Shown: piece by piece, positions 1 through 61,791 of the stretch
How positions within the stretch are numbered: the first letter of the stretch is position 1
Layout: each line of letters starts with the position of its first letter
IMG/VR virus record: IMGVR_UViG_3300011335_000652
Location: 1-61,791 of that record
Reading direction: 5' to 3' (one strand)
From: a virus
Lineage: Duplodnaviria; Caudoviricetes
Length of the DNA: 61,791 bases
Notes under the pieces: generated by a model
Database searches by the model: none
What the model was told of the DNA's origin: nothing
Seen by the model: the letters and a program-made list of their open reading frames with translations, nothing else
Program-made: the position numbers and the translations under genes

Positions 1-289
1 CAACCTTGAACCGGGTACCCGAGTACGAACGGAAGATGATAAAGTCACCTTCTTTGCACCATGGTCCGGCAGGGAAGCGCGCTGGGTCACTATAGGCCTC
101 GGGGCCAATAGTAATGACATAGCCAATGATAGAGGCTGTTTCTTCCATCTTTTTCAGTTGGTCGGGCATATAGACCCCACCCTCTGTCTTTCCGGTCATC
201 TCAGGAACAGCAATGAGGATTCGATATCCTCGCGGCTCCGGGAGTTTTGCGACAAGTGTCGCGTCCATTTCAGTATCAGTAACGTACAT
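1..289 (-). CDS. groES: GroES-like co-chaperonin, partial (allele 1; truncated by the window edge)
   Basis: Same reading frame as 60126-60494 (MYVTDTEMDATLVAKLPEP...), with SD AGGAG upstream. Confidence 0.8.
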   Translation of the reverse strand, partial: MYVTDTEMDATLVAKLPEPRGYRILIAVPEMTGKTEGGVYMPDQLKKMEETASIIGYVITIGPEAYSDPARFPAGPWCKEGDFIIFRSYSGTRFKV

Positions 290-352
290 CGTAGCTCCTG
301 CAGTGATATGAGGCTCACCGTGCCTATGCGTGGTCGATTCCACGAATGCGTA

Positions 353-541
353 TTACTCTAGGGTATATCTCTGCTCAAGATCTTTCAGTTCACCTTCGAG
401 GCGGGTAAGGGCAGTGTATTCTCCTACACTGCGCCAATACTCTTCTGGCGTTTTTGCGCCGCCTTCAGCGAGGTTTACCTGCAGGCTAATCTTGCGGGCC
501 TCTAACTCGCGAAGGACTGGGTAAAAGATGCCTTCGCTCAT
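353..541 (-). CDS. Small conserved phage protein downstream of portal (allele 1)
   Basis: 62 aa; overlaps the portal stop (ATGA); 59/62 identical to 60566-60754. Confidence 0.8.
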   Translation of the reverse strand: MSEGIFYPVLRELEARKISLQVNLAEGGAKTPEEYWRSVGEYTALTRLEGELKDLEQRYTLE

Positions 542-2970
542 TCAGTCAGCCCCTTTGCCATTTCCATGATGACATTTGCGGTCTCCACCTTGGTTTTTTG
601 GTCAAGCTCAGCGGCCTTGACGCTCATGTTTGCGGCGGCGCGCTCGCGCTCGGCCTCAACCCGATCTGCTTGGATCATCGCGTTGGCTTCCTTGGTGACC
701 TTGTCCAACTCAAACTTCAGCATATCCAGCTCGATCTTGTGCGCCAACTCTTTTTCCTTGATCGCGAGCTCGCGCTGCTGGATCTGAGTGAGCGGATCAG
801 CCTGCTGATCAGCGGCTTGCTGTGCAGCGGCTTCTGCCTGATCTTTCTGGAACAGTTTTGTTGCTGCCTGTGCAACGAGGCGAGATACCTGCAATTCGAT
901 ATCCTCGGGCATAGGCGCCTCTGGGTCGGGCAGCTCGACACCAAGTTGTTTTTGTATCTCGACGCGATACTGAAGTGCGACATGTTCGGTAATGTGAGAC
1001 ATCATCGCGGACTGAATAGCCGCAGCAAATGGGGACTGCCCAACAATCTGTTGGAGCTTCGGATCGTTCATCGCCATCATATGTGTCTGGATATGCGCTT
1101 CGTGGTCTTGGTACGCAAAAGCCTTTACCGGCTCTTGCTTCAAGATCGCCATATTTTCTGTCACTGGATCACGTGGCTTAATGTCGTCCGGCAGTTTGAT
1201 GATGTCGGAAGCGTCTTGGATGCCCATCACGTTCAGCATCTGCTGGTGTAGCTTGCCCATATCATACAGTTGAGGTGCCTGTTGGGCCAACTGCAGAGCG
1301 GCTTGATACTGCATAATCCGTTGCGCCATCGTGGCTGCGTTTGGATCAGACACAGGAATCACGTCTACCTTGCTGCCAAAGTCCTCGACGCGGTTTGCGG
1401 GCTCATCAAGTTCATAGGAATACTCTGGCGGCATGTGGTCGCGTACAATCCGCGCCAAAATCCGTAGTTCTTGCTTCATGGCAGCGTGCAGGCGGGCCTG
1501 AATACCCGACATAACTTTCATGGAGCGTTCCATAAGAGCCAATGTAGTTCCCACAGGCGCCTGCGCGTTCATGTCCCCAACCTGCATGTCCCCTACGGAG
1601 CCAATGCGACGGCCCTCTTCAACGACGTTTTGCATCAGCGCCATCAGAACTTGCGACGGCTCTTTATAGGGTAGGGGGACGATAGAGTCTTTGATAGTGC
1701 CACCTGCTACGTCGACATCGCGGAACTCGCCGGGCATAATTGGGGTGTTGTCGCCCTTGATGCGGAGCCCACGGGTCTTGAAGCCGGCTGGAAGGTTTGA
1801 CAGCGTGCCAGCGTCGATCAACTGACGCATGATAGAAGTAGCCGACTTGGTAAGCCCGCCGATCGTGTGGATCAGACCGGTGCCATAGAAGCCCATCCCG
1901 GGTAGGTATGGGTAGTGCACGAAGTGCATACGCTTCTGTTTCTTCGTGTCGTCCTCATACCAATTCCGGCGAATCGACAGGATAGTAGACGACGACTTGT
2001 CGAGCGTAACGACGTAGGGCAGGGCGAGCCCTCTTGGGTCATTTAGAGGTTCTGGTAGGTCCAGATCAACGTGCATCTCTAGGATCGTGTGACGCTCATC
2101 GTCAGAGACGACACGCTCGGTGCCCTCCATCTCGTTGTATTTCTCCTCGATGTCGCTCATGTCTGGCGATGGAGCGGGCAAGTCAGTATCGCGATAGAAG
2201 CCAGCGACTTGCAGAGCAAGAATTTCTTCGTCTGTCTTCTTCATAATATGCGTAAACCGGGGAGTGGTGCGCAAATTTGACGAACCATAGGAAACAACGA
2301 AGTCTTCTGCCGGCACAAAGAGCGAAACAGGGCGCTCCAAGATCGGGTCGAAGTAGATTTTCTTGAACGCAGAGCCTGCCAGTGGCAGTTTGAACAGCAT
2401 CTGCTCCATCTCGTCCCGATAATCGGGCATCTCTTCGGTAATTAGGTAATTTAGCTCATTTTCAACGCGTTGCGCCTGTTTTGTGCGCTCCGTGGTAATC
2501 TTACCCATAATTTTGGTGCGTGCGGGCCCACTTGCGGGCATCAATTCGCTCATAGCCTGCGCTTGGAACCGGATAACCGCCTCAGTCATCATCGGGTGAT
2601 ACACCCCGGAGGCGCCATTCCATGGCTGCGTGCGCTCTTCGACCTTCATACCCAGCAGATCGAGGCCTTTGATATATGCCTCAGCCCACTCTTTGCGGGA
2701 CCGGCGGTCAGTATTAAAATGTTCTATAAGGTCGGACGCTAGAGACTGTAGCTCAGCCTCATCCAAATACTCCGTAAGGTCATCATCATGTTCGCCGGTA
2801 GGGTCTACCTCACCATCTTCAGTGCCGCCGAAATCGACAACAATGCTGCCATCCTCTTGGGTGGTTTCAGTTGGGTCTTGAATATCCTCAATGGTGATAT
2901 CCATGCTATCTGACAGTTCGTCAGGCTGCATCAGGATATTGCTTGGCTCCATTGGTTTAGCGACGGCCAT
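538..2970 (-). CDS. Portal protein
   Basis: ~810 aa, immediately downstream of the terminase region; P22-like portal features and Q-rich coiled-coil C-terminus. Start moved to MAVAKP (ATG 2970) because SD AGGAG precedes it. Confidence 0.88.
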   Translation of the reverse strand: MAVAKPMEPSNILMQPDELSDSMDITIEDIQDPTETTQEDGSIVVDFGGTEDGEVDPTGEHDDDLTEYLDEAELQSLASDLIEHFNTDRRSRKEWAEAYIKGLDLLGMKVEERTQPWNGASGVYHPMMTEAVIRFQAQAMSELMPASGPARTKIMGKITTERTKQAQRVENELNYLITEEMPDYRDEMEQMLFKLPLAGSAFKKIYFDPILERPVSLFVPAEDFVVSYGSSNLRTTPRFTHIMKKTDEEILALQVAGFYRDTDLPAPSPDMSDIEEKYNEMEGTERVVSDDERHTILEMHVDLDLPEPLNDPRGLALPYVVTLDKSSSTILSIRRNWYEDDTKKQKRMHFVHYPYLPGMGFYGTGLIHTIGGLTKSATSIMRQLIDAGTLSNLPAGFKTRGLRIKGDNTPIMPGEFRDVDVAGGTIKDSIVPLPYKEPSQVLMALMQNVVEEGRRIGSVGDMQVGDMNAQAPVGTTLALMERSMKVMSGIQARLHAAMKQELRILARIVRDHMPPEYSYELDEPANRVEDFGSKVDVIPVSDPNAATMAQRIMQYQAALQLAQQAPQLYDMGKLHQQMLNVMGIQDASDIIKLPDDIKPRDPVTENMAILKQEPVKAFAYQDHEAHIQTHMMAMNDPKLQQIVGQSPFAAAIQSAMMSHITEHVALQYRVEIQKQLGVELPDPEAPMPEDIELQVSRLVAQAATKLFQKDQAEAAAQQAADQQADPLTQIQQRELAIKEKELAHKIELDMLKFELDKVTKEANAMIQADRVEAERERAAANMSVKAAELDQKTKVETANVIMEMAKGLTE

Positions 2971-2981
2971 ACTGAAATCTC

Positions 2982-3371
2982 CTATTTCTTGGGTGCAGCA
3001 TACATTTTCGGAAGGTTGTACACAAGTAATTCCATATCCCGAGTCGAAGCGTTGGATTTCATACGGTTTGCCTTTGCCGAAATGATCCAACAGTTGTCCA
3101 TCGTGTACCCTTTTTTGGAGTCCTTGCGGTCTACCGTAGGGGTGTTGTCGGCTACGGTCCGCTGTAGAAAGACAAACTCAATCCCTAGAAGGGGGCATCG
3201 CTCTGGTAGATTTTCTAGTAGCCACTCCTTGGTTATATCAACCTCGCACATTCGGATCTTCGCTCTGCGCCTTGCATTATAGGCAGCTTCCGCCGCCCAT
3301 GTTTCCCGGGGGTTATCCAGCCTCTTCTTACTTCGCTCAGCGCGATACGCATCCGTTCGTATTCTAGCCAT
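2982..3371 (-). CDS. Free-standing HNH (beta-beta-alpha-Me) endonuclease between terL and portal
   Basis: CPLLG...PTVDRKDSKKGYTMDNCWIISAKANRMK motif; SD GGAGG before ATG 3371. Confidence 0.8.
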   Translation of the reverse strand: MARIRTDAYRAERSKKRLDNPRETWAAEAAYNARRRAKIRMCEVDITKEWLLENLPERCPLLGIEFVFLQRTVADNTPTVDRKDSKKGYTMDNCWIISAKANRMKSNASTRDMELLVYNLPKMYAAPKK

Positions 3372-3416
3372 GGTACCCTCCACAGTTGCGCGGAGGATAT
3401 CATATTTTTAAGGTAC

Positions 3417-5927
3417 TTAATAGTAGTCTGCTTTTTTCTGGCCGACCATGTACATAGCGTCCTCATCTTCGAAGTCAGATGGGAGTTTAATAAACCCACC
3501 TTGGCGAAATCTCATCAGGGCCATAACACTCGAATCGACAAGGTCATCATGGCTGGCAAACGGGAATCCCGCAATTTCTTCGATCACTTCTTCCGCCCAG
3601 CGAGTCTCCGGCGCCCATACGAGACCAGAGGAGATAATATCTGCAACAGAGTTGAGACGAGCCATCTTGTCCCCGGTCCCCCGGTGGGGGGTGTACTCCT
3701 GCACGGGGATACCCATGCGGCGCATCTCTTGATAGAGAGCGACACCAGAGCTCTTTTTTTCCACGATGAATGAGTCTGGCTCCCACGCCTTATACTGCTC
3801 GAGCGCCATCTTCTTCAGTTCAGGAAACTCGTACCGGTCCTTGATAGCATCAAGGAGGATGATGTTGTGGTTGTTGACCTCTTCGTTGAAGAAGACACCC
3901 CAGATTGTCAGCGCGGTAAAGTCGTTCCTTGTCTTTGTTTCTGCTGCGGAGTCGAGTGACATGATGATGTACTCACACTCTGGGGGCTCATCGTCTTCCC
4001 ACCGCATCCACCATTCACGTTTGACGATGGCCGCTTCTTCTGCCGTTGGCTGCTGCTGATACTGCGAGTTCCACTGAAACACAGGCATCGACGCCTTGGT
4101 GCGCAGCAGCGCCGTCATATCGAAGAACTCTGGCCACAAGGGCTTCTGCACGAAGCGCGTTACTTCCTCACCGTCTTCGTCGGTCTCAGTCACTTCGACA
4201 TCGAGAATCGCGGGGAACTCAATAATGTTGTACTGGTCGGCGCCCTCGTTCTTGACCATGTCTCGCGTAACCCGTCCGGTCAGGTCGTCGAGGTGCCATC
4301 TAGTATTGTGAGATACCAGCCTGTTGGCAATGAAGTTTTCCGTATCCTCAACTTGAAGGTCAAAAACTTCTTCATCGCCACTAGGTGTGATTGACTCAAT
4401 CCGCTCGAGTGTGAAGTCGGAAATACGCGGCAATGGCGGTAGCGGTACGCTCAGTTTTTGCATATCCAACTGCAAGGTTGCAGTCATTACAGAGGAGCGC
4501 CCGTACTTGCCCACCTTCATGGCAGTGGTCAACGCAAAGTTTGTTTCCCCAATGCGCTCGGGTATTACTACTCGATGGGGGCTGTTTGCAGATAGCACAA
4601 ACTCCGCCTTGCTCCGCCAAGCGGTAGTTATACTCCTCCATAGAGATACCATACCTGTACTTGAGCTTAGCTTCCCTATTCTTTTCAGGGCTACGACGCC
4701 CATAGCCATCCGCCCACCGCACTGCGTTGTAGTGACTAGCGCACTTGTTGCCGGCGTGTGCGGGTTCGTCGCACCCGTGGGTGTCGCATGTTTTTCCCTT
4801 ATACTTCCCGTGATATCCAAGTCCTCGGTAGGGCGCGTTTGGGTGCTTGCGATGCCATGATTCACGGGACCGGCAAGCTCCGCACTTGGACGGTCTGGTC
4901 TTAGCTCGCCCGGTACCGGTGCACCCTTCAGTGATACAAGGGAATCGCCCACCTTCAAGTCTCGTACTCGTGTCCATACAAGCGCTCCTGTTTCGGTCCG
5001 GACGAGGAACGGATGTCGCTCGTTAGCCTTCACCGTATGTGAGGTTGTCGTAATTGTAAATACGGAATCTATACCATTTGACCGGTGATTCAAGACTTTT
5101 TGGTTGGTTAACACCCCATCACGATAAGATGCGACCATATCCCCGGGGCGAATATCACGTAGCGGAGTTTCAGTCCCATCAGGGCGCAACACGGGAGTAT
5201 CCCCCGTCATACACTGTACGATAGCTACGCGCCCCCCGGGCATCAAACGTGTCCGGGCCCCGAAGGTGAACCACTCGTATGCTTTCTGGAACACTTCAAA
5301 GTTTCCGTTGATGACGTCCTGTTCCGAGTGAGGGTCATCGACCAGCAGGAGGTCAGCACCGCGACCAGCGATTGACGAGCCGATACCACAAGCGAAGTAC
5401 TCACCGCCAAAGTTTGTGTTCCACCGGCCAGCAGACTTACTGTCTGTAGCCAAGCTGACATTTGGAAACAGTGCATGATACGCCTCCTCGGAGAGGAGGT
5501 TACGAACCTTTCGACCAAAATCCACCGCGAGGTCCGTGGTATGCGACACCATCATAACCTTCTTGTCCGGATTCCGCCCGAGGAACCATGCGGGGAAATA
5601 GATTGACACAAGCTGGCTCTTACCATGACGGGGCGGGATGTTCACGCAGATCCGGTCTTCGCCATCCTCGGCGTCGGGCCCCCGCTCAATCGCCATCAGC
5701 TGATCAGCCAAGATTCTGTGGTGCCGGCCAACCTTGTAGTCAGGCTGCATGTATTTACAGAACTCAATCAAGTCATCCCGGGCAGCATCCAGCTGCTTTC
5801 GGCGCTCTAACTCCTCGAGCTGCGTTGTGATAGCAACTACCTCCGCCTCAGAGAGGCGGTCTAGATTCTGCAGGAGAAGATTAAGTTCCTCTTCACTGAA
5901 CCCGAGGTCGAGCGAGGTGTTAGCCAT
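3417..5927 (-). CDS. terL: Terminase large subunit, intein-containing
   Basis: PPRHGKS Walker A, LLLVDDPH Walker B, TRWH motif, C-terminal RNase H-like nuclease (SLDSA...HDDLVD). Confidence 0.95.
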   Translation of the reverse strand: MANTSLDLGFSEEELNLLLQNLDRLSEAEVVAITTQLEELERRKQLDAARDDLIEFCKYMQPDYKVGRHHRILADQLMAIERGPDAEDGEDRICVNIPPRHGKSQLVSIYFPAWFLGRNPDKKVMMVSHTTDLAVDFGRKVRNLLSEEAYHALFPNVSLATDSKSAGRWNTNFGGEYFACGIGSSIAGRGADLLLVDDPHSEQDVINGNFEVFQKAYEWFTFGARTRLMPGGRVAIVQCMTGDTPVLRPDGTETPLRDIRPGDMVASYRDGVLTNQKVLNHRSNGIDSVFTITTTSHTVKANERHPFLVRTETGALVWTRVRDLKVGDSLVSLKGAPVPGELRPDRPSAELAGPVNHGIASTQTRPTEDLDITGSIREKHATPTGATNPHTPATSALVTTTQCGGRMAMGVVALKRIGKLSSSTGMVSLWRSITTAWRSKAEFVLSANSPHRVVIPERIGETNFALTTAMKVGKYGRSSVMTATLQLDMQKLSVPLPPLPRISDFTLERIESITPSGDEEVFDLQVEDTENFIANRLVSHNTRWHLDDLTGRVTRDMVKNEGADQYNIIEFPAILDVEVTETDEDGEEVTRFVQKPLWPEFFDMTALLRTKASMPVFQWNSQYQQQPTAEEAAIVKREWWMRWEDDEPPECEYIIMSLDSAAETKTRNDFTALTIWGVFFNEEVNNHNIILLDAIKDRYEFPELKKMALEQYKAWEPDSFIVEKKSSGVALYQEMRRMGIPVQEYTPHRGTGDKMARLNSVADIISSGLVWAPETRWAEEVIEEIAGFPFASHDDLVDSSVMALMRFRQGGFIKLPSDFEDEDAMYMVGQKKADYY
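4305..5213 (-). mobile_element. Intein (303 aa) in terL
   Basis: Q|CMTGDT N-terminus, ANERHPFL block B, VFDLQVEDTENFIANRLVSHN|T C-terminus; removal restores IVQ-TRWH. Confidence 0.93.
4396..4977 (-). CDS. Endonuclease VII-family homing endonuclease overprinted in the +2 frame inside the intein
   Basis: YGISMEEY...QGGVCAIC...LCVDHCH...VRALLCNDCN motif; own SD AGGAG (4985-4989) 7 nt before ATG. Confidence 0.88.
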   Translation of the reverse strand: MDTSTRLEGGRFPCITEGCTGTGRAKTRPSKCGACRSRESWHRKHPNAPYRGLGYHGKYKGKTCDTHGCDEPAHAGNKCASHYNAVRWADGYGRRSPEKNREAKLKYRYGISMEEYNYRLAEQGGVCAICKQPPSSSNTRAHWGNKLCVDHCHEGGQVRALLCNDCNLAVGYAKTERTATAIAAYFRLHTRAD

Positions 5928-6204
5928 TCTTCAGCCCGGCATAGTAGTCGTGCGCTAGGGAGGATACTGCAAACCCAAGGGAGATCCCCCCGCCAGAGAT
6001 ACGGGCTCCTGCCCACCCAGTACCAAGCGCATGGTCTGGTAGGACATATGCGTAAGCGATCGCGCTAACCTCTCCCGTCTTGGCGCGCTCGAGCAGTTCT
6101 TCCAGAACTTGGATGATTTCTTCGTCTGGACCGCCCGGCACTGAGGGACCAGCCGGGCCAACGGGCCCGCCATGTAGAGATATAACTTTACTCATCTTCA
6201 TCAT
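5920..6204 (-). CDS. Hypothetical protein between terS and terL
   Basis: 94 aa ORF overlapping both neighbours in operon fashion. Confidence 0.65.
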   Translation of the reverse strand: MMKMSKVISLHGGPVGPAGPSVPGGPDEEIIQVLEELLERAKTGEVSAIAYAYVLPDHALGTGWAGARISGGGISLGFAVSSLAHDYYAGLKNG

Positions 6205-6787
6205 CCCATGCTGAGTCTAGAATTTCGGCATTAAGCAGCGGAGTCGCGTCGATGACGTCTGCATCTTCAACTGGATTCACCAACTTGCTGAGCTTAGCCC
6301 GCAGGTTTGCACGGAGATCCTCGCTGGTCTTGTTGACGATCGTGATTTCGCTTTTCTCAGCAAAGAGCCCCACGTCGCTGATCTTGCCAAGTAGCTCGAG
6401 GGCCTTGATCCTAATCCTTGGATCGGGATTGTCTGATTCCTCTATGAGCCGGTTGGTCACGAAGTTACGCACCTGTTCGGCGCTTTCGACAATGTTGTAG
6501 CTGAACTTCTTCAGCTGCTGGTCAATCGCTCGTAATGCGGCAGGGGTCATTTGTCCTATCCGTTTGTCAGTCAGCGAACGCGAGGCCTCGTCCGGGTTTT
6601 TAGCAAAAGCAAGTGTGACCTTGCCCGCCGCCTCAATGTCGGCATCAGTGTACGATATCTCAAGGCCATGCTCGGCAAGCAGGTCAAGGGTCTTTGTAGC
6701 AGCTGCAGCCATCTTGTCTACATCTAGTGGGTGCTGCGGTGAACTTGGCAGCGGTGGCCCGAAAGTAGGAGTAAGGTAGATCGTCAA
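6188..6787 (-). CDS. Probable terminase small subunit
   Basis: Position upstream of terL; RIKALELLGK motif typical of TerS-like proteins. Confidence 0.65.
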   Translation of the reverse strand: MTIYLTPTFGPPLPSSPQHPLDVDKMAAAATKTLDLLAEHGLEISYTDADIEAAGKVTLAFAKNPDEASRSLTDKRIGQMTPAALRAIDQQLKKFSYNIVESAEQVRNFVTNRLIEESDNPDPRIRIKALELLGKISDVGLFAEKSEITIVNKTSEDLRANLRAKLSKLVNPVEDADVIDATPLLNAEILDSAWDDEDE

Positions 6788-6960
6788 AAAATATCATCCT
6801 GTTTTAGGGCGTGTGTGCAGTGTACTGCAATATACCCCCCTATGGGAAGTGGGTCTTATAAGGGGGGCCTTTCTCTATGGAGGGGGGTGGGGGTAGAGGA
6901 AGTAAGATTTGAGCATGGGGGGGTCTTGTTTGCCTGCCGGTAGGCGTGTATGCCGGCAAA

Positions 6961-7036
6961 GTATCTGTAGCTCAATGGTTAGAGCTGGGCGCTCATAACG
7001 CTTAGGTTAGGGGTTCGAATCCCTTCAGATACACCA
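6961..7036 (+). tRNA. tRNA with CAU anticodon (elongator Met or Ile2)
   Basis: Acceptor GTATCTG/CAGATAC, D-arm, anticodon loop CT-CAT-AA, GGTTCGAATCC T-arm, encoded CCA; the 1:72 pair is G-C, so not an initiator tRNA. Confidence 0.93.
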
Positions 7037-7355
7037 AATCTAGCAAAATATAGTACCGTATACAAAGTGCGATGTTCTCGCATTGTTCTAGTTTGGCTAT
7101 GTTCTGGTATTGTTCCAAACGTGATTTGTTTGCGCAGATTAGTATGTATAAGCGGCGCAGCCCGATCGGTTTTTCGGGGGGTAGGCCCCTAGGTGGGGGT
7201 AATCAAATCGCGATTTTGGCCCCCGAAATAAGGAAATCGGAGTTAGATTTGATCTAACTACCACGCCACCCGCTTGTATCCAATACCAAACTATGACAAA
7301 ACAGATTCACCGACGGCAAGAAATAAGACCTTCGGCATCACAAGGAAAATAAGCA

Positions 7356-8309
7356 ATGTCTAACGCAATGAACACTACCGCCTTGCAGAATATCAACCCC
7401 CTAACCGTTCAGATCCCAGCCGCATTTGCACTGGCATTTGAAACCGCCGCCGACGACATCGACCGCTTGGCCGGATCGACCAAGACCCTGCGCGATGCAG
7501 CGGAAGAGGCGGGCTTTACCTTGGCGCACTTGAGCGCCCCAAACAAAGAAAGCACCCCCGAACATCGGTTTAGCTATGCAATGGCGCGCCGCATGGCAGC
7601 GCAACGCTTGGCATCCAAACTAGGCGCACCGCTGGAAGCATTTGAACCGGTATTCAACGACGCGACCGAGAGCAGAGCAGCGATAACAATCGGGGGAGAA
7701 ACCAAGAGCAAGAAAGCATGGCAACAGAGCCTGAATTTCGTTTGGAAACCAGTGAAAAAGGCTTGGGTCGACAACATCCGCGCCGAAGCCGACGACCTGC
7801 AAGCAATCGCCCGTGCCGCCAAGACCGAGCTTGACGCCTTGAAAGAGGCGGCGGAAAAAACGGCCATGATTGTGGACGCACAAGAGGCGCAAGAACAGGA
7901 GGTGCAGAAGCAACTTGCCCTTGCGAACGCAGAAGCAGACGCAGCAGCGACCGCTAAAGACAAAGCCAAGGCCAAGGCCAAACTGGCAATGGTCGAGGAG
8001 AAACTCGAGGCGCAGCGCGCCCTAGTCGCGGAAGCAGAGGCAGCAGATCAGGCAGCATTGCTTGCTTGCGCCATTCAAGCAGAAGCACTGGACGAAATCC
8101 AACTGGACGTCCAAGAGAAGCTGGCCCTCTTGCCAGCAGCGCGCGGCCCGAAAGAACGCGCGAACCCCGTTGACGCCTTCGCGGCAAAACTGGACGCCTT
8201 GATCAAAACCGCAACCGAAACAAGCGATGACTTCGGCAGCGCTGCGCTGGACGACGTGGTGCATCACCTGAAACGCGCCCGCTCTTTTCTGAATCAAGTC
8301 GCACACTAA
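7356..8309 (+). CDS. Ala-rich coiled-coil hypothetical protein, first early gene
   Basis: 317 aa ORF with SD AAGGA; long heptad-like Ala/Glu/Lys stretch. Confidence 0.75.
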   Translation: MSNAMNTTALQNINPLTVQIPAAFALAFETAADDIDRLAGSTKTLRDAAEEAGFTLAHLSAPNKESTPEHRFSYAMARRMAAQRLASKLGAPLEAFEPVFNDATESRAAITIGGETKSKKAWQQSLNFVWKPVKKAWVDNIRAEADDLQAIARAAKTELDALKEAAEKTAMIVDAQEAQEQEVQKQLALANAEADAAATAKDKAKAKAKLAMVEEKLEAQRALVAEAEAADQAALLACAIQAEALDEIQLDVQEKLALLPAARGPKERANPVDAFAAKLDALIKTATETSDDFGSAALDDVVHHLKRARSFLNQVAH

Positions 8310-8370
8310 GCAAACTAGGCGCCCCGCAATGGGCGCCTTTCAACCCTCATCCAAATAAGGAAAGCAGACC

Positions 8371-8451
8371 ATGAAAGAAAAAATCCTAGACGTGATCCAA
8401 CTGATCCTTCTGATCACCATCGCCATCATTGTATGGCACATCACCCCTTGA
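8371..8451 (+). CDS. 26-aa single-TM peptide (MKEKILDVIQLILLITIAIIVWHITP)
   Basis: Below the ORF-track cutoff; SD AAGGA; followed directly by a terminator. Confidence 0.55.
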   Translation: MKEKILDVIQLILLITIAIIVWHITP

Positions 8452-8456
8452 CCATC

Positions 8457-8489
8457 ACCCCGCAACCGAAAGGTTGCGGGGTTTTTTTT
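8457..8489 (+). terminator. Rho-independent terminator
   Basis: ACCCCGCAACC-GAAA-GGTTGCGGGGT followed by a T run. Confidence 0.9.
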
Positions 8490-8564
8490 ATGTCCAAAAT
8501 AAGGATCGCCGCCCCGCCCCGCCCCGCCCCGCCAGCAGCGCGGCCCCCGCGCCGTTCGGCTCCT

Positions 8565-8805
8565 CCGTCGCCAGTTACTACAGGCGGTGGCGTGTGCAGC
8601 TAGTATGCAGGCGGATTCGGTTTTGCTGTGACCAGTTACTACAGGCGGTGGTGTGCTTGCTGCGTGGCGCAGAGTTAGCTGGGCTCTAACCAAGATCGGC
8701 TTGGCCGTGACCAGTTACTTCAGGCGGTGGTGTGCGCTGCACAAACTATAGTTAGACCTCGTCTAACAAAACTGCCCATGACCAGTTACTTCAGGCGGTG
8801 GTGGG
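8565..8805 (+). repeat. Four spaced copies of ~28-nt GTGACCAGTTACTWCAGGCGGTGGTGTG
   Basis: CCAGTTAC cores at 8571, 8632, 8711 and 8782 (periods 61, 79, 71) with non-identical spacers. Confidence 0.9.
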
Positions 8806-8989
8806 CTTCGCGTAGTTAGACGCCGTCTAACTACATCCGAACATGACTGTGTGGCCGCAGAGTAAACTCTCGCGGGCCTATGGTGGTTTTCACGCTGCCA
8901 ACCTATAAGCGCCACATCAGGTGAGCTTCGTCGGTCGTCTGGGCGTTTCGGCCCGTTTTTTCTTTTCGATAAGTTCCCTGAACTTATCG

Positions 8990-9367
8990 AACATTTTTTT
9001 CTCCCTGTCAACCCCCCTTGTAATGTTCCTAATGGAACATTTTTTATTTTGAGGAGGAACAATATAACCCCATGAAATCATTGGATAAAACGGGTAATGT
9101 TCTTTTGTTCCTAATGTTCCTGATCGGACGCACCTGTCCAGAAATTTCCTCCCGCTCGTCCGACCGCAAGCGCGTCGCTGCACCCCAAAAGCAAAACCCG
9201 ATAAAGGTAAAAACAAGGAACATTAGGAACAAAAGGAACATTATATAAAGAGTATAAAAAACCTTTATATATATCAACTACTTACTGCCTTTTTCCCTGC
9301 CTTGTAATGGAACATTTTTGGTTTTAAAAATGTTCCATTTGGAACATTACATGATATCAAGGACTTA
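8990..9367. promoter_or_regulatory. Candidate replication origin: AT-rich, GGAACATT/AATGTTCC iterons, IHF-consensus sites
   Basis: About 10 or more GGAACA(TT)-type copies in both orientations; inverted repeat 9096-9121/9216-9242; WATCAANNNNTTR matches at 9272 and 9355. Confidence 0.55.
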
Positions 9368-9420
9368 GCTGCCGACGCCCACCGCGCCTCTACAAGTGCC
9401 TTAGTAAATGCTCCGTTTCC

Positions 9421-9450
9421 TTGACATAGGGTATCAAACCATGCTATAGT
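9421..9450 (+). promoter_or_regulatory. Sigma70-type early promoter
   Basis: TTGACA-18 nt-TATAGT with extended -10 TG. Confidence 0.75.
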
Positions 9451-9510
9451 ATACTTGTAGGTAGGAAAAAGTTACATCCGCTTACACGGCCCGCGCCCCA
9501 GCGCTGACCC

Positions 9511-9522
9511 TGCTCTTTATCA
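9511..9522 (+). promoter_or_regulatory. boxA-like antitermination site
   Basis: TGCTCTTTATCA, one mismatch to rrn boxA TGCTCTTTAACA, ~60 nt downstream of the promoter. Confidence 0.45.
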
Positions 9523-9940
9523 TCGTGATTGGCGCCCGCTCGACGTGGCGCCACGGCCCAGCTAGGGATGCACAGTTAGACGACATCTAACTCTCCCGAT
9601 AATGCTAGAACTACATGGCCCTTACTTGGACGCGCAGTTTACGCTGCCGCGTGGATCAGGCATACGCCTGCGCAGAAATCAAGAACCGCCAAGGGAGCGT
9701 ATTCCCATCCAGTGATCGCGATGCGACACGACAAAACTCGAAGCCCCACGCAGCCATCCAAGTGACGCAAAGAACGCGAGTTAGACATCGTCTAACTTGT
9801 GGAGTGACAATCTTTGCCAGCCCGCGCCTTGCCTAGACAGCAGTAGAACGCGACGCTTATGTAGTTCGACAAAAGTGAGCCAAGCAAACCCAAGGGATTT
9901 TACACTAAATCAACCCCGCAAGCGGGGAACAAACACAAAA

Positions 9941-10006
9941 CCGAAACAGGCGACATACTAGCCGCCTGTCCACGTGCCTAGCAACCACGTGCTGATGAGG
10001 AAGCTA
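9941..10006 (+). ncRNA. Type II hammerhead ribozyme
   Basis: CC-GAAA-CAGGCG/CGCCTG-TC-CACGTG/CACGTG-CTGATGA-GG; GUC cleavage triplet ending at 9970; loop I TAGC can pair with 3' GCTA. Confidence 0.85.
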
Positions 10007-10025
10007 ACCTATAAAGGAACACACA

Positions 10026-10433
10026 ATGACCGACCTTAACTTCACCGACAAGACACCCGTGCTCGCTGGCAGCGACATGAGGAACGAAACGTTTCGTCGC
10101 GCCTTCGACGCTATTGCTCGCGCAGTAGTGCCGTTCTTTGACATTCCCCACGCATACTATGGGGACTTGTTGTGGGACTCGTTCACGGCAGTCGGCCTAG
10201 CCGAAGGCGACACCGTATTTCTTATGGCACGTAGCATGGGGACGTCGATCTTGTTCCCACGCAATCAGTCCTATGACAGCATCGCCACCTGCTATGCAGA
10301 GGCGCGGAAACTTGCAGATGGTTCCGCGTTGAAGAACTTCCCCACCGCTGTCTTTTCGATCAAGCGCGAGGGGGCGCAGCGTTTCATCGTGACCCACTTG
10401 GTTACACGTCAGTGGGAGGCGGACACACTATGA
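10026..10433 (+). CDS. Hypothetical early protein
   Basis: 135 aa; SD AAGGA. Confidence 0.7.
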   Translation: MTDLNFTDKTPVLAGSDMRNETFRRAFDAIARAVVPFFDIPHAYYGDLLWDSFTAVGLAEGDTVFLMARSMGTSILFPRNQSYDSIATCYAEARKLADGSALKNFPTAVFSIKREGAQRFIVTHLVTRQWEADTL

Positions 10434-10609
10434 ACGGAGAGATTGCTACATTCCGTGAGTTGCCTGTCGGCGCTCACTTCACCTGCAACGGCAGTCGCTG
10501 CATAAAAGAGTCGTCGCGCACAGCGCGACTGATCGACTATGGACGGGTGTTTTACTTCCGCGCCATTGACCGCATCACCATCGGATATGCGGGACTCGAG
10601 GTGGCCTAG
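10430..10609 (+). CDS. Hypothetical protein
   Basis: ATGA overlap with the upstream gene; MNGEIATFRELPVG. Confidence 0.6.
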   Translation: MNGEIATFRELPVGAHFTCNGSRCIKESSRTARLIDYGRVFYFRAIDRITIGYAGLEVA

Positions 10610-10664
10610 TGCCACCTCACCAAAAACGAAACCACGCACCATATAACCCAAGAAAGGTTACACC

Positions 10665-11576
10665 ATGAACAACACACACTTCACGCTGCCCGAGGCAGCT
10701 TCGGTCCCGACACTCTCTTCGTCGGCAATGCTAGTTCACCTCAGCATCGGGGTCTGGACGGCCTCGAAGAAAGACAAAGCCGCAAGTGCCGAGGTAGCGG
10801 ACAGCCACGGCGCCAACAGAAATCTTACGCGAACCTATAAGACGATCATTGACAGCCCCAAGCTGGACGCGATCAAGGCCCTAGCGTCTACCATCCACGG
10901 CACGAACCGTGCAGCCACGCTAGATTGGGCAGGGGATATGCGGTTGCTCACCACGGCTAACTACTTCAAGCACCACGCAGCCCTGACCGCATACGAGACC
11001 GAGTTCTGGCGCTTGGTGGATGATATGCTCACCACAGACTACACGTGGGGTATAACTCAGATGCAGCTTAAGCTAGGCACAATGTTCAACGCAGCGGATT
11101 ACCCATCGGTGTCCGAGTTACGGCGCAAGTTTTCGTTCCGTATCTCCTACCTACCCGTGCCAGACGTAGGTGACTTCCGCGTGGACATTGCCAACGACGC
11201 GCAGCAGCAACTACGCGACCACTACGAGCGGGTCTACACCGAGGCAATCACCAACGCCATGACGGGACTATGGACCCGCCTCTACGACATCATGAAAGTG
11301 GTGTCGCGGCAACTGGCCGTCGAGCGCGATGCCGAAGGCAAGGAAATCAAAGGTCGTATCTTTGACGGGTCTATTGACACCCTACGTGAACTGATCGGGC
11401 TGCTCGAGACTTGCAACCTGACCAACGACCCTGCCATGCAGCGGATGCAGCGGACCCTGTCCAGCGCCTTCGAGGGGATTTCTTCGAAAGAAGATCTCAA
11501 ATCTGCACTTGTTCGTGAGGAAACCAAGCGGGCGGTAGACAAAGCCATCGCGGCCCTGCCTTCGCTGGATTGGTAA
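10665..11576 (+). CDS. DUF3150-like protein
   Basis: 303 aa; MLVHLSIGVW and DYPSVSELRRKFSF motifs resemble the family found beside phage AAA/VWA pairs. Confidence 0.6.
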   Translation: MNNTHFTLPEAASVPTLSSSAMLVHLSIGVWTASKKDKAASAEVADSHGANRNLTRTYKTIIDSPKLDAIKALASTIHGTNRAATLDWAGDMRLLTTANYFKHHAALTAYETEFWRLVDDMLTTDYTWGITQMQLKLGTMFNAADYPSVSELRRKFSFRISYLPVPDVGDFRVDIANDAQQQLRDHYERVYTEAITNAMTGLWTRLYDIMKVVSRQLAVERDAEGKEIKGRIFDGSIDTLRELIGLLETCNLTNDPAMQRMQRTLSSAFEGISSKEDLKSALVREETKRAVDKAIAALPSLDW

Positions 11577-11582
11577 CTAGCG

Positions 11583-11903
11583 ATGGAACCTAGATGGCGC
11601 GTCTTGTATGCCGACCGCTTCCCATACATCGGTGGCACAGCCAAGTTTGATATTTGGTATGCGCCAATTACCAACCCTCACGGCATCGAAAGTATACGGG
11701 TCGTATGGGACCACAGAACGTGGGACGCGTATTATATCTGTTCGGATCGCCAACTTGGCGAGGCAGAATGGAACGAACCAGACGGCCCGACCGAAGCCGA
11801 CATGGTAGAGATAGAGCGATACATACTTTTGTTCGCTCCATATGTTAACCTCGCGCCCCGTTATACGGGGCGCATAACCGAAGAAGGGAACGACGATGGC
11901 TAA
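11583..11903 (+). CDS. Paralog family member 1 (MEPRW...YIGG..KFDI)
   Basis: Shares its N-terminal motif with the genes at 13279-16005. Confidence 0.7.
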   Translation: MEPRWRVLYADRFPYIGGTAKFDIWYAPITNPHGIESIRVVWDHRTWDAYYICSDRQLGEAEWNEPDGPTEADMVEIERYILLFAPYVNLAPRYTGRITEEGNDDG

Positions 11904-12159
11904 GAAACCGAAGAAGACCGCGACGACAGGTGAGGAGTTCTTTAACCTCCTCGAGGCAGCAGCGCCCGATAAGATGCAGGGCATCGACGTGATCAAGGTG
12001 ATCACAAGTGTCGTGCTGGCCTACGCAGACGACGAGCGCGAAGCGGGGGCGTGGATCATGTCTATGGCCCGCATCGTCAAAGATTACTACATTATGGAGA
12101 ACGACGGCGAATGCACCTGCACCAAGTGCACCGCCGAGCGTAAAGCAACCGCACACTAA
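11896..12159 (+). CDS. Hypothetical protein with C-terminal CxCxxC
   Basis: 87 aa ORF coupled to its neighbours. Confidence 0.65.
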   Translation: MAKKPKKTATTGEEFFNLLEAAAPDKMQGIDVIKVITSVVLAYADDEREAGAWIMSMARIVKDYYIMENDGECTCTKCTAERKATAH

Positions 12160-12181
12160 CAACACACACAGGAGAACTACC

Positions 12182-13279
12182 ATGTCTAACGCACAACGCC
12201 TATACGAACTCGACCTCGACCAGATCACTGGCCTTATCAAGGCCACGGGCCACAAGCGCACGATCTTCGTGCAGGGCCACATGGGCACAGGCAAATCGTC
12301 CTTGCTCAAGATGCTGGCAACGGCACTGCCCACGCACAAGCCAGTCTACTTCGACTGCACCACCAAAGACTTGGGCGACATCACCTTGCCACGCATCGCC
12401 GAGGTCAACGCCGATACACACTACGTATCGTATGCACCCAATGAGGAGTTGGGTCTGCACCACAAGCAGCCAGTGATCGTCATGCTCGACGAGTATGGCA
12501 AGGCTAACCCCGCCGTGAAGCAGGGTCTCACAGCGTTCATGCTCGAGCGCAAACTTGGCAGCTACAAGCTACATCCTGACAGCATCGTGTTCTGCACCAC
12601 CAACCTTGGTGTCGAGGGCGTGGGCGATTTGCTTGTGGCGCACCAGCGCAACCGCGTCAGTGTAGTGACGGCCAAGAAGCCAAGCAACACGTCGTGGATC
12701 GAGTGGGGCATCGAGAACGGCATCGACCACAGTCTCTTGGGCTGGGTCAAGGACAATCCCCAACTGTTCGCAGACTTCCGCGACATGAAGGACGCCGACG
12801 AGAATCCCTACGTGTTCCATCCCAAAGCACTGGGGCGGGCGGCGTTCGTCACGCCTCGCTCGCTAGAGGCAGCATCGGACATCCTCAAGGAACGTCACTT
12901 CATGGACGACCAGACAGTGACCGCTGCACTGATGGGCACAATCGGGGATCGGGGGGCTATGGATATGATGGCCTTCGTCAAGCTGGCAGATCAACTGCCC
13001 TCGCTGGACTCGATCAAGAAAGACCCGATGAATGCCAAGGTTCCGACCAGCGCGGCTGCTGTGTGCATGGTAGTTTACCGCACGATGGCATCGCTCGAGG
13101 CTTCATGGATCGACGCATGGATGGACTACATGAGCCGCTTGGACAAGGAAGCACAGGGTATGTTCGCCAATGGTGTTCGCTCGCCCAAGTATTCCAAGCA
13201 AGCCTTGGTGTTCACCAATGCCAAGTTTACGAAATGGGCTCAAATGAACGGGTATTTGTTTGCAGCCGATCGCAAGTAA
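12182..13279 (+). CDS. MoxR-like AAA+ ATPase
   Basis: GHMGTGKS Walker A, VMLDE Walker B, RNR arginine finger, TPRS sensor II; SD AGGAG before ATG 12182. Confidence 0.85.
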   Translation: MSNAQRLYELDLDQITGLIKATGHKRTIFVQGHMGTGKSSLLKMLATALPTHKPVYFDCTTKDLGDITLPRIAEVNADTHYVSYAPNEELGLHHKQPVIVMLDEYGKANPAVKQGLTAFMLERKLGSYKLHPDSIVFCTTNLGVEGVGDLLVAHQRNRVSVVTAKKPSNTSWIEWGIENGIDHSLLGWVKDNPQLFADFRDMKDADENPYVFHPKALGRAAFVTPRSLEAASDILKERHFMDDQTVTAALMGTIGDRGAMDMMAFVKLADQLPSLDSIKKDPMNAKVPTSAAAVCMVVYRTMASLEASWIDAWMDYMSRLDKEAQGMFANGVRSPKYSKQALVFTNAKFTKWAQMNGYLFAADRK

Positions 13280-13533
13280 TGAGCCGCTACATCGTCTCAA
13301 ACCTCTTGCACTACATCGGGGGCGTCGATCAGTTCGACGTCCTCTTTTCTACCTATGCGGAGTTCTACGCAATAAAGTGGGCCGTCAGCTACGGGAGCAA
13401 AGTGGTTACCAAACACACAATGCAGCAGCCGCAGCGCCTACAATCCGAATGCCAAGGCATCGGCATGACAGCGGAGCAAGCAGAGCGCATCTGCTTGCTC
13501 GTCAAACTATTCGGACCACAGGAAACAGCGTAA
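13279..13533 (+). CDS. Paralog family member 2 (HYIGGVDQFDV)
   Basis: TAATG overlap with the AAA gene; weak motif match to the family. Confidence 0.55.
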   Translation: MSRYIVSNLLHYIGGVDQFDVLFSTYAEFYAIKWAVSYGSKVVTKHTMQQPQRLQSECQGIGMTAEQAERICLLVKLFGPQETA

Positions 13534-13570
13534 GTTATACGCCCCGTATAACCCAAGAAAGGAATACACT

Positions 13571-14785
13571 ATGTTTATGATGAACCAACTCACCCCTGCA
13601 CAGCGTGTGCAGAAGGCAACAATCGACGTCATGGCCAAGGATCGCTACGCTGCACTCGCTGGCATCCTGATGATCGGTCGCAAGACTGTCGAGACCGACG
13701 CAACCAAATGCCCTACGGCATACACCAACGGCAAGGATATCATCTTCGGCGCCAATTTCATTGAGGGCCTAAACGACGCAGAACTGCGCTTCCTCTTGCT
13801 GCACGAGGAATACCACAAACTCTACCGCCACCTTACGACATGGAAGTGGATGTGGGACGAGAACCCACAGCTTGCCAACATGGCCTGTGACTACGTCATC
13901 AACTGCAAGATCGTCGATGACAACAAGGACGGCTTCGCCACCATGACGGGCAAACTCACGATGGGTTGCTTCGACGAACAGTATCGCGGATGGGACGCAG
14001 CACAGGTGTTCAATCACCTCAAGAAGAACCCGCCGCCCCAAGGCGGGGGCAAGGGCGGGAAAGGGCAGGGCGGCGAAGGCTTCGACGATCACGGCTGGGA
14101 AGAAGCCGAGGAGATGACCGCCGATGACAAGAACACCCTTGCACGTGAGATTGACGAGGCGATCCGTCAGGGCGCGCTGATGGCGGGTAAGACAGGCACG
14201 GGCGGCGACCGTGCCTTCGACGATCTACTCCAACCCCAAGTGGACTGGCGCGAGGTGCTACGTGAGTTTGTGCAGACTACGTGCACAGGCAGCGACTACT
14301 CGACATGGAAGAAGCCCAACCGCCGCTACATCGGGGCTAACATCTACATGCCAAGCGGCATCACCGAAAGTGTCGGGGAGATGGCTATCCTGATCGACAC
14401 GTCAGGGTCTACCTTTGCACCGGGCGTGTTACCCGCCTTCATGTCCGAGGCCAAGGCGATCTGCGATCTGGTCAAGCCGTCGCGTGTCCACATCATCTAC
14501 TGGGACACCAGCGTATGCCAAGCCGAGGTATACGAGCGGGACGAACTCGAGGGTATGATCTCCTCGACGCAGCCCAAGGGTGGTGGCGGCACACAAGTCC
14601 AGTGCGCCATTGACTATATGCGCGACAACAACATTGCGCCGCAAGCGTCTATCGTGCTGACGGATGGTTACTTGGGCGGCGCGTGGGGTAACTGGTCATG
14701 TCCTGTCCTGTGGTGCGTGATCGACAACAAGAACGCATCGCCTAACTGCGGCACGACAGTCCACATCAACACGCAGGATATGTGA
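13571..14785 (+). CDS. DUF2201-type metallopeptidase + VWA domain protein
   Basis: HEEYH zincin motif; DTSGS MIDAS, GGGGT and LTDGY VWA motifs. Confidence 0.85.
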   Translation: MFMMNQLTPAQRVQKATIDVMAKDRYAALAGILMIGRKTVETDATKCPTAYTNGKDIIFGANFIEGLNDAELRFLLLHEEYHKLYRHLTTWKWMWDENPQLANMACDYVINCKIVDDNKDGFATMTGKLTMGCFDEQYRGWDAAQVFNHLKKNPPPQGGGKGGKGQGGEGFDDHGWEEAEEMTADDKNTLAREIDEAIRQGALMAGKTGTGGDRAFDDLLQPQVDWREVLREFVQTTCTGSDYSTWKKPNRRYIGANIYMPSGITESVGEMAILIDTSGSTFAPGVLPAFMSEAKAICDLVKPSRVHIIYWDTSVCQAEVYERDELEGMISSTQPKGGGGTQVQCAIDYMRDNNIAPQASIVLTDGYLGGAWGNWSCPVLWCVIDNKNASPNCGTTVHINTQDM

Positions 14786-15099
14786 TGGAACCGCAATGGG
14801 ATAACAACACGGTCGACGCACGGCCCGCTAAATTCGTCGGGTCCGTCGAGCGGTTCGATATATACTTGGTGCAGTTTGCGAGTGGACGGTGTTGGGTCAG
14901 GGTGGCGTGGGAGCGCGGAGCAGACGACTACGAAAGCTACGCAATCGAGGGGCGCCGCCTACTGACTGAACCCGTGTGGGACGTAAAGAACGCCCCCACG
15001 CAGAAAGACCTCATCCTCATCGAACACTACCTGTCCCTGTTCGTGCCTGAACTGGGCATCAAGTCACGTTATATGGAGCGTATAACCGATGGAACCTAG
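14782..15099 (+). CDS. Paralog family member 3
   Basis: MEPQW...KFVGSVERFDIY. Confidence 0.7.
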   Translation: MMEPQWDNNTVDARPAKFVGSVERFDIYLVQFASGRCWVRVAWERGADDYESYAIEGRRLLTEPVWDVKNAPTQKDLILIEHYLSLFVPELGIKSRYMERITDGT

Positions 15100-15394
15100 A
15101 TGGACGCCACTATACCAACAAGCAAATTTTACCCAAGAGGTGTTCGTCGGATACATAGAGGAGTTCGATATGTATATCGACTGGGATACGGAAGCTACCA
15201 GCGTCGTCACGCTTGTGAGTGAGCACAGCGGCGCTCTTGGGTATAACTTCGAGTCGTTTCGAAAACGGGATGAGCAGCTCGTCCTTGCAGACGAGTTTGC
15301 GCAAGATCTACACATCACCCCCTATCATATGTGCCTACTCTACGCCCTGTGCATAGAGCACGGGATAATCAAAGGAGAACCAGATGAAGCCTAG
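15089..15394 (+). CDS. Paralog family member 4
   Basis: MEPRW...FVGYIEEFDMYI...ITPYHMCLLYA..IEHG. Confidence 0.8.
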   Translation: MEPRWTPLYQQANFTQEVFVGYIEEFDMYIDWDTEATSVVTLVSEHSGALGYNFESFRKRDEQLVLADEFAQDLHITPYHMCLLYALCIEHGIIKGEPDEA

Positions 15395-15680
15395 ACACGA
15401 ACCCACTTACGACCAGAGCGACTACCCAAACGAAAAGTTCGTCGGATACATCGAGGAGTTTGATATGTATATCGACATAGCCCACGGAGATGAGTTGATT
15501 ACTATTGTCGGCCCCCGTTCCGAGGATCACATGAATAACTTCGACACGTTTAGGCTGAACGGAAACGAACTCGAACAGATTCCGCATCCAGACCTACGCA
15601 TAACCCCCTACCATATGTGCCTGATCTACGCGAAAGCTATCGAGCACGGAGTAATCAAGGAGCAGAACGATGAAGCCTAG
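15384..15680 (+). CDS. Paralog family member 5
   Basis: MKPRH...FVGYIEEFDMYI...ITPYHMCLIYA..IEHG. Confidence 0.8.
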   Translation: MKPRHEPTYDQSDYPNEKFVGYIEEFDMYIDIAHGDELITIVGPRSEDHMNNFDTFRLNGNELEQIPHPDLRITPYHMCLIYAKAIEHGVIKEQNDEA

Positions 15681-16005
15681 ATACAAACCCCAATACGACG
15701 CTACGCAATACCCAAACGACAAGTTCGTCGGCTACATAGAGGAGTTCGACCTCTACATCACCCCGCACGATGACGACGATCCCTCCGAACCAGCGCGGTT
15801 CCCGCTTACTCTCGTCGGTAAAGAGAGAGGCCCCGTCGATGACCGCGAGTATAACTTTGACACGTATACGATTGAGAAGGGCATCATCGCGCCCCACGTC
15901 AATATGACCACCACCCTAAACGTAACCCCCTACCATATGTGCCTACTCTACGCAGCGGCGATAGAGCACGGGCTAATCAAGGAGCAAGAAGATGGGCTAC
16001 TATAG
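15670..16005 (+). CDS. Paralog family member 6
   Basis: MKPRY...FVGYIEEFDLYI...VTPYHMCLLYA..IEHG. Confidence 0.8.
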   Translation: MKPRYKPQYDATQYPNDKFVGYIEEFDLYITPHDDDDPSEPARFPLTLVGKERGPVDDREYNFDTYTIEKGIIAPHVNMTTTLNVTPYHMCLLYAAAIEHGLIKEQEDGLL

Positions 16006-16390
16006 CGACGTGCTACTGGCTGTAGCATTTGAGACTAAGGAGCAACTCGAAGAAGTCTGGGCGGTCTACTGCCTGAACCCCACAGTGCAGGAGCACGACC
16101 TTGCCAAGCATTGGGAGAAGAAACTTGACGGCGACTATCCAGTGCTTTGGTATTACGCCAATGGCGTCAAGTGGTATGACAGCTACGAGGACGTGATGGC
16201 TTTTGAGGAGCTGTTCACCCTTGCCGAGACCTTCGGAGAGGAGCGTGAGTTTGGTTACGCGTGGGTGAAGCTACGCATCGGCGAAGAGGATGACGACACT
16301 GAGCGCCGCAGTAACCAGAGCAAAGACGAACTCATCAGCTACCTCTACGACTGCGCGAACATCAGCCGCGCTATCGAACATTCATTCTAA
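15992..16390 (+). CDS. Conserved acidic phage protein (MGYYSDV...VKWY...RIGEEDDD)
   Basis: 132 aa ORF in the operon. Confidence 0.7.
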   Translation: MGYYSDVLLAVAFETKEQLEEVWAVYCLNPTVQEHDLAKHWEKKLDGDYPVLWYYANGVKWYDSYEDVMAFEELFTLAETFGEEREFGYAWVKLRIGEEDDDTERRSNQSKDELISYLYDCANISRAIEHSF

Positions 16391-16415
16391 GTTATACGCA
16401 TCAGGAGAAACACAA

Positions 16416-17465
16416 ATGTCACTTATCTATCTCACCAACCTCACCACCTTTGCGATGATCGAAGACCACTACAACAAGATCAAACCCCTGCGGGGCAAGA
16501 AGCACGGGGGCCAAGACGTGCGCCCTATCGGGGACCGCAAGCGTCCTTACGAGCGCATCGTAAAAATTAGCGATGACTGCTACGCCATCAGTGATGGCTG
16601 GAACTTTGGCGACCCCATCTTTGGTCGTATGTGGAACCTCGAGGGTAAACCACGTGGCGACGCTCTAGAGTTTTTTGCACCAATCGTTTGGCGTCGAGAC
16701 GCGGACGGGACCGAGACTATCAAGATCCGCAACGGCGACGGGACAGGTTCTCACCAAGGGCGCTACGCATTTATCAACCGCTGCCTACCACGCGGTCTGG
16801 CATTTAGCTTAGGTCAGCATGGCCGGCAGTATATCTTCTCCAACGGCTACAGCGCAAAGCACTTCCTCGATAAGGGGACCACTGTGCCGAAAGCAGTGTT
16901 TGCAGAGACGCTAAAGCGGAAGCGGGAGTGGGAGGCTAAACACGTCGGGCAGACGTATAAAAGCTACATGGAATGGGCGACGGACGTCCCTGACGAGGCA
17001 TCTCTTACCTTCAAGCGCGGGACGGGGGGCTGGGTGCTGGTCAGCCACGGCGGCAACAAGGAAGAACCGCCAAAGCCACGTGTCGTCGTCGACCACGACG
17101 CCAAGGGCGCACTCAAGGACCAGATCGAAGCCTTCCGAACGTGGGTTCACATCATCGCGCCGATGATAGAGCCGCACAGGCTGCACAACACATCTGACTA
17201 CGGCGACACTATATACGAGTGGCAGAAAGCAAACGGTGAGCAGTATCCCCGCCAGTGGGGAGAGTTCAGTCGGCGTGTAACGCCCGACCTCGCACGGGCT
17301 ATCGTTGCTGATCCAGAGCACCCACTACGCGTGGTAATGGCGGCGTTTGCGATTAGCGAGGCGGACCTCAAGAAACCCTGCGAAGACGTCGAAGAAGTAA
17401 CGGCGCTCAAGGGGCGGTTCAATCGGTGGATCAACCGCGTTCTCGCCTTCAACAAGAAAGTATAA
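16416..17465 (+). CDS. Hypothetical protein
   Basis: SD AGGAG before ATG 16416; 349 aa. Confidence 0.75.
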   Translation: MSLIYLTNLTTFAMIEDHYNKIKPLRGKKHGGQDVRPIGDRKRPYERIVKISDDCYAISDGWNFGDPIFGRMWNLEGKPRGDALEFFAPIVWRRDADGTETIKIRNGDGTGSHQGRYAFINRCLPRGLAFSLGQHGRQYIFSNGYSAKHFLDKGTTVPKAVFAETLKRKREWEAKHVGQTYKSYMEWATDVPDEASLTFKRGTGGWVLVSHGGNKEEPPKPRVVVDHDAKGALKDQIEAFRTWVHIIAPMIEPHRLHNTSDYGDTIYEWQKANGEQYPRQWGEFSRRVTPDLARAIVADPEHPLRVVMAAFAISEADLKKPCEDVEEVTALKGRFNRWINRVLAFNKKV

Positions 17466-17472
17466 GGAGCAC

Positions 17473-17736
17473 ATGGACCCTAGTTATCAAACGCTTGACA
17501 ATAAGCTGGTGTATAGGGTGTGTATACAGCGTGATACTAATTCCGTTGTTATAACACCCCTTGGTATGGAGTGCCTTGAATTTGATTTAGAGGGTGAGTA
17601 TAGTTGGGGTCAGCTTCCGCAATGGATGACTGACAAACTCGCTGTATTAAACACCCTCTATGTTCCACCACCACCAAATGAAGTAAAGGGCGTAGGCCAG
17701 CGCATCAGCCCAAACGTCTTTTGGGTCTACAAATAA
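17473..17736 (+). CDS. Hypothetical protein
   Basis: SD AAGGAG; 87 aa. Confidence 0.65.
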   Translation: MDPSYQTLDNKLVYRVCIQRDTNSVVITPLGMECLEFDLEGEYSWGQLPQWMTDKLAVLNTLYVPPPPNEVKGVGQRISPNVFWVYK

Positions 17737-17748
17737 GAAAGAGCACTC

Positions 17749-18039
17749 ATGGCTATGACACCCGAGGTCAAGGTTAAACGCGCCGTTGTGCAGCAACTCA
17801 AGGCATTGGGGGCATACTACTTCTATCCTGTCACTGGCGGGTTTGGGGGTAGCGGCGTTCCCGATATCGTGGGTTGCTACAACGGCCTGTTCTTTGGCAT
17901 CGAGTGCAAAGCTGGCAGCAACAAACCAACGGCGCTGCAACAAAAGAACCTGTCCGACATCAAAGCGTCGGGCGGGATCGCCTTAGTTATAAACGAGTCC
18001 AACGTGAACTCTGTTACCGAAGAACTCAATAGGAGATAA
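17749..18039 (+). CDS. VRR-NUC domain nuclease (Holliday junction resolvase-like)
   Basis: TPE.KVK...GVPDI...GIECKA...PTALQ motif. Confidence 0.85.
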   Translation: MAMTPEVKVKRAVVQQLKALGAYYFYPVTGGFGGSGVPDIVGCYNGLFFGIECKAGSNKPTALQQKNLSDIKASGGIALVINESNVNSVTEELNRR

Positions 18040-18041
18040 AA

Positions 18042-18599
18042 GTGAACGACACACAATGGGTTACACTTACTATCAATAATGCAATCCCTTCGGGGGCTGC
18101 GTTTGGTTACGATCAGATCACGGGCGCATCCTGCTTTATCCCTGCAAGCGTGATGTTTAGCACGGGCGCGCAGATCGGGGAGATGGTTGAGGTCCTGCTG
18201 ATCGACAACCCAAATCTCGCTGCTCGTGCGCGGACCCCCTACATGGTGCAGCACCTACGGAAAGCCTCTCGTCAAGCATCCCCTATCCTCACCCCGCGCA
18301 CCGCACCAATCGTGACGCCTACCCGCCCACCAACAGACCTTGCGGAGTTTGTTCGCACCTGTCTGCACTCTGGCGGGGTGTGGACAATTACCGATATTCT
18401 TGCTGAAGCCGACGTATCCGTATCGTCTGAAGATCCGCGCGCTCAGTATATCATATCGTCAACTTTGCGGACGATGTTTGCAAACAACGAGTGTGCGATG
18501 TGGACTATGTATACGAACGGGGACGCGACCATCCCACAGCGGACTTGGTTTAGCTGCTTCCCCCAAAACGTAGATGTTGCTGAGTGGGAGGGAGAGTAA
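18042..18599 (+). CDS. Hypothetical protein
   Basis: 185 aa; SD AGGAG. Confidence 0.65.
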   Translation: MNDTQWVTLTINNAIPSGAAFGYDQITGASCFIPASVMFSTGAQIGEMVEVLLIDNPNLAARARTPYMVQHLRKASRQASPILTPRTAPIVTPTRPPTDLAEFVRTCLHSGGVWTITDILAEADVSVSSEDPRAQYIISSTLRTMFANNECAMWTMYTNGDATIPQRTWFSCFPQNVDVAEWEGE

Positions 18600-18605
18600 C
18601 TAGCG

Positions 18606-19430
18606 ATGGATAACGAACTGACAGCAAAACAGGGCGGCGTAAAGTTTGACCAAGACAAACCATGCTATGACCTGATCCCGCCCGAGGTCGAAGAAGCCAT
18701 GGCGCAAGTTCTGACCTACGGGGCGAAAAAATACACAACGGAGGTGCAGAACGAATGGGACGCCCTTCTATATGCCCAGTGTGCAACGGCGCTGCAGGTA
18801 GCTACGCCAAAGGGAAATGTCGTAGGTGTTACGAGAAACACCTACGAGAGTCCAATCCCGATTTTGCAGAACGCCAACGTGAAAATCGAAGGGCTTGGGA
18901 GCGTAAAAACCCAGACAAGGTCGCTAAGCTGGCAGAGCGTAGACGCACTGATCCAGCAGCACGTAGCCGAGACGCTAAAACCAAGCGGGACTCCCGCCTT
19001 GCGCAATATGGACTTACCGAAACCACCTATGCCGCACTATGCGCTGAAGGATGCGCAATCTGTGGCGCCACCAAACACCTGCACATTGACCATTGTCACA
19101 AGTCAGGGGAGTTTAGAGGTATACTTTGCTCCCGATGCAATAATGGACTTGGGTTTTTGGACGATTGTGTGGAGGGGCTTGAACGAGCACTTCGGTATCT
19201 CAAGGCCGCAGAACAAAAGCGGCGAACGTAATTGGGAGCAGGGTATGGATTGGGGCCGTGTCTACGCCGCGATGCGGCGGCATATGGGCGCATGGTGGGG
19301 CGGAGAAGATACTGACCCCGAAAGCGGTATGACGCACTTGTGGCACGCCGCTGCGTGTATTGCGTTCCTTGTAGCGTTTGAGGCGCAAGGCGGGGGAAAC
19401 GACGACAGACCAAAAAGGAAGAAGAAATGA
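18606..19430 (+). CDS. dATP/dGTP diphosphohydrolase-domain (DUF5664-type) protein with a 162-aa in-frame insertion
   Basis: GVKFDQDKP.YDLIP...LTYGAKKY | insertion | GERNWEQGM...AMRRH...DPESGMTHLWHAAAC. Confidence 0.85.
   Translation: MDNELTAKQGGVKFDQDKPCYDLIPPEVEEAMAQVLTYGAKKYTTEVQNEWDALLYAQCATALQVATPKGNVVGVTRNTYESPIPILQNANVKIEGLGSVKTQTRSLSWQSVDALIQQHVAETLKPSGTPALRNMDLPKPPMPHYALKDAQSVAPPNTCTLTIVTSQGSLEVYFAPDAIMDLGFWTIVWRGLNEHFGISRPQNKSGERNWEQGMDWGRVYAAMRRHMGAWWGGEDTDPESGMTHLWHAAACIAFLVAFEAQGGGNDDRPKRKKK
18735..19220 (+). mobile_element. Frame-preserving 486-nt endonuclease insertion (no intein or intron features)
   Basis: Splits the normally contiguous KKY-GERNW motif; consists of 20 nt of leader with SD plus the endonuclease ORF. 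Boundaries approximate to a few nt. Confidence 0.75.
18755..19231 (+). CDS. Endonuclease VII-family homing endonuclease overprinted in the +2 frame
   Basis: YGLTETTY...CAICG...LHIDHCH..G.FRGILCSRCNNGLG; SD GGAGG at 18740-18744. Confidence 0.88.
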   Translation: MGRPSICPVCNGAAGSYAKGKCRRCYEKHLRESNPDFAERQRENRRAWERKNPDKVAKLAERRRTDPAARSRDAKTKRDSRLAQYGLTETTYAALCAEGCAICGATKHLHIDHCHKSGEFRGILCSRCNNGLGFLDDCVEGLERALRYLKAAEQKRRT

Positions 19431-19615
19431 GTATTACGCCAAACGAGCGCGAGGTCGTCGATCTGGAGATCGACCTGTTTGATGCTTACACAAAGATCGA
19501 CTACCTTGAAAATGTCCTGAAGCGGATCGTCGCTTCAGTAACCCCAAACAGCAACGCCACCGTAAAGCGGATGGTCGCTATCGCCAAGGAGGGCTTAGAG
19601 AATGCCGAAGATTGA
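19427..19615 (+). CDS. Hypothetical protein
   Basis: ATGA overlap; 62 aa. Confidence 0.6.
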   Translation: MSITPNEREVVDLEIDLFDAYTKIDYLENVLKRIVASVTPNSNATVKRMVAIAKEGLENAED

Positions 19616-19862
19616 TCTACACGAACTCGTTAACCTACCCTACGGGGAGGCCAATAAACGGCTCGAAGAGGCCGGCCACTACCGAGATGCGGACATAAAG
19701 GAGTATACTGTAAAGGTTACGGGCTACTACGAACCAGAAAGATACACAGAGACGGTTACCGTGCAAGCGGTAAACGAAGACCACGCATTTGAGCGGGCCG
19801 AAAAGCTGGTGGACTTCGACGTGATCGTGGCGTGTGAGATTGTAGAGGGAGAAGAAGAATGA
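19602..19862 (+). CDS. Hypothetical protein
   Basis: 86 aa; SD GGAGG. Confidence 0.6.
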   Translation: MPKIDLHELVNLPYGEANKRLEEAGHYRDADIKEYTVKVTGYYEPERYTETVTVQAVNEDHAFERAEKLVDFDVIVACEIVEGEEE

Positions 19863-20020
19863 GTGAGGAGGGTAGAGACGTCCTTGGCGTCATGGCAGGA
19901 GTGGCAATTATGCTTTGCAGCATAGTTTGGTTTCTCAGCCCAAGCCCGATGCAGCAGTGCATCAAGGCAGGCTACGAATGGCGCGGCGGTGACTGCGTGA
20001 TGGGGGTGACATATGAGTGA
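19859..20020 (+). CDS. Small membrane protein (53 aa)
   Basis: Below the ORF-track cutoff; ATGA overlap; hydrophobic VLGVMAGVAIMLCSIVWF segment. Confidence 0.55.
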   Translation: MSEEGRDVLGVMAGVAIMLCSIVWFLSPSPMQQCIKAGYEWRGGDCVMGVTYE

Positions 20021-20360
20021 CTTTGATCCAACAACAAACCGCATCCCTTTTGGTTTGCTGAGTGAAGACGAACAGACTGCGTTGATCCATTGGCCGCATG
20101 GGTGGCAATATTATGACCCCGACTTTGAATACTGGGCGGAATCAAAAGGCGATATTTGGTGCAGCAGCTTTGTATACCGTGGTAAAGCTGCGCCTGTGGT
20201 GGTTTCGCGGTATCGGAACATCGAACCACAGCACGGGGAATACACCTCACGCCATTTTGCCGACTTAGTGGCAAGCCCAGAACGCATTGCAGTCCTACGC
20301 ATCGACACCTGCAACGGGGTATCAACCGCACATTTGGAGACTGTCGGTGGCGACCAATAA
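20013..20360 (+). CDS. Hypothetical protein (NRIPFGLL motif)
   Basis: 115 aa; N-terminus resembles 21873-22061. Confidence 0.65.
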   Translation: MSDFDPTTNRIPFGLLSEDEQTALIHWPHGWQYYDPDFEYWAESKGDIWCSSFVYRGKAAPVVVSRYRNIEPQHGEYTSRHFADLVASPERIAVLRIDTCNGVSTAHLETVGGDQ

Positions 20361-20619
20361 ACAGCTAACAGAGAAAGCGATGTCGTTGCTGGCTTATGTT
20401 GGCGACGATATCAATGACATCGACCGAGAGATATCTGCTTTTAAAGGAGAGATGACCGTCCTCGCCGACAAAGAACAAGATGCGCTGTGGGCTGGAGATA
20501 CGACCAAGGCCCACAGCATCAAATATAAGTGGATGCTGAAGAAGAAAATGCGGATACTCTTAAAGAACCGAAAACGAAGGATACTCAGGGAAATGGGGGC
20601 TGCAGTTGCCACAGATTAA
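20287..20619 (+). CDS. Hypothetical basic protein (start uncertain)
   Basis: Fills the gap in the operon. Confidence 0.5.
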   Translation: MQSYASTPATGYQPHIWRLSVATNKQLTEKAMSLLAYVGDDINDIDREISAFKGEMTVLADKEQDALWAGDTTKAHSIKYKWMLKKKMRILLKNRKRRILREMGAAVATD

Positions 20620-21025
20620 GCGGGGGATCACCCCCCACGAGCGTGAAGTTATCACGACCAACACCGCCGAAGACGCCTGTAGGATACTTGGCATATCTCG
20701 TGCAACGGTAACCAAAATCTGCAAGAGGCACGGGATTACTTTCATTAGACTGAAGGCCCCGCCGACCGAGGCAGGGCGAATGCGGCGCAAGAATATCCAG
20801 CAGTCTTACAAGGAGGGACTTTCGGTCAAGGCAATTGCTTTCTTGTATAACGTCCACCCGTGGGACGTTCGCCGCATTCTCCGACTTCGGTATGAGGGCG
20901 AGGTGCTGAAATACCTTAACGCCGACACACTAAGCTGGCTCGAGCATCAGTGCCCTGATGGGATGAGCCTTAACGAATTTGCAGCCGTCCTAGTCAGGGA
21001 CGCATATTTGGAGGATACAGAATGA
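20606..21025 (+). CDS. HTH DNA-binding protein
   Basis: AEDACRILGISRATV and SVKAIAFLYNV helix-turn-helix-like segments. Confidence 0.65.
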   Translation: MPQIKRGITPHEREVITTNTAEDACRILGISRATVTKICKRHGITFIRLKAPPTEAGRMRRKNIQQSYKEGLSVKAIAFLYNVHPWDVRRILRLRYEGEVLKYLNADTLSWLEHQCPDGMSLNEFAAVLVRDAYLEDTE

Positions 21026-21363
21026 AAAACATCAGCCTGATTGCTAAAGTGTGCCATGATGCAAACCGCTCATGGTGCAATGCCAATGACGATCACAGCC
21101 AGCCAGTTTGGGAAGACGCGCCAGATTGGCAGATCGAAAGCGCCATTAATGGGGTTTATCATGCGCTGATTTATCCAGACACCACGCCAGCGGAGGGCCA
21201 TAGCAACTGGATGGCAGACAAAATCGCAGGCGGCTGGGTGTATGGCGAGGTCAAAGACGCCGTGGCCAAGACGCATCCCTGCATGGTCCCATACAATCAA
21301 CTGCCAGAGTTTCAGCGCAAGAAGGACGCGCTGTTCTTGGCTATCGTGAGGGCATTGGCATGA
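21022..21363 (+). CDS. RyR-domain protein
   Basis: HSNWM..K..GGWVYG...KTHPCMVPYNQLPEFQRKKD. Confidence 0.8.
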   Translation: MKNISLIAKVCHDANRSWCNANDDHSQPVWEDAPDWQIESAINGVYHALIYPDTTPAEGHSNWMADKIAGGWVYGEVKDAVAKTHPCMVPYNQLPEFQRKKDALFLAIVRALA

Positions 21364-21638
21364 CCGCACCTGACCTAAAACCCTGCCCGTTCTGCGGGGG
21401 AGACAAGAACATGATCTGCAAAACAGATTATGATGGCGGGGATGCCTACGCTGTGTCCTGCCGATACCCTGACTGTCACGGGGCAATCTTTACACTGGGC
21501 TATGGCTACTTCCCCACTAAGGATCAGGCCGTTGCTGCATGGAACACCCGTGCCAAACCTGCCCCTACAAAGGCAGAAATGGCTTTCGATCAACAGGTTT
21601 CTGACTATGTAAGGAGTTTGAGCAATGACCGCACCTGA
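21360..21638 (+). CDS. Lar-like restriction-alleviation zinc-finger protein
   Basis: LKPCPFCGG...C..C...AVAAWNTR. Confidence 0.75.
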   Translation: MTAPDLKPCPFCGGDKNMICKTDYDGGDAYAVSCRYPDCHGAIFTLGYGYFPTKDQAVAAWNTRAKPAPTKAEMAFDQQVSDYVRSLSNDRT

Positions 21639-21876
21639 CCAAATATTTGCCAGCCCAGACCGAGAAGATGGATGGCGCTGGCCCCGTGCAAGCCAATTTC
21701 CAGAGCAAGGGCCATATGAGAATGTCAGCTACACCCGTTCTGACCTTACACCTGACCCCGCCGCCATCCGTGAGGCTGCACTGCGTGAGGCTGCTTATGT
21801 GGCTTGGGTTTACGGATTTGAAAGAGAAGATGCGGTTCGGAAACGCATCCTCGCCCTAATCGGAGAGAAGAAATGA
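21625..21876 (+). CDS. Hypothetical protein
   Basis: 83 aa; SD AAGGAG. Confidence 0.6.
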   Translation: MTAPDQIFASPDREDGWRWPRASQFPEQGPYENVSYTRSDLTPDPAAIREAALREAAYVAWVYGFEREDAVRKRILALIGEKK

Positions 21877-22061
21877 CCCTCCTCAACAACACCAAAGCCT
21901 TTGGCCTGATGCCACAATCAACACAAGCAGCCATGCGCAAGCTGCGAGACCAAGGGGGCGTCATCCTTGAGTACGATTCCGATGGGGAATGGACCAACAT
22001 ACCCCCAAGAAAGTTTTGGTTGAACAAAGTATATCGCCTGAAAGAGGAGAAAACAGAATGA
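21873..22061 (+). CDS. Hypothetical protein
   Basis: 62 aa; ATGA overlap. Confidence 0.6.
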   Translation: MTLLNNTKAFGLMPQSTQAAMRKLRDQGGVILEYDSDGEWTNIPPRKFWLNKVYRLKEEKTE

Positions 22062-22345
22062 ACCTACGGACAGAAGTGTTGGCGTTTCGCATCTGGGCAT
22101 TTGCCTATCCACGGGGCTGGGACTGCACCCTACAGGAATTAGCCGATGCACTAGACGAAAGCCCTATGCGTATCCGCGCCGTATGCCAAGTAAAGAAGTG
22201 GAATAGCCGCTTGCGCGGCGCAGTAGCACAATACAACGACCTACACGGTGTACGCGGCGCGGCCCGAGAGGATGAAGTAGCAACCGCCGCGATGATCCAA
22301 CTACGCGCAACGAACCCCTACGGAACAATGGAGAGAACAGAATGA
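22058..22345 (+). CDS. Hypothetical, possible winged-HTH protein
   Basis: SD GAGGAG; TLQELADAL segment. Confidence 0.6.
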   Translation: MNLRTEVLAFRIWAFAYPRGWDCTLQELADALDESPMRIRAVCQVKKWNSRLRGAVAQYNDLHGVRGAAREDEVATAAMIQLRATNPYGTMERTE

Positions 22346-22557
22346 CAACCTTTTGGACCGTTATGGTTATCACGTTCGGTGCAGGCGCCTTCGATGGGAC
22401 GGTGACGGGTCTCCCCTACAAAAACCCACAAGAGTGCGGCGCGCACATAGAGGTCATGCAGAAGCAGATGGAAGCGCAGGGGTTGACCATCTCTATGATC
22501 CAGTGCAAAAAACTACCCCGCATCTCCACATCCCCCCTACCAAAAACCAGACCATAA
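22342..22557 (+). CDS. Hypothetical protein
   Basis: 71 aa; ATGA overlap. Confidence 0.55.
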   Translation: MTTFWTVMVITFGAGAFDGTVTGLPYKNPQECGAHIEVMQKQMEAQGLTISMIQCKKLPRISTSPLPKTRP

Positions 22558-22570
22558 CAAGGAGAACCAC

Positions 22571-23005
22571 ATGGATATCAAGATCGACTGGGCTATCGAC
22601 ATGGCCCGCCACGTCGCCAAACTTAGCAAAGACCCCTCCACGAAAGTGGGGGCGGTGATCTTCGACCCGAAGGGGCGCATCGTCAGCGCAGGTTTCAACG
22701 GCCTCGCCAGAGGCGTGAAGGATACTCCCGAGCGGCTGAATGACCGTGACCTGAAACTACGCATGGTGCTTCACGCTGAGCGCAACGCGATCTCGTTTGC
22801 AACGGCGCCCCTCGAGGGATGTGTTATGGTGGTGACCCACCCCTGCTGCGCGCAGTGCGCGGCGTCGATCATCCAAGCGGGTATCGCCCACGTCATGTAT
22901 CCCGCCCCGTTAGCAGAGTTCAAAGCGCGGTGGGCCGAAGACTACGAACTTGCCCATGCGCAGTTCAGCGAAGCGGGTGTCCAGATAACCGAGGTGCGGC
23001 TATGA
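22571..23005 (+). CDS. dCMP deaminase
   Basis: SKDPSTKVGA, HAERNA and PCCAQC zinc-binding motifs. Confidence 0.9.
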   Translation: MDIKIDWAIDMARHVAKLSKDPSTKVGAVIFDPKGRIVSAGFNGLARGVKDTPERLNDRDLKLRMVLHAERNAISFATAPLEGCVMVVTHPCCAQCAASIIQAGIAHVMYPAPLAEFKARWAEDYELAHAQFSEAGVQITEVRL

Positions 23006-23295
23006 AACCGCTTTCTCTAGAGAAGCGCCAAACGATGCAGGCGGCAGGGGATCGCACAGTGAACGCTGTTGGTCCTGAAAACTGCCTGCCTGTATCAGAG
23101 ATCAAGGAGGATGGAACGGTCCGACTTATTGACAGTTTTGTGCGGGACGGGTGGGTTCTCCCCGAGAACCGAGATGCAGAGATTATAGCAGCCCTTCAGA
23201 AACTACGGGTTGTTGAAGGGAGACAATACAGAAAAGCCATGGATAAAATTATTTTACTTGAAACCAAACTAGCGGCAAAGGAGGAAACAGAATGA
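23002..23295 (+). CDS. Hypothetical protein
   Basis: SD GAGG; ATGA overlaps at both ends. Confidence 0.55.
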   Translation: MKPLSLEKRQTMQAAGDRTVNAVGPENCLPVSEIKEDGTVRLIDSFVRDGWVLPENRDAEIIAALQKLRVVEGRQYRKAMDKIILLETKLAAKEETE

Positions 23296-25118
23296 ACCTT
23301 ATCACCCTAGACTTCGAGACCTACTACGACAAACAATATTCCCTCTCCAAGATGACCACGGAAGAATACATTCGAGACTCCCGCTTTCAAGTCATCGGCG
23401 TGTCCACCAAGCTGAACAACGAGCCACCTGTTTGGGTATCGGGTGGGTCCAGTGTGATCCTCGATCACCTACGTTCTTTGCCGTGGGACAGCTCCATGAT
23501 GCTGTGCCAGAACACCATGTTTGACGGCGCGATCCTGACATGGCGCTGCGGACTCAAGCCGAAGGCGTTGGCTGATACTATGCTGATGTCCCGCGCTTTG
23601 AACGGAGTGGAGGTGTCGCATAGCCTGAAGGCACTGGCCGAGCGCTATGGCGTAGGCATGAAGGGCACAGAGGTGTTGGACGCACTGGGCAAGCGCCGGA
23701 CCGATTTCACCACAGCAGAGCTGGCGGCGTATGGCCGCTACTGCATAAACGACGTGGAGCTGACGCGGGACATCTTCTACAAGATGATGGAGAAGGGTTT
23801 TCCGACCGACGAGTTGAAACTTATCGACGTCACTTTGCGTATGTTCACTGACCCTATCCTTGAATTAGATCGTGCGCATCTCGAGCAGCACCTAAAGACC
23901 GTCGTGCAGACTAAGGCCGACCTACTCGCTAAGCTAGGCAGCGACCGCAAAGACCTCATGTCCAACGCGAAGTTTGCCCTGATGTTGAACATGGCGGGCG
24001 TCACGCCGCCGCTGAAGACCAGCCCGACGACGGGTAAGGAGACATACGCGTTTGCCAAGAGCGACGAAGAGTTTCTTGCTTTGCTAGAGCACGAAGACCT
24101 CACAGTGCAGGCGCTAGTTGCTGCGCGGCTGGGGGTGAAGTCCACACTCGAAGAGACACGGACGCAGCGGTTCATCGACATCTCCAAGCGCGGGAACCTG
24201 CCTGTGCCGATCAGATACTACGCCGCTCATACTGGGCGGTGGGGTGGGTCCGACAAGATCAACCTGCAAAACCTGCCGAGCCGTGGGCCGAACGCGAAGC
24301 ACATCAAGAACTCAATCGTGGCCCCTGCGGGTTACGTGTTGATCGACGCTGACTCTGCGCAGATCGAAGCGCGTGTCCTTGCGTGGCTGGCTGAACAGGA
24401 AGATGTGGTGGCAACCTTCGCCGCAAACGGCGATGTCTATAAGCGTATGGCCGCTAAGATATTCGGCAAGGCCGAAGAAGATATCTCGAAGGCCGAGCGC
24501 CAAATCGGTAAGGTCGTCATCCTTGGCGCTGGATACGGCGTCGGTCACGTCAAGTTGCAGATGTTCCTCAAGATGCAAGCGGGCGTCGAGGTGGACCTAC
24601 AAGAAGCCAAGCGCATCATCGACATCTATCGGTCGTCGAACAACAGGATCAGCCAGCTCTGGAAAGACGCCGACATGGCGCTGCGCATGATGAACCAAGG
24701 CGACTCCGTGCAGTTTGGGCGGGCAGGGGTGTTGACGGTCGATGCAAACGAATTAGGTATACGTTTGCCCAACGGGTTATACATCCGGTATAGTGGGCTG
24801 GTAGGCGAACCGAGTGATCGGGGTATTCAGTATAGCTATAAGACGCGCAACGGCCCCAACAACATTTACGGCGGCAAAGTGATCGAGAACGTGTGCCAAG
24901 CGCTCGCACGGGGCATCATCGGCGAACAGATGTTAAGGATTGCCAAACGTTACCGCGTCGTGTTAACTGTGCATGACTCTGTTGTTGCCTGTGTGCCCGA
25001 AGCCGAGACCGAAGAAGCACAAGCCTACATCGAGGAATGTATGCGCTGGACGCCCGAATGGGCGGCGGGATTGCCCGTTAACTGCGAGTCGGAAGTGGGA
25101 GTGAAATATGGCGGGTAA
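23292..25118 (+). CDS. polA: DNA polymerase family A with 3'-5' exonuclease
   Basis: LDFET ExoI; HTGRW, NLQNLP, DSAQIEAR (motif A), RQIGKVVILGAGYG (motif B), TVHDS (motif C). Confidence 0.93.
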   Translation: MNLITLDFETYYDKQYSLSKMTTEEYIRDSRFQVIGVSTKLNNEPPVWVSGGSSVILDHLRSLPWDSSMMLCQNTMFDGAILTWRCGLKPKALADTMLMSRALNGVEVSHSLKALAERYGVGMKGTEVLDALGKRRTDFTTAELAAYGRYCINDVELTRDIFYKMMEKGFPTDELKLIDVTLRMFTDPILELDRAHLEQHLKTVVQTKADLLAKLGSDRKDLMSNAKFALMLNMAGVTPPLKTSPTTGKETYAFAKSDEEFLALLEHEDLTVQALVAARLGVKSTLEETRTQRFIDISKRGNLPVPIRYYAAHTGRWGGSDKINLQNLPSRGPNAKHIKNSIVAPAGYVLIDADSAQIEARVLAWLAEQEDVVATFAANGDVYKRMAAKIFGKAEEDISKAERQIGKVVILGAGYGVGHVKLQMFLKMQAGVEVDLQEAKRIIDIYRSSNNRISQLWKDADMALRMMNQGDSVQFGRAGVLTVDANELGIRLPNGLYIRYSGLVGEPSDRGIQYSYKTRNGPNNIYGGKVIENVCQALARGIIGEQMLRIAKRYRVVLTVHDSVVACVPEAETEEAQAYIEECMRWTPEWAAGLPVNCESEVGVKYGG

Positions 25119-25120
25119 GA

Positions 25121-25792
25121 ATGAGTGAAGCAGGCGCTTGGTCCTTTAGCCGGATGAAGAATTTCGAGAATTGCCCGAAGCAATACTATCACGTCACCGT
25201 GCTAAAGCAGTTTCCTTTTGAGGAGACTGAAGCCACGCGGTATGGGACAGAGTTTCACAAGGCCGCAGAAGACTATATGCGGGACGACAAGCCAATCCCG
25301 GAGCGGTTTTCCTTCGCAGAAGGTATGCTCAAATCCCTCAAGGACAAGCCGGGGACCAAGCACTGCGAACTCAAGATGGGTCTGACCGAAGACCTGCAGC
25401 CGTGTGGTTTCTTCGACGCCAACGTATGGTTTCGGGGCATCGTGGACTTGCTCATTATCGACGGGGACCGAGCCTTCATCATCGACTACAAGACAGGCAA
25501 GTCAGCCAAGTATGCCGACACGGGGCAGCTACAACTCATGGCTCTGTCGATCTTTGCGCACTTCCCCGAAGTGAAGCGGGTGAAGGCAGGGTTGTTGTTC
25601 GTGATCGCCGATAAGTTTGTGCCTGTAGATTACAACGTTTCTGATCGAGACGCGCTCTGGTCTCCGTGGATCAAGAAGTATGCCCGCCTCGAGAAGGCGC
25701 ACGAGACAAATGTATGGAACCCTGTGCCAAGCGGCCTATGCCGAAAGCACTGTCCTGTGGTAGAATGCCCGCACAACGGTAACAGCAGGTGA
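25121..25792 (+). CDS. PD-(D/E)XK (Cas4/RecB-like) exonuclease
   Basis: WSFS...CP, GTEFH, GIVDL, IIDYKTGK, QL, C-terminal Cys cluster. Confidence 0.88.
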   Translation: MSEAGAWSFSRMKNFENCPKQYYHVTVLKQFPFEETEATRYGTEFHKAAEDYMRDDKPIPERFSFAEGMLKSLKDKPGTKHCELKMGLTEDLQPCGFFDANVWFRGIVDLLIIDGDRAFIIDYKTGKSAKYADTGQLQLMALSIFAHFPEVKRVKAGLLFVIADKFVPVDYNVSDRDALWSPWIKKYARLEKAHETNVWNPVPSGLCRKHCPVVECPHNGNSR

Positions 25793-25795
25793 CCC

Positions 25796-26062
25796 ATGCC
25801 CTACGTAAAAAAGCCCCGCCCCTACAAAAAAGAGTGGGAGCAGGAGCAAGCCCGCGATGAGAAAGCCCCTCGATCCGAACGCGCTAAAGCGCGTCGCGCC
25901 TTTGATGCAAAGAACGGCAAGAGCGCACGGGCGGGCAAAGACCTGAGCCACAAGAAAGACCTCGCTAAGGGTGGCTCAAACAAAGATGGAGTCTTCCTCG
26001 AAGCGCCGAGCACAAACCGCGCACGGGGTGGAGCGATACACAAGCCCGCCAACAAAAAATAA
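25796..26062 (+). CDS. Small basic HNH-like protein
   Basis: GKDLSHKK.L.KGGSN...NRARG. Confidence 0.6.
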   Translation: MPYVKKPRPYKKEWEQEQARDEKAPRSERAKARRAFDAKNGKSARAGKDLSHKKDLAKGGSNKDGVFLEAPSTNRARGGAIHKPANKK

Positions 26063-26078
26063 CTCACTGGAGAGAGCC

Positions 26079-27614
26079 ATGGAGATCATCGAGAATAGGG
26101 CGTTGCTGCTTAGTTTGCGCAACCCCGCTAAGGTCACGACTGTAATACCTAAGAGCCAACAACTAGGCCCCAACGAAGTGCTGGTGCACTGGGGCGTCGA
26201 GGAAACCCACGCCCTGCGAGACTTGAACATCAAGGCGCCGCCACCGATCCGGTCGCGTTACAACTGGCCCGGCCAGTATAAACCAATGGATCACCAGCGC
26301 GTTACGGCAGAGTTCCTGACCATGCACCGCAAGGCCTTTTGCTTCAACGAACAAGGCACGGGGAAGACGGCTTCGGCGATATGGGCAGCAGACTTTTTAT
26401 TGCTGCAGAAACAAATCCGCCGAGTGCTGGTGATATGCCCGCTGTCTATTATGGACTCCGCATGGCGGGCCGACCTGTTCAAGTTTGCGATGCACCGTTC
26501 CGTCGATATCGCTTACGGGGCGGCAGACAAACGCCGCAAGATCATCAAGGGCAGCGCTGAGTTTATCATCATTAACTACGACGGCATCGAGGTGGTTGCC
26601 GAGGAGATCGCCAACGGCGGGTTTGATCTGATCATCATCGACGAAGCGACGCACTACAAGAACTCTCAAAGTCAGCGCTGGAAGTCGTTGAGCAAACTCG
26701 TAACGGGAGACACGTGGCTATGGATGATGACCGGCACACCGGCAGCGCAGTCCCCGATGGACGCCTACGGCCTAGCGAAGTTAGTGAACCCAACCGGTGT
26801 CCCCCGTTTCTTTGGATCATTCCGCGACCAAGTTATGATGAAGATCTCGCAGTTCCGGTGGGAGCCGAAGAAGAACGCCGCCGAAACCGTTCACGCAGTG
26901 CTGCAGCCAGCGATCCGCTTCTCGAAGGATGAGTGCCTAGACCTGCCCGACATGATGTATATCAAGCGCCATGTGCCCCTGACTAAGCAGCAGGAGCACT
27001 ACTACAAGAAGCTGAAGAAGCACATGCTCATGGAAGCCTCTGGTGCCGAGGTCACGACGGTGAACGCAGCGATCAACCTAAACAAACTCCTGCAGATATC
27101 AGCGGGCGCGGTTTATACCGACGATGGCGACACACTAGAGTTCGACATCTCCGCACGATACAACGTGATGAAGGAAGTCTTGGACGAGACGTCGCGCAAG
27201 ATGCTGGTGTTCGTCCCCTTCAAGAGCACCATCCGTATGGTGCAGGAGCGCTTGATTTCTGACGGGGTGTCCGCCGAGGTTATATCTGGCGAGGTCAGCG
27301 CTGGAGCGCGAACAGATATCTTCAAGCGCTTCCAGACCGAGGCAGAGCCAAGGGTATTGGTCATCCAGCCACAAGCAGCGGCGCACGGCGTGACGCTCAC
27401 TGCAGCAGATACGATTGTATGGTGGGCCCCAACGGCCTCCCTCGAGACATACGCGCAAGCAAATGCGCGTATCCACCGCACCGGCCAGCATCACAAGTGC
27501 ACGGTCGTGCAGCTACAAGGTTCCCACGCGGAGCAACGCCTATACGATATGCTAGACAAGCGCTTAGACGTCCACACACAAGTTTTGGATCTTTATAAAG
27601 AATTGCTTGACTAA
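26079..27614 (+). CDS. SNF2-family helicase
   Basis: EQGTGKT, IIDEA, MTGTP, QANARIHRTGQ; start set at ATG 26079 after GGAG. Confidence 0.9.
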   Translation: MEIIENRALLLSLRNPAKVTTVIPKSQQLGPNEVLVHWGVEETHALRDLNIKAPPPIRSRYNWPGQYKPMDHQRVTAEFLTMHRKAFCFNEQGTGKTASAIWAADFLLLQKQIRRVLVICPLSIMDSAWRADLFKFAMHRSVDIAYGAADKRRKIIKGSAEFIIINYDGIEVVAEEIANGGFDLIIIDEATHYKNSQSQRWKSLSKLVTGDTWLWMMTGTPAAQSPMDAYGLAKLVNPTGVPRFFGSFRDQVMMKISQFRWEPKKNAAETVHAVLQPAIRFSKDECLDLPDMMYIKRHVPLTKQQEHYYKKLKKHMLMEASGAEVTTVNAAINLNKLLQISAGAVYTDDGDTLEFDISARYNVMKEVLDETSRKMLVFVPFKSTIRMVQERLISDGVSAEVISGEVSAGARTDIFKRFQTEAEPRVLVIQPQAAAHGVTLTAADTIVWWAPTASLETYAQANARIHRTGQHHKCTVVQLQGSHAEQRLYDMLDKRLDVHTQVLDLYKELLD

Positions 27615-27650
27615 GATACGTATTGGTATTATCTACAACAAACAACAATC

Positions 27651-28067
27651 ATGGAGAAGACTGTGGATGAACCCAAACCCCCCGCAAATGTAGAGCGCCT
27701 TACGCGGGTCTACATCAAAATACGGGACGCGAAGGCAAAGTTGGCCAGCGACTTTACGGATGAAGACGAGGCTCTTACCGAGCAGTTGGATACCGTAAAG
27801 CGTGAGCTTCTGGCCTATTGCGCAGAGCACGGTATCGAAAGTATGCGCACAGCAGCCGGTATGTTCTATCGGTCTACCAAAACGCGCTACTGGACAAGCG
27901 ATTGGGAATCAATGCACAAGTTTGTTCTTGAGCATGGCGTCCCTGAATTTCTTGAGAAGCGGCTGAGCCAAGGTGTGGTGAAGCAGTTCCTTGAAGAGAA
28001 CCCCGAGGTGGTTCCGCCGGGGCTTAACACTGACACTGAGTATGTCATAACTGTGAGGAAGAAATAA
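27651..28067 (+). CDS. Conserved phage replication-region protein
   Basis: 138 aa coiled-coil N-terminus; DW..F...LEKR...PPG motif. Confidence 0.7.
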   Translation: MEKTVDEPKPPANVERLTRVYIKIRDAKAKLASDFTDEDEALTEQLDTVKRELLAYCAEHGIESMRTAAGMFYRSTKTRYWTSDWESMHKFVLEHGVPEFLEKRLSQGVVKQFLEENPEVVPPGLNTDTEYVITVRKK

Positions 28068-28288
28068 TGGCAGCTGAATATGCCACTATCCGCGACGTAG
28101 CTGAGCACTTTCGGGTGTCAGTCTCTACGGTTCGCAACTGGATCAAGGCGGGTACAATCTCGCCTGATACCTACATCAAGATTAGCGGCACCTACCGGTT
28201 CAATCTTGATCTAGTGGAAGCGGCACTCCTGCGCGCTTCCGAAGCCGACAAACTGAACACCTTTCTTAAAACGGAGCACGTAGAATGA
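28067..28288 (+). CDS. Excisionase/MerR-like HTH protein
   Basis: TIRDVAEHFRVSVSTVRNWIKAG...YRF. Confidence 0.75.
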   Translation: MAAEYATIRDVAEHFRVSVSTVRNWIKAGTISPDTYIKISGTYRFNLDLVEAALLRASEADKLNTFLKTEHVE

Positions 28289-29223
28289 GCACTGACCTCT
28301 CTGCCTTCAAAGGCAACGCCTTGGTTTCCGGCGATCTGTTCAAACGGATGATGGAAGTCAACAAAAGCCTGTCCGGTTCCGGATCGGGCACGACCCGTCG
28401 TATCAGCATCAAGGGCGGTCGTTTCCGCGAGATGTTGAACGGTGAACAAGTCCGCGTTAATTCGTCCGGCAGCATGAACGTTGTTGTGCTGGGCAGCTCG
28501 AAAATCCTCCGCACCTATTATGAAGGCGCCTACGATCCAGAGAAGACCTCTGCACCAACCTGCTGGTCGGTGGACAGCGAGAAGCCCTCGCCCGACGTCG
28601 CGGAAGAAAACATCAAGGCCCGCGCCTGCCGTGATTGCCCGATGAACATCAAAGGGTCTGGCCAAGGCGAGAGCCGCGCTTGCCGTTTCTCGCAGCGTTT
28701 GGCCGTGGCGTTGGAAAATGACTACGAGAAGGTCTATCAGTTGCAGTTGCCCGCGACGTCGCTGTTTGGCGAAGCCAAAGACGGCAAAATGGGGATGCAA
28801 GCCTACAGCCGCTTCTTGTCGGCGAATGATATGCCGATCGTTGGTTTGGTGACGCAGGTATACTTCGACGAAAACAGCGAGACACCGAAGCTGTATTTCA
28901 AGCCGCAGCGCCCGCTGGAGAACAACGAGCTGACAGCGGTTTTTGATCTGATCGAGCACGAAGACGTCAAGAAGGCCACGACGCTGACGGTTTACAAGAA
29001 GGAAGAAGACGGCACCGAAGGGGGCCTGTCTAAGTCCTACAACCCGAAGAAAGAGAAGATCGAAGTCGAGCCCGCCGCAAAGGTGAGCAAGGCAAGTAAG
29101 CCGAAAGAGGTTTCGGAGGAGCCGGACGACGTTATGGAGCCGACACGTGTGGCATCTAAGTCCACCGTTGAGCCCACCGCTTCACCGAAGATGGAGTCGG
29201 TCCTGTCCGCTTGGGACGACTAA
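28285..29223 (+). CDS. Probable ssDNA-binding/recombination protein
   Basis: RRISIKGGRF, C..CP.N..GS...RAC zinc site, acidic WDD tail. Confidence 0.6.
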   Translation: MSTDLSAFKGNALVSGDLFKRMMEVNKSLSGSGSGTTRRISIKGGRFREMLNGEQVRVNSSGSMNVVVLGSSKILRTYYEGAYDPEKTSAPTCWSVDSEKPSPDVAEENIKARACRDCPMNIKGSGQGESRACRFSQRLAVALENDYEKVYQLQLPATSLFGEAKDGKMGMQAYSRFLSANDMPIVGLVTQVYFDENSETPKLYFKPQRPLENNELTAVFDLIEHEDVKKATTLTVYKKEEDGTEGGLSKSYNPKKEKIEVEPAAKVSKASKPKEVSEEPDDVMEPTRVASKSTVEPTASPKMESVLSAWDD

Positions 29224-29230
29224 AACACTG

Positions 29231-29260
29231 GGCGGGGCTGTAGTGGCCCCGCCTTCTCTT
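29231..29260 (+). terminator. Probable intrinsic terminator
   Basis: GGCGGGGC/GCCCCGCC stem followed by TTCTCTT. Confidence 0.6.
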
Positions 29261-29279
29261 ACACAAGCGGAAGAACAAC

Positions 29280-32138
29280 ATGATTGACCCACATTTTTTA
29301 AGCCGCATCATGTGCGGTGATGGCCCCTACTGCTTATGGACAGCGCGCCGTGCAGTGGACGCCGACGGCAAGCCAACAAAAGAGTTGGTAGACCGCCGTC
29401 AAACTTTCTACGATGATCTCCCTGACCTCATGGCCGCTGGTGCGGGGGCGTTTGCGAACGACCGCGAAGTGTATTTTGCTATGGCGGCATTCAAAGACTC
29501 GAGCACCCGCGAAGCGGCAAACGTCCGCGCGCTGAAATGTTTTTTCTTTGATCTGGATTGCCGTCCGGGCAAGGAATACTCCGACAAGGTTGAAGCCCTA
29601 CAGGCGCTACGTAATTTCTGTACGCGCAATGCGCTGCCTAAGCCGGTCCTCGTGGACAGCGGCGGCGGTATTCACGGCTATTGGGTTCTTGATCGCGAGG
29701 TCAGTTACGAAGAATGGGCGCCTGTCGCTGAGCGCTACAAGGCTGCTTGCATAAAGCAGGGCTTTCGGATGGACATGGCCGTGCCTGCCGATGGTGCTCG
29801 TATCCTACGGCTTCCGGGCACAGCAAACTTCAAAGACAGCCCACCATCGCCAGTTACCACGGTAGCATTAGATGTGCCGACGATTTCCTTTGAGGATTTT
29901 GCCGGCAAGTTTGAGGGTATTGTTGTTGCACCGAAAGTGTTCATCCCCGCCAAATACAAGGCGATCACCGAGCAGCTGCTAGGCAACAACACAAACAACT
30001 TCCGCCGGCTCATCACGCGGCCCGACACGTGCGCACAGCTCATTCATGCGATCACCAACCAAGCCGACATCAGTGAGCCTATGTGGCGGGCAACTCTGTC
30101 CATCGCAGCACACTGTCAGGACTCCGGCAAGGCAATTCACGCTGTGTCACGCGAGCACCCTGATTATGACCCTGCCGCTACGGAAGAAAAAGCGGGCCGG
30201 ATCAAGGGCCCGTATCTATGCAGTCGTTTTGCTGAGGCCCGTCCGGGCGGGTGCGATGGTTGTCCTCACCTTGGGCATATCAAATCTCCTATTGTGCTTG
30301 GGCGTGAACTAAACATCTCCGAGACCGAAGAAGAACGCACAGTAGAGCTGCCTGTTGAGCCCGCACGGGCAAACGGGGGGCCAGTTAAGACCATGACGGT
30401 CGTCGTACCGAAGCCGCCGTATCCCTACGTTCGGGGGGCAGCGGGCGGTGTGTATCGGCAGGGGAAGGACGAAGACGGCAACCCGAAAGACGAGCTTGTC
30501 TACCATCACGATTTCTACATCACTCGCCGAGTGTACGACCCCGAAGTGGGGGACAAGCTCATCTGCAGACTGCACCTTCCAAAGGACGGTGTACGGGAGT
30601 TCAGCGTGTTGCAGAGCGCTATCAACTCCCCCGAAAAGCTACAATCTGCACTCAGCACCATGGGCATTACCGCTCGTGGTAAAGCGCAATGGACCTCTAT
30701 AGGATATTACATCATGGACTATGTTGATCACCTGCAATCTGTCGCCGCCGCCGACCTCGCACACCGCCAGTTTGGTTGGACCGATGGCATGAAATCCTTT
30801 GTCATTGGGGAACGCGAGTATATTCCCGGCGGCGTGCGCCACAACCCGCCAACCTCTGAGACGAGCGTCGTGGCCGAATACCTCAAGCCAAAGGGCAACC
30901 TCGAAGATTGGAAGGAGCTGATGCAGTTCTTCAATCATGCCGGTATGGAGCTGCACCAACTGATTATCTGCACCGCTTTTGGTTCTCCTTTGATGGAGTT
31001 CTCGCCCATCTATTCAATGCTGATCCACCTCGATGGGCCTACCGGTTTCGGTAAGACGACGACCCAATGGGCAGCGGCAGGGGTATACGGCAAGCCAGAT
31101 GGTTTGATGATCCGCCACGAAGACACCAACGCGTCCAAATTTGCGCGCTTCGAGATTATGAAGAACTTGCCCGTGTATATCGACGAGTTGACCAAATGTG
31201 CTCCGGTAGAGGCCAGTGACCTTGCCTATTCGTTGTCCGCAGGGCGGCAGCGTAACCGTATGCAGAGCGGGTCCAACGCCGAGCGTCGCCGTGGGGAACC
31301 GTGGCACCTAAGTTCTGTAAGTTCGGGTAACGCCTCGCTGATGGACGTGTTGGAAGCCGGCAAGGCCGATCCCGCTGCAGAGCGGGAGCGTATCTTTGAG
31401 ATCAACATCAAAGAGTATATCTTCCCTCATTCGAAGGAAGAGGCCGATGCGTTCCAACACGCTATCTTGAAGGATGTCTACGGGGTCGCCGCCGATCCCT
31501 ATCTGCGCTGGCTTGTCGATAACGTAGAGGAGGTCCGGAAGTTCTATCTTGCTACACAGCAGCGGCTCGACGCAGCGGCGGGACTAAGCTCTAAGAACCG
31601 TATGATGTCTGCTGGTTTTGCGGCACACCTTGCGGGGGGCATGATCGCCAAGCGGCTTGGCCTGATTGACTTTGATATGAAGCGCGTGTTCGATCTTGTT
31701 GTGAAGTTGATCCGTGAGCGCACCGCATTCCTTGACTCGACCCAGAAGACAAGCGTTGATTACCTCGTGCAGTATGTGTCGGAGAACTACACCAACATTC
31801 TGCGGATCAACAGCACCCAAGACCTTCGGGGTAAGGGGGACCATCTGGAAGAGACCTTTGTTGTGCCAGACGCCACGCCTCGCGCTGAGTTCGTTGCACG
31901 GTACGAGCCTGATACAAAGCGGCTGTTCCTATACCCGAAACCGTTCCGGACTTGGTGCGTGAAGCAGCAGTTGAACCCCACGGCGCTGATGGAGAACATC
32001 AGCAAAGACTACAAGTATGAGTTCAAGAAGATGCGGATGGGCAAGGGGACTAAAATCCCGCTTCCTGCGGTCGCGGTCCATATCATCGACCTGCCCCTAG
32101 AGGATTACCTTGATGTCACTACCAATAGTTCAACTTGA
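29280..32138 (+). CDS. Primase (RepB/AEP-like) fused to DUF927 helicase
   Basis: FFDLD, SGGGIHGYW, RILRLPGT.N primase motifs; GPTGFGKTT Walker A and YIDE Walker B. Confidence 0.85.
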   Translation: MIDPHFLSRIMCGDGPYCLWTARRAVDADGKPTKELVDRRQTFYDDLPDLMAAGAGAFANDREVYFAMAAFKDSSTREAANVRALKCFFFDLDCRPGKEYSDKVEALQALRNFCTRNALPKPVLVDSGGGIHGYWVLDREVSYEEWAPVAERYKAACIKQGFRMDMAVPADGARILRLPGTANFKDSPPSPVTTVALDVPTISFEDFAGKFEGIVVAPKVFIPAKYKAITEQLLGNNTNNFRRLITRPDTCAQLIHAITNQADISEPMWRATLSIAAHCQDSGKAIHAVSREHPDYDPAATEEKAGRIKGPYLCSRFAEARPGGCDGCPHLGHIKSPIVLGRELNISETEEERTVELPVEPARANGGPVKTMTVVVPKPPYPYVRGAAGGVYRQGKDEDGNPKDELVYHHDFYITRRVYDPEVGDKLICRLHLPKDGVREFSVLQSAINSPEKLQSALSTMGITARGKAQWTSIGYYIMDYVDHLQSVAAADLAHRQFGWTDGMKSFVIGEREYIPGGVRHNPPTSETSVVAEYLKPKGNLEDWKELMQFFNHAGMELHQLIICTAFGSPLMEFSPIYSMLIHLDGPTGFGKTTTQWAAAGVYGKPDGLMIRHEDTNASKFARFEIMKNLPVYIDELTKCAPVEASDLAYSLSAGRQRNRMQSGSNAERRRGEPWHLSSVSSGNASLMDVLEAGKADPAAERERIFEINIKEYIFPHSKEEADAFQHAILKDVYGVAADPYLRWLVDNVEEVRKFYLATQQRLDAAAGLSSKNRMMSAGFAAHLAGGMIAKRLGLIDFDMKRVFDLVVKLIRERTAFLDSTQKTSVDYLVQYVSENYTNILRINSTQDLRGKGDHLEETFVVPDATPRAEFVARYEPDTKRLFLYPKPFRTWCVKQQLNPTALMENISKDYKYEFKKMRMGKGTKIPLPAVAVHIIDLPLEDYLDVTTNSST

Positions 32139-32340
32139 TGACCTCTACCCCGACGGCCTCGCGATCCAAGTTAAGTGGGAAGCGTGGTCAGTCGGGATGT
32201 CTATCTTCGTCCCCTGCACGGGCCTGAACCGTGCGGGGATACACGCTCGAGCCGTCGCAAAGCGAAAAGGCTATACGCTTGCTGTACGAAGTTGTATCGA
32301 AAATGGTCTTTTAGGGGTTCGCATCTGGAGAACTGCATGA
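32110..32340 (+). CDS. Hypothetical protein
   Basis: W....VGMSIFVPC...GVRIWR; last gene before the terminator. Confidence 0.65.
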   Translation: MMSLPIVQLDDLYPDGLAIQVKWEAWSVGMSIFVPCTGLNRAGIHARAVAKRKGYTLAVRSCIENGLLGVRIWRTA

Positions 32341-32372
32341 TACACAGTCGGAGTCAGGCTCTCCTCCCAACT

Positions 32373-32410
32373 AACCCCGCAGGTTTCTCCCCCTGCGGGG
32401 TTTTTTGTTT
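32373..32410 (+). terminator. Terminator between convergent early and late arms
   Basis: AACCCCGCAGG/CCTGCGGGGTT stem followed by a T run. Confidence 0.85.
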
Positions 32411-35400
32411 TAGTTGCGCGTAATGCCGTCGATCTGCGCATTGTAGAGGGCGATAAGGTCGTCCCGCACTTGGGGGTTAACCGAAACACCGTTCACCATC
32501 TCTTCGACATTCTGTTCCCGCCGCACAAACGATTTCTTGATCGTGTCGGGTGTGATCACCGCTTCTGGATACCGAGCGCCGCTGGTCTGGTTAAACTTGT
32601 CCTTGTCCCGCATCGCATCTGCGTAGCCCGCAGTGTCGCCGGTCCGCTGCGCCAGATAGAGCCGCTCGAGGATCTTCGTGCGTTTCTCTTGCACAGCCTT
32701 GCTTACGCGAGACATCTCTGTAGCGCGCTCCTGCCGGCGGGTGAGTTCGGCCATGTTAAAACCAACGAGTTTACCGGCCAGCCCGAGGATTGAGGGGTCT
32801 TCAAGCATGAAGTTATCCTGTCTCGTGCGTACACCGCCCTCCATGGTAAATCGTGCAGCCTGCAGCACGTTTGAGATAGCAACCGGAACGACGGACTCTA
32901 TACCGCGCTGGTATTCGCCGGACATTATGTCGGTTACCCCGCGCTTTACTCGCGAGAAGGTTGCCCACGGGGCGCCAAGCACGTTTTGCACGAGGGTTTC
33001 TTCAGCAGACGGATCGGCGTTAAACCGATTTGCGCGATACAGTAGGTAGCTCAGACCAACGCGGTCCGACACTTCAAAGCCTGTGATGTTGTTGATCACG
33101 CCCTTATACATGAGTTCACCCATCCAGAGCCGGGTCGCTTCTTCTGCGGTGATCTCATCGTCATCGCGGAACATGTTTGCAATCATCGCGTACATACCGA
33201 ACAACGGCAGGCCGTGTGCACCGGCCATCAAGAGCGTCACCCCGATATGGCCGGTCAACTGCCGGATTGCTTCGTTCCGCTTAGCACGAGCCACAGCGTC
33301 GGTGCCCGGATGAGCGTTTATGGCGATTTGCCGCACAGTCTTTACAAGCAAGGTGGTGACGTTGATGCCGTAGGTCTTATACATGAACGCTACGCGACCA
33401 AGGCCCCGCTGTGCGAGACGCGACGTCGTGTTCATCCCCGCCGAGCCGTTCAAGAGCTGCGTATTGTAGACCGCTGTTTCCGCCGCCTTTGTCTGTTTTT
33501 CTGCGAGAGTCATAGCCTGTTCAGCGGGGGTCGGGGCTTTCTCCATACGCGCTAGTTCAAGGTCATATGTAGCAATCGCCGTGACTTGCCGGTTCATCCG
33601 TTCAACCATGTGGAAAGGCGCACCAAAAAAGGCCAGCCCCCGCTCGACTGTTGAGGTTGTTCTGCCTACATCTGCAAGGCCCGCTGACTCGTATAGCGCA
33701 GAGTGGTTTGACATACCCCGATCCGAGAGCAACTGTGCAAGCGGCTGCAGTTCGGTCGCACGTGCCACCTTCTCCGTCGAAAGACCGAGGGTGTTGTTCA
33801 CCACGTAATTACCGTCTGGATCGACGATGTAGTAGTTGTCGAGCGTAGGCATGGCCGTGTCGGTGGTCGTTGTTTGCGCTCCAACAGCAATCGGCAACGA
33901 GGAAGTACGCTTCGTCCCACTCCCCATGAAGTCTTTTGAAGCCCGAGCCATTGCAGACGTAGCGGCGCCATACCCGTACCGACCGCCAAGATGGGGCCCA
34001 ATAATGCTTGCCATACCGCTAAGGTTCACGATCGCCGCTGCAGGAGAACCGAGCAGAGTGTACGCATAGGTAAATTTGTTTGCCAGCCGTGCCGCACGCT
34101 CGAGCGCGGTGTTCTGCGATTTCAAGACCGTTGCGCCCAACCGCGACAATTCACCAAGCACCGCCACTTTTTGCAGGCCCTTCTCCGACGACGTGATGGC
34201 GGGGTCGGCAGCGGATTTTTGGTATTCCTCCTGCAGTTTGCGGATTGCCTTGCTGAACGTATAGCGGGCCGAGGCGCTTGCGATCGAATACCCTTTTTGG
34301 CTCAGGCCAAGGTCTAGGTCTTCAGCGTAACCGGCGGTATTTTTACGCCGGTAGAACTGCTTTGCCAGCGATCCTTCCGGTGCCATCTCAACGATCGCCG
34401 TTGCAATTTGCTCGACTACGTCAGGCGGAATCACCTTCTTACTGTTCTTCGCGTTCTTGGCGTTGTACTCGTTGATGATTTTTAACACACTTGCCGCTGC
34501 CATAGGGTCTTGCGCAGCTCGGAAACCCTGCGTAGCAAACTCAGTCGCCATGTACTTCGAAACGATTGGATCTCCAGCGGCGTTTTTGCGGACGCCCGGC
34601 TGGCCCTTTAGCCACGTCAGGAAACGCTCTCGCGCATTCGATGACTCGAACGTCATTTTAGTCGCTTCGGTCGATTGCGTTACGGGGTTGAACGCCGCGA
34701 ACTCAAGCCAGTAATCTCCTTCCCGTGAAAGCGGGAAGTAAGGGTCCACACTGCCCGGACCAAAGATCGTGACATACGCACTCTGTTTAATCTTCGAAGC
34801 GATGGTCGGGTCGATGTTAAATTCCGAGATATTCCCGTTAAGCACTTCCCAGAGGCGAGCGTTCTCTTTTGCATAGAAGTCGCGCAGCGCAATAAACAAG
34901 TCGCGACCTTCTTCGTCCAGCTGCGCAGGATCGTAGAACTGAGCCTTCAACGTATCATACACGGTATTTTGTGCCGGATCAGGGTTGTGCGAGGCCCGCG
35001 CCTGTGAGCGGTTCTTGTTAGGCGTTGTGTTGAGCAGCGCAACGGTCTTGTCGCGATCTAGCGCCGACGTAAATTTAATACGACGACGGCCCGTCACGTT
35101 GCCCTTTGCGTCGAGGGTCTCGTAGGTCAACCAGAATTTATCGTAGTTGTCGCGATCCCGTGTAACATCTACCCCCTCGGCAGTCATCGACATAGCAAGG
35201 GCATCCAGCTTAGACGCCATCGCCGGATTCTTTTTCCGGTATACACCAAGCCGATCGCGCATCGCGTTGACCCGTGCAGTAGCCCGAGAGTAGTGGCCAT
35301 CCATCTTTTGGATCGTCTGCATCATCTCGTAAGGCTTAGCCAGCCCGAGATTTTTTGCCATATCCCCGATCTGAAGTGTGGGTAGGATACCCAAGATTTG

Positions 35401-38400
35401 CTCCCGCCCAAAAGCGGTTGCCTTATCGAGCATACTTAGAGTGTCGTCTGCAAGACGGGTCCGCGTATTTTGTGAGTCACGTGCCGCTGCGTTAACACCG
35501 GCCCGCATCCGGTCCATGATCGAAGACACCCCGGCACCAGACCGAGAGTACAGAACGTCAGGCGCAGAGTTGCGCTCAGGCGTAACCATCATGTCGATCA
35601 AGGCGTCCGAACGATCCAACAGGGTTGGGCGTTTCGTAGACCGCTGCAGGCGCTTAACAAACTTGTTGTACAGCTCCTTGATCCACTCAAGGACACTAAA
35701 GCCCTTCGCCTGTTGTGGCAGCGCCAGCCGATCCGTGCTCATCTGCGCGACTGCCGCACGCAGGTCTGGATTTGTTTTGAGCTCCGAAACAAACTCTTCG
35801 AGGTTTAGCTCCCCCGGCATATACTGCGCGATATCGTTTACCACTGCATCAAATACCTGCTGCAGTTCAGCCCGAAGCAATGAGTCGGGCTTACTAAGCT
35901 CCGCCAGCGTCACTGCGTGCCAGACCTCGTGCAAGAGGGTAGAGACCGTCAGCCCTGTATCCGCGTTTAGTACAACAGTATCCTCATCAGGATAATAGAG
36001 ACCCCGCACTGCCCCCAGATCGCCCTGCGCCTCATCACTAATTCTAGCATCCGTGGCATCGAGCACGGCTACCTGCGTGGTACTGCTGTTCGCGGCGAGA
36101 AGGTTTGCCATTGCAGCAATACGTGGGTCCGTAGCGGTAAACGCGATGTACCGTAGGGCAAGTTTGAGTTGTCCATTCCGGAGCGAGGCTATTGTGTTTT
36201 TATCCAGCGGAAGGTTCATCTCGTAAGCTTGCCGAATGGACGCACGGCTGAAAAGTTTACCCCCGAGGAGGGCGCGTGACAGCTCTGCTTCGCGCATGAT
36301 CTTGAGCATCTCATAGAAAGTCAGATTCTTTCTCTGCTCTGCTGTCAGCTCCGGACGCAGGACGCGGATAGTATAGTCAAAACCGGTCTCGCCTTTACGG
36401 GGCGGAAGCCGTCTCGCGGCCTCGATTGTCTGTATTGGCGTTGCCGTCACTGCAGCCGGTCTAGCGGGCAGACTTACGGTCCGACCAGATCCCAGCTCGT
36501 ACTCTGCGAGCGCTTTCGGCGCAGCTTCTCTTTCGGCGGCGTTTGCAAAGTCTTCGATGGTTACACGAGTGCCGTCGTCTTTTATCAGCCCGGCTTTTTG
36601 CAAGCGGCGTTCTTCCGCCTTGGCCTGTCTTTCGGCGAGGTTAGTCGCGTTGATAACCCGTTGACGGGCTTTCTTTTCCACCTTGCGGAGTCTGTCCGCT
36701 TCTACCTGCATCAGCTGAATAGCGTCGGCAGATAGGTTGTTTGTAACCCATTGCGCAGCCTTGGACGCAGCTTCGTAGCCCGTGCCTTGATCCAAAAACA
36801 TAGAGGCTTCGGTCCACGCGGGGAGCTCGGCGCCCTCAAACATCCAGTTCGCGCTCTCCGACCCGGGCGCTTGGTTTTTGTTGTTGAATAGCGTCGCGGT
36901 GTCCGGCTCCGCGATATCCCGTGCGATAGTCAGCAGCCCCTCCACCAGCGTGGGGAACTTCTCGAAGTAAGTCTTGGCAAACTTCGCGTTCTGCCGATCG
37001 TTCATCAGCAGGTTCGTCGCTTTGGTACGTGGGTCGATGCGGTCTTTGTACGAGAGAAGCTCCAGCACTACCTTGCGGTCACCAAGCGTCGTCGGATCGA
37101 CAACGTCACCGATCTCTAAAATTATACCGCGCACGATGTTGCTGGCTACGCGGTCAAGCGGGGCCACGCGCTCGTCCCATAGGGTAGCAATCGCTTCGTC
37201 AGCTGCAGCCTTTTCGGCTGCAACGGCGTCTTCAACCATGATGTCAGCCCGAGCGTAGATGGCCCGCTGTACTTTGCGGACGATGGCCCTAGCAACCTTG
37301 GTCGCTTTGTTTGGTTTCTTGCGGGCCGCACCGGGTTTTTTGGCTACGGGCTCAACTGCGGGCTCGGCGGGTGCCTTCTCCATCTCGCCGGCAAACCAAT
37401 CCTCAAACTCTGCCTCACTCATCGTTGAGGGCATATCGGTTTCGTCGCCAAATGGAGTAAACGGAGTGGGAGCGGCGGCAGCGGCGGCAGCGGCGGCAGC
37501 GGCGGCAGCGGGAGCAGCGGGAGCAGCGGGAGCAGCGGGAGCAGCGGGGGCAGCGCCAAGCGCGTCAGCAACAGTGCCGCCTTCGTAAACGAGCGTATCG
37601 AGGACCCGTGCCCGTGTATCGGGGGGCAGTGTGCTGTTGGTTTCGGCCTCGTAGTCCGCAATGTAAGAGTTTGCATCCTGAGCGCGCTCATCTTCGGACC
37701 GAATGTCGATACTATATGGCGGCATACCCGCTTGCACGGGGGTTTCTACGGGCGCCGCCGCCGCCGCTGCTTTCGCTCTGCGCTCTATCTCTTGCGCCGA
37801 TGTGTATTTGTCGGCTAGTTCGCTAGTTCTTGCCTGTTGAGTCGCGCTGTACTGCGGCTTGCCCCAGGCCTCCTCAATGAGTTTGTTGCGGACGGTCTCT
37901 GCGTCAAGTCCGCCCTGTTCGTCAAGAGGAATGTCCCAATCAGCGGAAAAGGCCGGAGCTGTAGTGTTTATATTTCCCACGAGATCATCAGCCCCGCCAA
38001 GACCTTTACCCCTACGCGCCAGCATCCCTTCTGGGATTTTTTTTCCGTTCAGTGCAAGCGCCTCTGACACTTCGTTGTACAGGTCCGAACCGCGCCGGAT
38101 ACCGCCAACTGCGTTGGAAAACGGGTATTTCTGCTGGCGCGGAGCAAACGGTCTTTTCCGTGTAGGCGCTGCGCCTTTCTCTGCGGTCGCGACCTCTTTC
38201 GCTACGCTTGTTTCTACCGCTGGCGCAGCCGGTGTGCGAGGCGCCAAAGACTCAATCGCGTTTTTGTCGATGACGGCGTATTCCGTTTTTCCCCGAGGGT
38301 CCGTACCAAACACGACACCAACGCCGTTTGCTTTATATGCGTCGATCTGTGCAGGTGATAAACGGGTGATGTCCCCATTTTTGTTTAGGATTTTTGTGCC

Positions 38401-40716
38401 GGGTTTGACCTTGACGTTATAGACTTCACCATTTTCAATCTGAGCGGCGTAACTTTCCGCGTAGGCCGCATCGCTCTCAGGCGCGGTGTAGAACCCGCCA
38501 TAAACGCGGTTCTTTTTCCCTTGCTTCGTAGCGCCGGGTTCCCGCACGATCTCAACGCTATCTAGGGTAAGACCGGAACGCCCCCCATGGAGGAGCGTCA
38601 TACCGTCAGCGCCGACCTCCGTTATGCCCGGAGTAGCTGCTGGTTCAACAACAGGAGCCGGCACAACCACGTTATTCACCCGTGCAGCGATCGCAGCAAA
38701 ATCCGGGGCCGGCGGCATACCCACTTCGTCCATATAGACTAGCTTGTCTGCGTCCGACAAAACTTTGAACTCTTCATGGCTAATGGGCCCAGTGAACCGA
38801 GGCGCAGCAGGTGTTTCTACCGGCGTTTCTACTGCGGTTGCAGCTTTACGGGCATTATACCCTTTTTGCCAGTCCGCAAACTCTGCTTTTCCTTCTTCAG
38901 CTATTTGCGACGGGATTCCCAGCGATGCACGGACGGACACAACAAACGCTTGGCGATCAGTTTGGTCTATGTTGTTTAGATCACCATCGGCTTCAAGGTG
39001 AATACGAACTTGCGCAGCGGTTAGCCCTTCAGCGAATAGGTCTTCAATCTTCCCAGTAATCCCTTGGCGATCTGCCCGTTCCCGAGCAAGGGCAACATTT
39101 TCTTTCATCCAGTCCGGACCCGCTACATCTATTTTTGGTAGCGCGGCAGGCGTTTCTGTTGGCGCAGCGGGGGTTTCTACCGGCGTAGCCGCAGGCGTCT
39201 CTACTGCCGAAGGCAGGTCCACGGCAGGCGCGACTTTGGCCGCAGCCTTCTCTGCTCGGGTGGCGTCGATGTAAGCCCGAACGCGCCCGGGCACCGAGGC
39301 GTCTACCATGTCCGGTTTTTTCTCGTAATACTTGAGCAAGCTCTCCAACATATTGAGAGTTTTGTCGCTCGTTGGCGACTCGTTGCTTGCAACCAACTTA
39401 GCGTAGATGCCCGCCTTTTTTGGTATCCCGAGGCTGTCTAGTGTCGCAGTGATCGCTTGCTCGGGCGTTGCTGTACCCGCCTCAGTGCGCAGCGCGTCGA
39501 GTTCTTCTTGCGATAGGGTATCCGACTCCGTGGACGTATCGGGCGGGGTAGCCGAGTTCGACGCGTTGTATTCCGCTACCGCATCGCCCACCTGCGCGGG
39601 AGTAAGATCCCCCGGCGCCGAAAGAGTTGACCCGTCATTTAGCGTGATCTTTGTCGTAGTCTGTCCATTTACTGTGCTTTTTGTCGTGGCGACGACGGTC
39701 GCTGGTGCGCTTGTCGCCGGAGGAGTAGCCGCAGGCGGAGTAGCAGGGGGAGGAGTCTCGGCTTCAGGACGCTTACCAAACGCACCGCGACCCGCACTAC
39801 CGATAACGCCGCCAAGAACACCGCCACCGATAAGGGCGCCCACAAGACGTTCTTGCGCTTCAGGGGAGTCTAGGTCTCCGCCACCCTGCCAGATGGTAGC
39901 TAGTTCCTGTAGTGCTTCGGTTGCGCCTTCCGTAAGAGTGCCCTCCACCGCGCCGGTCAATAGACGCGTAGAAAGCTTTTGGCCGGTTTCACCCTCAAGG
40001 GCAGCAAGAGCTGCCTTACCAACGCCGAGCCGACCAAGAACTTTAAAGGACATGGCGTCCAGTGCAGACTGGAACGCACCGGTAGCCAGCGCTTTGGTTA
40101 AATTGACGTTGCCTTCGCCGGAGACGCGTTCCTGTTCTTGAAGGTTTTCACCCGCGAAAAACGGAAGAGATGCTGCCGCGAACCCAAGCGTACCGGCGGT
40201 ACCAGCACCAATACCAACGGCAGGAGCCGCCGCGGCAGCTAAGGCAGCAAGACCAGCGCCAGCAACACCGGCCCCCATAACGGGGGCAGAACTACCTGCC
40301 AGCTCACCAAGATAAGTAAGCCCCGTACCTAAACCTTTTACGTCGCGGTATGAGAGAGGTGCAGGTTGTTCGAGCGCCAACCGAGCGGCCTGCTTTTCAG
40401 CGGCCTGCTCTACGCTAGTTCCATAATCTTCAAGCCCGGCAAACCCGAGTCGATTACCCGTCGTCTGCAAAAGCTCGCCAATACCGCCTTTGGCATTCTG
40501 AAAACCAGTAGCAAACCCACGACCAATCGCGGTGCCATCATCTTGCGGCGCTAGTTCTCTCCCAAAGTTTTGCTTGTATTGGGCCGCGAGGCCTGCCTCT
40601 TGGTCCATAACGTACTGCTGTATACGCGCAGTTTCGGTCGCACTTGGCACTTCGCCGGCGATCTTAACGGAGTAGGTCTTCCCGCTCAACTTGCCGGTAA
40701 CGTCGAAAATGCCCAT
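32410..40716 (-). CDS. Giant (2768 aa) virion/ejection polyvalent-type protein
   Basis: Gly/Ala hydrophobic N-terminus, ART-like segment (LLHGG...GGFYTA), HEVWH zincin motif, helical C-terminus; last gene of the late operon. Confidence 0.75.
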   Translation of the reverse strand: MGIFDVTGKLSGKTYSVKIAGEVPSATETARIQQYVMDQEAGLAAQYKQNFGRELAPQDDGTAIGRGFATGFQNAKGGIGELLQTTGNRLGFAGLEDYGTSVEQAAEKQAARLALEQPAPLSYRDVKGLGTGLTYLGELAGSSAPVMGAGVAGAGLAALAAAAAPAVGIGAGTAGTLGFAAASLPFFAGENLQEQERVSGEGNVNLTKALATGAFQSALDAMSFKVLGRLGVGKAALAALEGETGQKLSTRLLTGAVEGTLTEGATEALQELATIWQGGGDLDSPEAQERLVGALIGGGVLGGVIGSAGRGAFGKRPEAETPPPATPPAATPPATSAPATVVATTKSTVNGQTTTKITLNDGSTLSAPGDLTPAQVGDAVAEYNASNSATPPDTSTESDTLSQEELDALRTEAGTATPEQAITATLDSLGIPKKAGIYAKLVASNESPTSDKTLNMLESLLKYYEKKPDMVDASVPGRVRAYIDATRAEKAAAKVAPAVDLPSAVETPAATPVETPAAPTETPAALPKIDVAGPDWMKENVALARERADRQGITGKIEDLFAEGLTAAQVRIHLEADGDLNNIDQTDRQAFVVSVRASLGIPSQIAEEGKAEFADWQKGYNARKAATAVETPVETPAAPRFTGPISHEEFKVLSDADKLVYMDEVGMPPAPDFAAIAARVNNVVVPAPVVEPAATPGITEVGADGMTLLHGGRSGLTLDSVEIVREPGATKQGKKNRVYGGFYTAPESDAAYAESYAAQIENGEVYNVKVKPGTKILNKNGDITRLSPAQIDAYKANGVGVVFGTDPRGKTEYAVIDKNAIESLAPRTPAAPAVETSVAKEVATAEKGAAPTRKRPFAPRQQKYPFSNAVGGIRRGSDLYNEVSEALALNGKKIPEGMLARRGKGLGGADDLVGNINTTAPAFSADWDIPLDEQGGLDAETVRNKLIEEAWGKPQYSATQQARTSELADKYTSAQEIERRAKAAAAAAPVETPVQAGMPPYSIDIRSEDERAQDANSYIADYEAETNSTLPPDTRARVLDTLVYEGGTVADALGAAPAAPAAPAAPAAPAAAAAAAAAAAAAPTPFTPFGDETDMPSTMSEAEFEDWFAGEMEKAPAEPAVEPVAKKPGAARKKPNKATKVARAIVRKVQRAIYARADIMVEDAVAAEKAAADEAIATLWDERVAPLDRVASNIVRGIILEIGDVVDPTTLGDRKVVLELLSYKDRIDPRTKATNLLMNDRQNAKFAKTYFEKFPTLVEGLLTIARDIAEPDTATLFNNKNQAPGSESANWMFEGAELPAWTEASMFLDQGTGYEAASKAAQWVTNNLSADAIQLMQVEADRLRKVEKKARQRVINATNLAERQAKAEERRLQKAGLIKDDGTRVTIEDFANAAEREAAPKALAEYELGSGRTVSLPARPAAVTATPIQTIEAARRLPPRKGETGFDYTIRVLRPELTAEQRKNLTFYEMLKIMREAELSRALLGGKLFSRASIRQAYEMNLPLDKNTIASLRNGQLKLALRYIAFTATDPRIAAMANLLAANSSTTQVAVLDATDARISDEAQGDLGAVRGLYYPDEDTVVLNADTGLTVSTLLHEVWHAVTLAELSKPDSLLRAELQQVFDAVVNDIAQYMPGELNLEEFVSELKTNPDLRAAVAQMSTDRLALPQQAKGFSVLEWIKELYNKFVKRLQRSTKRPTLLDRSDALIDMMVTPERNSAPDVLYSRSGAGVSSIMDRMRAGVNAAARDSQNTRTRLADDTLSMLDKATAFGREQILGILPTLQIGDMAKNLGLAKPYEMMQTIQKMDGHYSRATARVNAMRDRLGVYRKKNPAMASKLDALAMSMTAEGVDVTRDRDNYDKFWLTYETLDAKGNVTGRRRIKFTSALDRDKTVALLNTTPNKNRSQARASHNPDPAQNTVYDTLKAQFYDPAQLDEEGRDLFIALRDFYAKENARLWEVLNGNISEFNIDPTIASKIKQSAYVTIFGPGSVDPYFPLSREGDYWLEFAAFNPVTQSTEATKMTFESSNARERFLTWLKGQPGVRKNAAGDPIVSKYMATEFATQGFRAAQDPMAAASVLKIINEYNAKNAKNSKKVIPPDVVEQIATAIVEMAPEGSLAKQFYRRKNTAGYAEDLDLGLSQKGYSIASASARYTFSKAIRKLQEEYQKSAADPAITSSEKGLQKVAVLGELSRLGATVLKSQNTALERAARLANKFTYAYTLLGSPAAAIVNLSGMASIIGPHLGGRYGYGAATSAMARASKDFMGSGTKRTSSLPIAVGAQTTTTDTAMPTLDNYYIVDPDGNYVVNNTLGLSTEKVARATELQPLAQLLSDRGMSNHSALYESAGLADVGRTTSTVERGLAFFGAPFHMVERMNRQVTAIATYDLELARMEKAPTPAEQAMTLAEKQTKAAETAVYNTQLLNGSAGMNTTSRLAQRGLGRVAFMYKTYGINVTTLLVKTVRQIAINAHPGTDAVARAKRNEAIRQLTGHIGVTLLMAGAHGLPLFGMYAMIANMFRDDDEITAEEATRLWMGELMYKGVINNITGFEVSDRVGLSYLLYRANRFNADPSAEETLVQNVLGAPWATFSRVKRGVTDIMSGEYQRGIESVVPVAISNVLQAARFTMEGGVRTRQDNFMLEDPSILGLAGKLVGFNMAELTRRQERATEMSRVSKAVQEKRTKILERLYLAQRTGDTAGYADAMRDKDKFNQTSGARYPEAVITPDTIKKSFVRREQNVEEMVNGVSVNPQVRDDLIALYNAQIDGITRN
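37472..37552. repeat. 9-nt tandem repeats encoding an Ala/Pro linker
   Basis: (GCGGCGGCA)4(GCGGGAGCA)4GCGGGGGCA. Confidence 0.9.
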
Positions 40717-40778
40717 GTGTACGCTCCTTGGTATGCGTAGCAGTATACGTAAACACGCGACTCCGTGCTAGTCTTGTT

Positions 40779-41984
40779 TTACTCTAGCGGATCTGAGAGA
40801 TCGGGGATTTCCGCCGCTACATCAGCTCCACCGAGATAGGGCACCCCGTTAAGAAGGTAAACAGAACCGATAGCGTCGTTAACCTGCTTCAGTTGGTTTG
40901 CCAACTGGACACGTTGTTCTGCCGCTGGATCAGAGTTTGTGTAGAAGTAGCCCTCTTCGGGGATTGGAGGAAGCGACGCCAATTGGGCAGCGATACCCTC
41001 TTTGTCTTTCATCAGCGCAGTAAGGAACGAAGCCGAAGGTGGTTTCCCACCGCCGCCCGAGGCTTTTGCTTGCGCCGCAGCTTTAGCCATCTTGTACTGT
41101 TCAATATCGCCCAAAATCTTCATGCGGTCAGCATCGTATTGGTCGCGGCTTTGCTGGAAGGCTGCAACGCCCTTAAGACCGCCTTCACCGGCGGCACCGA
41201 GAAGGGTCGGGTTCTGCGAGTTCATCATGCCAAGACCGACCTGAGCCAGTGCCAGCCACTTATCTTGATTCTTAGCCTTCTCACGGTTTGCAAGGGTATC
41301 CATGAGCGCTTGCTCATAAGAAGATGCAGCGCCTTTACCACCGCCAGCAACTGAGGCAATACCTTGGGGCGCAGCGGGCGCAGCGGGCGCAGCGGGCGCA
41401 GCGGGCGGAGGTTCGGGGAGAACCGGTTGAGCGGATTGCGCAGCAAGGGCGTTAGACGCCGCAACTTTTGCCTGCGTATCAAGTACTTGTTGTTTTGCCT
41501 CGTCGGACAGAAACATGTCGTTAAAATAGCTTCCCGTCGTAGGAACTACCGGCGTAATGGAGTTTGGATCAAAGGTAGTATCCACACCGTAGAAACCCCC
41601 TAGCGGGTCAACGTAACCATCTACAGTCATGCCATCCGCCATCTTAACAACGCCGCCATCGGCCATCATCTGAGTGGGTTCGGCCTGTGGTGCAACGGAC
41701 ATGATGCCCGTGTTCTGAGCCATGTCGGTTTGGGGAGCCAGTGCCTGAGCCATATCGGTAATACCCGCCTGCGGGACACCTGCAGCGGTTACTACGTCTT
41801 GTGCCACGGTAGTCTGGTTCATGCCTTGCTGGCGCTGCGCATCATCGCGCATACGCTTACGACGCTCGATCTCACTAAGGACCAAGAATTGCGGAACCTC
41901 CCCCGTGGGGGACTGCATCTGGCTTACAAGCTGCTGCTCCGAGAAGTTCTTCAGCTTGTCCTGCGTGTCGAGCATATTCATCAT
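40779..41984 (-). CDS. Probable internal virion/ejection protein
   Basis: 401 aa, Q/A/P-rich, in the ejection-gene position; contains (GGCGCAGCG)4 at 41368-41403. Confidence 0.6.
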   Translation of the reverse strand: MMNMLDTQDKLKNFSEQQLVSQMQSPTGEVPQFLVLSEIERRKRMRDDAQRQQGMNQTTVAQDVVTAAGVPQAGITDMAQALAPQTDMAQNTGIMSVAPQAEPTQMMADGGVVKMADGMTVDGYVDPLGGFYGVDTTFDPNSITPVVPTTGSYFNDMFLSDEAKQQVLDTQAKVAASNALAAQSAQPVLPEPPPAAPAAPAAPAAPQGIASVAGGGKGAASSYEQALMDTLANREKAKNQDKWLALAQVGLGMMNSQNPTLLGAAGEGGLKGVAAFQQSRDQYDADRMKILGDIEQYKMAKAAAQAKASGGGGKPPSASFLTALMKDKEGIAAQLASLPPIPEEGYFYTNSDPAAEQRVQLANQLKQVNDAIGSVYLLNGVPYLGGADVAAEIPDLSDPLE

Positions 41985-41995
41985 GGCAGGGCCCC

Positions 41996-43018
41996 TTACT
42001 TGTAGGCGTTGTAGAGAGACAGTCCGGACAGGCCAGCCCCGACGAGTTGCGACGCTGCGCTAGGCCCCGGTGCGGTAGTTGTCGTAGACGTATTTTGTGG
42101 CGCAGGTTGACCGCTCAACTGGCTTGTTAGCCAATTAATCTGATCGCGAGTGAACCCCTGTTTCTCTAGGTAGTTCTGGTAGTTGAGGTCCATAACGCGC
42201 TGAGCGTCTGCAGTGTTTGCGGCGCCAACCTTGTCGAGCAGCTGAGTATTTTGAATATCCGTCTGCCGCTTCAGCTCGCCTTGCTTGGTAAGGTCGCCGG
42301 CCAAGCCTTGGCCCATCTCGATGGCCGCAAGCCCCTGCCCTGCTCCAAACTGGCGTGAAGCTTCGGTACCGGTCTGCACTCGGGCCAGTTCAGCGGCACG
42401 GGCTTTCTCAACATCCGTCATGGCGTTACGGTCAGTATTAAACTGGCCCATCGCCGCCTCAAACGCTTTTTGCCGGCCAGTAGCGTCGATATCGCTAAGG
42501 TTTCGCAGCAGGGACTCTTGGTCCATGCCCTCTTGCACGAAGCGACGCGAGCCGCCAAAGGCGCCCGAGTTGATAGCCTTCGCATCCCGTGTCCCAGTGG
42601 CGCGGTCATAATCTAGGATCGCATTGTTTTTCTGCGATTTAAGAACAGCATCCATATAGGGCGACATGTAATCTGTGACGTTAGACCCGGTGAACTTGGT
42701 TGGGTCCGAATAGTTTGCGGCAGTGAAGTTACCGGTCTCGTAATCTCCCAAGTTGCCGAGAGCGGCGAGCCCGGTGCGAGTGTAGTCTTGTGCCTCATTC
42801 AGCCCTTCGACACCCGTGCCTGCGATCCCAACAAGTTGGTTCCGGGCGGCAGTCGTGTTCGGGTCATTTGCCGCGATGCGCTCGCCCCGATAGGGCTCAT
42901 AGCCTTTGTTCGACTCCGCCTCTGCTCGCGCCAGATTGCGCTCGACGTATGACTTCATATACTCGGGGATATCCGCCGTTGTATTTTGCTGGGTCTTTTG
43001 AGAACCGCCCTTGCACAT
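41996..43018 (-). CDS. Probable DNA-ejection (pilot) protein
   Basis: MCKGG start, GAFGGSR motif, C-terminal GAGLSGL segment. Confidence 0.65.
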   Translation of the reverse strand: MCKGGSQKTQQNTTADIPEYMKSYVERNLARAEAESNKGYEPYRGERIAANDPNTTAARNQLVGIAGTGVEGLNEAQDYTRTGLAALGNLGDYETGNFTAANYSDPTKFTGSNVTDYMSPYMDAVLKSQKNNAILDYDRATGTRDAKAINSGAFGGSRRFVQEGMDQESLLRNLSDIDATGRQKAFEAAMGQFNTDRNAMTDVEKARAAELARVQTGTEASRQFGAGQGLAAIEMGQGLAGDLTKQGELKRQTDIQNTQLLDKVGAANTADAQRVMDLNYQNYLEKQGFTRDQINWLTSQLSGQPAPQNTSTTTTAPGPSAASQLVGAGLSGLSLYNAYK

Positions 43019-43035
43019 GGCTTAACTCCTATCAA

Positions 43036-44169
43036 TTACGCTGGCAGCACGGCTGCGGGGTCCATCGCTTTGGGTTGCTCGGACTTCCCAGTGCGCTCGG
43101 AGCGGACGCGCTCCATCAGTCTTTCAAGCTGCTTTGCACCGGCGTCGGATGAACCATTACCTAGTCCACTTACAACATCGGCGGGGACGATAAACTCGCC
43201 ATCACTTAATAGCACATCTTTCTGCCCGCTAACAGAGGCAGGGATGCGGTCGTTCATGCCGTCACCCGGGCCGGCGAGTTTACCCTCAGAGCGCGCAGCG
43301 GATTCTTCTAGGTCACCAGACTGTACACGCTCGATGAAGTCTTTCAGCGCGTCTTCGCCGTACTTTGCCACAAACATGCCAAGGGCCATTGCGGACTCTT
43401 GCTCGCCAAGATCACCACTGATAGCTGCAGCCGCGTTCGAAATAATAGACTTCTCGTTTGGCTGACCCTGAGCCTCTACCTCACCGCCTTCGGCATAGCC
43501 CCGAATACGTTCGTAGGTGGGGTTTGTAACATACATGCTCGACATCGGATCGCGAGGATCGTAGTCTGGATTCAACACAGGCATGGCCGAGCCCGCCGCT
43601 GCAAACTCGGTAGGCGTCTTGGGAGCCACCGATGCGATTGTATTACCTAGCGCTGTCTTACGGTTACGATCGCGGTCTCGTGACTCCGACGTTGTGTAAA
43701 CAGGACCAGCGGGTCCGGCAGGTCTGGACGCAGCGCCCGTAGCATCCTTCGGGGTTTGCTTTGCCGAGAAGAGTGCCTCCAACTGCTGCAGGCCTGTAGG
43801 CCGCTCGGGGACAGTGCCGCCGGCTTTAACGATCTCTTTGTCGGTGCGCCGATTATCTAGATTAGACCGAACAAGGCCCATAGCCGCGCCGGGAAGACCA
43901 CCAAACAATGCACCAAGGCCAGCGCTCATAAACGGGTTAGCTCGGCCACCAATACCAGTGGCGCCGGAGACTACTTTTGCAATGCCCGTTGGTTCGCGCT
44001 TAGACCCACTGGGGGTCGCACCGAAAGAGTTTGAGATGCTGCTGAGCCCGCCCTCAAAGGTAGACCCGCTCCTACCGGCGCCGCCGCCATTGAACATATC
44101 CCGAATAGACTCGCTGATAGAGACGCGACCGTCCTTATCTTCATCTGCGCCATAACCAAATATTGCCAT
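43036..44169 (-). CDS. Probable internal virion protein
   Basis: Gly-rich N-terminus; GPGDGMNDRIPA...LSDGEFIVPADVV. Confidence 0.6.
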   Translation of the reverse strand: MAIFGYGADEDKDGRVSISESIRDMFNGGGAGRSGSTFEGGLSSISNSFGATPSGSKREPTGIAKVVSGATGIGGRANPFMSAGLGALFGGLPGAAMGLVRSNLDNRRTDKEIVKAGGTVPERPTGLQQLEALFSAKQTPKDATGAASRPAGPAGPVYTTSESRDRDRNRKTALGNTIASVAPKTPTEFAAAGSAMPVLNPDYDPRDPMSSMYVTNPTYERIRGYAEGGEVEAQGQPNEKSIISNAAAAISGDLGEQESAMALGMFVAKYGEDALKDFIERVQSGDLEESAARSEGKLAGPGDGMNDRIPASVSGQKDVLLSDGEFIVPADVVSGLGNGSSDAGAKQLERLMERVRSERTGKSEQPKAMDPAAVLPA

Positions 44170-44194
44170 CGGGAATCCCCAGTCTCTGTTTGCG

Positions 44195-44665
44195 CTATAC
44201 TACAACACGTAGCTTATAATTTCCACCCACAAGATCATAGCCTAGTTTCTCTAGTAGTTCGCCGGTCTTTTCGGCCTGAACTCCTGTGGAGAGCCCCATA
44301 TGCACTTCGGAAGCGTTGTGCTCCTCGGCCCACTTTTGAAAATCACGTAGCAGAAGCATCCCCGCCCGTGACCCACGATACTCAGGCGTAACATACCACA
44401 GATAGTCACTCGCGATAAGGTCGCGCCCAAAGTAGTATTCAGAAATATACCCAAGGAGCATACCGACTACTTCGTTTGTTGGACCAACCGCGACGCGGAC
44501 AAAGTGGGTATCTGGGTTTGTGAGGCAGGTATGAAACAGCATCGCGCACTTGCGGATGTCCAGATCAAAATGCCGGAACGCGCTCTCCGCGTGCATCTGC
44601 TGCCCAAGGTCAAGAATCTCCGACAGGTCTGCAGGAGTTGCGGTGTAGGTACGAATCGAGGTCAT
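44195..44665 (-). CDS. GNAT acetyltransferase
   Basis: IRTYTATPADL...WYVTPEYRGSRAG...LGY acetyl-CoA motif. Confidence 0.8.
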   Translation of the reverse strand: MTSIRTYTATPADLSEILDLGQQMHAESAFRHFDLDIRKCAMLFHTCLTNPDTHFVRVAVGPTNEVVGMLLGYISEYYFGRDLIASDYLWYVTPEYRGSRAGMLLLRDFQKWAEEHNASEVHMGLSTGVQAEKTGELLEKLGYDLVGGNYKLRVVV

Positions 44666-44913
44666 ATGACAATCCTAAGTTCGCCTGTTGCAGTACGATA
44701 CACATCGCCGACAGCAAGATCTCCAGCAAGCGCCGCTGCGTTAGTTGCGTAGACGGGCAGGTTGGTAAGTGTAAGTGTGTCGGCCCGCACAGGGCCGGGG
44801 TTTGCCACCTGCTGCTGAAACTGCGTAAAGACACGCGTGAGCTCCGACATGTACCGTTTATTGTACAAGTCTGGCGGGCTTGGGAATGGGATAAAGGGAA
44901 CTTTTGAGGCCAT
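44662..44913 (-). CDS. Small structural-module protein
   Basis: 83 aa; coupled to its neighbours. Confidence 0.6.
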   Translation of the reverse strand: MASKVPFIPFPSPPDLYNKRYMSELTRVFTQFQQQVANPGPVRADTLTLTNLPVYATNAAALAGDLAVGDVYRTATGELRIVI

Positions 44914-47039
44914 CAGCGTTTACCATCCGTTTTGATATCAAGGCGCGGTGCACCGAGTCGCCATGCCGTGCCAACAAGAGAACTGCTGATTCGGAAGGCA
45001 AACGAGCGGCCACGTAGGCGCGTGTAGAGCTGGTCTGTAAATTGCTCAACGGGATATGAAGTAGACCGAACCACAGAGCTATCAACAACTTGGCTGTAAT
45101 CCGTCCCGGGAAAACGGCTGGTTTTTACCGTAAACAAGACCGATGGCGTTCCGGTGGAAGTGCGGAATGTAAGGTCTGGAATCATTCGCCAAATAAACGT
45201 GAACTGCTCACCGTCTCCGATGTCCTGTCCAGAGGATTCGATATAAGCCTCAATACCCACGGGTGGGTTTTGGCTACCGTCGTCGGTGCCATACTCATGG
45301 CTGTAGATATATTTATCTCCTCCGGCAGCGATAGGATACGGCCCAATGTTTTTATGTGTCCACGCTGTGCGGGCCAGTGTGCCAAAATACCAGAGTTCTT
45401 GCTGATAGTTGTACACAACGTACCGGTCGTTCACGTCACTGTCAGCACTCGGATAGAACCACCAGACCTCGCCAAATGCTGGGTTAGCCCCCGCTGCAAC
45501 CTTTTCCGACTGCGCCCGATTAAAGCTTGAAAATACGTAATCTTTGACCTTACACGGCATCTGCGTGACAGTACCATTATAAGAGTAGAACTCGCCCTCA
45601 CCCATCCAATAGACCGCATCACCGACAGACATAGCCGCATTGGGGCTCACGATCGAGGTGTTATCGGACAGCATTGTTATACCGAATGTATACGGAGCCC
45701 CAATATATTTTAATGAGTGCACAGCGGTATTGGTGAAGACCACAATCTCCTGCTTTGTCTCAATCGCTGTAACGATAGTAGACCCTGAGCCGATTCGGAT
45801 GGAACCCGCCGTACTGGTTGACAGTGTCTGCCACTGAGTCAGACTTTCGGACGCGCTAAACCGAATAAGCAGGGGGTCTTGCACACCGGGGGCGCCTTCG
45901 TCATCGCACCCAAACACAATCACGTGCCGATCGTTGTCGCTTACTATAACTTGTTTTGCGATGGTCGGCGTGGTAGCAGCCCCGGGCAGAGACGACAACG
46001 CTACGGCACGCGGAAAAGCAAGGTCGCGTTCCCAATAATAGATACCGCCGTCCCGCACGTTAAAGAGCAGGTTCTCACCGAAGTTGTCGTGGCCCCACAA
46101 ACGCAGCTGCGCGCTACTTGTCGTCGTTGTTGCAGGCTCACCCCACCCTCCGATACCCCACGGCCCAGCGCCCCAGCCGTTTCCGCTAACGGCGCTATCA
46201 AGACCCGTATTAATCTGGTAGGCGCCGAGGGTGGCGCCGCCGCTGTTTCCGGTATCCGAGGATGTGGCATAGACATAGGCAGGTGATAGCCCTGTTGAGG
46301 TGGTAACGCTTGCAACGGTAGATACTGTGCGCGCCTCTACTGTAAAGACTGAGGGGCTAATAACCGAGGTGACTTGATACTCTTGATTAAGCACTGCGGC
46401 AGTGATGTTGCCACCGAGGGTGGCAGCGCCAGAAAAGGTTACGAAGTCGTTTTGAACTACCCCATTGTTGGCGTCGGTGATGGTAAGAGTAGCACAATTG
46501 ACCGGCGCGCTGGTTAGGTGCACGGCAGGAGTTGTCCCGTTTAGGCCCCGTGTAACCCCTCTCAGGTAATCTCCGTCGATAGCGCTGATCGTCGCGCTCG
46601 TATAAGACATCTCTTCGGAGTCGATTTTGATCTTACCACCGCCCGCAGGGAACAGTGAGGCCGAGTTAATGCGAAACTCATTTGCGGTAGCCGTGATGTC
46701 TACAAATAAGCTGCTGTACGCAGCGGCAACTGTTACAGCGCCGGCAGGCGTTGTATCCCGGATTGGAGTAATATCGTTAAAAATCCCGTTGCCGTAGACA
46801 TAATATTTCTGCGAGGTGCCGAAACCAATGTACTCGTTGTTATCTAGACCGACCCATGGGTGAATAGCGCGGCACGTGCCGAGCAAGGCTGCAGGGCTAA
46901 ATTTTTGCCAGCCGCCGATTTTTTCAGGATAGCCTGCACGGAAACGAACCTTGTCGGCATCCCACCAACCGCCTTCGTTGGCATAACCCGTGGTCTCACG
47001 GTTTAGGCCGGGCGTGAATTGAAGCTTCATAAGTGGCAT
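44913..47039 (-). CDS. Tail tubular/head-stabilisation protein (P22 gp10/T7 gp12-like)
   Basis: 708 aa beta-rich; DADKVRFRAGYPEKIGGW, EVWWFYPS. Confidence 0.7.
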   Translation of the reverse strand: MPLMKLQFTPGLNRETTGYANEGGWWDADKVRFRAGYPEKIGGWQKFSPAALLGTCRAIHPWVGLDNNEYIGFGTSQKYYVYGNGIFNDITPIRDTTPAGAVTVAAAYSSLFVDITATANEFRINSASLFPAGGGKIKIDSEEMSYTSATISAIDGDYLRGVTRGLNGTTPAVHLTSAPVNCATLTITDANNGVVQNDFVTFSGAATLGGNITAAVLNQEYQVTSVISPSVFTVEARTVSTVASVTTSTGLSPAYVYATSSDTGNSGGATLGAYQINTGLDSAVSGNGWGAGPWGIGGWGEPATTTTSSAQLRLWGHDNFGENLLFNVRDGGIYYWERDLAFPRAVALSSLPGAATTPTIAKQVIVSDNDRHVIVFGCDDEGAPGVQDPLLIRFSASESLTQWQTLSTSTAGSIRIGSGSTIVTAIETKQEIVVFTNTAVHSLKYIGAPYTFGITMLSDNTSIVSPNAAMSVGDAVYWMGEGEFYSYNGTVTQMPCKVKDYVFSSFNRAQSEKVAAGANPAFGEVWWFYPSADSDVNDRYVVYNYQQELWYFGTLARTAWTHKNIGPYPIAAGGDKYIYSHEYGTDDGSQNPPVGIEAYIESSGQDIGDGEQFTFIWRMIPDLTFRTSTGTPSVLFTVKTSRFPGTDYSQVVDSSVVRSTSYPVEQFTDQLYTRLRGRSFAFRISSSLVGTAWRLGAPRLDIKTDGKR

Positions 47040-47084
47040 GGCGATCTCCTATCACAGGGACTATACCGCATTGTGTAGGGCATG

Positions 47085-47294
47085 TCACCGTGCCGTAACT
47101 TTGCACCCTGCGTCGAGCATATGGATCAACGTAGCACCAGTTACAATGGATAGAGTCCCACCATCCTCCGCGAGAGCAGCGGCGTGTTTGGTCCTTGCAG
47201 CGGCGGTTCCGTCGCAGATGGCGCTATTGTTTACCGCGCTCGCGCAGCCACTCACGAAGAACAGCAGGGTCATCACTGATATTGTCTTCAGCAT
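47085..47294 (-). CDS. o-spanin-like lipoprotein
   Basis: Lipobox VSGC after a hydrophobic stretch; overlaps the 3' end of the i-spanin-like gene. Confidence 0.6.
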   Translation of the reverse strand: MLKTISVMTLLFFVSGCASAVNNSAICDGTAAARTKHAAALAEDGGTLSIVTGATLIHMLDAGCKVTAR

Positions 47295-47445
47295 GGTCAA
47301 TCTCCTTCCGAGTCTTAGCATAGTCCTCTGCCTTCTGAATGGTGCTCTGTTGCTTTTGGTCCCTCTTGCCGGCCATCCACGCCGTGAAGATAATCGCGGC
47401 AGCGGCGGCTACCCAGATCGCGGTGCGCTTAATCCATCCAAACAT
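47224..47445 (-). CDS. i-spanin-like protein
   Basis: N-terminal TM followed by a helical periplasmic part, directly after the endolysin. Confidence 0.6.
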   Translation of the reverse strand: MFGWIKRTAIWVAAAAAIIFTAWMAGKRDQKQQSTIQKAEDYAKTRKEIDHAEDNISDDPAVLREWLRERGKQ

Positions 47446-48143
47446 CACTGATCTCCATTGGCCCATTTGCGAAGACGCTCGCGCATGATCCACACCGCCG
47501 CAAGCGCGATGACACCGCAGAAAATTAACGCAACGATCTGAGCGGTGCCGTTAAGCATAGACACAGCAGATGCGCCGGCACCTACGGCAGAAACAGCCTG
47601 AACAGCCCCCGCTTGCATAGTAGTCGATTCCATCGGTGTATCGCGAGGAACGTCTGGCGTAGCACGTGCGTCTTCGTCTTTGTCCTGCGCAGCAAACCCA
47701 AATGGAGTCAGAAACAGGGCGCGTTCAGCAGCGCGACGCCGCACAAGACCGGGAGATACCTTGCCACCCGCCTTATTCCACATCAGAATTGCATCTGCCG
47801 CTTTGGCCACGTCGCCCGCGTTGAAGAAGCGAAGCGCGGAAGATTTGTTAAACCGTGGCGGGCCGATATTGTAGGCCAACGAGACAAAAGCACCGAACTC
47901 ATTGTCGGTAATCGGGCGTTTGATGTGCGGCTTTATTTCGGCAATAAACTTCTCGATGGTAAGGTCGAAATAGTGATCCGCCTGCGCTTGGGTAATTACC
48001 ATCCCCTCTCGTGGAGTTACACCAACGCCAGCCTCTGCCGTTGTACCCCAGCCAATGGTCCAGACACCTGCGGGGCATCTGTAAGCCTTTAGCTTGCAGC
48101 TCTCAAACTCATGGATAAGCGCCTTGGATGCACTGTTAATCAT
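47445..48143 (-). CDS. Endolysin (GH24 lysozyme) with C-terminal membrane segment
   Basis: FESCKLKAYRCPAGVWTIGWG, AFVSLAYNIG, GLVRRRAAE. Confidence 0.88.
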   Translation of the reverse strand: MINSASKALIHEFESCKLKAYRCPAGVWTIGWGTTAEAGVGVTPREGMVITQAQADHYFDLTIEKFIAEIKPHIKRPITDNEFGAFVSLAYNIGPPRFNKSSALRFFNAGDVAKAADAILMWNKAGGKVSPGLVRRRAAERALFLTPFGFAAQDKDEDARATPDVPRDTPMESTTMQAGAVQAVSAVGAGASAVSMLNGTAQIVALIFCGVIALAAVWIMRERLRKWANGDQ

Positions 48144-48364
48144 TTGCGTAACGCCCTTTCAATGTCATCTAATTTCAGGAATACAGCTTTGAAGCTGTCT
48201 TGGATTTGTTTGAACTCGCGGTCGTGCGCCTCTTTGTTCGCCGACGCCGTTGCCTTAAGAACTGCGATATCCGTGGAATGGGACTGTTGCCGGGTGTAGA
48301 TCGCAAAGAGCACGCCAATCACCGGCGCGACTGCCCACTTCATAAGAAACTCAAGAACGTCCAT
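48140..48364 (-). CDS. Holin-like/single-TM coiled-coil protein
   Basis: N-terminal TM; immediately upstream of the endolysin. Confidence 0.5.
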   Translation of the reverse strand: MDVLEFLMKWAVAPVIGVLFAIYTRQQSHSTDIAVLKATASANKEAHDREFKQIQDSFKAVFLKLDDIERALRK

Positions 48365-48374
48365 TATCAGATCC

Positions 48375-48656
48375 TCAGTTCGGGGCCACGGGCCAGATTA
48401 CGGTTTGTGGAAATCCTACCTGCGCCGTAACATCGCGTAAATCCTGTCGGTATGCTGCCCACGCCGCCTGATCCACGGGTGCATCAAGAACTTGAGTCCA
48501 ATCGGATGCGACCAATAGACGATACCGTTCAGCGCGCACTTGCGCCGCCATCTTCTCTACAGTTGGTTGCATCGCGGCAATCTCGGCATCAGTAAATGGC
48601 CGGGTCGTCACTTCGCCTGTCGCTGCATCTGTGATAACTTCAAAGTACTCTGACAT
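48375..48656 (-). CDS. Tail fibre assembly chaperone
   Basis: RAERYRLL.ASDWTQ..D...WAAYRQ.LRD...WP motif. Confidence 0.8.
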   Translation of the reverse strand: MSEYFEVITDAATGEVTTRPFTDAEIAAMQPTVEKMAAQVRAERYRLLVASDWTQVLDAPVDQAAWAAYRQDLRDVTAQVGFPQTVIWPVAPN

Positions 48657-50041
48657 TATTTTACTCCGTAAATGACAACAGACCCAGCGTTAAAATTTCC
48701 TGAACTTACTGATACAGAAACACTAGTTGTTGCAGTAGTATAACCGGTTTGCTCTACTTGATACCCATAAGGGATTGGTCCACCTGTGTCGAACCAAACA
48801 AATGCCCCTGTTGCGCTACTTCCAGTAGCAAGTACGGGATAAGCATAACCATCAACTAACGAAACTAAGACCTTGGCTTTAACATATGTATTGCTGCCAA
48901 GCCTAGCAGAAATCTCTGCAGAACCTACCCGGTGAACATGAGATACGGTAGCACTATTACCCCTAACCGAGTTATACATAAACAAAAGCTGCTTGTAGGA
49001 TGTTAAAACAAGACCGCTCAGTGTCTGAGTAGAACCGCTTGTGGTAGTCAACGTCCCAAGTAGGGTCTGGCCCGTGCTATTTGCCAAAGCAAAAGCGGTT
49101 GTCGCGACTTGGGTTGTGTTTGTACCAGCCGCTGCTGTTGGTGCTGTCGGTGTTCCGGTTAGGGCAGGAGAGGCAAGGGGAGCCTTTGCATCAAGTTGCG
49201 TTTGAATGGCTGAGGTGACGCCGGCAGTGTAGTTTAATTCGGTTACTGTGGCAGTAAGGCCGGTAATGTCCGTGCTTGGAATCGTGGCGGTGGCAGTAAG
49301 GGCAGAGGTACCAGCGCCCTTAACATACCCCGTTAGCGTAGCAACGCCCGTGCCCCCAGCCGAAACAACAATGGGCGTGATACCCGTAATCGTACCGCCA
49401 GTAATCGCAACGGCGGACGCGGCTTGAGTTGCCATCGTACCGAGCCCAGTAATGTCTGTGCTTGGGATCGTGGCCGAAGCAGTGAGCGCGGCAGTGCCTG
49501 CGCCTTTGACGTAGCCCGTTAGGGTCGAGACTCCGGTACCGCCGTCTGCGACAGCAAGGTCGGTAATACCCGTAATGGTAACCCCAGTGATCGTACCGCC
49601 AGTAATTTTAACCGCTGACATGGCGAGAGCGTCAGTGACGTTTGTAACCTTTGCGGTAGCCCCTGCACCGTCCGAATAGATGATTGCGCTGGCACCTGCT
49701 ACGATAGTGACGTTGCCACCAGACCCTTGGGTAAAGATGACCGACTGTGCCGTTGAGTTTATGACAAAATAGAGAGTCTGCACTGTGGCAGCAGAAATAG
49801 TAATTGTATGCGTACCTGAAGGAGACCCAGTAAGCACGAGAACTTTGTATTGTCCGTCTGAGGCAACGCCCTGCAACGTGGTAAGCGTTGAGGAAGTTCC
49901 TGATAGGGACAGGGATAGCGATCCGCTAATAGCGCGGTCCAGAATATCACTGTTGGTGTTTACCGTTTCGCCCCATGTACCCGATTGTTCGCCGTTAGCC
50001 GGCTTTTGGATACCCAGATTGGTTGTAAATGTACTAGGCAT
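48656..50041 (-). CDS. Tail fibre protein
   Basis: T/G/A-rich; duplicated GGTGV.TLTGYVKGAGT.ALTA.ATIPSTDITGL; SPALTGTPTAPT repeat. Confidence 0.8.
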   Translation of the reverse strand: MPSTFTTNLGIQKPANGEQSGTWGETVNTNSDILDRAISGSLSLSLSGTSSTLTTLQGVASDGQYKVLVLTGSPSGTHTITISAATVQTLYFVINSTAQSVIFTQGSGGNVTIVAGASAIIYSDGAGATAKVTNVTDALAMSAVKITGGTITGVTITGITDLAVADGGTGVSTLTGYVKGAGTAALTASATIPSTDITGLGTMATQAASAVAITGGTITGITPIVVSAGGTGVATLTGYVKGAGTSALTATATIPSTDITGLTATVTELNYTAGVTSAIQTQLDAKAPLASPALTGTPTAPTAAAGTNTTQVATTAFALANSTGQTLLGTLTTTSGSTQTLSGLVLTSYKQLLFMYNSVRGNSATVSHVHRVGSAEISARLGSNTYVKAKVLVSLVDGYAYPVLATGSSATGAFVWFDTGGPIPYGYQVEQTGYTTATTSVSVSVSSGNFNAGSVVIYGVK

Positions 50042-50098
50042 AGGTCATCCTCATGCTACGACGACAGTCGCTCCTGTCTAAGTATATACTACCGCCTG

Positions 50099-50464
50099 TT
50101 ATGGAACAATAGTCGAGTAATTAGGCGTCTGGTTTGGCACGATAGTTCCCCAGACAAAGACGCGGTTAACCGAACCTACCCGCCCAACACCCTGCACACC
50201 AGAGACGGAAATCAAAGTCCGATTAACCGTGCCAACGCGGCCCGTGCCCTGCACGCCAGTGATAGTGAAGCTCACTCGAGTACGGACTGCGCTACCCGTA
50301 CCAACAGCGCCAGTGGCCGATACGCCCGTCAAAGACACACGGTTCTGCGGTACGGTAACAATTGTGCCTAAAGATGCGGTAGCGCTAAGGCCCGTTAGGG
50401 CCACATAAATCCGGCCTCCCGCATCGCCCAGTACGTCAGCGGCTATAGGAGAGAAACCAAGCAT
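50099..50464 (-). CDS. Virion structural protein
   Basis: TGV.ATG.VG beta repeats. Confidence 0.6.
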   Translation of the reverse strand: MLGFSPIAADVLGDAGGRIYVALTGLSATASLGTIVTVPQNRVSLTGVSATGAVGTGSAVRTRVSFTITGVQGTGRVGTVNRTLISVSGVQGVGRVGSVNRVFVWGTIVPNQTPNYSTIVP

Positions 50465-51303
50465 TATGCGCTCACACCCTTGATGATGGTGAAGTTAACA
50501 ACGGGCGTATCAGACGCAGTGCCCACTACCGAAGCCATCGTGACTTGGAAGGAAGTGGCCGCAACGATGGCGGTTACCGATGCCACATAGGTATTTGTCG
50601 CGCCACGCACAGTAAGGACAACGGTATCCGTGACTGCGATGCCAGTGTTTGGCACAGTGAATGAGAAGTAGGTGCCGACCACTGCTGTGGTGGTGAAGAG
50701 GGTAACTGCCCCGCTCTTGCTGTTTCCCGTGGTTGGGGCTGCAGTTGTACGGCTCGTGAGCTGAGTCACAGCCACGCCTGCGCCTGTGGAGTAACCTACG
50801 CCGCCCGTCCCAGAGGACAGCACGCTGGTCGATGCAGTGACCGTGGTGAATGCGCCCGTTGATGGAGTGGTTGCGCCTACTGTGCCGTTGAGCGCCGCGC
50901 CCGTAATTGTCGGGCCAGTGCCAAGAACAACAGCCCCGCTACCGGTGCTTGTAGAAACGCCAGTGCCACCAACGGACACTGCAATCGGTGTGCCCGAAGT
51001 ATATGGGACAAGGTCTTCAGATACCGCAGAGATAAAAACTGCAGCAGAGCCGCTCAGAACAATAGCTGCGCCACTGTTAGTACTTTGTGATGGGCCCCGC
51101 GACAGAGTCGTACCAGACGAAGTATAGGTGCCAACGCCAATTTCCCAGTTCGCGCCGTCTTCGATGACATAGCGGACGGATACACCGTTGGTTACCCCAG
51201 CATCGGCAAAGCTCTGGTAGCCCGCAGAAGCAGACCCAAGAGTAATTGTTCCGGCACCTGTTGTGGCCGTGGTCATCTTAGCCCGGTTAAATAGGTTCGC
51301 CAT
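50464..51303 (-). CDS. Tail fibre-associated structural protein
   Basis: TATTGAGTITLG...WEIGVGTYT N-terminal domain; T/G/S-rich. Confidence 0.65.
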   Translation of the reverse strand: MANLFNRAKMTTATTGAGTITLGSASAGYQSFADAGVTNGVSVRYVIEDGANWEIGVGTYTSSGTTLSRGPSQSTNSGAAIVLSGSAAVFISAVSEDLVPYTSGTPIAVSVGGTGVSTSTGSGAVVLGTGPTITGAALNGTVGATTPSTGAFTTVTASTSVLSSGTGGVGYSTGAGVAVTQLTSRTTAAPTTGNSKSGAVTLFTTTAVVGTYFSFTVPNTGIAVTDTVVLTVRGATNTYVASVTAIVAATSFQVTMASVVGTASDTPVVNFTIIKGVSA

Positions 51304-51313
51304 GGCCTACTCC

Positions 51314-51745
51314 TTAGGCAATACGGATGATAGCGTTCGTCGCGTCTGGGGTCGGGAAGATGATCGTGAAGTCACCAGCGGTAGACACTTTGTCCGAACC
51401 GAAGTCCAGAATTGCTACTGCGCGGTTGCCGTTGGTGCTGTTGTAAATCATAGCGCCACGAGCAGTGATCGTAGATGTGGACCACGTGGTATCGGCAAAA
51501 TCGGTAAGGGCTGTGGTACCCGACGTCGTTGGGGTGACGTTCGTCAGCGTGTTGCCACCTGCCGTGTAACCCGTGCCAATGACCTCGTTAGCGGTCGTGT
51601 AGACCGTGGTCGCAGCGGTAAAAGCTGCGGAGTTTGTGTACAGCGCAATCTTAAACACGTTACCAGTGGAGAGTGTGAAGTTGTGTAGTCCCTGCAAAAC
51701 TTCGCCCTTGAAGCTTGTGCACATGAAATTCCCGGTGAAGGCCAT
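51314..51745 (-). CDS. Conserved virion structural protein
   Basis: CTSFK...FKIALYT...GYTAGG...LDFGSDK. Confidence 0.65.
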   Translation of the reverse strand: MAFTGNFMCTSFKGEVLQGLHNFTLSTGNVFKIALYTNSAAFTAATTVYTTANEVIGTGYTAGGNTLTNVTPTTSGTTALTDFADTTWSTSTITARGAMIYNSTNGNRAVAILDFGSDKVSTAGDFTIIFPTPDATNAIIRIA

Positions 51746-51746
51746 A

Positions 51747-52046
51747 TTAAAAGCTCCTTACAAGTTCAGCGGTGTCTGTATGCCCTGCGGCGTCTAGTTT
51801 ACTACATACCACGGCCCGGTCGCTTTTGATAGCCTCAGAGATGTAGTGGGCTACAAGCGCCGAGATGCGGTCCTTGACCTCTGTGGCGCGGTCCTGAGCG
51901 TCTTGGTCGGCGTGTGCGGGCACGTAGACAATCTTATCGGCGCAGCGGGCGGCGATCTCTTCTGGGGTGGATGTCCGGTTGGTGGTCGTCTGCACCCCAA
52001 CGATCATCGTATTCTGCGGTAGGTCCATTACGGCGCTAACACTCAT
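51747..52046 (-). CDS. Hypothetical protein
   Basis: 99 aa in the late operon; SD AGGAG. Confidence 0.6.
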   Translation of the reverse strand: MSVSAVMDLPQNTMIVGVQTTTNRTSTPEEIAARCADKIVYVPAHADQDAQDRATEVKDRISALVAHYISEAIKSDRAVVCSKLDAAGHTDTAELVRSF

Positions 52047-52055
52047 CTATCTCTC

Positions 52056-52691
52056 CTACTGCCCGTTCCGGTAGCTGTCGCGTCTACTACGAGCGTCGAT
52101 CACACCGAGTTTCTGTAGCGCGTCGTCATACTGCGCTTTGTAGTTATTCATAAGGTCCGCGTCGCCCTTCATAAAGATGTAGGCCTGCACGAGAGTGCCG
52201 TATAGGAGAACTGCCTCGGCGTTATCGCCCAGCCATGAAGTGCCGCTATCAACAATCGACGGCGGATCAAAATAATAATGCAGCTCGACGGTATACGACG
52301 CATCCGGCGTGGGGCCCAAGATCAAGTTGCCCGTTGGAGACGTAGCGCTATCGCCGTCAAACAGAGCGTAATACCGCGGCAGCGCAGTTGTCGCAGCGCT
52401 TGGGTACGCCTCGCGGATAAAGTTCACATCCTTGTCGAGCAGGTAAAGATAGTCCCCATCACCGTCTACGACAGCAAGTGAGAAAACCGACAAGAAGTCA
52501 GACGGACGAGCGAGATATTTATTCCCGCTCGTCAGCGTCCCGATTACATTCTTACGAAGCTCGGGGATCAACACAGCCCTATACACAATCTCTTCGCAGG
52601 TGCGGACAAAATTAGGGATGTTGGCCACGAACGTTTGTTCGTAGTTCTCCGCGTAGTCCTGTACCTGCTGCAAGAGCTGTGTATAGTTCAT
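52056..52691 (-). CDS. Head-tail adaptor/tail tubular A-like protein
   Basis: PRYYA...LGPTPDASY.VELHY...LLYG.L. Confidence 0.65.
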   Translation of the reverse strand: MNYTQLLQQVQDYAENYEQTFVANIPNFVRTCEEIVYRAVLIPELRKNVIGTLTSGNKYLARPSDFLSVFSLAVVDGDGDYLYLLDKDVNFIREAYPSAATTALPRYYALFDGDSATSPTGNLILGPTPDASYTVELHYYFDPPSIVDSGTSWLGDNAEAVLLYGTLVQAYIFMKGDADLMNNYKAQYDDALQKLGVIDARSRRDSYRNGQ

Positions 52692-52699
52692 GGTAATCC

Positions 52700-53527
52700 T
52701 CAGTACGATCCGGAGAACTTCTTGCCGCGAGTCGCAGCGCCAGCGCCGCGCATAACGCCGCCACCGGTTTTCATCTTCGAGGGCTTGTCGTGCGCTACGT
52801 CTTTAGACGAGGCTTCCCACTGCTTCATGGTCATACCGGCCTTCTTGGCTTTAGCCTTGTCCTCGCGCATGTCCTTGGCGGTGCCTTCTTTTGACATACC
52901 GCCCTTGGCCATCTTGCCGACGCCATCAGCAGCGAAGGATGGAACCTTCTTGCCACCTTTTTCGACCATCTTCATCTTGCCACCAGCAGCATAGCCCATC
53001 GCGCCGCCGCCCATCTTCTTCACAACGCCGCCAGCGGCCTTTTTTACAGCAGAGGCGCCGCCGGAGCGAACGTAGTCGATGTAAGAGACGGGGAGGCCTT
53101 TAGCTTCCCGTTGTGGACGAGACATAGCATCGTACTCTGCTTCCGTGTAGTTGCCCAGACGCGCTTTCTCGTACTCTGAATAGCGCCCCGTAGCGCTAGG
53201 ATCGCGGGTGGGAGAAATTGGACGTGCAGGCGTAGCGCTTGTTGTAGGAACTGCCGCTGGCTTTGCCGCATTTGCGGCGCCTGCCATTTCTTTTTGCCCG
53301 CCAAAACGACCGAGCGTAAAGGGTTTTTCCGCTGGCTTAACCTTGTTATCAGTAGCACGCGAAGCGCCACTCTTTGGGTTCAAGTTCGCAGGGCGAGGCT
53401 TAGGGCCGTTCTCGCCCGCATAGTCCGTGGTATAGGTCTTACCCTCGTATTCAAAGGTCTTGCCTTTACCCTTTTTCTTACGCTCAGCGGCGAACGTCTC
53501 TTTAAAAGTGGCCATCTTAATCTCCAT
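52700..53527 (-). CDS. Basic Lys/Gly/Met-rich protein
   Basis: 275 aa; repeated M/Y-A-x-GG motifs. Confidence 0.65.
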   Translation of the reverse strand: MEIKMATFKETFAAERKKKGKGKTFEYEGKTYTTDYAGENGPKPRPANLNPKSGASRATDNKVKPAEKPFTLGRFGGQKEMAGAANAAKPAAVPTTSATPARPISPTRDPSATGRYSEYEKARLGNYTEAEYDAMSRPQREAKGLPVSYIDYVRSGGASAVKKAAGGVVKKMGGGAMGYAAGGKMKMVEKGGKKVPSFAADGVGKMAKGGMSKEGTAKDMREDKAKAKKAGMTMKQWEASSKDVAHDKPSKMKTGGGVMRGAGAATRGKKFSGSY

Positions 53528-53537
53528 CGTAAGGCCA

Positions 53538-53846
53538 TCAGGCCGTGGTTACAGTTACTGTTCCTACAGATCCTACCATATACTGAGCAGGATTACCAAC
53601 AGGGCTCCAGCCCCAAAGTCCATCACCGCGATTTGCATCGGGGCGGGGGTTCAAGAGGGACTGCGGATCAAAAATCTTAACCCGGCCCAAGAAGTTCTGC
53701 GGGTGGTCGGGATCAACCACGTCCTTGCCAATACGAGATCCAGTGCGCACGCCACGCTTCATTTCCCAGACAAGGTCGCTTAGCTTATAGCGAAGTCCTG
53801 TGCGGTCGCAGATACCAAACGCGTGTTTACCAGAGGAGTAGGCCAT
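53538..53846 (-). CDS. Conserved phage protein
   Basis: GKHAFGICDRTG...DPDHPQ...PRPD. Confidence 0.65.
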   Translation of the reverse strand: MAYSSGKHAFGICDRTGLRYKLSDLVWEMKRGVRTGSRIGKDVVDPDHPQNFLGRVKIFDPQSLLNPRPDANRGDGLWGWSPVGNPAQYMVGSVGTVTVTTA

Positions 53847-54532
53847 TAGAAGCCCCCCATACCAAACGGGGCCATCGGCACAAAGTAGGACGACGACTTA
53901 TCGCGATCTTCGTCCGAAGCCAGCTGGAACTGCGCTTCGTATTCTTCCCGTAGGGGGATGGCACGCGCAGCGGCCTCGGGCCGCTTCATCGCGATCTGAA
54001 ATGCAAGTGCAGAAACTAGAGCAGGCACAAACCGTGGAGGAATGTTCGTGACTGTCCCGCCGATCCCCGACGCCATGCCGTCAATCCCTTTGAGGCGGTA
54101 GTAGAGCAATGTGTAGGGCTGCGTGCTGTCCGGGACAGGCCAGACCGTGGCCTTAACTTCAGTGGAGAGCCTTTGAATATAGACCTGTGTAGGCCGACCG
54201 ATCACGTTCTTGCTGCTCTGCTGAGCATAAGTCGAAACACTAACCCGCATCAGGGCAGTGTCGATTTGCTGCGTTCCAGTTCCAGTACGCAGCTGATGCT
54301 CGATCAGATCAATCGTGTCTGTTGGCATTGTGTAGGTAGCTGTACCCGCGATAAGTGGGATCGTGCCGGAGTCGATCGTAAAGAGGTTAACACCACGGTT
54401 CTGCCACTCGAGCACGATCATGTTTAGACTACGGCGTGCAGTCTTCAGATCGTAACCGGTACGCATCTCAAGGCCGGCCCGTTCAAAGGCCTCCTCAAAC
54501 AACTCGGGCATATCGGGTACGATCGTTGCCAT
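53846..54532 (-). CDS. Head-tail adaptor-like protein
   Basis: EEAFERAG...ARRSLN...WQNRG...GRPTQ...WPVPD. Confidence 0.65.
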   Translation of the reverse strand: MATIVPDMPELFEEAFERAGLEMRTGYDLKTARRSLNMIVLEWQNRGVNLFTIDSGTIPLIAGTATYTMPTDTIDLIEHQLRTGTGTQQIDTALMRVSVSTYAQQSSKNVIGRPTQVYIQRLSTEVKATVWPVPDSTQPYTLLYYRLKGIDGMASGIGGTVTNIPPRFVPALVSALAFQIAMKRPEAAARAIPLREEYEAQFQLASDEDRDKSSSYFVPMAPFGMGGF

Positions 54533-54535
54533 CAG

Positions 54536-54715
54536 TTACCTATCTTTCAACTTCGCAAGGGTTTTAGCTAAACGGGCACGTTGCCCTAGCTTACCCGGTT
54601 TTTTAGCCGCCGCATCCAGCTTTTTCTTGGGGATCGGCTTGCCCTTCTCAGCGCCAAGGGCCGAGCGCAAGGCGCCCGGCTTCTTGATAGCGTCCTGAAT
54701 CCAGTTCTTGGCCAT
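54536..54715 (-). CDS. Small basic protein
   Basis: MAKNWIQDAIKKPGALR...RARLAKTL; start at the TGATG overlap. Confidence 0.65.
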   Translation of the reverse strand: MAKNWIQDAIKKPGALRSALGAEKGKPIPKKKLDAAAKKPGKLGQRARLAKTLAKLKDR

Positions 54716-54885
54716 CAGCACATGGTCCCTTTGGTTTTGCCCTTCATGCAGCACCCGTCACCGCGACCCATCTTGCCGCCGCTTTTCATCATAACGGGTT
54801 TAGCCGGCTTCATAACGGCGGGCTTGGCACCGGGCTGGCGGTTGCCAAACATCTCTTTAGTCATACTTCCACGTCCAATTGCCAT
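54715..54885 (-). CDS. Small basic protein (56 aa)
   Basis: Below the ORF-track cutoff; MAIGRGSM...MKSGGKMGRGDGC; overlaps both neighbours. Confidence 0.6.
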   Translation of the reverse strand: MAIGRGSMTKEMFGNRQPGAKPAVMKPAKPVMMKSGGKMGRGDGCCMKGKTKGTMC

Positions 54886-55274
54886 CACGGTCTCCTAAAT
54901 TTTGCGGTCTTGGTTGCGATTCGCTTTGGCTGCTTCACAAACTGTTTGCCAGCGGCGGTCCCTGCGCGCTTGGCTTTTGTGGTAGCCGCGTATTCAGCAG
55001 GAGTTAAAGACTCCCGAGCTTTCTTTGGGAGATACCGCTCACCCGTGGCCTTAGCCCCGACAGTGGAGTTCTTCCCGCTTTTAGTGCCCCAGTCCTCTTT
55101 TGTCCACTTGGACATTGATTTCTGGGCGGAGGTCTTCTCGCCAGTATACGCGCCGCCCTTCTCTTTGTAAATCTTTCCCGCCAGCTGCATGGCACGAGCG
55201 GAATGTTTTCCGCCCATCTTAGCCTTGGCTGCGGCCTTAGACTTCTCCCAAAGAGCTTCGTTTGTGCGACCCAC
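54885..55274 (-). CDS. Basic conserved phage protein
   Basis: SARAMQL...KWTKEDWGTKSGK...GERYLP. Confidence 0.7.
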   Translation of the reverse strand: MGRTNEALWEKSKAAAKAKMGGKHSARAMQLAGKIYKEKGGAYTGEKTSAQKSMSKWTKEDWGTKSGKNSTVGAKATGERYLPKKARESLTPAEYAATTKAKRAGTAAGKQFVKQPKRIATKTAKFRRP

Positions 55275-55283
55275 GGTAGCTCC

Positions 55284-55538
55284 TTAGCACTTCCAAGCCC
55301 GAAGGCTTTTGTTGATCCGACTATTCGGGTCGTTGGCGGTTTTTGCACTCGTCAACTTCTTCTTCATACCCTTCATTCGGGCACAGAATGAATCTCGGCG
55401 GGCGCCGCCCTCTGGCTGCGGGGCCTTCAACCCGGGCTTATCCGGGTTAGCCTTATTGTACGCGGCGCGACCCTTGGCGTTCAATCCGCCTTTAGGGTTC
55501 TTGCCTTCCTTGCGGGTCCACGCCGGAGTCTTAGCCAT
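55284..55538 (-). CDS. Basic conserved phage protein
   Basis: GKNPKGGLNAKGR...SFCARM...WKC. Confidence 0.7.
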   Translation of the reverse strand: MAKTPAWTRKEGKNPKGGLNAKGRAAYNKANPDKPGLKAPQPEGGARRDSFCARMKGMKKKLTSAKTANDPNSRINKSLRAWKC

Positions 55539-55821
55539 AATACACGGTCACGCTGGTAAGGTTCGTGAGGGCGGCGTAAATGCTAGACTCGCAAAGAATG
55601 CCTTCCCCCGGAATCAAATTATAAAAAGAAATGGGGGTCGTACTGCTTGGAATATCCAACTCAACAACCGTTGTACCGCCGGAGCCGCCATCTTTCAGCA
55701 CGAGCTTCCCAGCACTGGCCGCAGTGGCGCAGATCGAGATAGCTTTAATGCGGGCGCGAGCACCAAACACAGAACCGGAGGTGGTTCGGTATGTTGATTT
55801 TACGTCAGTTTGCATACTCAT
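55531..55821 (-). CDS. Small virion protein
   Basis: 96 aa beta-rich; SD AGGAG. Confidence 0.6.
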   Translation of the reverse strand: MSMQTDVKSTYRTTSGSVFGARARIKAISICATAASAGKLVLKDGGSGGTTVVELDIPSSTTPISFYNLIPGEGILCESSIYAALTNLTSVTVYYG

Positions 55822-55877
55822 CGGAATCTCCTAAAAGATTGTGGGTGCGGCCCCACTTGGGGACCGCTCTATTTCAA

Positions 55878-56336
55878 TCAAGGCAAGTCATGCGCTTGGA
55901 TGTAGCGGACAGTGATCGTACCAACGCCAGTGCCTGTGTTTGCAGACAGAACGAAGATGCGCGAACCAACAGTGCCGTTGTCGTCCCAGTTTGCGGTGCG
56001 CGTAGCATCGCTACCGGGGTTAAGGCCAATTAAACCAATAGTGCCGCCAGCAGCGCCGGACACAAGTTCAGTGGAAGTGGCTGAAGTACCCACGCTAAAT
56101 GTCGTTGCAGCACCGCTCCATACTGCGGTCACAATCATCTGCATATTCAAGATGTGGCTGTTGGCGGGCAGAACAATTGGGGTTGCCAATGCGGTTGCCG
56201 TTCCAGCTTGCGTGATTGGATAGGTCTGCACCATCACCACGTTGCCAACATTTCGCACGTTGGTTCCAATGGTCGTACCAGTGGTGTCAGGGATGTCGCC
56301 AGCGCGAATTGGTCCAGAGAAGGTAGTCTTACCCAT
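55878..56336 (-). CDS. Probable capsid decoration/fibre protein
   Basis: Start reassigned to MGKTTFSGPI (SD AAGGAG). Confidence 0.6.
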   Translation of the reverse strand: MGKTTFSGPIRAGDIPDTTGTTIGTNVRNVGNVVMVQTYPITQAGTATALATPIVLPANSHILNMQMIVTAVWSGAATTFSVGTSATSTELVSGAAGGTIGLIGLNPGSDATRTANWDDNGTVGSRIFVLSANTGTGVGTITVRYIQAHDLP

Positions 56337-56340
56337 AATG

Positions 56341-56416
56341 GGCTCCTTTGCACAATGGGCCACTCTGTCTGTGCAAAGTCCGCTGGGCGCGGTCAGGGTG
56401 GCAGTTAAACCCAGTA
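56341..56416 (-). ncRNA. Candidate pseudoknotted cis-regulatory RNA leader
   Basis: Complementary pairs CTGGG/CCCAG, GCCAC-CTG/CAG-GTGGC and CTTTGCACA/TGTGCAAAG; the last overlaps the SD. Confidence 0.5.
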
Positions 56417-56460
56417 GTGGGTACAGTGTACCGTGTTTCCTTTTCAAAGGGAAGCGCAAG

Positions 56461-57072
56461 TTATTCGTCTGTAAATGGGGTCTTCTGCAGGTACTCTATA
56501 GCCGCCTGAAGGGTAACCGGGTTGTCGTTAAAAAAACCTAGTGCCCGATTACACGCGTTGCATAAAAGCCCGCGCACAACCTTTGTAGTATGGCAGTGGT
56601 CCACCGCAAGGTTCGCATACCTCTGGCTTTTGTCCCCCTCTGATTGCTTGCAGATGGCGCACACACCGCCTTGCGCAGTGTACATATTCTCCCAATCCGT
56701 AAGCGTTATCCCAAACGCTCGTTTAAGGTGCGTATTTTTGACGTTTCTTGGTCTCCGTTTTCGATACTCCCGCATGTATTCGGCCCGTTGCGCGTGCGTA
56801 TTTTTAACGTTACTGCCGGGGGCGTACTTTGTATCCCAGAAAAAATTGTCTGGGCCCATCGGAGCGTCTATCTCCTTGCGCCGTAGCCTGTGGGCATCGG
56901 ATGGCCTATCACCAACCCCCGCAACGAACGCCCAGAAGTCACCCGCCCACGCGGGAACCATACCATATTTATTCCGGTCTTTATGCCATCCCCAGAGGCC
57001 GTATAGAGGGTGTTTTTCCCGTGTACCCCAATCTTCAGGGCGCTTGGCACTTTTAAGTATAGGTCTCTCCAT
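56461..57072 (-). CDS. Free-standing endonuclease VII-family homing endonuclease downstream of the MCP gene
   Basis: FGITLTDW...QGGVCAIC...LAVDHCH...VRGLLCNACNRALG. Confidence 0.85.
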   Translation of the reverse strand: MERPILKSAKRPEDWGTREKHPLYGLWGWHKDRNKYGMVPAWAGDFWAFVAGVGDRPSDAHRLRRKEIDAPMGPDNFFWDTKYAPGSNVKNTHAQRAEYMREYRKRRPRNVKNTHLKRAFGITLTDWENMYTAQGGVCAICKQSEGDKSQRYANLAVDHCHTTKVVRGLLCNACNRALGFFNDNPVTLQAAIEYLQKTPFTDE

Positions 57073-57109
57073 AGAAAAAAGGGGGAAGGTTTCCCCGCCC
57101 CCTTTCTAT
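57071..57109 (-). terminator. Terminator-like hairpin after the MCP gene
   Basis: Minus strand ATAGAAAGGGGG...GAAA...CCCCCTTTTTTCTAT. Confidence 0.65.
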
Positions 57110-57144
57110 CACCGTGTAGTTTACGTTTCAATAAAAAACGTAAC

Positions 57145-58050
57145 TCAGGCCCCAGGACACCCGTAAATACCGAGCGGATCTGACACCCCGAACGAATAAC
57201 GCTCGCGGGCCTTATAACGGACGTTCCCTGTGTCAAAGTCCCCGTCCATTGCAGTGACCATAGCGGTACGCTCGAAGTGCTTCATACCGTTAGGAACGTC
57301 AGTGGTCAGGAACCATGCGTCGGTGTCAGTGAAGTAGTGGTTCACTGCGTAGCCGCCGGGGATCGAACCATTCGAACGCAGAGCGTTGATGTCGTTATCG
57401 GCGGTAGCAACGCGCAAGTCCGTCTCAAGCAGACGGGTTGCAACGAACATCAGTGCAGGCGGAATGATCAGCTTGCGTGGGCGAGCGGCGATCAACAGGC
57501 CACGTTCGTCTTTGAACGCAGCGATATCAATCACAGCCTGCTCAAGCGCAGTTTCATTCAAGTCAACATCGACCGCAGGGCGGTTGCTGTTGGTGATGCC
57601 CGACACCGTTGGGTGCGAGGTGCTGAACAAAGTAACGCCATCACCCGAGTTAAACGAGGTGAAGCCGGTGTTCAACAAGGAAGCGGCCTTGACTTGCTTC
57701 GTGTAAGCCATGGCGCGAGCCAGTGCCTTCGTGTAGCGAGCCGACAGCGAGTCGTACAGGTTATCTTCCATCGCTTCTTCAGTGATGGCGAAGCCCATAG
57801 CCACGGTCTCGTGCGTATAGCGAGCCGTGAATGCTTCCTGAGCGTTATCATACGAGATAGCGCTACCTTCGGTCTTGACAGGTGCCGCACCGAAGCCCGA
57901 CAGCTTTTGTTCCTCTTCGAACGAACGTTCCGAAGACTCAGTATCGTAGATCTCAGTATGCTCGTTTTCGTACTTCTTGTATTCCAGACCAAACAGAGCG
58001 TTCAAACCGGGAAGAAGTTCTTTGAGAGCCTGTGCGCGTGAAATTGCCAT
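57145..58050 (-). CDS. Major capsid protein
   Basis: 301 aa; MAISRAQ.LKELLPGLNALFG...TEEA.EDNLY...YKARERYSFG.SDP; downstream of the scaffold gene. Confidence 0.88.
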   Translation of the reverse strand: MAISRAQALKELLPGLNALFGLEYKKYENEHTEIYDTESSERSFEEEQKLSGFGAAPVKTEGSAISYDNAQEAFTARYTHETVAMGFAITEEAMEDNLYDSLSARYTKALARAMAYTKQVKAASLLNTGFTSFNSGDGVTLFSTSHPTVSGITNSNRPAVDVDLNETALEQAVIDIAAFKDERGLLIAARPRKLIIPPALMFVATRLLETDLRVATADNDINALRSNGSIPGGYAVNHYFTDTDAWFLTTDVPNGMKHFERTAMVTAMDGDFDTGNVRYKARERYSFGVSDPLGIYGCPGA

Positions 58051-58063
58051 TGATCAGCCCTCC

Positions 58064-58738
58064 TTATACGCCGAGCGAGTTGTAATAAGAATGAACACCC
58101 ACGTTCAGCTTTACGATGAACTCAGGATACGCATCCGCTTCAGTGCCTTTAACTAGGTCGACAATACGCAAAGCGAGAGTCGAAGTAGTTGCCAACGAGC
58201 CACCGTTGGAGCCAACAGTCAAATTGAAGCTGGAGATACCGGTGGTAGTGTTACCGCCCGAGCCAAAGCCCAAAGCTGCGTTTTTACCAATAGCGCCCGG
58301 CCAACCGGAACCAGAAGTACCGGAGTTAAACGTACCCAAAGCTGCGGAACCTTTAACTTGGAACAGCGCGTCTGGATCGTCCATGACCAAAACAAACACT
58401 TCCGTGCCTGATGCAGAGTTGGTGACAGCGTTTGCTGGCAAGTAGTTTGCATACAAAGGCTGGTTGGTTGCTGCGCTTACATAACGAGCGCCAACGCAGA
58501 CACCAACGATACCGGCAGTAGCATCTGCCGAGGTTGCCGGAATCTTAATAGCCACGGGAGAAGTGGTAACAACAGCCGAAGGCTGACCAGCCGACGACAG
58601 GACGACTAGGTCGCCGTTGAAGATTGCTGCGGAGTTGTTTGCAGCAACCTTATATTCGCGGATTACACCGCCATTATAGGACTGACCACCGATAAGATTC
58701 AGTGGTTTCAGCCCGTAACCAGTAGCAACAGTAGACAT
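58064..58738 (-). CDS. Capsid-associated (cement-like) protein
   Basis: YGLKP...IFNGDLV...DDPD.LF; directly upstream of MCP. Confidence 0.6.
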   Translation of the reverse strand: MSTVATGYGLKPLNLIGGQSYNGGVIREYKVAANNSAAIFNGDLVVLSSAGQPSAVVTTSPVAIKIPATSADATAGIVGVCVGARYVSAATNQPLYANYLPANAVTNSASGTEVFVLVMDDPDALFQVKGSAALGTFNSGTSGSGWPGAIGKNAALGFGSGGNTTTGISSFNLTVGSNGGSLATTSTLALRIVDLVKGTEADAYPEFIVKLNVGVHSYYNSLGV

Positions 58739-58775
58739 ATGTCTGCTCCATGCTTAGGGTGGGACTAGATAAGGT

Positions 58776-59222
58776 TTAACCCTTACCAAACGTAGTGCGG
58801 GACGAACGCTCGGGCCGGAGCACGGGCATCCGTGGATCAGATTCGCGGAGGAAGTTTCGGTCTACAGCGTCCATCTGGGTCTGAGCCTCTTCGACTTGAC
58901 CATAGGTACGATCCTCTGCGACGTCAGCGGGGATACTGCAAAGCAACAATCCACCAACTTCGATATTCTCTGGGAAGCGAGATTCAAGATCGGACATGAT
59001 CTTGAGCTCGGGAAATTCAGTCGCCTTAACGGGCACATAACCTTCCCGGAAACGGCGTGAGACGTTTGTCATATCTGCCTGACCCAGAGCGGAGGTGCGA
59101 ACCCAACGGAACTTCAGTCCATCACGTGGTTCGGGGGTAGGTAGCATTGACTGTCTTTGCCAAGAGCGTTGCCGAGTTGCGTTTTCACGCGTTTCGACGG
59201 TACGTGGAGTCCGGTTAGCCAT
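58776..59222 (-). CDS. Conserved head-module protein
   Basis: FRWVR...REGY.PV...VGGLLLC.IP. Confidence 0.65.
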   Translation of the reverse strand: MANRTPRTVETRENATRQRSWQRQSMLPTPEPRDGLKFRWVRTSALGQADMTNVSRRFREGYVPVKATEFPELKIMSDLESRFPENIEVGGLLLCSIPADVAEDRTYGQVEEAQTQMDAVDRNFLRESDPRMPVLRPERSSRTTFGKG

Positions 59223-60129
59223 TCTGCATGTCCTTCAGTTTCTGCGCCGCGTAGTCTTTAATCGAAATTCCGAGCCTCTTGGCGATAGCGGCCTCGGACG
59301 AGGTTATAACAACTTTCGTGCGCGGTGCGGTAGAACTACGTCCACCGGGGGCCACCACGGAGCCCGTCTTACGTTGTGGTTGTTGTACCTCAGTATCCAC
59401 AAACCGGTCAGGGTAGCGTTTCTGCATAGCCTGATCGACCTTAGTATAGTACATATCTGAAGTGGAATCAACGCCAGACTCCATCAGCTCTTCATGCACC
59501 AACATGGCATAGCGACGCATACCGGCGTCAGTCTGAAACCACTCGTTTTTCTCGGCCCAAGCGCGTGCTTTTGGGTCGGGAGTAGGTACCCGAGGAGCCA
59601 CAGGCGTAACTGCTGTGGGTTCAGGCTGGCGTGGGGTGGATTGCCACTGCTCTACTCGATCTGCTTCGTTCTGCAGGCGCGAGAGTTTCAGCTGGTGCTC
59701 GATTACCGCGTCCGAGTCACCCGCCTCATATGCCTCTTTGAAGGCACGCTTGGCGATGGCAAGATCAGAGGCTACACGGGCCTTAGCCTGTGTAATCAGT
59801 ACGCTTTCACCTTCGGTCAGGTTTTTACGCAGACCGTCGTTCTCGCGTTTGATCTTCTCAGCATACGCGATTGCGGCTTCGCGTTCCCGGTCGGCGGCTT
59901 CTTTACGCCGACGCTCTTCGTGGAACTCAAACTTCAGCTTCTTGATGCGCTTCTGGACAGACTCACTGTGTTTGGTGAGGTCCTCGTCGTCATCATCAGC
60001 TGCAGCCGCCGCTGGCTCAGCAGTTTCGGGCTTGCGTCGCCCTCGGTCTTGTTCAGGAGTATCGTCCTGAATCTCAACCTCCAGATCGTCTTCGGTAAGA
60101 TCGACCACTTGATCCTGTTCGTCACTCAT
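59215..60129 (-). CDS. Probable scaffolding protein
   Basis: Acidic N-terminus, long coiled coil, WAEKNEWF, IAKRLGIS..DYA C-terminus. Confidence 0.7.
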   Translation of the reverse strand: MSDEQDQVVDLTEDDLEVEIQDDTPEQDRGRRKPETAEPAAAAADDDDEDLTKHSESVQKRIKKLKFEFHEERRRKEAADREREAAIAYAEKIKRENDGLRKNLTEGESVLITQAKARVASDLAIAKRAFKEAYEAGDSDAVIEHQLKLSRLQNEADRVEQWQSTPRQPEPTAVTPVAPRVPTPDPKARAWAEKNEWFQTDAGMRRYAMLVHEELMESGVDSTSDMYYTKVDQAMQKRYPDRFVDTEVQQPQRKTGSVVAPGGRSSTAPRTKVVITSSEAAIAKRLGISIKDYAAQKLKDMQNG

Positions 60130-60494
60130 GCGCGTGTGTACCCCCGTGGGTCTTCAACAACTGCTTCGACAGTGTCGTCATTGATGATGCGGAACTCTTT
60201 GCCCGCAACCTTGAACCGGGTACCCGAGTACGAACGGAAGATGATAAAGTCACCTTCTTTGCACCATGGTCCGGCAGGGAAGCGCGCTGGGTCACTATAG
60301 GCCTCGGGGCCAATAGTAATGACATAGCCAATAATAGAGGCTGTTTCTTCCATCTTCTTTAGCTGGTCGGGCATGTAGACCCCACCCTCTGTCTTTCCGG
60401 TCATTTCAGGAACGGCGATAAGGATTCGATACCCCTTCGGCTCCGGAAGTTTTGCGACAAGTGTCGCGTCCATTTCAGTATCAGTAACGTACAT
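60126..60494 (-). CDS. groES: GroES-like co-chaperonin (allele 2)
   Basis: PKGYRILI...KTEGGVYMP...G.VI.IGP...KEGD.I.F..YSGT...FRIINDD.V; SD AGGAG before ATG 60494. Confidence 0.85.
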   Translation of the reverse strand: MYVTDTEMDATLVAKLPEPKGYRILIAVPEMTGKTEGGVYMPDQLKKMEETASIIGYVITIGPEAYSDPARFPAGPWCKEGDFIIFRSYSGTRFKVAGKEFRIINDDTVEAVVEDPRGYTRA

Positions 60495-60565
60495 CGTATC
60501 TCCTGCAGTGATATAAGGCTCACCGTGCCTATGCGTGGTCGATTCCACGAATGCGTATAAGAGGA

Positions 60566-60754
60566 CTACTCTAGGGTATATCGTTGCTCGAGGTCCTTCA
60601 GTTCACCCTCGAGGCGGGTCAGGGCGGTGTACTCGCCCACACTGCGCCAATAGTCTTCCGGCGTTTTTGCGCCGCCTTCGGCTAGGTTTACCTGCAGGCT
60701 GAGCTTGCGGGCCTCTAACTCACGAAGTACCGGATAGAAGACGCCCTCGCTCAT
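60566..60754 (-). CDS. Small conserved phage protein (allele 2)
   Basis: Near-identical to 353-541. Confidence 0.8.
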   Translation of the reverse strand: MSEGVFYPVLRELEARKLSLQVNLAEGGAKTPEDYWRSVGEYTALTRLEGELKDLEQRYTLE

Positions 60755-61791
60755 TCAGTCAGCCCCCTTGCCATTTCCATGATAGTCCGAGCGGTCTCTA
60801 CGTTGGTCTTCTGGTCCAGCTCGGCGGCTTTGACGCTCATGTTTGCGGCGGCGCGCTCGCGCTCAGCCTCTACGCGGTCTGCTTGAACCAGCGTGTTGGC
60901 TTCCTTGGTGACCTTGTCCAACTCAAACTTCAATTTATCCATCTCAATCTTATGGGCCAGCTCTTTCTCCTTGATCGCAAGCTCGCGCTGTTGGATTTGA
61001 GTGAGCGGGTCAGCCTGCTGTTCCTCAGCCTGCTGCGCAGCGGCTTCGGCTTGGTCTTTTTGGAACAGCTTTGTTGCGGCCTGCGCGACAAGGCGGGAGA
61101 CCTGCAGTTCAATATCCTCGGGCATGGGCGCCTCTGGATCGGGCAGCTCGACGCCGAGCTGTTTTTGTATCTCGACGCGATACTGAAGTGCGACGTGCTC
61201 GGTGATGTGAGACATCATCGAAGACTGAATAGCAGCTGCAAATGGCGACTGCCCGACAATCTGTTGGATCTTTGGGTCGTTCAGCGCCATCATGTGCGTC
61301 TGGATGTGCGCCTCGTGATCTTGGTACGCGAAGGCCTTGATCGGCTCTTGCTTCAGGATCGCCATGTTCTCCGTCACTGGATCGCGTGGCTTGATGTCGT
61401 CCGGCAGCTTAATGATATCCGAGGCATCTTGAATGCCCATCACGTTCAGCATCTGCTGGTGCAACTTGCCCATATCGTACAGTTGAGGCGCCTGTTGTGC
61501 CAACTGAAGCGCCGCTTGATACTGCATGATCCGCTGAGCCATTGTGGCTGCGTTTGGATCGGACACGGGAATCACGTCTACCTTGCTGCCAAAGTCCTCA
61601 ACGCGGTTGGCGGGCTCTTCGAGCTCGTACGAGTACTCTGGCGGCATGTGGTCGCGTACAATCCACGCCAAAATCCGTAGTTCTTGCTTCATGGCAGCGT
61701 GCAGGCGGGCCTGAATACCCGACATAACTTTCATGGAGCGTTCCATAAGAGCCAATGTAGTTCCCACAGGCGCCTGCGCGTTCATGTCCCC
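60751..61791 (-). CDS. Portal protein C-terminal part (allele 2, truncated by the window edge)
   Basis: Matches the C-terminal ~345 aa of 538-2970 with scattered substitutions. Confidence 0.85.
   Translation of the reverse strand, partial: GDMNAQAPVGTTLALMERSMKVMSGIQARLHAAMKQELRILAWIVRDHMPPEYSYELEEPANRVEDFGSKVDVIPVSDPNAATMAQRIMQYQAALQLAQQAPQLYDMGKLHQQMLNVMGIQDASDIIKLPDDIKPRDPVTENMAILKQEPIKAFAYQDHEAHIQTHMMALNDPKIQQIVGQSPFAAAIQSSMMSHITEHVALQYRVEIQKQLGVELPDPEAPMPEDIELQVSRLVAQAATKLFQKDQAEAAAQQAEEQQADPLTQIQQRELAIKEKELAHKIEMDKLKFELDKVTKEANTLVQADRVEAERERAAANMSVKAAELDQKTNVETARTIMEMARGLTE

What the first reader, a model, noticed from the sequence alone, without database searches (positions are those of the whole stretch)
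4305..19231. Candidate system: 'stealth' EndoVII homing endonucleases overprinted in the +2 frame of host genes, found twice in one genome
Seen: two EndoVII-family ORFs (4396-4977 minus; 18755-19231 plus) lie inside other genes. Both are offset +2 from the host frame (950 and 149 nt from the host start, each 2 mod 3). Both have their own SD, and the host frame has no stop across the overlap (~190 and ~160 codons). Known: homing endonucleases normally avoid harming host genes by being in-frame intein domains, intron-loop ORFs or free-standing genes. Inference: this is a further strategy, dual coding, in which the nuclease is translated separately while the host frame reads through a filler polypeptide. 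With equal codon use, (61/64)^162 is about 4e-4, which suggests selection keeps the host frame open. That estimate is crude because GC content and the overlap bias it. Gene callers would report only the outer ORF and miss the nucleases. I cannot confirm from here that the arrangement is undescribed.
Basis: partly seen in the sequence, partly recalled or inferred. Interest (0 to 1): 0.9.

Follow-up and report, generated by a model that had tools for sequence, protein, structure and literature searches.

The report
Nuclease genes hidden inside phage genes
Two selfish DNA-cutting enzyme genes sit inside other phage genes in a shifted reading frame while the host gene reads straight through them; this arrangement is widespread, kept by selection and only partly described so far.

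Summary
Two Endonuclease_7 ORFs (4396-4977 minus; 18755-19231 plus) lie in the +2 frame of a terminase large subunit gene and a dATP/dGTP diphosphohydrolase gene. Each has its own SD and ATG, and the host frame is stop-free across both.

The TerL copy sits in the middle of an intein (4305-5213). Actinobacteriophage inteins of this kind were described in a 2025 preprint (Gosselin et al.). I found the same layout in 80 of 80 IMG/VR loci examined.

The dGTPase copy has no intein or intron. A 492-nt insert replaces two codons, and its off-frame translation stays in the enzyme. Eight further distinct sequences of the same insert and two loci of a second EndoVII lineage at the same site show the same layout. 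So does a Gordonia phage helicase.

In both sets the fastest-evolving codon position switches from host position 3 in the flanks to nuclease position 3 inside the insert. The host frame never acquires a stop (63 of 63 and 9 of 9; about 9.7 and 0.7 expected). None of 13 free-standing EndoVII genes has that frame open.

Close relatives lack one or both inserts at exactly the same sites. Translation, splicing and homing are inferred.

The parts
3417..5927 (-). Terminase large subunit gene (836 aa precursor) that carries the intein
   Evidence: Pfam Terminase_6N, Terminase_6C and Intein_splicing; PHROG 38.
4305..5213 (-). Intein, residues C239 to N541 (303 aa), followed by T542
   Evidence: The sequence runs CMTGDTPVL...LVSHN|T. 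Pfam Intein_splicing scores 60.3 bits. The closest relative G006 (extein 91-94% identical) reads ...IAIVQ|TRWH... with residues 239-541 precisely absent.
4396..4977 (-). Nested EndoVII-family homing endonuclease ORF (193 aa), +2 relative to TerL
   Evidence: Pfam Endonuclease_7 at 2.7e-16. It is 47-65% identical to nested ORFs in 80 IMG/VR loci and 53% identical to the nested ORF of Gordonia phage Affeca.
4985..4989 (-). SD-like AGGAG, 7 nt upstream of the nested ATG, inside the intein N-terminal splicing domain
   Evidence: Read directly. At the aligned position, 50 ATG and 2 GTG occur in 52 distinct contexts, and a strict SD core occurs in 38 of 52.
18606..19430 (+). dATP/dGTP diphosphohydrolase-family gene (274 aa) with an internal insert
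   Evidence: Pfam PF18909 at 3.5e-30 in two stretches, the second covering residues 202-268 and profile positions 33-99. Uninterrupted homologues of about 100-118 aa read ..GAKKYAARNWEQGMDW...
18735..19226 (+). 492-nt insert (host residues T44-E207) that replaces two codons of the uninterrupted allele. In the host frame it gives the filler peptide.
   Evidence: Alignment with uninterrupted alleles and the sequence itself. No Rfam match even at E <= 1.
18755..19231 (+). Nested EndoVII-family ORF (158 aa), +2 relative to the host. Its TAA overlaps host codons R208-N209.
   Evidence: Pfam Endonuclease_7 at 9.7e-17. PDB sequence match to Hpy99I at 9e-7. Relatives 57-92% identical are nested the same way in 8 other distinct sequences.
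18740..18744 (+). SD GGAGG, 10 nt upstream of the nested ATG
   Evidence: Read directly. ATG plus an SD-like core is present in 8 of 8 distinct contexts.
56461..57072 (-). Third EndoVII gene (203 aa). It is free-standing and serves as an internal control.
   Evidence: PF02945 at 85.2 bits and 83.2 bits. It lies between other ORFs. The frame that is the host frame in the nested genes has 4 stops here.

Best explanation
Two unrelated EndoVII-family homing endonuclease genes (28% identity over 78 aa) have each invaded a conserved site of a phage gene. Each is expressed from its own SD and ATG in the +2 frame. Ribosomes translating the host gene read straight through the nuclease gene in the host frame.

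(1) In TerL, the nuclease gene occupies the place between the N- and C-terminal splicing blocks of an intein, where an in-frame endonuclease domain normally sits. The off-frame translation is a roughly 190-aa linker without sequence constraint. It leaves the terminase together with the intein by protein splicing.

(2) In the dATP/dGTP diphosphohydrolase there is no intein or intron. The 164-aa off-frame peptide remains as an internal insert between helix 1 and the conserved RNWEQGMDW motif, and the enzyme tolerates it.

In both cases any stop in the host frame would destroy the host protein. Selection on the host therefore keeps that frame open, while selection on the nuclease shapes the actual sequence. 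The nuclease presumably cuts uninterrupted alleles in co-infecting relatives and spreads by homing.

Shown here: the architecture, its conservation, the selection signature and the presence/absence polymorphism at exact sites.

Inferred: translation of both products, splicing of this intein, nuclease specificity and tolerance of the insert.
For: Architecture.

TerL type:
- 80 of 80 IMG/VR loci examined (the best 80 of 236 found) hold the nuclease at +2 inside a roughly 800-aa TerL ORF. An intein start motif (CM[TVA]G[DE]T) was matched in 76 of the 80 and an HN[TSC] end in 79 of the 80. The four without a start motif include two loci cut at the 5' end of the contig.
- The host frame is open across the whole nuclease match in all 80.
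- Among 63 distinct sequences there are 0 host-frame stops and 941 stops in the third frame. Permutation expects 9.7 of 63 to be stop-free.
- Pairwise differences at host codon positions 1/2/3 are 0.253/0.200/0.545 in the non-overlapped splicing domain. They are 0.266/0.546/0.336 in the overlapped middle. Host-frame amino-acid identity is 0.678 and 0.354 respectively.
- Nuclease-frame identity is 0.591 with 33 of 178 invariant columns, against 3 of 173 in the host frame.

dGTPase type:
- 9 of 9 distinct sequences, plus 2 of a second EndoVII lineage at the same site, are +2 with an open host frame. About 0.7 of 9 are expected.
- The enzyme flanks give 0.296/0.230/0.591 and the insert gives 0.236/0.487/0.296. 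The enzyme parts are therefore still under purifying selection.
- 14 further protein clusters carry the filler at 50-87% identity.

Controls: 0 of 13 free-standing EndoVII genes are stop-free in that frame. In other genes of this phage, 0 of 8838 and 0 of 7792 windows are open.

Initiation signals are conserved.

Decayed nucleases keep an open host frame: L032/L033 and L172.

Mobility: G006 (TerL 91-94% identical) lacks the intein precisely but has the filled dGTPase. G005 and G008 lack both.

Homologous inteins occur in Gordonia and Mycobacterium phages with the same +2 ORF. The Chandler gp6 TerL6-f intein is reported to splice in a reporter (PMC5050341, passages read). Chandler is among the tblastn hits, with the same offsets as Phlyer.
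Against: No expression, splicing or cleavage data exist for this phage.

For the window alone the open frames are only mildly improbable: P = 0.09 to 0.41 for the TerL copy and about 0.03 for the dGTPase copy.

The permutation nulls ignore shared ancestry, so 63 and 9 sequences are not independent trials.

Only the best 80 of 236 IMG/VR loci were examined.

A strict SD core is present in only 38 of 52 TerL contexts. The rest have weaker G-rich stretches.

AlphaFold2 gave the dGTPase filler moderate confidence (block means 48-81, apart from one block at 34) with predicted strands and helices. That is not what a purely disordered linker should give. Foldseek found no PDB match at E <= 0.001.

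Whether the enzyme is active with the insert is unknown.
Confidence: 0.8

Rival explanations
1. The open host frames are chance, a by-product of EndoVII amino-acid composition and GC content, and no selection is involved.
For: EndoVII composition lowers stops in that frame. About 2.0 and 2.8 stops are expected, against about 6-8 from the genome-wide density. Single-sequence P(0) is 0.03 to 0.41.
Against: The frame is open in 63 of 63 and 9 of 9 diverged sequences, against about 9.7 and 0.7 expected. It is open in 0 of 13 free-standing EndoVII genes. It stays open even where the nuclease frame is broken.
Confidence: 0.02
2. The dGTPase gene is a pseudogene killed by the insertion, and its open frame only reflects a recent event.
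For: No intein or intron removes the 164-aa insert. It lies next to the most conserved motif of the family. No activity data exist.
Against: Filled alleles have diverged to 37-63% host-frame identity yet all keep the frame. Their enzyme parts show codon-periodic purifying selection, 0.296/0.230/0.591, with 0.648 amino-acid identity.
Confidence: 0.05
3. The host-frame filler is itself a functional folded domain, so both frames are under amino-acid selection (true dual coding).
For: AlphaFold2 predicts strands and helices with pLDDT up to about 80 in the dGTPase filler. Several filler residues are invariant in 15 sequences.
Against: Host codon position 2 in the insert evolves as fast (0.487 and 0.546) as third positions in the flanks (0.591 and 0.545). 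Filler identity is 0.35-0.42, against 0.59-0.69 for the nuclease. The conserved filler residues coincide with the nuclease's SD/ATG and its catalytic motif. There is no PDB fold match. The preprint reports no recognisable structure for intein fillers (passage).
Confidence: 0.06
4. The nested EndoVII proteins are not mobile homing enzymes but domesticated phage nucleases (for example junction resolvases used in packaging), and their position inside host genes is incidental.
For: The Pfam family is named for the T4 recombination endonuclease VII, a resolvase. One copy lies in the terminase gene. No cleavage data exist.
Against: There is exact presence/absence at conserved sites among close relatives. 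The same dGTPase site is occupied by two different EndoVII lineages. Three copies occur in one 62-kb genome. Some copies have decayed.
Confidence: 0.08
5. The nuclease is made by ribosomal frameshifting from the host frame as a fusion, not by internal initiation.
For: Both ORFs lie on the same strand within a translated gene. The nuclease frame is open for some codons upstream of the ATG in several loci.
Against: ATG or GTG is conserved at the aligned first residue in 52 of 52 and 8 of 8 contexts, with a purine-rich stretch at fixed spacing. I did not look for a slippery heptamer.
Confidence: 0.04

Closest known systems
[quoted passage not shown]
   Same: The TerL host, the intein sequence (CMTGDTPVL...SHN|T), and an EndoVII ORF between the splicing blocks in 'frame 3' (+2) are the same. 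The window's nuclease is 53% identical to that of Affeca, Keitabear and Sedona, which the preprint names.
   Different: The window is not an actinobacteriophage. Its intein-free TerL parts are closest to those of Pelagibacter-phage-like records, at 45-47%. The preprint calls the type rare. I found 236 relatives in IMG/VR and examined 80. The preprint passages I read give no frame-specific substitution or stop-avoidance test.
TerL6-f intein of mycobacteriophages, e.g. Chandler gp6 (Kelley et al. 2016, PMC5050341)
   Same: It is the same intein family and insertion site. It is reported to splice efficiently in an MBP-intein-GFP reporter (passages read).
   Different: That paper, in the passages I read, does not mention the nested EndoVII ORF.
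Canonical inteins with an in-frame homing endonuclease domain
   Same: Both have a Hint splicing domain interrupted at the same topological place by a nuclease gene. One relative (L020) has a canonical LAGLIDADG intein and the non-canonical one side by side in TerL.
   Different: Here the nuclease is a separate polypeptide from another frame. The in-frame middle is unconstrained filler.
Free-standing HEGs that split or sit in host genes: mobE in Aeh1 nrdA (Gibb and Edgell 2007) and fractured genes with split inteins (Dassa et al. 2009). Both are recalled, and both are cited in the preprint passages.
   Same: A free-standing type of nuclease gene lands inside a coding gene and the host function survives.
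   Different: In those cases the host gene is broken into two polypeptides. Here the host frame stays continuous.
Mycobacterium phage Applejack DNA methylase gp54 with out-of-frame HNH gp55 (PMC12613952)
   Same: The host is not an intein-bearing gene. The nuclease ORF lies wholly inside it in another frame, and the host Pfam domain is split in two stretches.
   Different: The nuclease is of the HNH family (PF01844), not Endonuclease_7. Its offset is +1, not +2. The paper gives one descriptive sentence and no analysis.

Membership tests
Intein (Hint splicing domain), TerL element | N-terminal nucleophile (Cys1) | tested here: met
   C239 in ..IVQ|CMTGDT. The start motif CM[TVA]G[DE]T was found in 76 of 80 related loci.
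Intein (Hint splicing domain), TerL element | C-terminal His-Asn followed by Cys/Ser/Thr at +1 | tested here: met
   ..LVSHN|T542. HN[TSC] was found at the expected distance in 79 of 80 loci.
Intein (Hint splicing domain), TerL element | Profile match to the splicing domain | tested here: met
   PF14890 scores 60.3 bits against a cut-off of 35.8.
Intein (Hint splicing domain), TerL element | Precise absence in a close homologue | tested here: met
   In G006, residues 1-238 and 542-836 are contiguous, with 91-94% extein identity.
Intein (Hint splicing domain), TerL element | Protein splicing activity | not testable with these tools
   Reported for the homologous Chandler gp6 intein (PMC5050341).
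Intein, dGTPase element | Hint profile match and Cys/Ser...Asn|Cys/Ser/Thr junctions | tested here: not met
   Only PF18909 matches at E <= 0.01. The insert begins with T44 and ends E207|R208.
Group I or II intron | Ribozyme structure around the nuclease ORF | tested here: not met
   No Rfam match at gathering score in the window, or at E <= 1 in 18500-19500. The 492-nt insert is filled by SD plus ORF. The host frame is selected to stay open.
Endonuclease_7 (PF02945) | Profile match above the curated cut-off | tested here: met
   59.7, 61.1 and 83.2 bits against 23.6 for the three window copies.
Endonuclease_7 (PF02945) | Conserved Cys pairs and the D-H-C-H ... C-N core (the motif's role is recalled, not tested) | tested here: met
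   VDHCH..C.DCN and IDHCH..CSRCN are read. There are 33 invariant columns in 63 sequences, but I did not list which they are.
Homing endonuclease gene (as a way of life) | Sporadic presence at one exact conserved site among relatives | tested here: met
   In the listings most loci hold uninterrupted dGTPase alleles and about a dozen hold filled ones.
Homing endonuclease gene (as a way of life) | Cleavage of the uninterrupted allele and gene conversion | not testable with these tools
Out-of-frame EndoVII-like HEN intein (Gosselin et al. 2025) | EndoVII ORF between splicing blocks, same strand, frame 3 relative to the intein | tested here: met
   The offset is 2 mod 3 in the window, Affeca and Phlyer.

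The most novel reading that the evidence does not exclude
Read-through overprinting is a general, selection-maintained way for free-standing-type nuclease genes to live inside protein-coding genes without an intron or intein. The host protein simply carries the off-frame translation of the nuclease gene as an unconstrained internal insert. This has arisen repeatedly: in a dGTPase invaded by two EndoVII lineages, an SNF2-type helicase and a DNA methylase. The TerL intein form may be the same process caught inside an intein, and a route by which inteins gain new endonuclease domains.
Probability: 0.55. Interest if true: 0.7.

Novelty: new variant of a known kind. Interest (0 to 1): 0.6.

Why it matters
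Homing endonuclease genes are usually thought to need an intron, an intein or an intergenic site to avoid killing their host gene. Here the same nuclease family uses a cheaper trick in two genes of one phage. It sits in a frame in which the host can read through it, and host selection then polices stop codons.

The intein case supports the view that inteins acquire endonucleases by invasion of free-standing genes. The data here show it is common in environmental phages, not a rarity of actinobacteriophages.

The non-intein case means some phage enzymes carry about 160 residues of evolutionarily unconstrained polypeptide. That is of interest for protein tolerance to insertions.

It also matters for annotation. 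Gene callers list only the outer ORF, so nested nucleases are systematically missed and host proteins look oddly long.

Tried and rejected
- Near-identical DNA search of both regions in the phage collection found no match.
- A group I intron was rejected.
- The promoter and terminator scan around the dGTPase insert was at shuffle level.
- The PDB sequence search with an uninterrupted dGTPase allele found nothing, so the insert could not be placed on a solved structure.
- The Foldseek search of the AlphaFold2 model found no match at E <= 0.001.
- I considered that only the +2 arrangement is accessible because the other frame is full of stops. That holds at the window's GC content (12-19 stops against 0-4). 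It does not hold in high-GC actinophage genes, where both off-frames have similar counts. I therefore keep it only as a partial explanation.
- The search for relatives of the free-standing copy gave only 3 loci. I widened the control set with 9 annotated phage genes and GMA6.
- Literature searches for an earlier description of the non-intein form gave only the Applejack sentence. Two other hits were irrelevant.
- I did not try sequencing-run or read-laying tools, because coverage cannot tell the two frames apart.

Full report
**What is there**

The window is a complete virus record of 61,791 bases.

The 836-aa product of 3417-5927(-) is a terminase large subunit. It matches Terminase_6N, Terminase_6C and Intein_splicing. 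The 193-aa ORF 4396-4977(-) inside it matches Endonuclease_7 at 2.7e-16 and starts 950 nt after the host start, which is 2 mod 3.

The 274-aa product of 18606-19430(+) matches the dATP/dGTP diphosphohydrolase domain PF18909 in two separated stretches. The 158-aa ORF 18755-19231(+) inside it matches Endonuclease_7 at 9.7e-17, at offset 149, again 2 mod 3.

Each nested ATG is preceded by an SD-like sequence: AGGAG 7 nt upstream, and GGAGG 10 nt upstream. The host frame has no stop across either nested ORF. The remaining frame has 18 and 14 stops.

A third Endonuclease_7 gene at 56461-57072(-) is free-standing.

**The TerL case is an intein**

The TerL product reads ..AIVQ|CMTGDTPVL ... LVSHN|TRWH... 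That puts an intein at residues 239-541, which is 4305-5213 in the window.

The closest relative I found is G006, with 91-94% extein identity. It has residues 1-238 and 542-836 contiguous and reads ..IAIVQTRWH...

The nested ORF starts inside the N-terminal splicing domain and ends at the start of the C-terminal one. It therefore occupies the place of a normal in-frame endonuclease domain.

**Prior literature**

tblastn with the nested protein hit terminase genes of Gordonia and Mycobacterium phages. In Affeca and Phlyer the terminase CDS is annotated as a single ORF. An unannotated EndoVII ORF lies at +2 inside an intein that also begins CMTGDTPVL.

[quoted passage not shown] I read its abstract, passages found by search and the whole of section 15. 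Its supplements were closed. It calls the type new and rare, and proposes invasion of an intein by a free-standing nuclease gene.

Kelley et al. 2016 report that the TerL6-f intein of Chandler gp6 splices in a reporter (PMC5050341; I read passages only). Chandler is among my hits, with the same offsets as Phlyer.

So the TerL element is a new member of a recently described kind, in a phage that is not an actinobacteriophage. Its intein-free TerL parts are closest to those of Pelagibacter-phage-like records, at 45-47%.

**How common and how conserved the TerL type is**

A pattern scan of IMG/VR with the nested protein found 236 relatives, of which the best 80 were kept. This search does not depend on the host frame.

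In 80 of 80 loci the frame that is +1 relative to the nuclease is open across the whole nuclease match. In each it belongs to a long host ORF, about 790-850 aa where the locus holds the whole gene. The intein start motif CM[TVA]G[DE]T was found in 76 of the 80 loci and an HN[TSC] end in 79 of the 80.

Of 77 full-length sequences, 63 are distinct. These 63 have 0 host-frame stops, 1 stop in the nuclease frame and 941 in the third frame.

**The dGTPase case has no intein and no intron**

Uninterrupted homologues of about 100-118 aa read ..GAKKYAARNWEQGMDW... In the window, 492 nt (18735-19226) replace the two Ala codons.

The insert is filled by the SD and the nuclease ORF. The nuclease TAA overlaps the host codons for R208-N209.

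There is no Hint match, and the junctions (T44, E207|R208) are not intein-like. Rfam finds nothing, even at E <= 1.

A search with the filler alone found 14 other PF18909 protein clusters of 273-324 aa that carry it at 50-87% identity.

DNA-level scans of IMG/VR and metagenomes returned mostly uninterrupted alleles and about a dozen filled ones. All 9 distinct filled sequences have the nuclease at +2 and an open host frame. So do two loci (L217, L226) with a different, larger EndoVII, 39-42% identical, at the same site. The L226 host ORF runs to the end of its locus, so it is not seen whole.

**Which frame is under selection**

The table gives mean pairwise nucleotide differences at host codon positions 1/2/3 and host-frame amino-acid identity.

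| Set | Region | Host positions 1/2/3 | Host-frame aa identity |
|---|---|---|---|
| TerL | Non-overlapped splicing domain | 0.253 / 0.200 / 0.545 | 0.678 |
| TerL | Overlapped middle | 0.266 / 0.546 / 0.336 | 0.354 |
| dGTPase | Enzyme flanks | 0.296 / 0.230 / 0.591 | 0.648 |
| dGTPase | Insert | 0.236 / 0.487 / 0.296 | 0.409 |

Inside the inserts the fastest position is the nuclease's third position. It evolves as fast as third positions in the flanks.

In the TerL set, nuclease-frame identity is 0.591 with 33 of 178 invariant columns, against 3 of 173 in the host frame. In the dGTPase set, nuclease-frame identity is 0.689.

Amino-acid constraint therefore sits in the nuclease frame inside the insert and in the host frame outside it. 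The dGTPase flanks are still constrained in filled alleles, which argues against a pseudogene.

**Is the open host frame selected?**

In 56 other proxy genes of this phage the same relative frame has 0.039 stops per codon. It is open in 0 of 8838 windows of 159 codons and 0 of 7792 windows of 194 codons.

EndoVII composition lowers the expectation. Resampling synonymous codons gives P(0 stops) of 0.091 for TerL and 0.027 for dGTPase. Within-ORF permutation gives 0.41 and 0.03.

Across relatives, permutation expects 9.7 of 63 and about 0.7 of 9 stop-free sequences. The observed counts are 63 and 9.

Thirteen free-standing EndoVII genes form the control set. They are the window's own, three IMG/VR relatives and nine annotated phage genes, with GC from 0.36 to 0.66. 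They have 1-9 stops in that frame, and none is stop-free.

Where the nuclease frame itself is broken, the host frame is still open. This is seen in L032/L033 and L172.

These nulls do not correct for shared ancestry.

**Independent initiation**

At the aligned first residue the TerL set has ATG in 50 and GTG in 2 of 52 distinct contexts. A strict SD core is present in 38, and the rest have weaker G-rich stretches at the same spacing. The dGTPase set has ATG plus an SD-like core in 8 of 8 contexts.

The invariant filler residues N49, E50 and W51 span the nuclease's ATG. The filler residues T46, E47 and V48 overlie its SD but were not among the conserved columns listed. These are consequences of the nuclease's signals.

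**Mobility**

- G006 lacks the intein but has the filled dGTPase.
- G005 and G008 (TerL about 75% identical) lack both elements.
- Four complete genomes of about 61-62 kb with the TerL element gave no dGTPase match.
- The two nested nucleases are only 28% identical over 78 aa, so they are separate invaders.

**Generality**

- In Gordonia phage Squiddly, the gene annotated 'DNA helicase' (Helicase_C, DEAD, SNF2 matches; no Hint match) contains an unannotated Endonuclease_7 ORF (1.8e-25). With the upstream GTG of the ORF listed taken as the host start, the nested ORF is at offset 929 (2 mod 3). The same result holds for the annotated start, which lies 21 nt downstream in the same frame. The host frame there is low-complexity.
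- In Mycobacterium phage Applejack, a DNA methylase contains an annotated HNH (PF01844) ORF at offset 355 (1 mod 3). Its genome announcement mentions this in one sentence (PMC12613952, passages read).

Five literature searches found no analysis of the non-intein form.

**Caveats**

AlphaFold2 on the filled dGTPase with 16 aligned sequences gave mean pLDDT 66. It predicted strands and helices in the filler, with block means mostly 48-81. Foldseek found no PDB match at E <= 0.001. I read the moderate confidence as a by-product of conservation imposed by the other frame, but a folded insert is not excluded.

Expression, splicing, cleavage specificity and enzyme activity are all inferred.

**Verdict**

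The TerL half is a new member of a kind published in 2025, and it is now shown to be abundant and under measurable frame-specific selection. The dGTPase half, together with the Squiddly helicase, is a variant I could not find analysed in print: a nuclease gene overprinted in a host gene whose protein keeps the off-frame filler.

Noticed in passing
window 56461-57072 (-): A third EndoVII gene (203 aa) is free-standing between head-region ORFs. The major-capsid-like ORF 57145-58050 lies next to it. It is 34% identical to the dGTPase-nested copy over 105 aa.
   Followed up: partly
L259 1467-3344 (Gordonia phage Squiddly gp64): The gene annotated only as DNA helicase contains an unannotated Endonuclease_7 ORF (2396-2926) at +2, and the host frame there is low-complexity filler. 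No intein match was found.
   Followed up: partly
L273 6659-8218 (Mycobacterium phage Applejack gp54/gp55): A DNA methylase whose Pfam domain is split in two stretches contains a nested PF01844 HNH ORF at offset 1 mod 3. This is the same idea with another nuclease family and another frame.
   Followed up: partly
L217 674-1315 and L226 1141-1746: A second, larger EndoVII lineage (39-42% identical to the window's) occupies the same GAKKY|..|GERNWE site of the dGTPase gene. It is also at +2, with the host frame open.
   Followed up: partly
L032/L033 (TerL set) and L172 (dGTPase set): The nuclease frame is cut short by a premature stop while the host frame stays open. These look like decaying nucleases in still-functional hosts.
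   Followed up: partly
L020 492-4025 (also L022, L025, L032, L033 and L077 by ORF length): Some relatives have a TerL ORF of about 1150-1180 aa with two inteins. The upstream one has an in-frame LAGLIDADG domain and the downstream one has the out-of-frame EndoVII. Only L020 was checked with Pfam.
   Followed up: partly
window 6961-7033 (+): A tRNA gene, the only Rfam match in the window.
   Followed up: no
window 4387-4860 (+) and 56522-57166 (+): Long antisense ORFs (157 and 214 aa) lie opposite two of the EndoVII genes. They were not tested against chance.
   Followed up: no
window 18735-19226, host frame: AlphaFold2 gives the supposedly unconstrained filler moderate confidence with predicted strands and helices, although its substitution pattern shows no host-frame amino-acid constraint.
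   Followed up: partly

Follow-up and report, generated by a model that had tools for sequence, protein, structure and literature searches.

[quoted passage not shown]

In the phage genome studied here, the gene of a small MazZ-like nucleotide pyrophosphohydrolase contains a complete endonuclease gene that lies in another reading frame and leaves the frame of the host gene open from end to end. We consider it probable (at roughly 0.7) that this is a 'hidden' homing endonuclease gene (HEG) of the ShiLan type that has inserted at the KY|GERNW site of the gene it targets, is translated across by host-frame ribosomes and stays in the protein as an additional loop, without splicing. According to this explanation, an Endonuclease VII-family HEG would have inserted at the conserved KY|GERNW site of a MazZ-like dNTP pyrophosphohydrolase gene, with no surrounding intron or intein. 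The endonuclease would be made by internal initiation, from its own GGAGG and ATG, and ribosomes in the host frame would read straight through to yield a 274-aa enzyme. The two host halves of this enzyme would fold and pair into a dimer despite the insert, whose 162 overprinted residues would protrude between helices 1 and 2 as an additional loop or stalk under little constraint. When phages co-infect, the endonuclease would cut alleles that lack the insert, at the insertion site or close to it, and its gene would be copied in during repair (homing); the insertion would destroy the target site in its own genome. The features of the locus are the following:

18606..19430, plus strand: interrupted host ORF, 274 aa, PF18909 dGTP_diPhyd_N / MazZ-like all-alpha NTP pyrophosphohydrolase, stop-free through the insert
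18606..18734, plus strand: host N-terminal segment, residues 1-43, ending ..YGAKKY, Pfam profile about 1-32
18735..19220, plus strand: insert, 486 nt, host residues 44-205 (162 aa), without family match and absent from uninterrupted homologs
18740..18744, plus strand: GGAGG Shine-Dalgarno-like motif, 10 nt upstream of the endonuclease ATG
18755..19231, plus strand: Endonuclease VII-family (His-Me/HNH type) homing endonuclease ORF, 158 aa, host frame +2 (-1/+2)
19221..19430, plus strand: host C-terminal segment, residues 206-274, GERNWEQGM.., Pfam profile 33-99

The window, meaning the whole stretch of DNA that was analysed, comes from a record that is a complete virus genome of 61,791 bp. The 274-aa ORF scores 104.3 bits against PF18909 (cut-off 27), in two pieces covering profile positions 1-32 and 33-99, the second of which corresponds to residues 202-268, and it matches PHROG 801 'dATP/dGTP pyrophosphohydrolase' at 9.3e-37. 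Alignment with uninterrupted homologs places the insertion point exactly between ..GAxKY and G[ED]RNW.., with a clean insert that is absent from these homologs and has no family match over residues 44-205. In an assembly check, both junctions were bridged by DNA contigs from other sequencing runs (4 runs), with zero differences, and these runs showed no empty allele. A search for PF00709 (PurZ-type) gave zero matches in the complete 61.8-kb genome, and for this reason a Z-genome role (2-aminoadenine, with PurZ) should not be assumed from the Pfam name of the PF18909 ORF.

The 158-aa ORF within the insert matches PF02945 (Endonuclease_7) with an E-value of 9.7e-17 and 61.1 bits, against a cut-off of 23.6, and the PHROG 'endonuclease VII' at 7.5e-31. 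In the alignment with relatives, residues D112, H113, C114, H115, C125, C128 and N129 are invariant, and they preserve the D-H-C-H ... C..C-N pattern that we take to be the catalytic core of the Endonuclease_7 family. The endonuclease ATG stands 20 nt into the insert, and only those 20 nt of the insert lie outside the endonuclease ORF; a purine-rich stretch at the position of GGAGG is kept, together with the ATG, in the closest relatives. At the other end, the TAA falls in the host codons CGT AAT and the last 11 nt of the ORF overlap the host C-terminal segment; relatives differ from the window in that their endonuclease stop is inside the insert. The earlier note on this DNA had described a family motif, YGAKKY-GERNW, split by 486 nt, or 162 codons without a stop, and an insert made of a 20-nt leader with GGAGG plus an EndoVII ORF whose TAA is borrowed from CGT AAT. 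Both descriptions hold, the first by the stop-free ORF and the alignment with uninterrupted homologs, the second by the PF02945 and PHROG matches. Its end coordinate is to be corrected, since the endonuclease stop codon has its final base at 19231 and the insert ends at 19220. A programmed frameshift that would fuse the host N-terminus to the endonuclease was considered and rejected as unneeded, the Shine-Dalgarno motif and the ATG being conserved in close relatives. Among deposited phages, the closest matches to the endonuclease are free-standing 'endonuclease VII' genes, with at most 42% identity.

The strongest evidence for reading through the insert comes from the relatives of the endonuclease. 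They were gathered from metagenome and viral contigs by a search with an endonuclease alignment, so that the sample is blind to the status of the host frame. In 28 of 59 rows the +1 (host) frame is free of stops over the length of the endonuclease ORF, and these rows reduce to 23 distinct full-length relatives once L127, L130, L095 and L128 (duplicates) and L132 (truncated) are dropped. All 23 of these nested relatives have 0 host-frame stops, with endonuclease identities to the window down to about 42%. Their +2 frame contains 5-24 stops, except in L086 (1) and L103 (0), both of which have a shortened endonuclease ORF. By comparison, the 15 analysed free-standing relatives have 3-14 stops in the +1 frame, and the other 16 non-nested rows, left out of the free-standing set as partial hits, duplicates or cases with unclear ORF limits, have 1-33. 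The 23 nested loci share ancestry and are therefore not 23 independent events; the hosts are PF18909 genes in 21 and helicase genes in 2, giving at least two independent hosts of the nested form, in addition to the terminase intein case of the same window. Helicase is thereby a second host gene of the nested endonuclease.

Several controls concur. Synonymous shuffling within the nested genes led to an expectation of 0.7-3.9 host-frame stops against 0 observed, and the same procedure within free-standing genes gave about as many stops as are observed. Across the 35 gene-like ORFs of the window, the density of +1-frame stops is 0.041 per codon and the longest +1 stop-free run is 115 codons; from this density, the probability of 162 stop-free codons is about 1.2e-3. 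Within the window itself, the nested copy of the endonuclease and a second copy in the terminase intein have 0 stops each, and a free-standing third copy has 4. On this comparative evidence, the openness of the host frame across the insert is not due to chance. The contrast between nested and free-standing genes implies that ribosomes read through the insert in the host frame, and a frame kept open in all the nested relatives speaks against both RNA splicing and bypassing.

Indeed, an insert removed or skipped at the level of the RNA or the ribosome is a very improbable explanation, be it through a cryptic self-splicing intron that shares sequence with the endonuclease ORF or through long-range translational bypassing. 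HNH ORFs are often carried by group I introns, which speaks for it, as does a weak resemblance of the first ~10 insert residues, read in the host frame, to the downstream exon, profile positions 33-43 matching on both sides of the insert. The ShiLan article discusses the same resemblance as intron-like (PMC11855218). However, with either mechanism nothing would keep the host frame stop-free in 23 nested relatives, as against 3-14 stops in the free-standing ones. Moreover, there are 0 Rfam matches at E<=10 for a group I or II ribozyme core across 18300..19700, and only 20 nt of insert lie outside the ORF. For bypassing, the take-off site would have no stop codon, unlike that of T4 gene 60, as none is found at the insertion site.

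An open host frame is explained equally well by any route in which the insert is translated and then removed, whether by non-canonical protein splicing or by proteolytic excision with the halves religated or reassociating. The first residue of the insert is often Thr or Ser in interrupted homologs, as would suit such a process. Nevertheless, Pfam finds no Hint or intein domain (PF14890) in the 274-aa product, although it does so in the terminase of the same phage, at an E-value of 2.6e-16. The junction residues vary as well (T/D/A/G/K/S at the start and S/T/V/A/P at the end, before an invariant Gly), there is no terminal His-Asn, and position +1 is this invariant Gly and not Cys, Ser or Thr. 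Furthermore, the host-frame sequence of the insert evolves almost freely. We thus hold post-translational removal to be quite unlikely, and we infer from these comparisons that splicing is not involved. The in silico results agree with the earlier note in its claims that the insert lacks intein chemistry (no intein domain, and junction residues not conserved as nucleophiles or His-Asn), leaves no room for a group I/II ribozyme core and has no stop codon of the T4 gene 60 kind. The note had left the choice between a tolerated loop and removal or bypass by an unknown route; the loop is favoured by a frame that is open in all nested relatives, and the unknown removal route is unneeded, though conceivable.

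Entropy by endonuclease codon position across the nested genes is highest at position 3 (1.43), followed by position 1 (1.05) and position 2 (0.82), which indicates that the endonuclease frame is the frame under amino-acid constraint in the insert. Between the L007 insert and that of the window, identity is 35% in the host frame and 63% in the endonuclease. L086 and L103 have a premature stop in the endonuclease frame and a host frame that is still open, a pattern to be expected if the parasite decays while the host must stay readable. For the host, an alignment of 120 proteins, interrupted as well as uninterrupted, shows 21 invariant residues that lie on either side of the insert, and none of these family residues is lost in interrupted alleles, even at identities as low as about 37%. 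Because of this invariance, the host enzyme is, as judged from the alignment, under purifying selection in interrupted alleles.

The same residues bear on the proposal of a host enzyme without activity, or functional in pieces, whose frame would stay open for some other purpose, for instance to prevent premature termination and polar effects on downstream genes. The family may be dispensable, and in one locus (L111) the host gene is truly split: the N part runs into a stop codon at the insertion site, the endonuclease forms a fusion with an additional ORF, and a different frame encodes the C part. Covalent continuity of the host protein is, to judge by this locus, not always kept. Just past the insert of the window, moreover, an in-frame ATG (M214) follows a GGGAG-like stretch. 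Yet an enzyme that was dead or in fragments would not be expected to keep all 21 residues on both sides of the insert, and the region would in any event carry ribosomes that translate the endonuclease frame. Overall, this proposal appears rather improbable. M214 was examined as the internal start of a separate C-terminal fragment and rejected in this role; it is a conserved family residue in uninterrupted proteins as well, and so is not the mark of a start codon.

Structure models are consistent with a host fold that tolerates the insert. AlphaFold2 modelling of the window protein (120 sequences) gave a mean pLDDT of 78, with 93-98 in the host parts and values below 50 in two insert segments, residues 89-107 and 126-153. 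A very divergent interrupted protein, L099 (324 aa, 38 sequences), was modelled with a pLDDT of 89-98 in the host parts, 71-91 at the insert ends and below 50 over residues 99-214, save one residue. The two models thus agree in host parts at 89-98 and a middle of the insert below 50. The predicted homodimer of the 274-aa protein scored 0.56, against 0.01 for the best control; 20 of 30 proteins solved as pairs reach this mark, as does 1 of 23 solved as single chains. The homodimer runs agree in at least 89% of contacts, with a partner pLDDT of at least 72, and the confident predicted interface residues all lie in 17-40 and 207-271, none of them in the insert. This pass may reflect likeness to solved MazG-like dimers only. 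In the models, then, the host fold appears to be kept and the predicted dimer interface to be clear of the insert. A PDB sequence search with the 274-aa protein returned 0 hits at E<=1.

One feature of the window model was unexpected, namely the high pLDDT of insert residues 44-88 (~85) and 157-200 (~90), which a pure 'junk loop' reading does not predict. True dual coding would account for it: the host-frame insert would be a selected, folded domain with a role of its own and not a tolerated spacer. Overprinting on a selfish gene would then have produced a new, partly folded domain, with a stalk formed by both insert ends and a disordered loop, and about 480 nt would be coding in both frames. 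If this is true, a homing endonuclease would here have driven the de novo birth of a protein domain. We judge it unlikely. In its favour, about 95 of the 162 insert residues of the window protein have a pLDDT of 84-93, and values of 71-91 recur at both ends of the very divergent L099 insert. Furthermore, in three regions of the HEG the fourfold third-position identity is 0.31, 0.33 and 0.40 in nested pairs against 0.25, 0.24 and 0.29 in free-standing ones. With ratios of 1.23, 1.39 and 1.35, however, this excess is about equal whether a part is predicted to be ordered or disordered; such uniformity looks like shared ancestry or stop avoidance and lends no support to a selected domain. The confident segments also coincide with the conserved motifs of the HEG, so that column conservation may drive the pLDDT. 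In addition, a Foldseek search of the window model against the PDB gave zero matches at E<=0.001 (best 0.14), so that the fold predicted for the insert is without a known counterpart there, and the host-frame identity falls to 35% where that of the HEG is 63%.

The interrupted form recurs among relatives of the host gene. With an HMM built from 87 uninterrupted host proteins, 18 distinct loci other than the window proved to have the endonuclease between the host halves, at profile position 90/91 and each time within one stretch free of stops. In the same scan of endonuclease loci with the host HMM, the C half stands alone in L096 and L101, and L128 and L132 are cut by contig ends. Among the 120 best matches listed from a 90%-clustered collection, 31 further proteins of 233-330 aa span 93-100% of the 274-aa ORF at 35-83% identity, or 32 of 120 counting the window's own protein. 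Single-stretch, full-span matches of 263-393 aa account for 36 of the best 150 representatives in a 50%-clustered library, which points to an interrupted, open form in at least 36 clusters at 50% identity; the host family overall has 14,861 hits at E<=0.001 in that library. The presence of the insert among host-gene loci is sporadic. In the best 80 such loci in viral contigs, the two halves are adjacent in 74, the insert is present at the same site and in the same frame relation in 3, and the C half is alone in 3. The interrupted form is absent from deposited phage genomes: in none of the 480 matching records is 80% or more of the ORF matched at a single place. Positions 18000..20000, compared at the DNA level in distant mode, had zero matches among deposited phages.

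At 10 loci, a related endonuclease gene is free-standing and directly beside an intact host gene, downstream of it in L092, L104, L110, L133, L125 and L107 and upstream in L106, L119, L131 and L117. Such neighbours suggest that the nested form descended from a free-standing 'intronless homing' endonuclease gene that moved into its target. Homing itself we infer from the family membership of the endonuclease and from its distribution.

Taken together, the proposed mechanism appears well supported on comparative grounds. Our results extend out-of-frame, splice-free insertion of homing endonuclease genes beyond the methylases of actinophages, to a small nucleotide-metabolism enzyme of uncultured aquatic phages. 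They also bring a large and deeply diverged sample, missing in the published cases, in which nested copies never have a host-frame stop and free-standing relatives always do; this contrast provides direct evidence, by gene comparison, for translation of the host frame across the parasite. With a host that is a helical enzyme of about 112 residues, easy to assay, and an endonuclease that has a canonical ribosome-binding site, the locus could serve as a convenient test system. Its possible uses are to establish if inserts of this type do stay in the protein, by what means a selfish gene can persist within coding DNA when no splicing element accompanies it, and if overprinting gives rise to new protein segments.

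Several known systems share parts of this arrangement. Free-standing homing endonucleases and 'genes in pieces' are represented by the seg and mob genes of T4, by mobE, which splits nrdA in Aeromonas phage Aeh1, and by fractured genes with split inteins. As with T4 seg/mob and Aeh1 mobE, the HEG described here appears to target a conserved phage gene of nucleotide metabolism, has relatives beside the intact target and, in L111, is associated with a truly split gene. Unlike nrdA split by mobE, the host gene is one continuous reading frame through the HEG and not two ORFs. In T4 gene 60, bypassing skips 50 nt after a stop codon. That cassette is likewise an interruption of a phage coding sequence, associated with a mobile element and not removed from the mRNA; here, by contrast, the 486 nt are stop-free and their openness is conserved, which argues that the insert is read and not skipped.

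Inteins with an overprinted EndoVII-like ORF in frame 3, of which the terminase intein of this window is an example, are alike in that the host-frame polypeptide must stay open. They differ in that protein splicing removes the overprinted segment, which is located within a Hint domain, whereas the insert in the PF18909 gene has no splicing domain. A cyanobacterial dnaX intein is reported as a further case (bioRxiv 10.64898/2026.09.14.751524).

The closest parallel, by architecture, is that of the ShiLan domain and of Pacc40 gp60, for which out-of-frame HNH insertions were reported in DNA methylase genes of actinobacteriophages (Arsenault, Gosselin and Gogarten, February 2025, PMC11855218). In that article the host frame of the insert is described as free of stops, with an HNH ORF in frame 3 that starts 18-20 nt in and has its TAA in the last four bases. 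The article also describes an insert with no intein motifs and no detectable intron, predicted to loop out, and related endonucleases that stand free upstream of uninterrupted methylase genes (PMC11855218). The locus studied here likewise has an insert at conserved codons of a phage gene, a stop-free host frame, a frame-3 endonuclease ORF about 20 nt in, no intein or intron recognisable in silico, a predicted loop, and free-standing relatives beside uninterrupted host genes. The two differ in their hosts, a methylase of Mycobacterium phages in one case and a PF18909 pyrophosphohydrolase of uncultured aquatic or metagenomic phages in the other. They also differ in initiation. The ShiLan endonuclease has a GTG start and no ribosome-binding site, leaderless initiation was proposed, and its translation was an open question (PMC11855218); the endonuclease here belongs to the Endonuclease_7 family and has an ATG and a GGAGG. 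Furthermore, the sample is far deeper here and includes the stop-codon contrast between nested and free-standing genes. Our literature search found no report of a homing endonuclease inside a MazG/MazZ-type gene, and the supplements of the papers may hold further host genes. The novelty implied by the earlier note was overstated, as the same architecture was published in 2025 for ShiLan (PMC11855218). What is new is the host gene, the phage group, the canonical ribosome-binding site and the deep comparative sample.

Read in the host frame, about the first ten residues of the insert splitting the MazZ-like PF18909 gene (TTEVQNEWDA, window 18735..18764) match positions 33-43 of the Pfam profile, and the same profile positions are also taken by the true downstream segment, GERNWEQGMD. 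Mimicry of this kind is also reported in the ShiLan paper on out-of-frame HNH insertions in actinophage methylases (PMC11855218). In the AlphaFold2 model of the 18606..19430 product, pLDDT reaches 84-93 over some 95 of the overprinted residues, and this confident part, a small sheet with helices, is formed by both ends of the insert. The high pLDDT may be an artefact of the conservation that the endonuclease frame imposes. Because no PurZ-type adenylosuccinate synthetase (PF00709) was found in the complete genome, the predicted role of the MazZ-like gene lies outside the 2-aminoadenine pathway.

Contig loci carrying relatives of the endonuclease show other arrangements. In two of them the endonuclease frame meets a premature stop, at codon 50 (L086:580-1060) and at codon 20 (L103:1060-1600), despite which the host frame is open throughout; the endonucleases may be decaying inside a host gene that can still be read, or the stops may come from errors in sequencing. 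The exception is L111:1300-2850, where a stop ends the N part of the host exactly at the insertion site, a different frame holds the C part, and the endonuclease forms a fusion with another ORF, one bearing a P-loop-like GxxxxGK motif; the host gene here looks either dead or genuinely split, as in 'genes in pieces'. At L092:287-1290 the host gene is whole and carries no insert; behind it come a free-standing endonuclease and, after that, a second, partial copy of the 3' part of that gene (positions 101-143 of the HMM built from uninterrupted host proteins), which may have been left by homing or recombination.

Two further relatives lie in a different host gene:

L134:449-2458 and L138:3-1295: endonuclease relatives nested in a SNF2/Helicase_C-type helicase gene

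In both, the endonuclease sits between the two helicase lobes, and the insert read in the host frame is rich in T, S, N and K. The nesting is again out of frame and leaves 0 stops in the frame of the host, and Pfam detects no intein; this gene is therefore probably a second host for the strategy seen in the PF18909 gene.

The window itself holds two more copies of the endonuclease:

56461..57072, (-): third Endonuclease_7 gene, 203 aa, free-standing, flanked by a 193-aa ORF and a 301-aa ORF
3417..5927, (-): terminase large subunit, 836 aa, with an intein inside (PF14890, E 2.6e-16)
4396..4977, (-): second Endonuclease_7 ORF, 193 aa, nested out of frame in the terminase intein

In the third copy, whose 301-aa neighbour may be capsid-like, the +1 frame is broken by 4 stops, and identity to the window's other two copies is only 21-25%. 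The second copy has the same +2 offset as the PF18909 insert, and across it the open +1 (intein) frame contains 0 stops and the +2 frame 18. The terminase intein with its nested endonuclease matches the inteins with a 'frame 3 endonuclease VII-like HEN' described in bioRxiv 10.1101/2025.01.02.630785.
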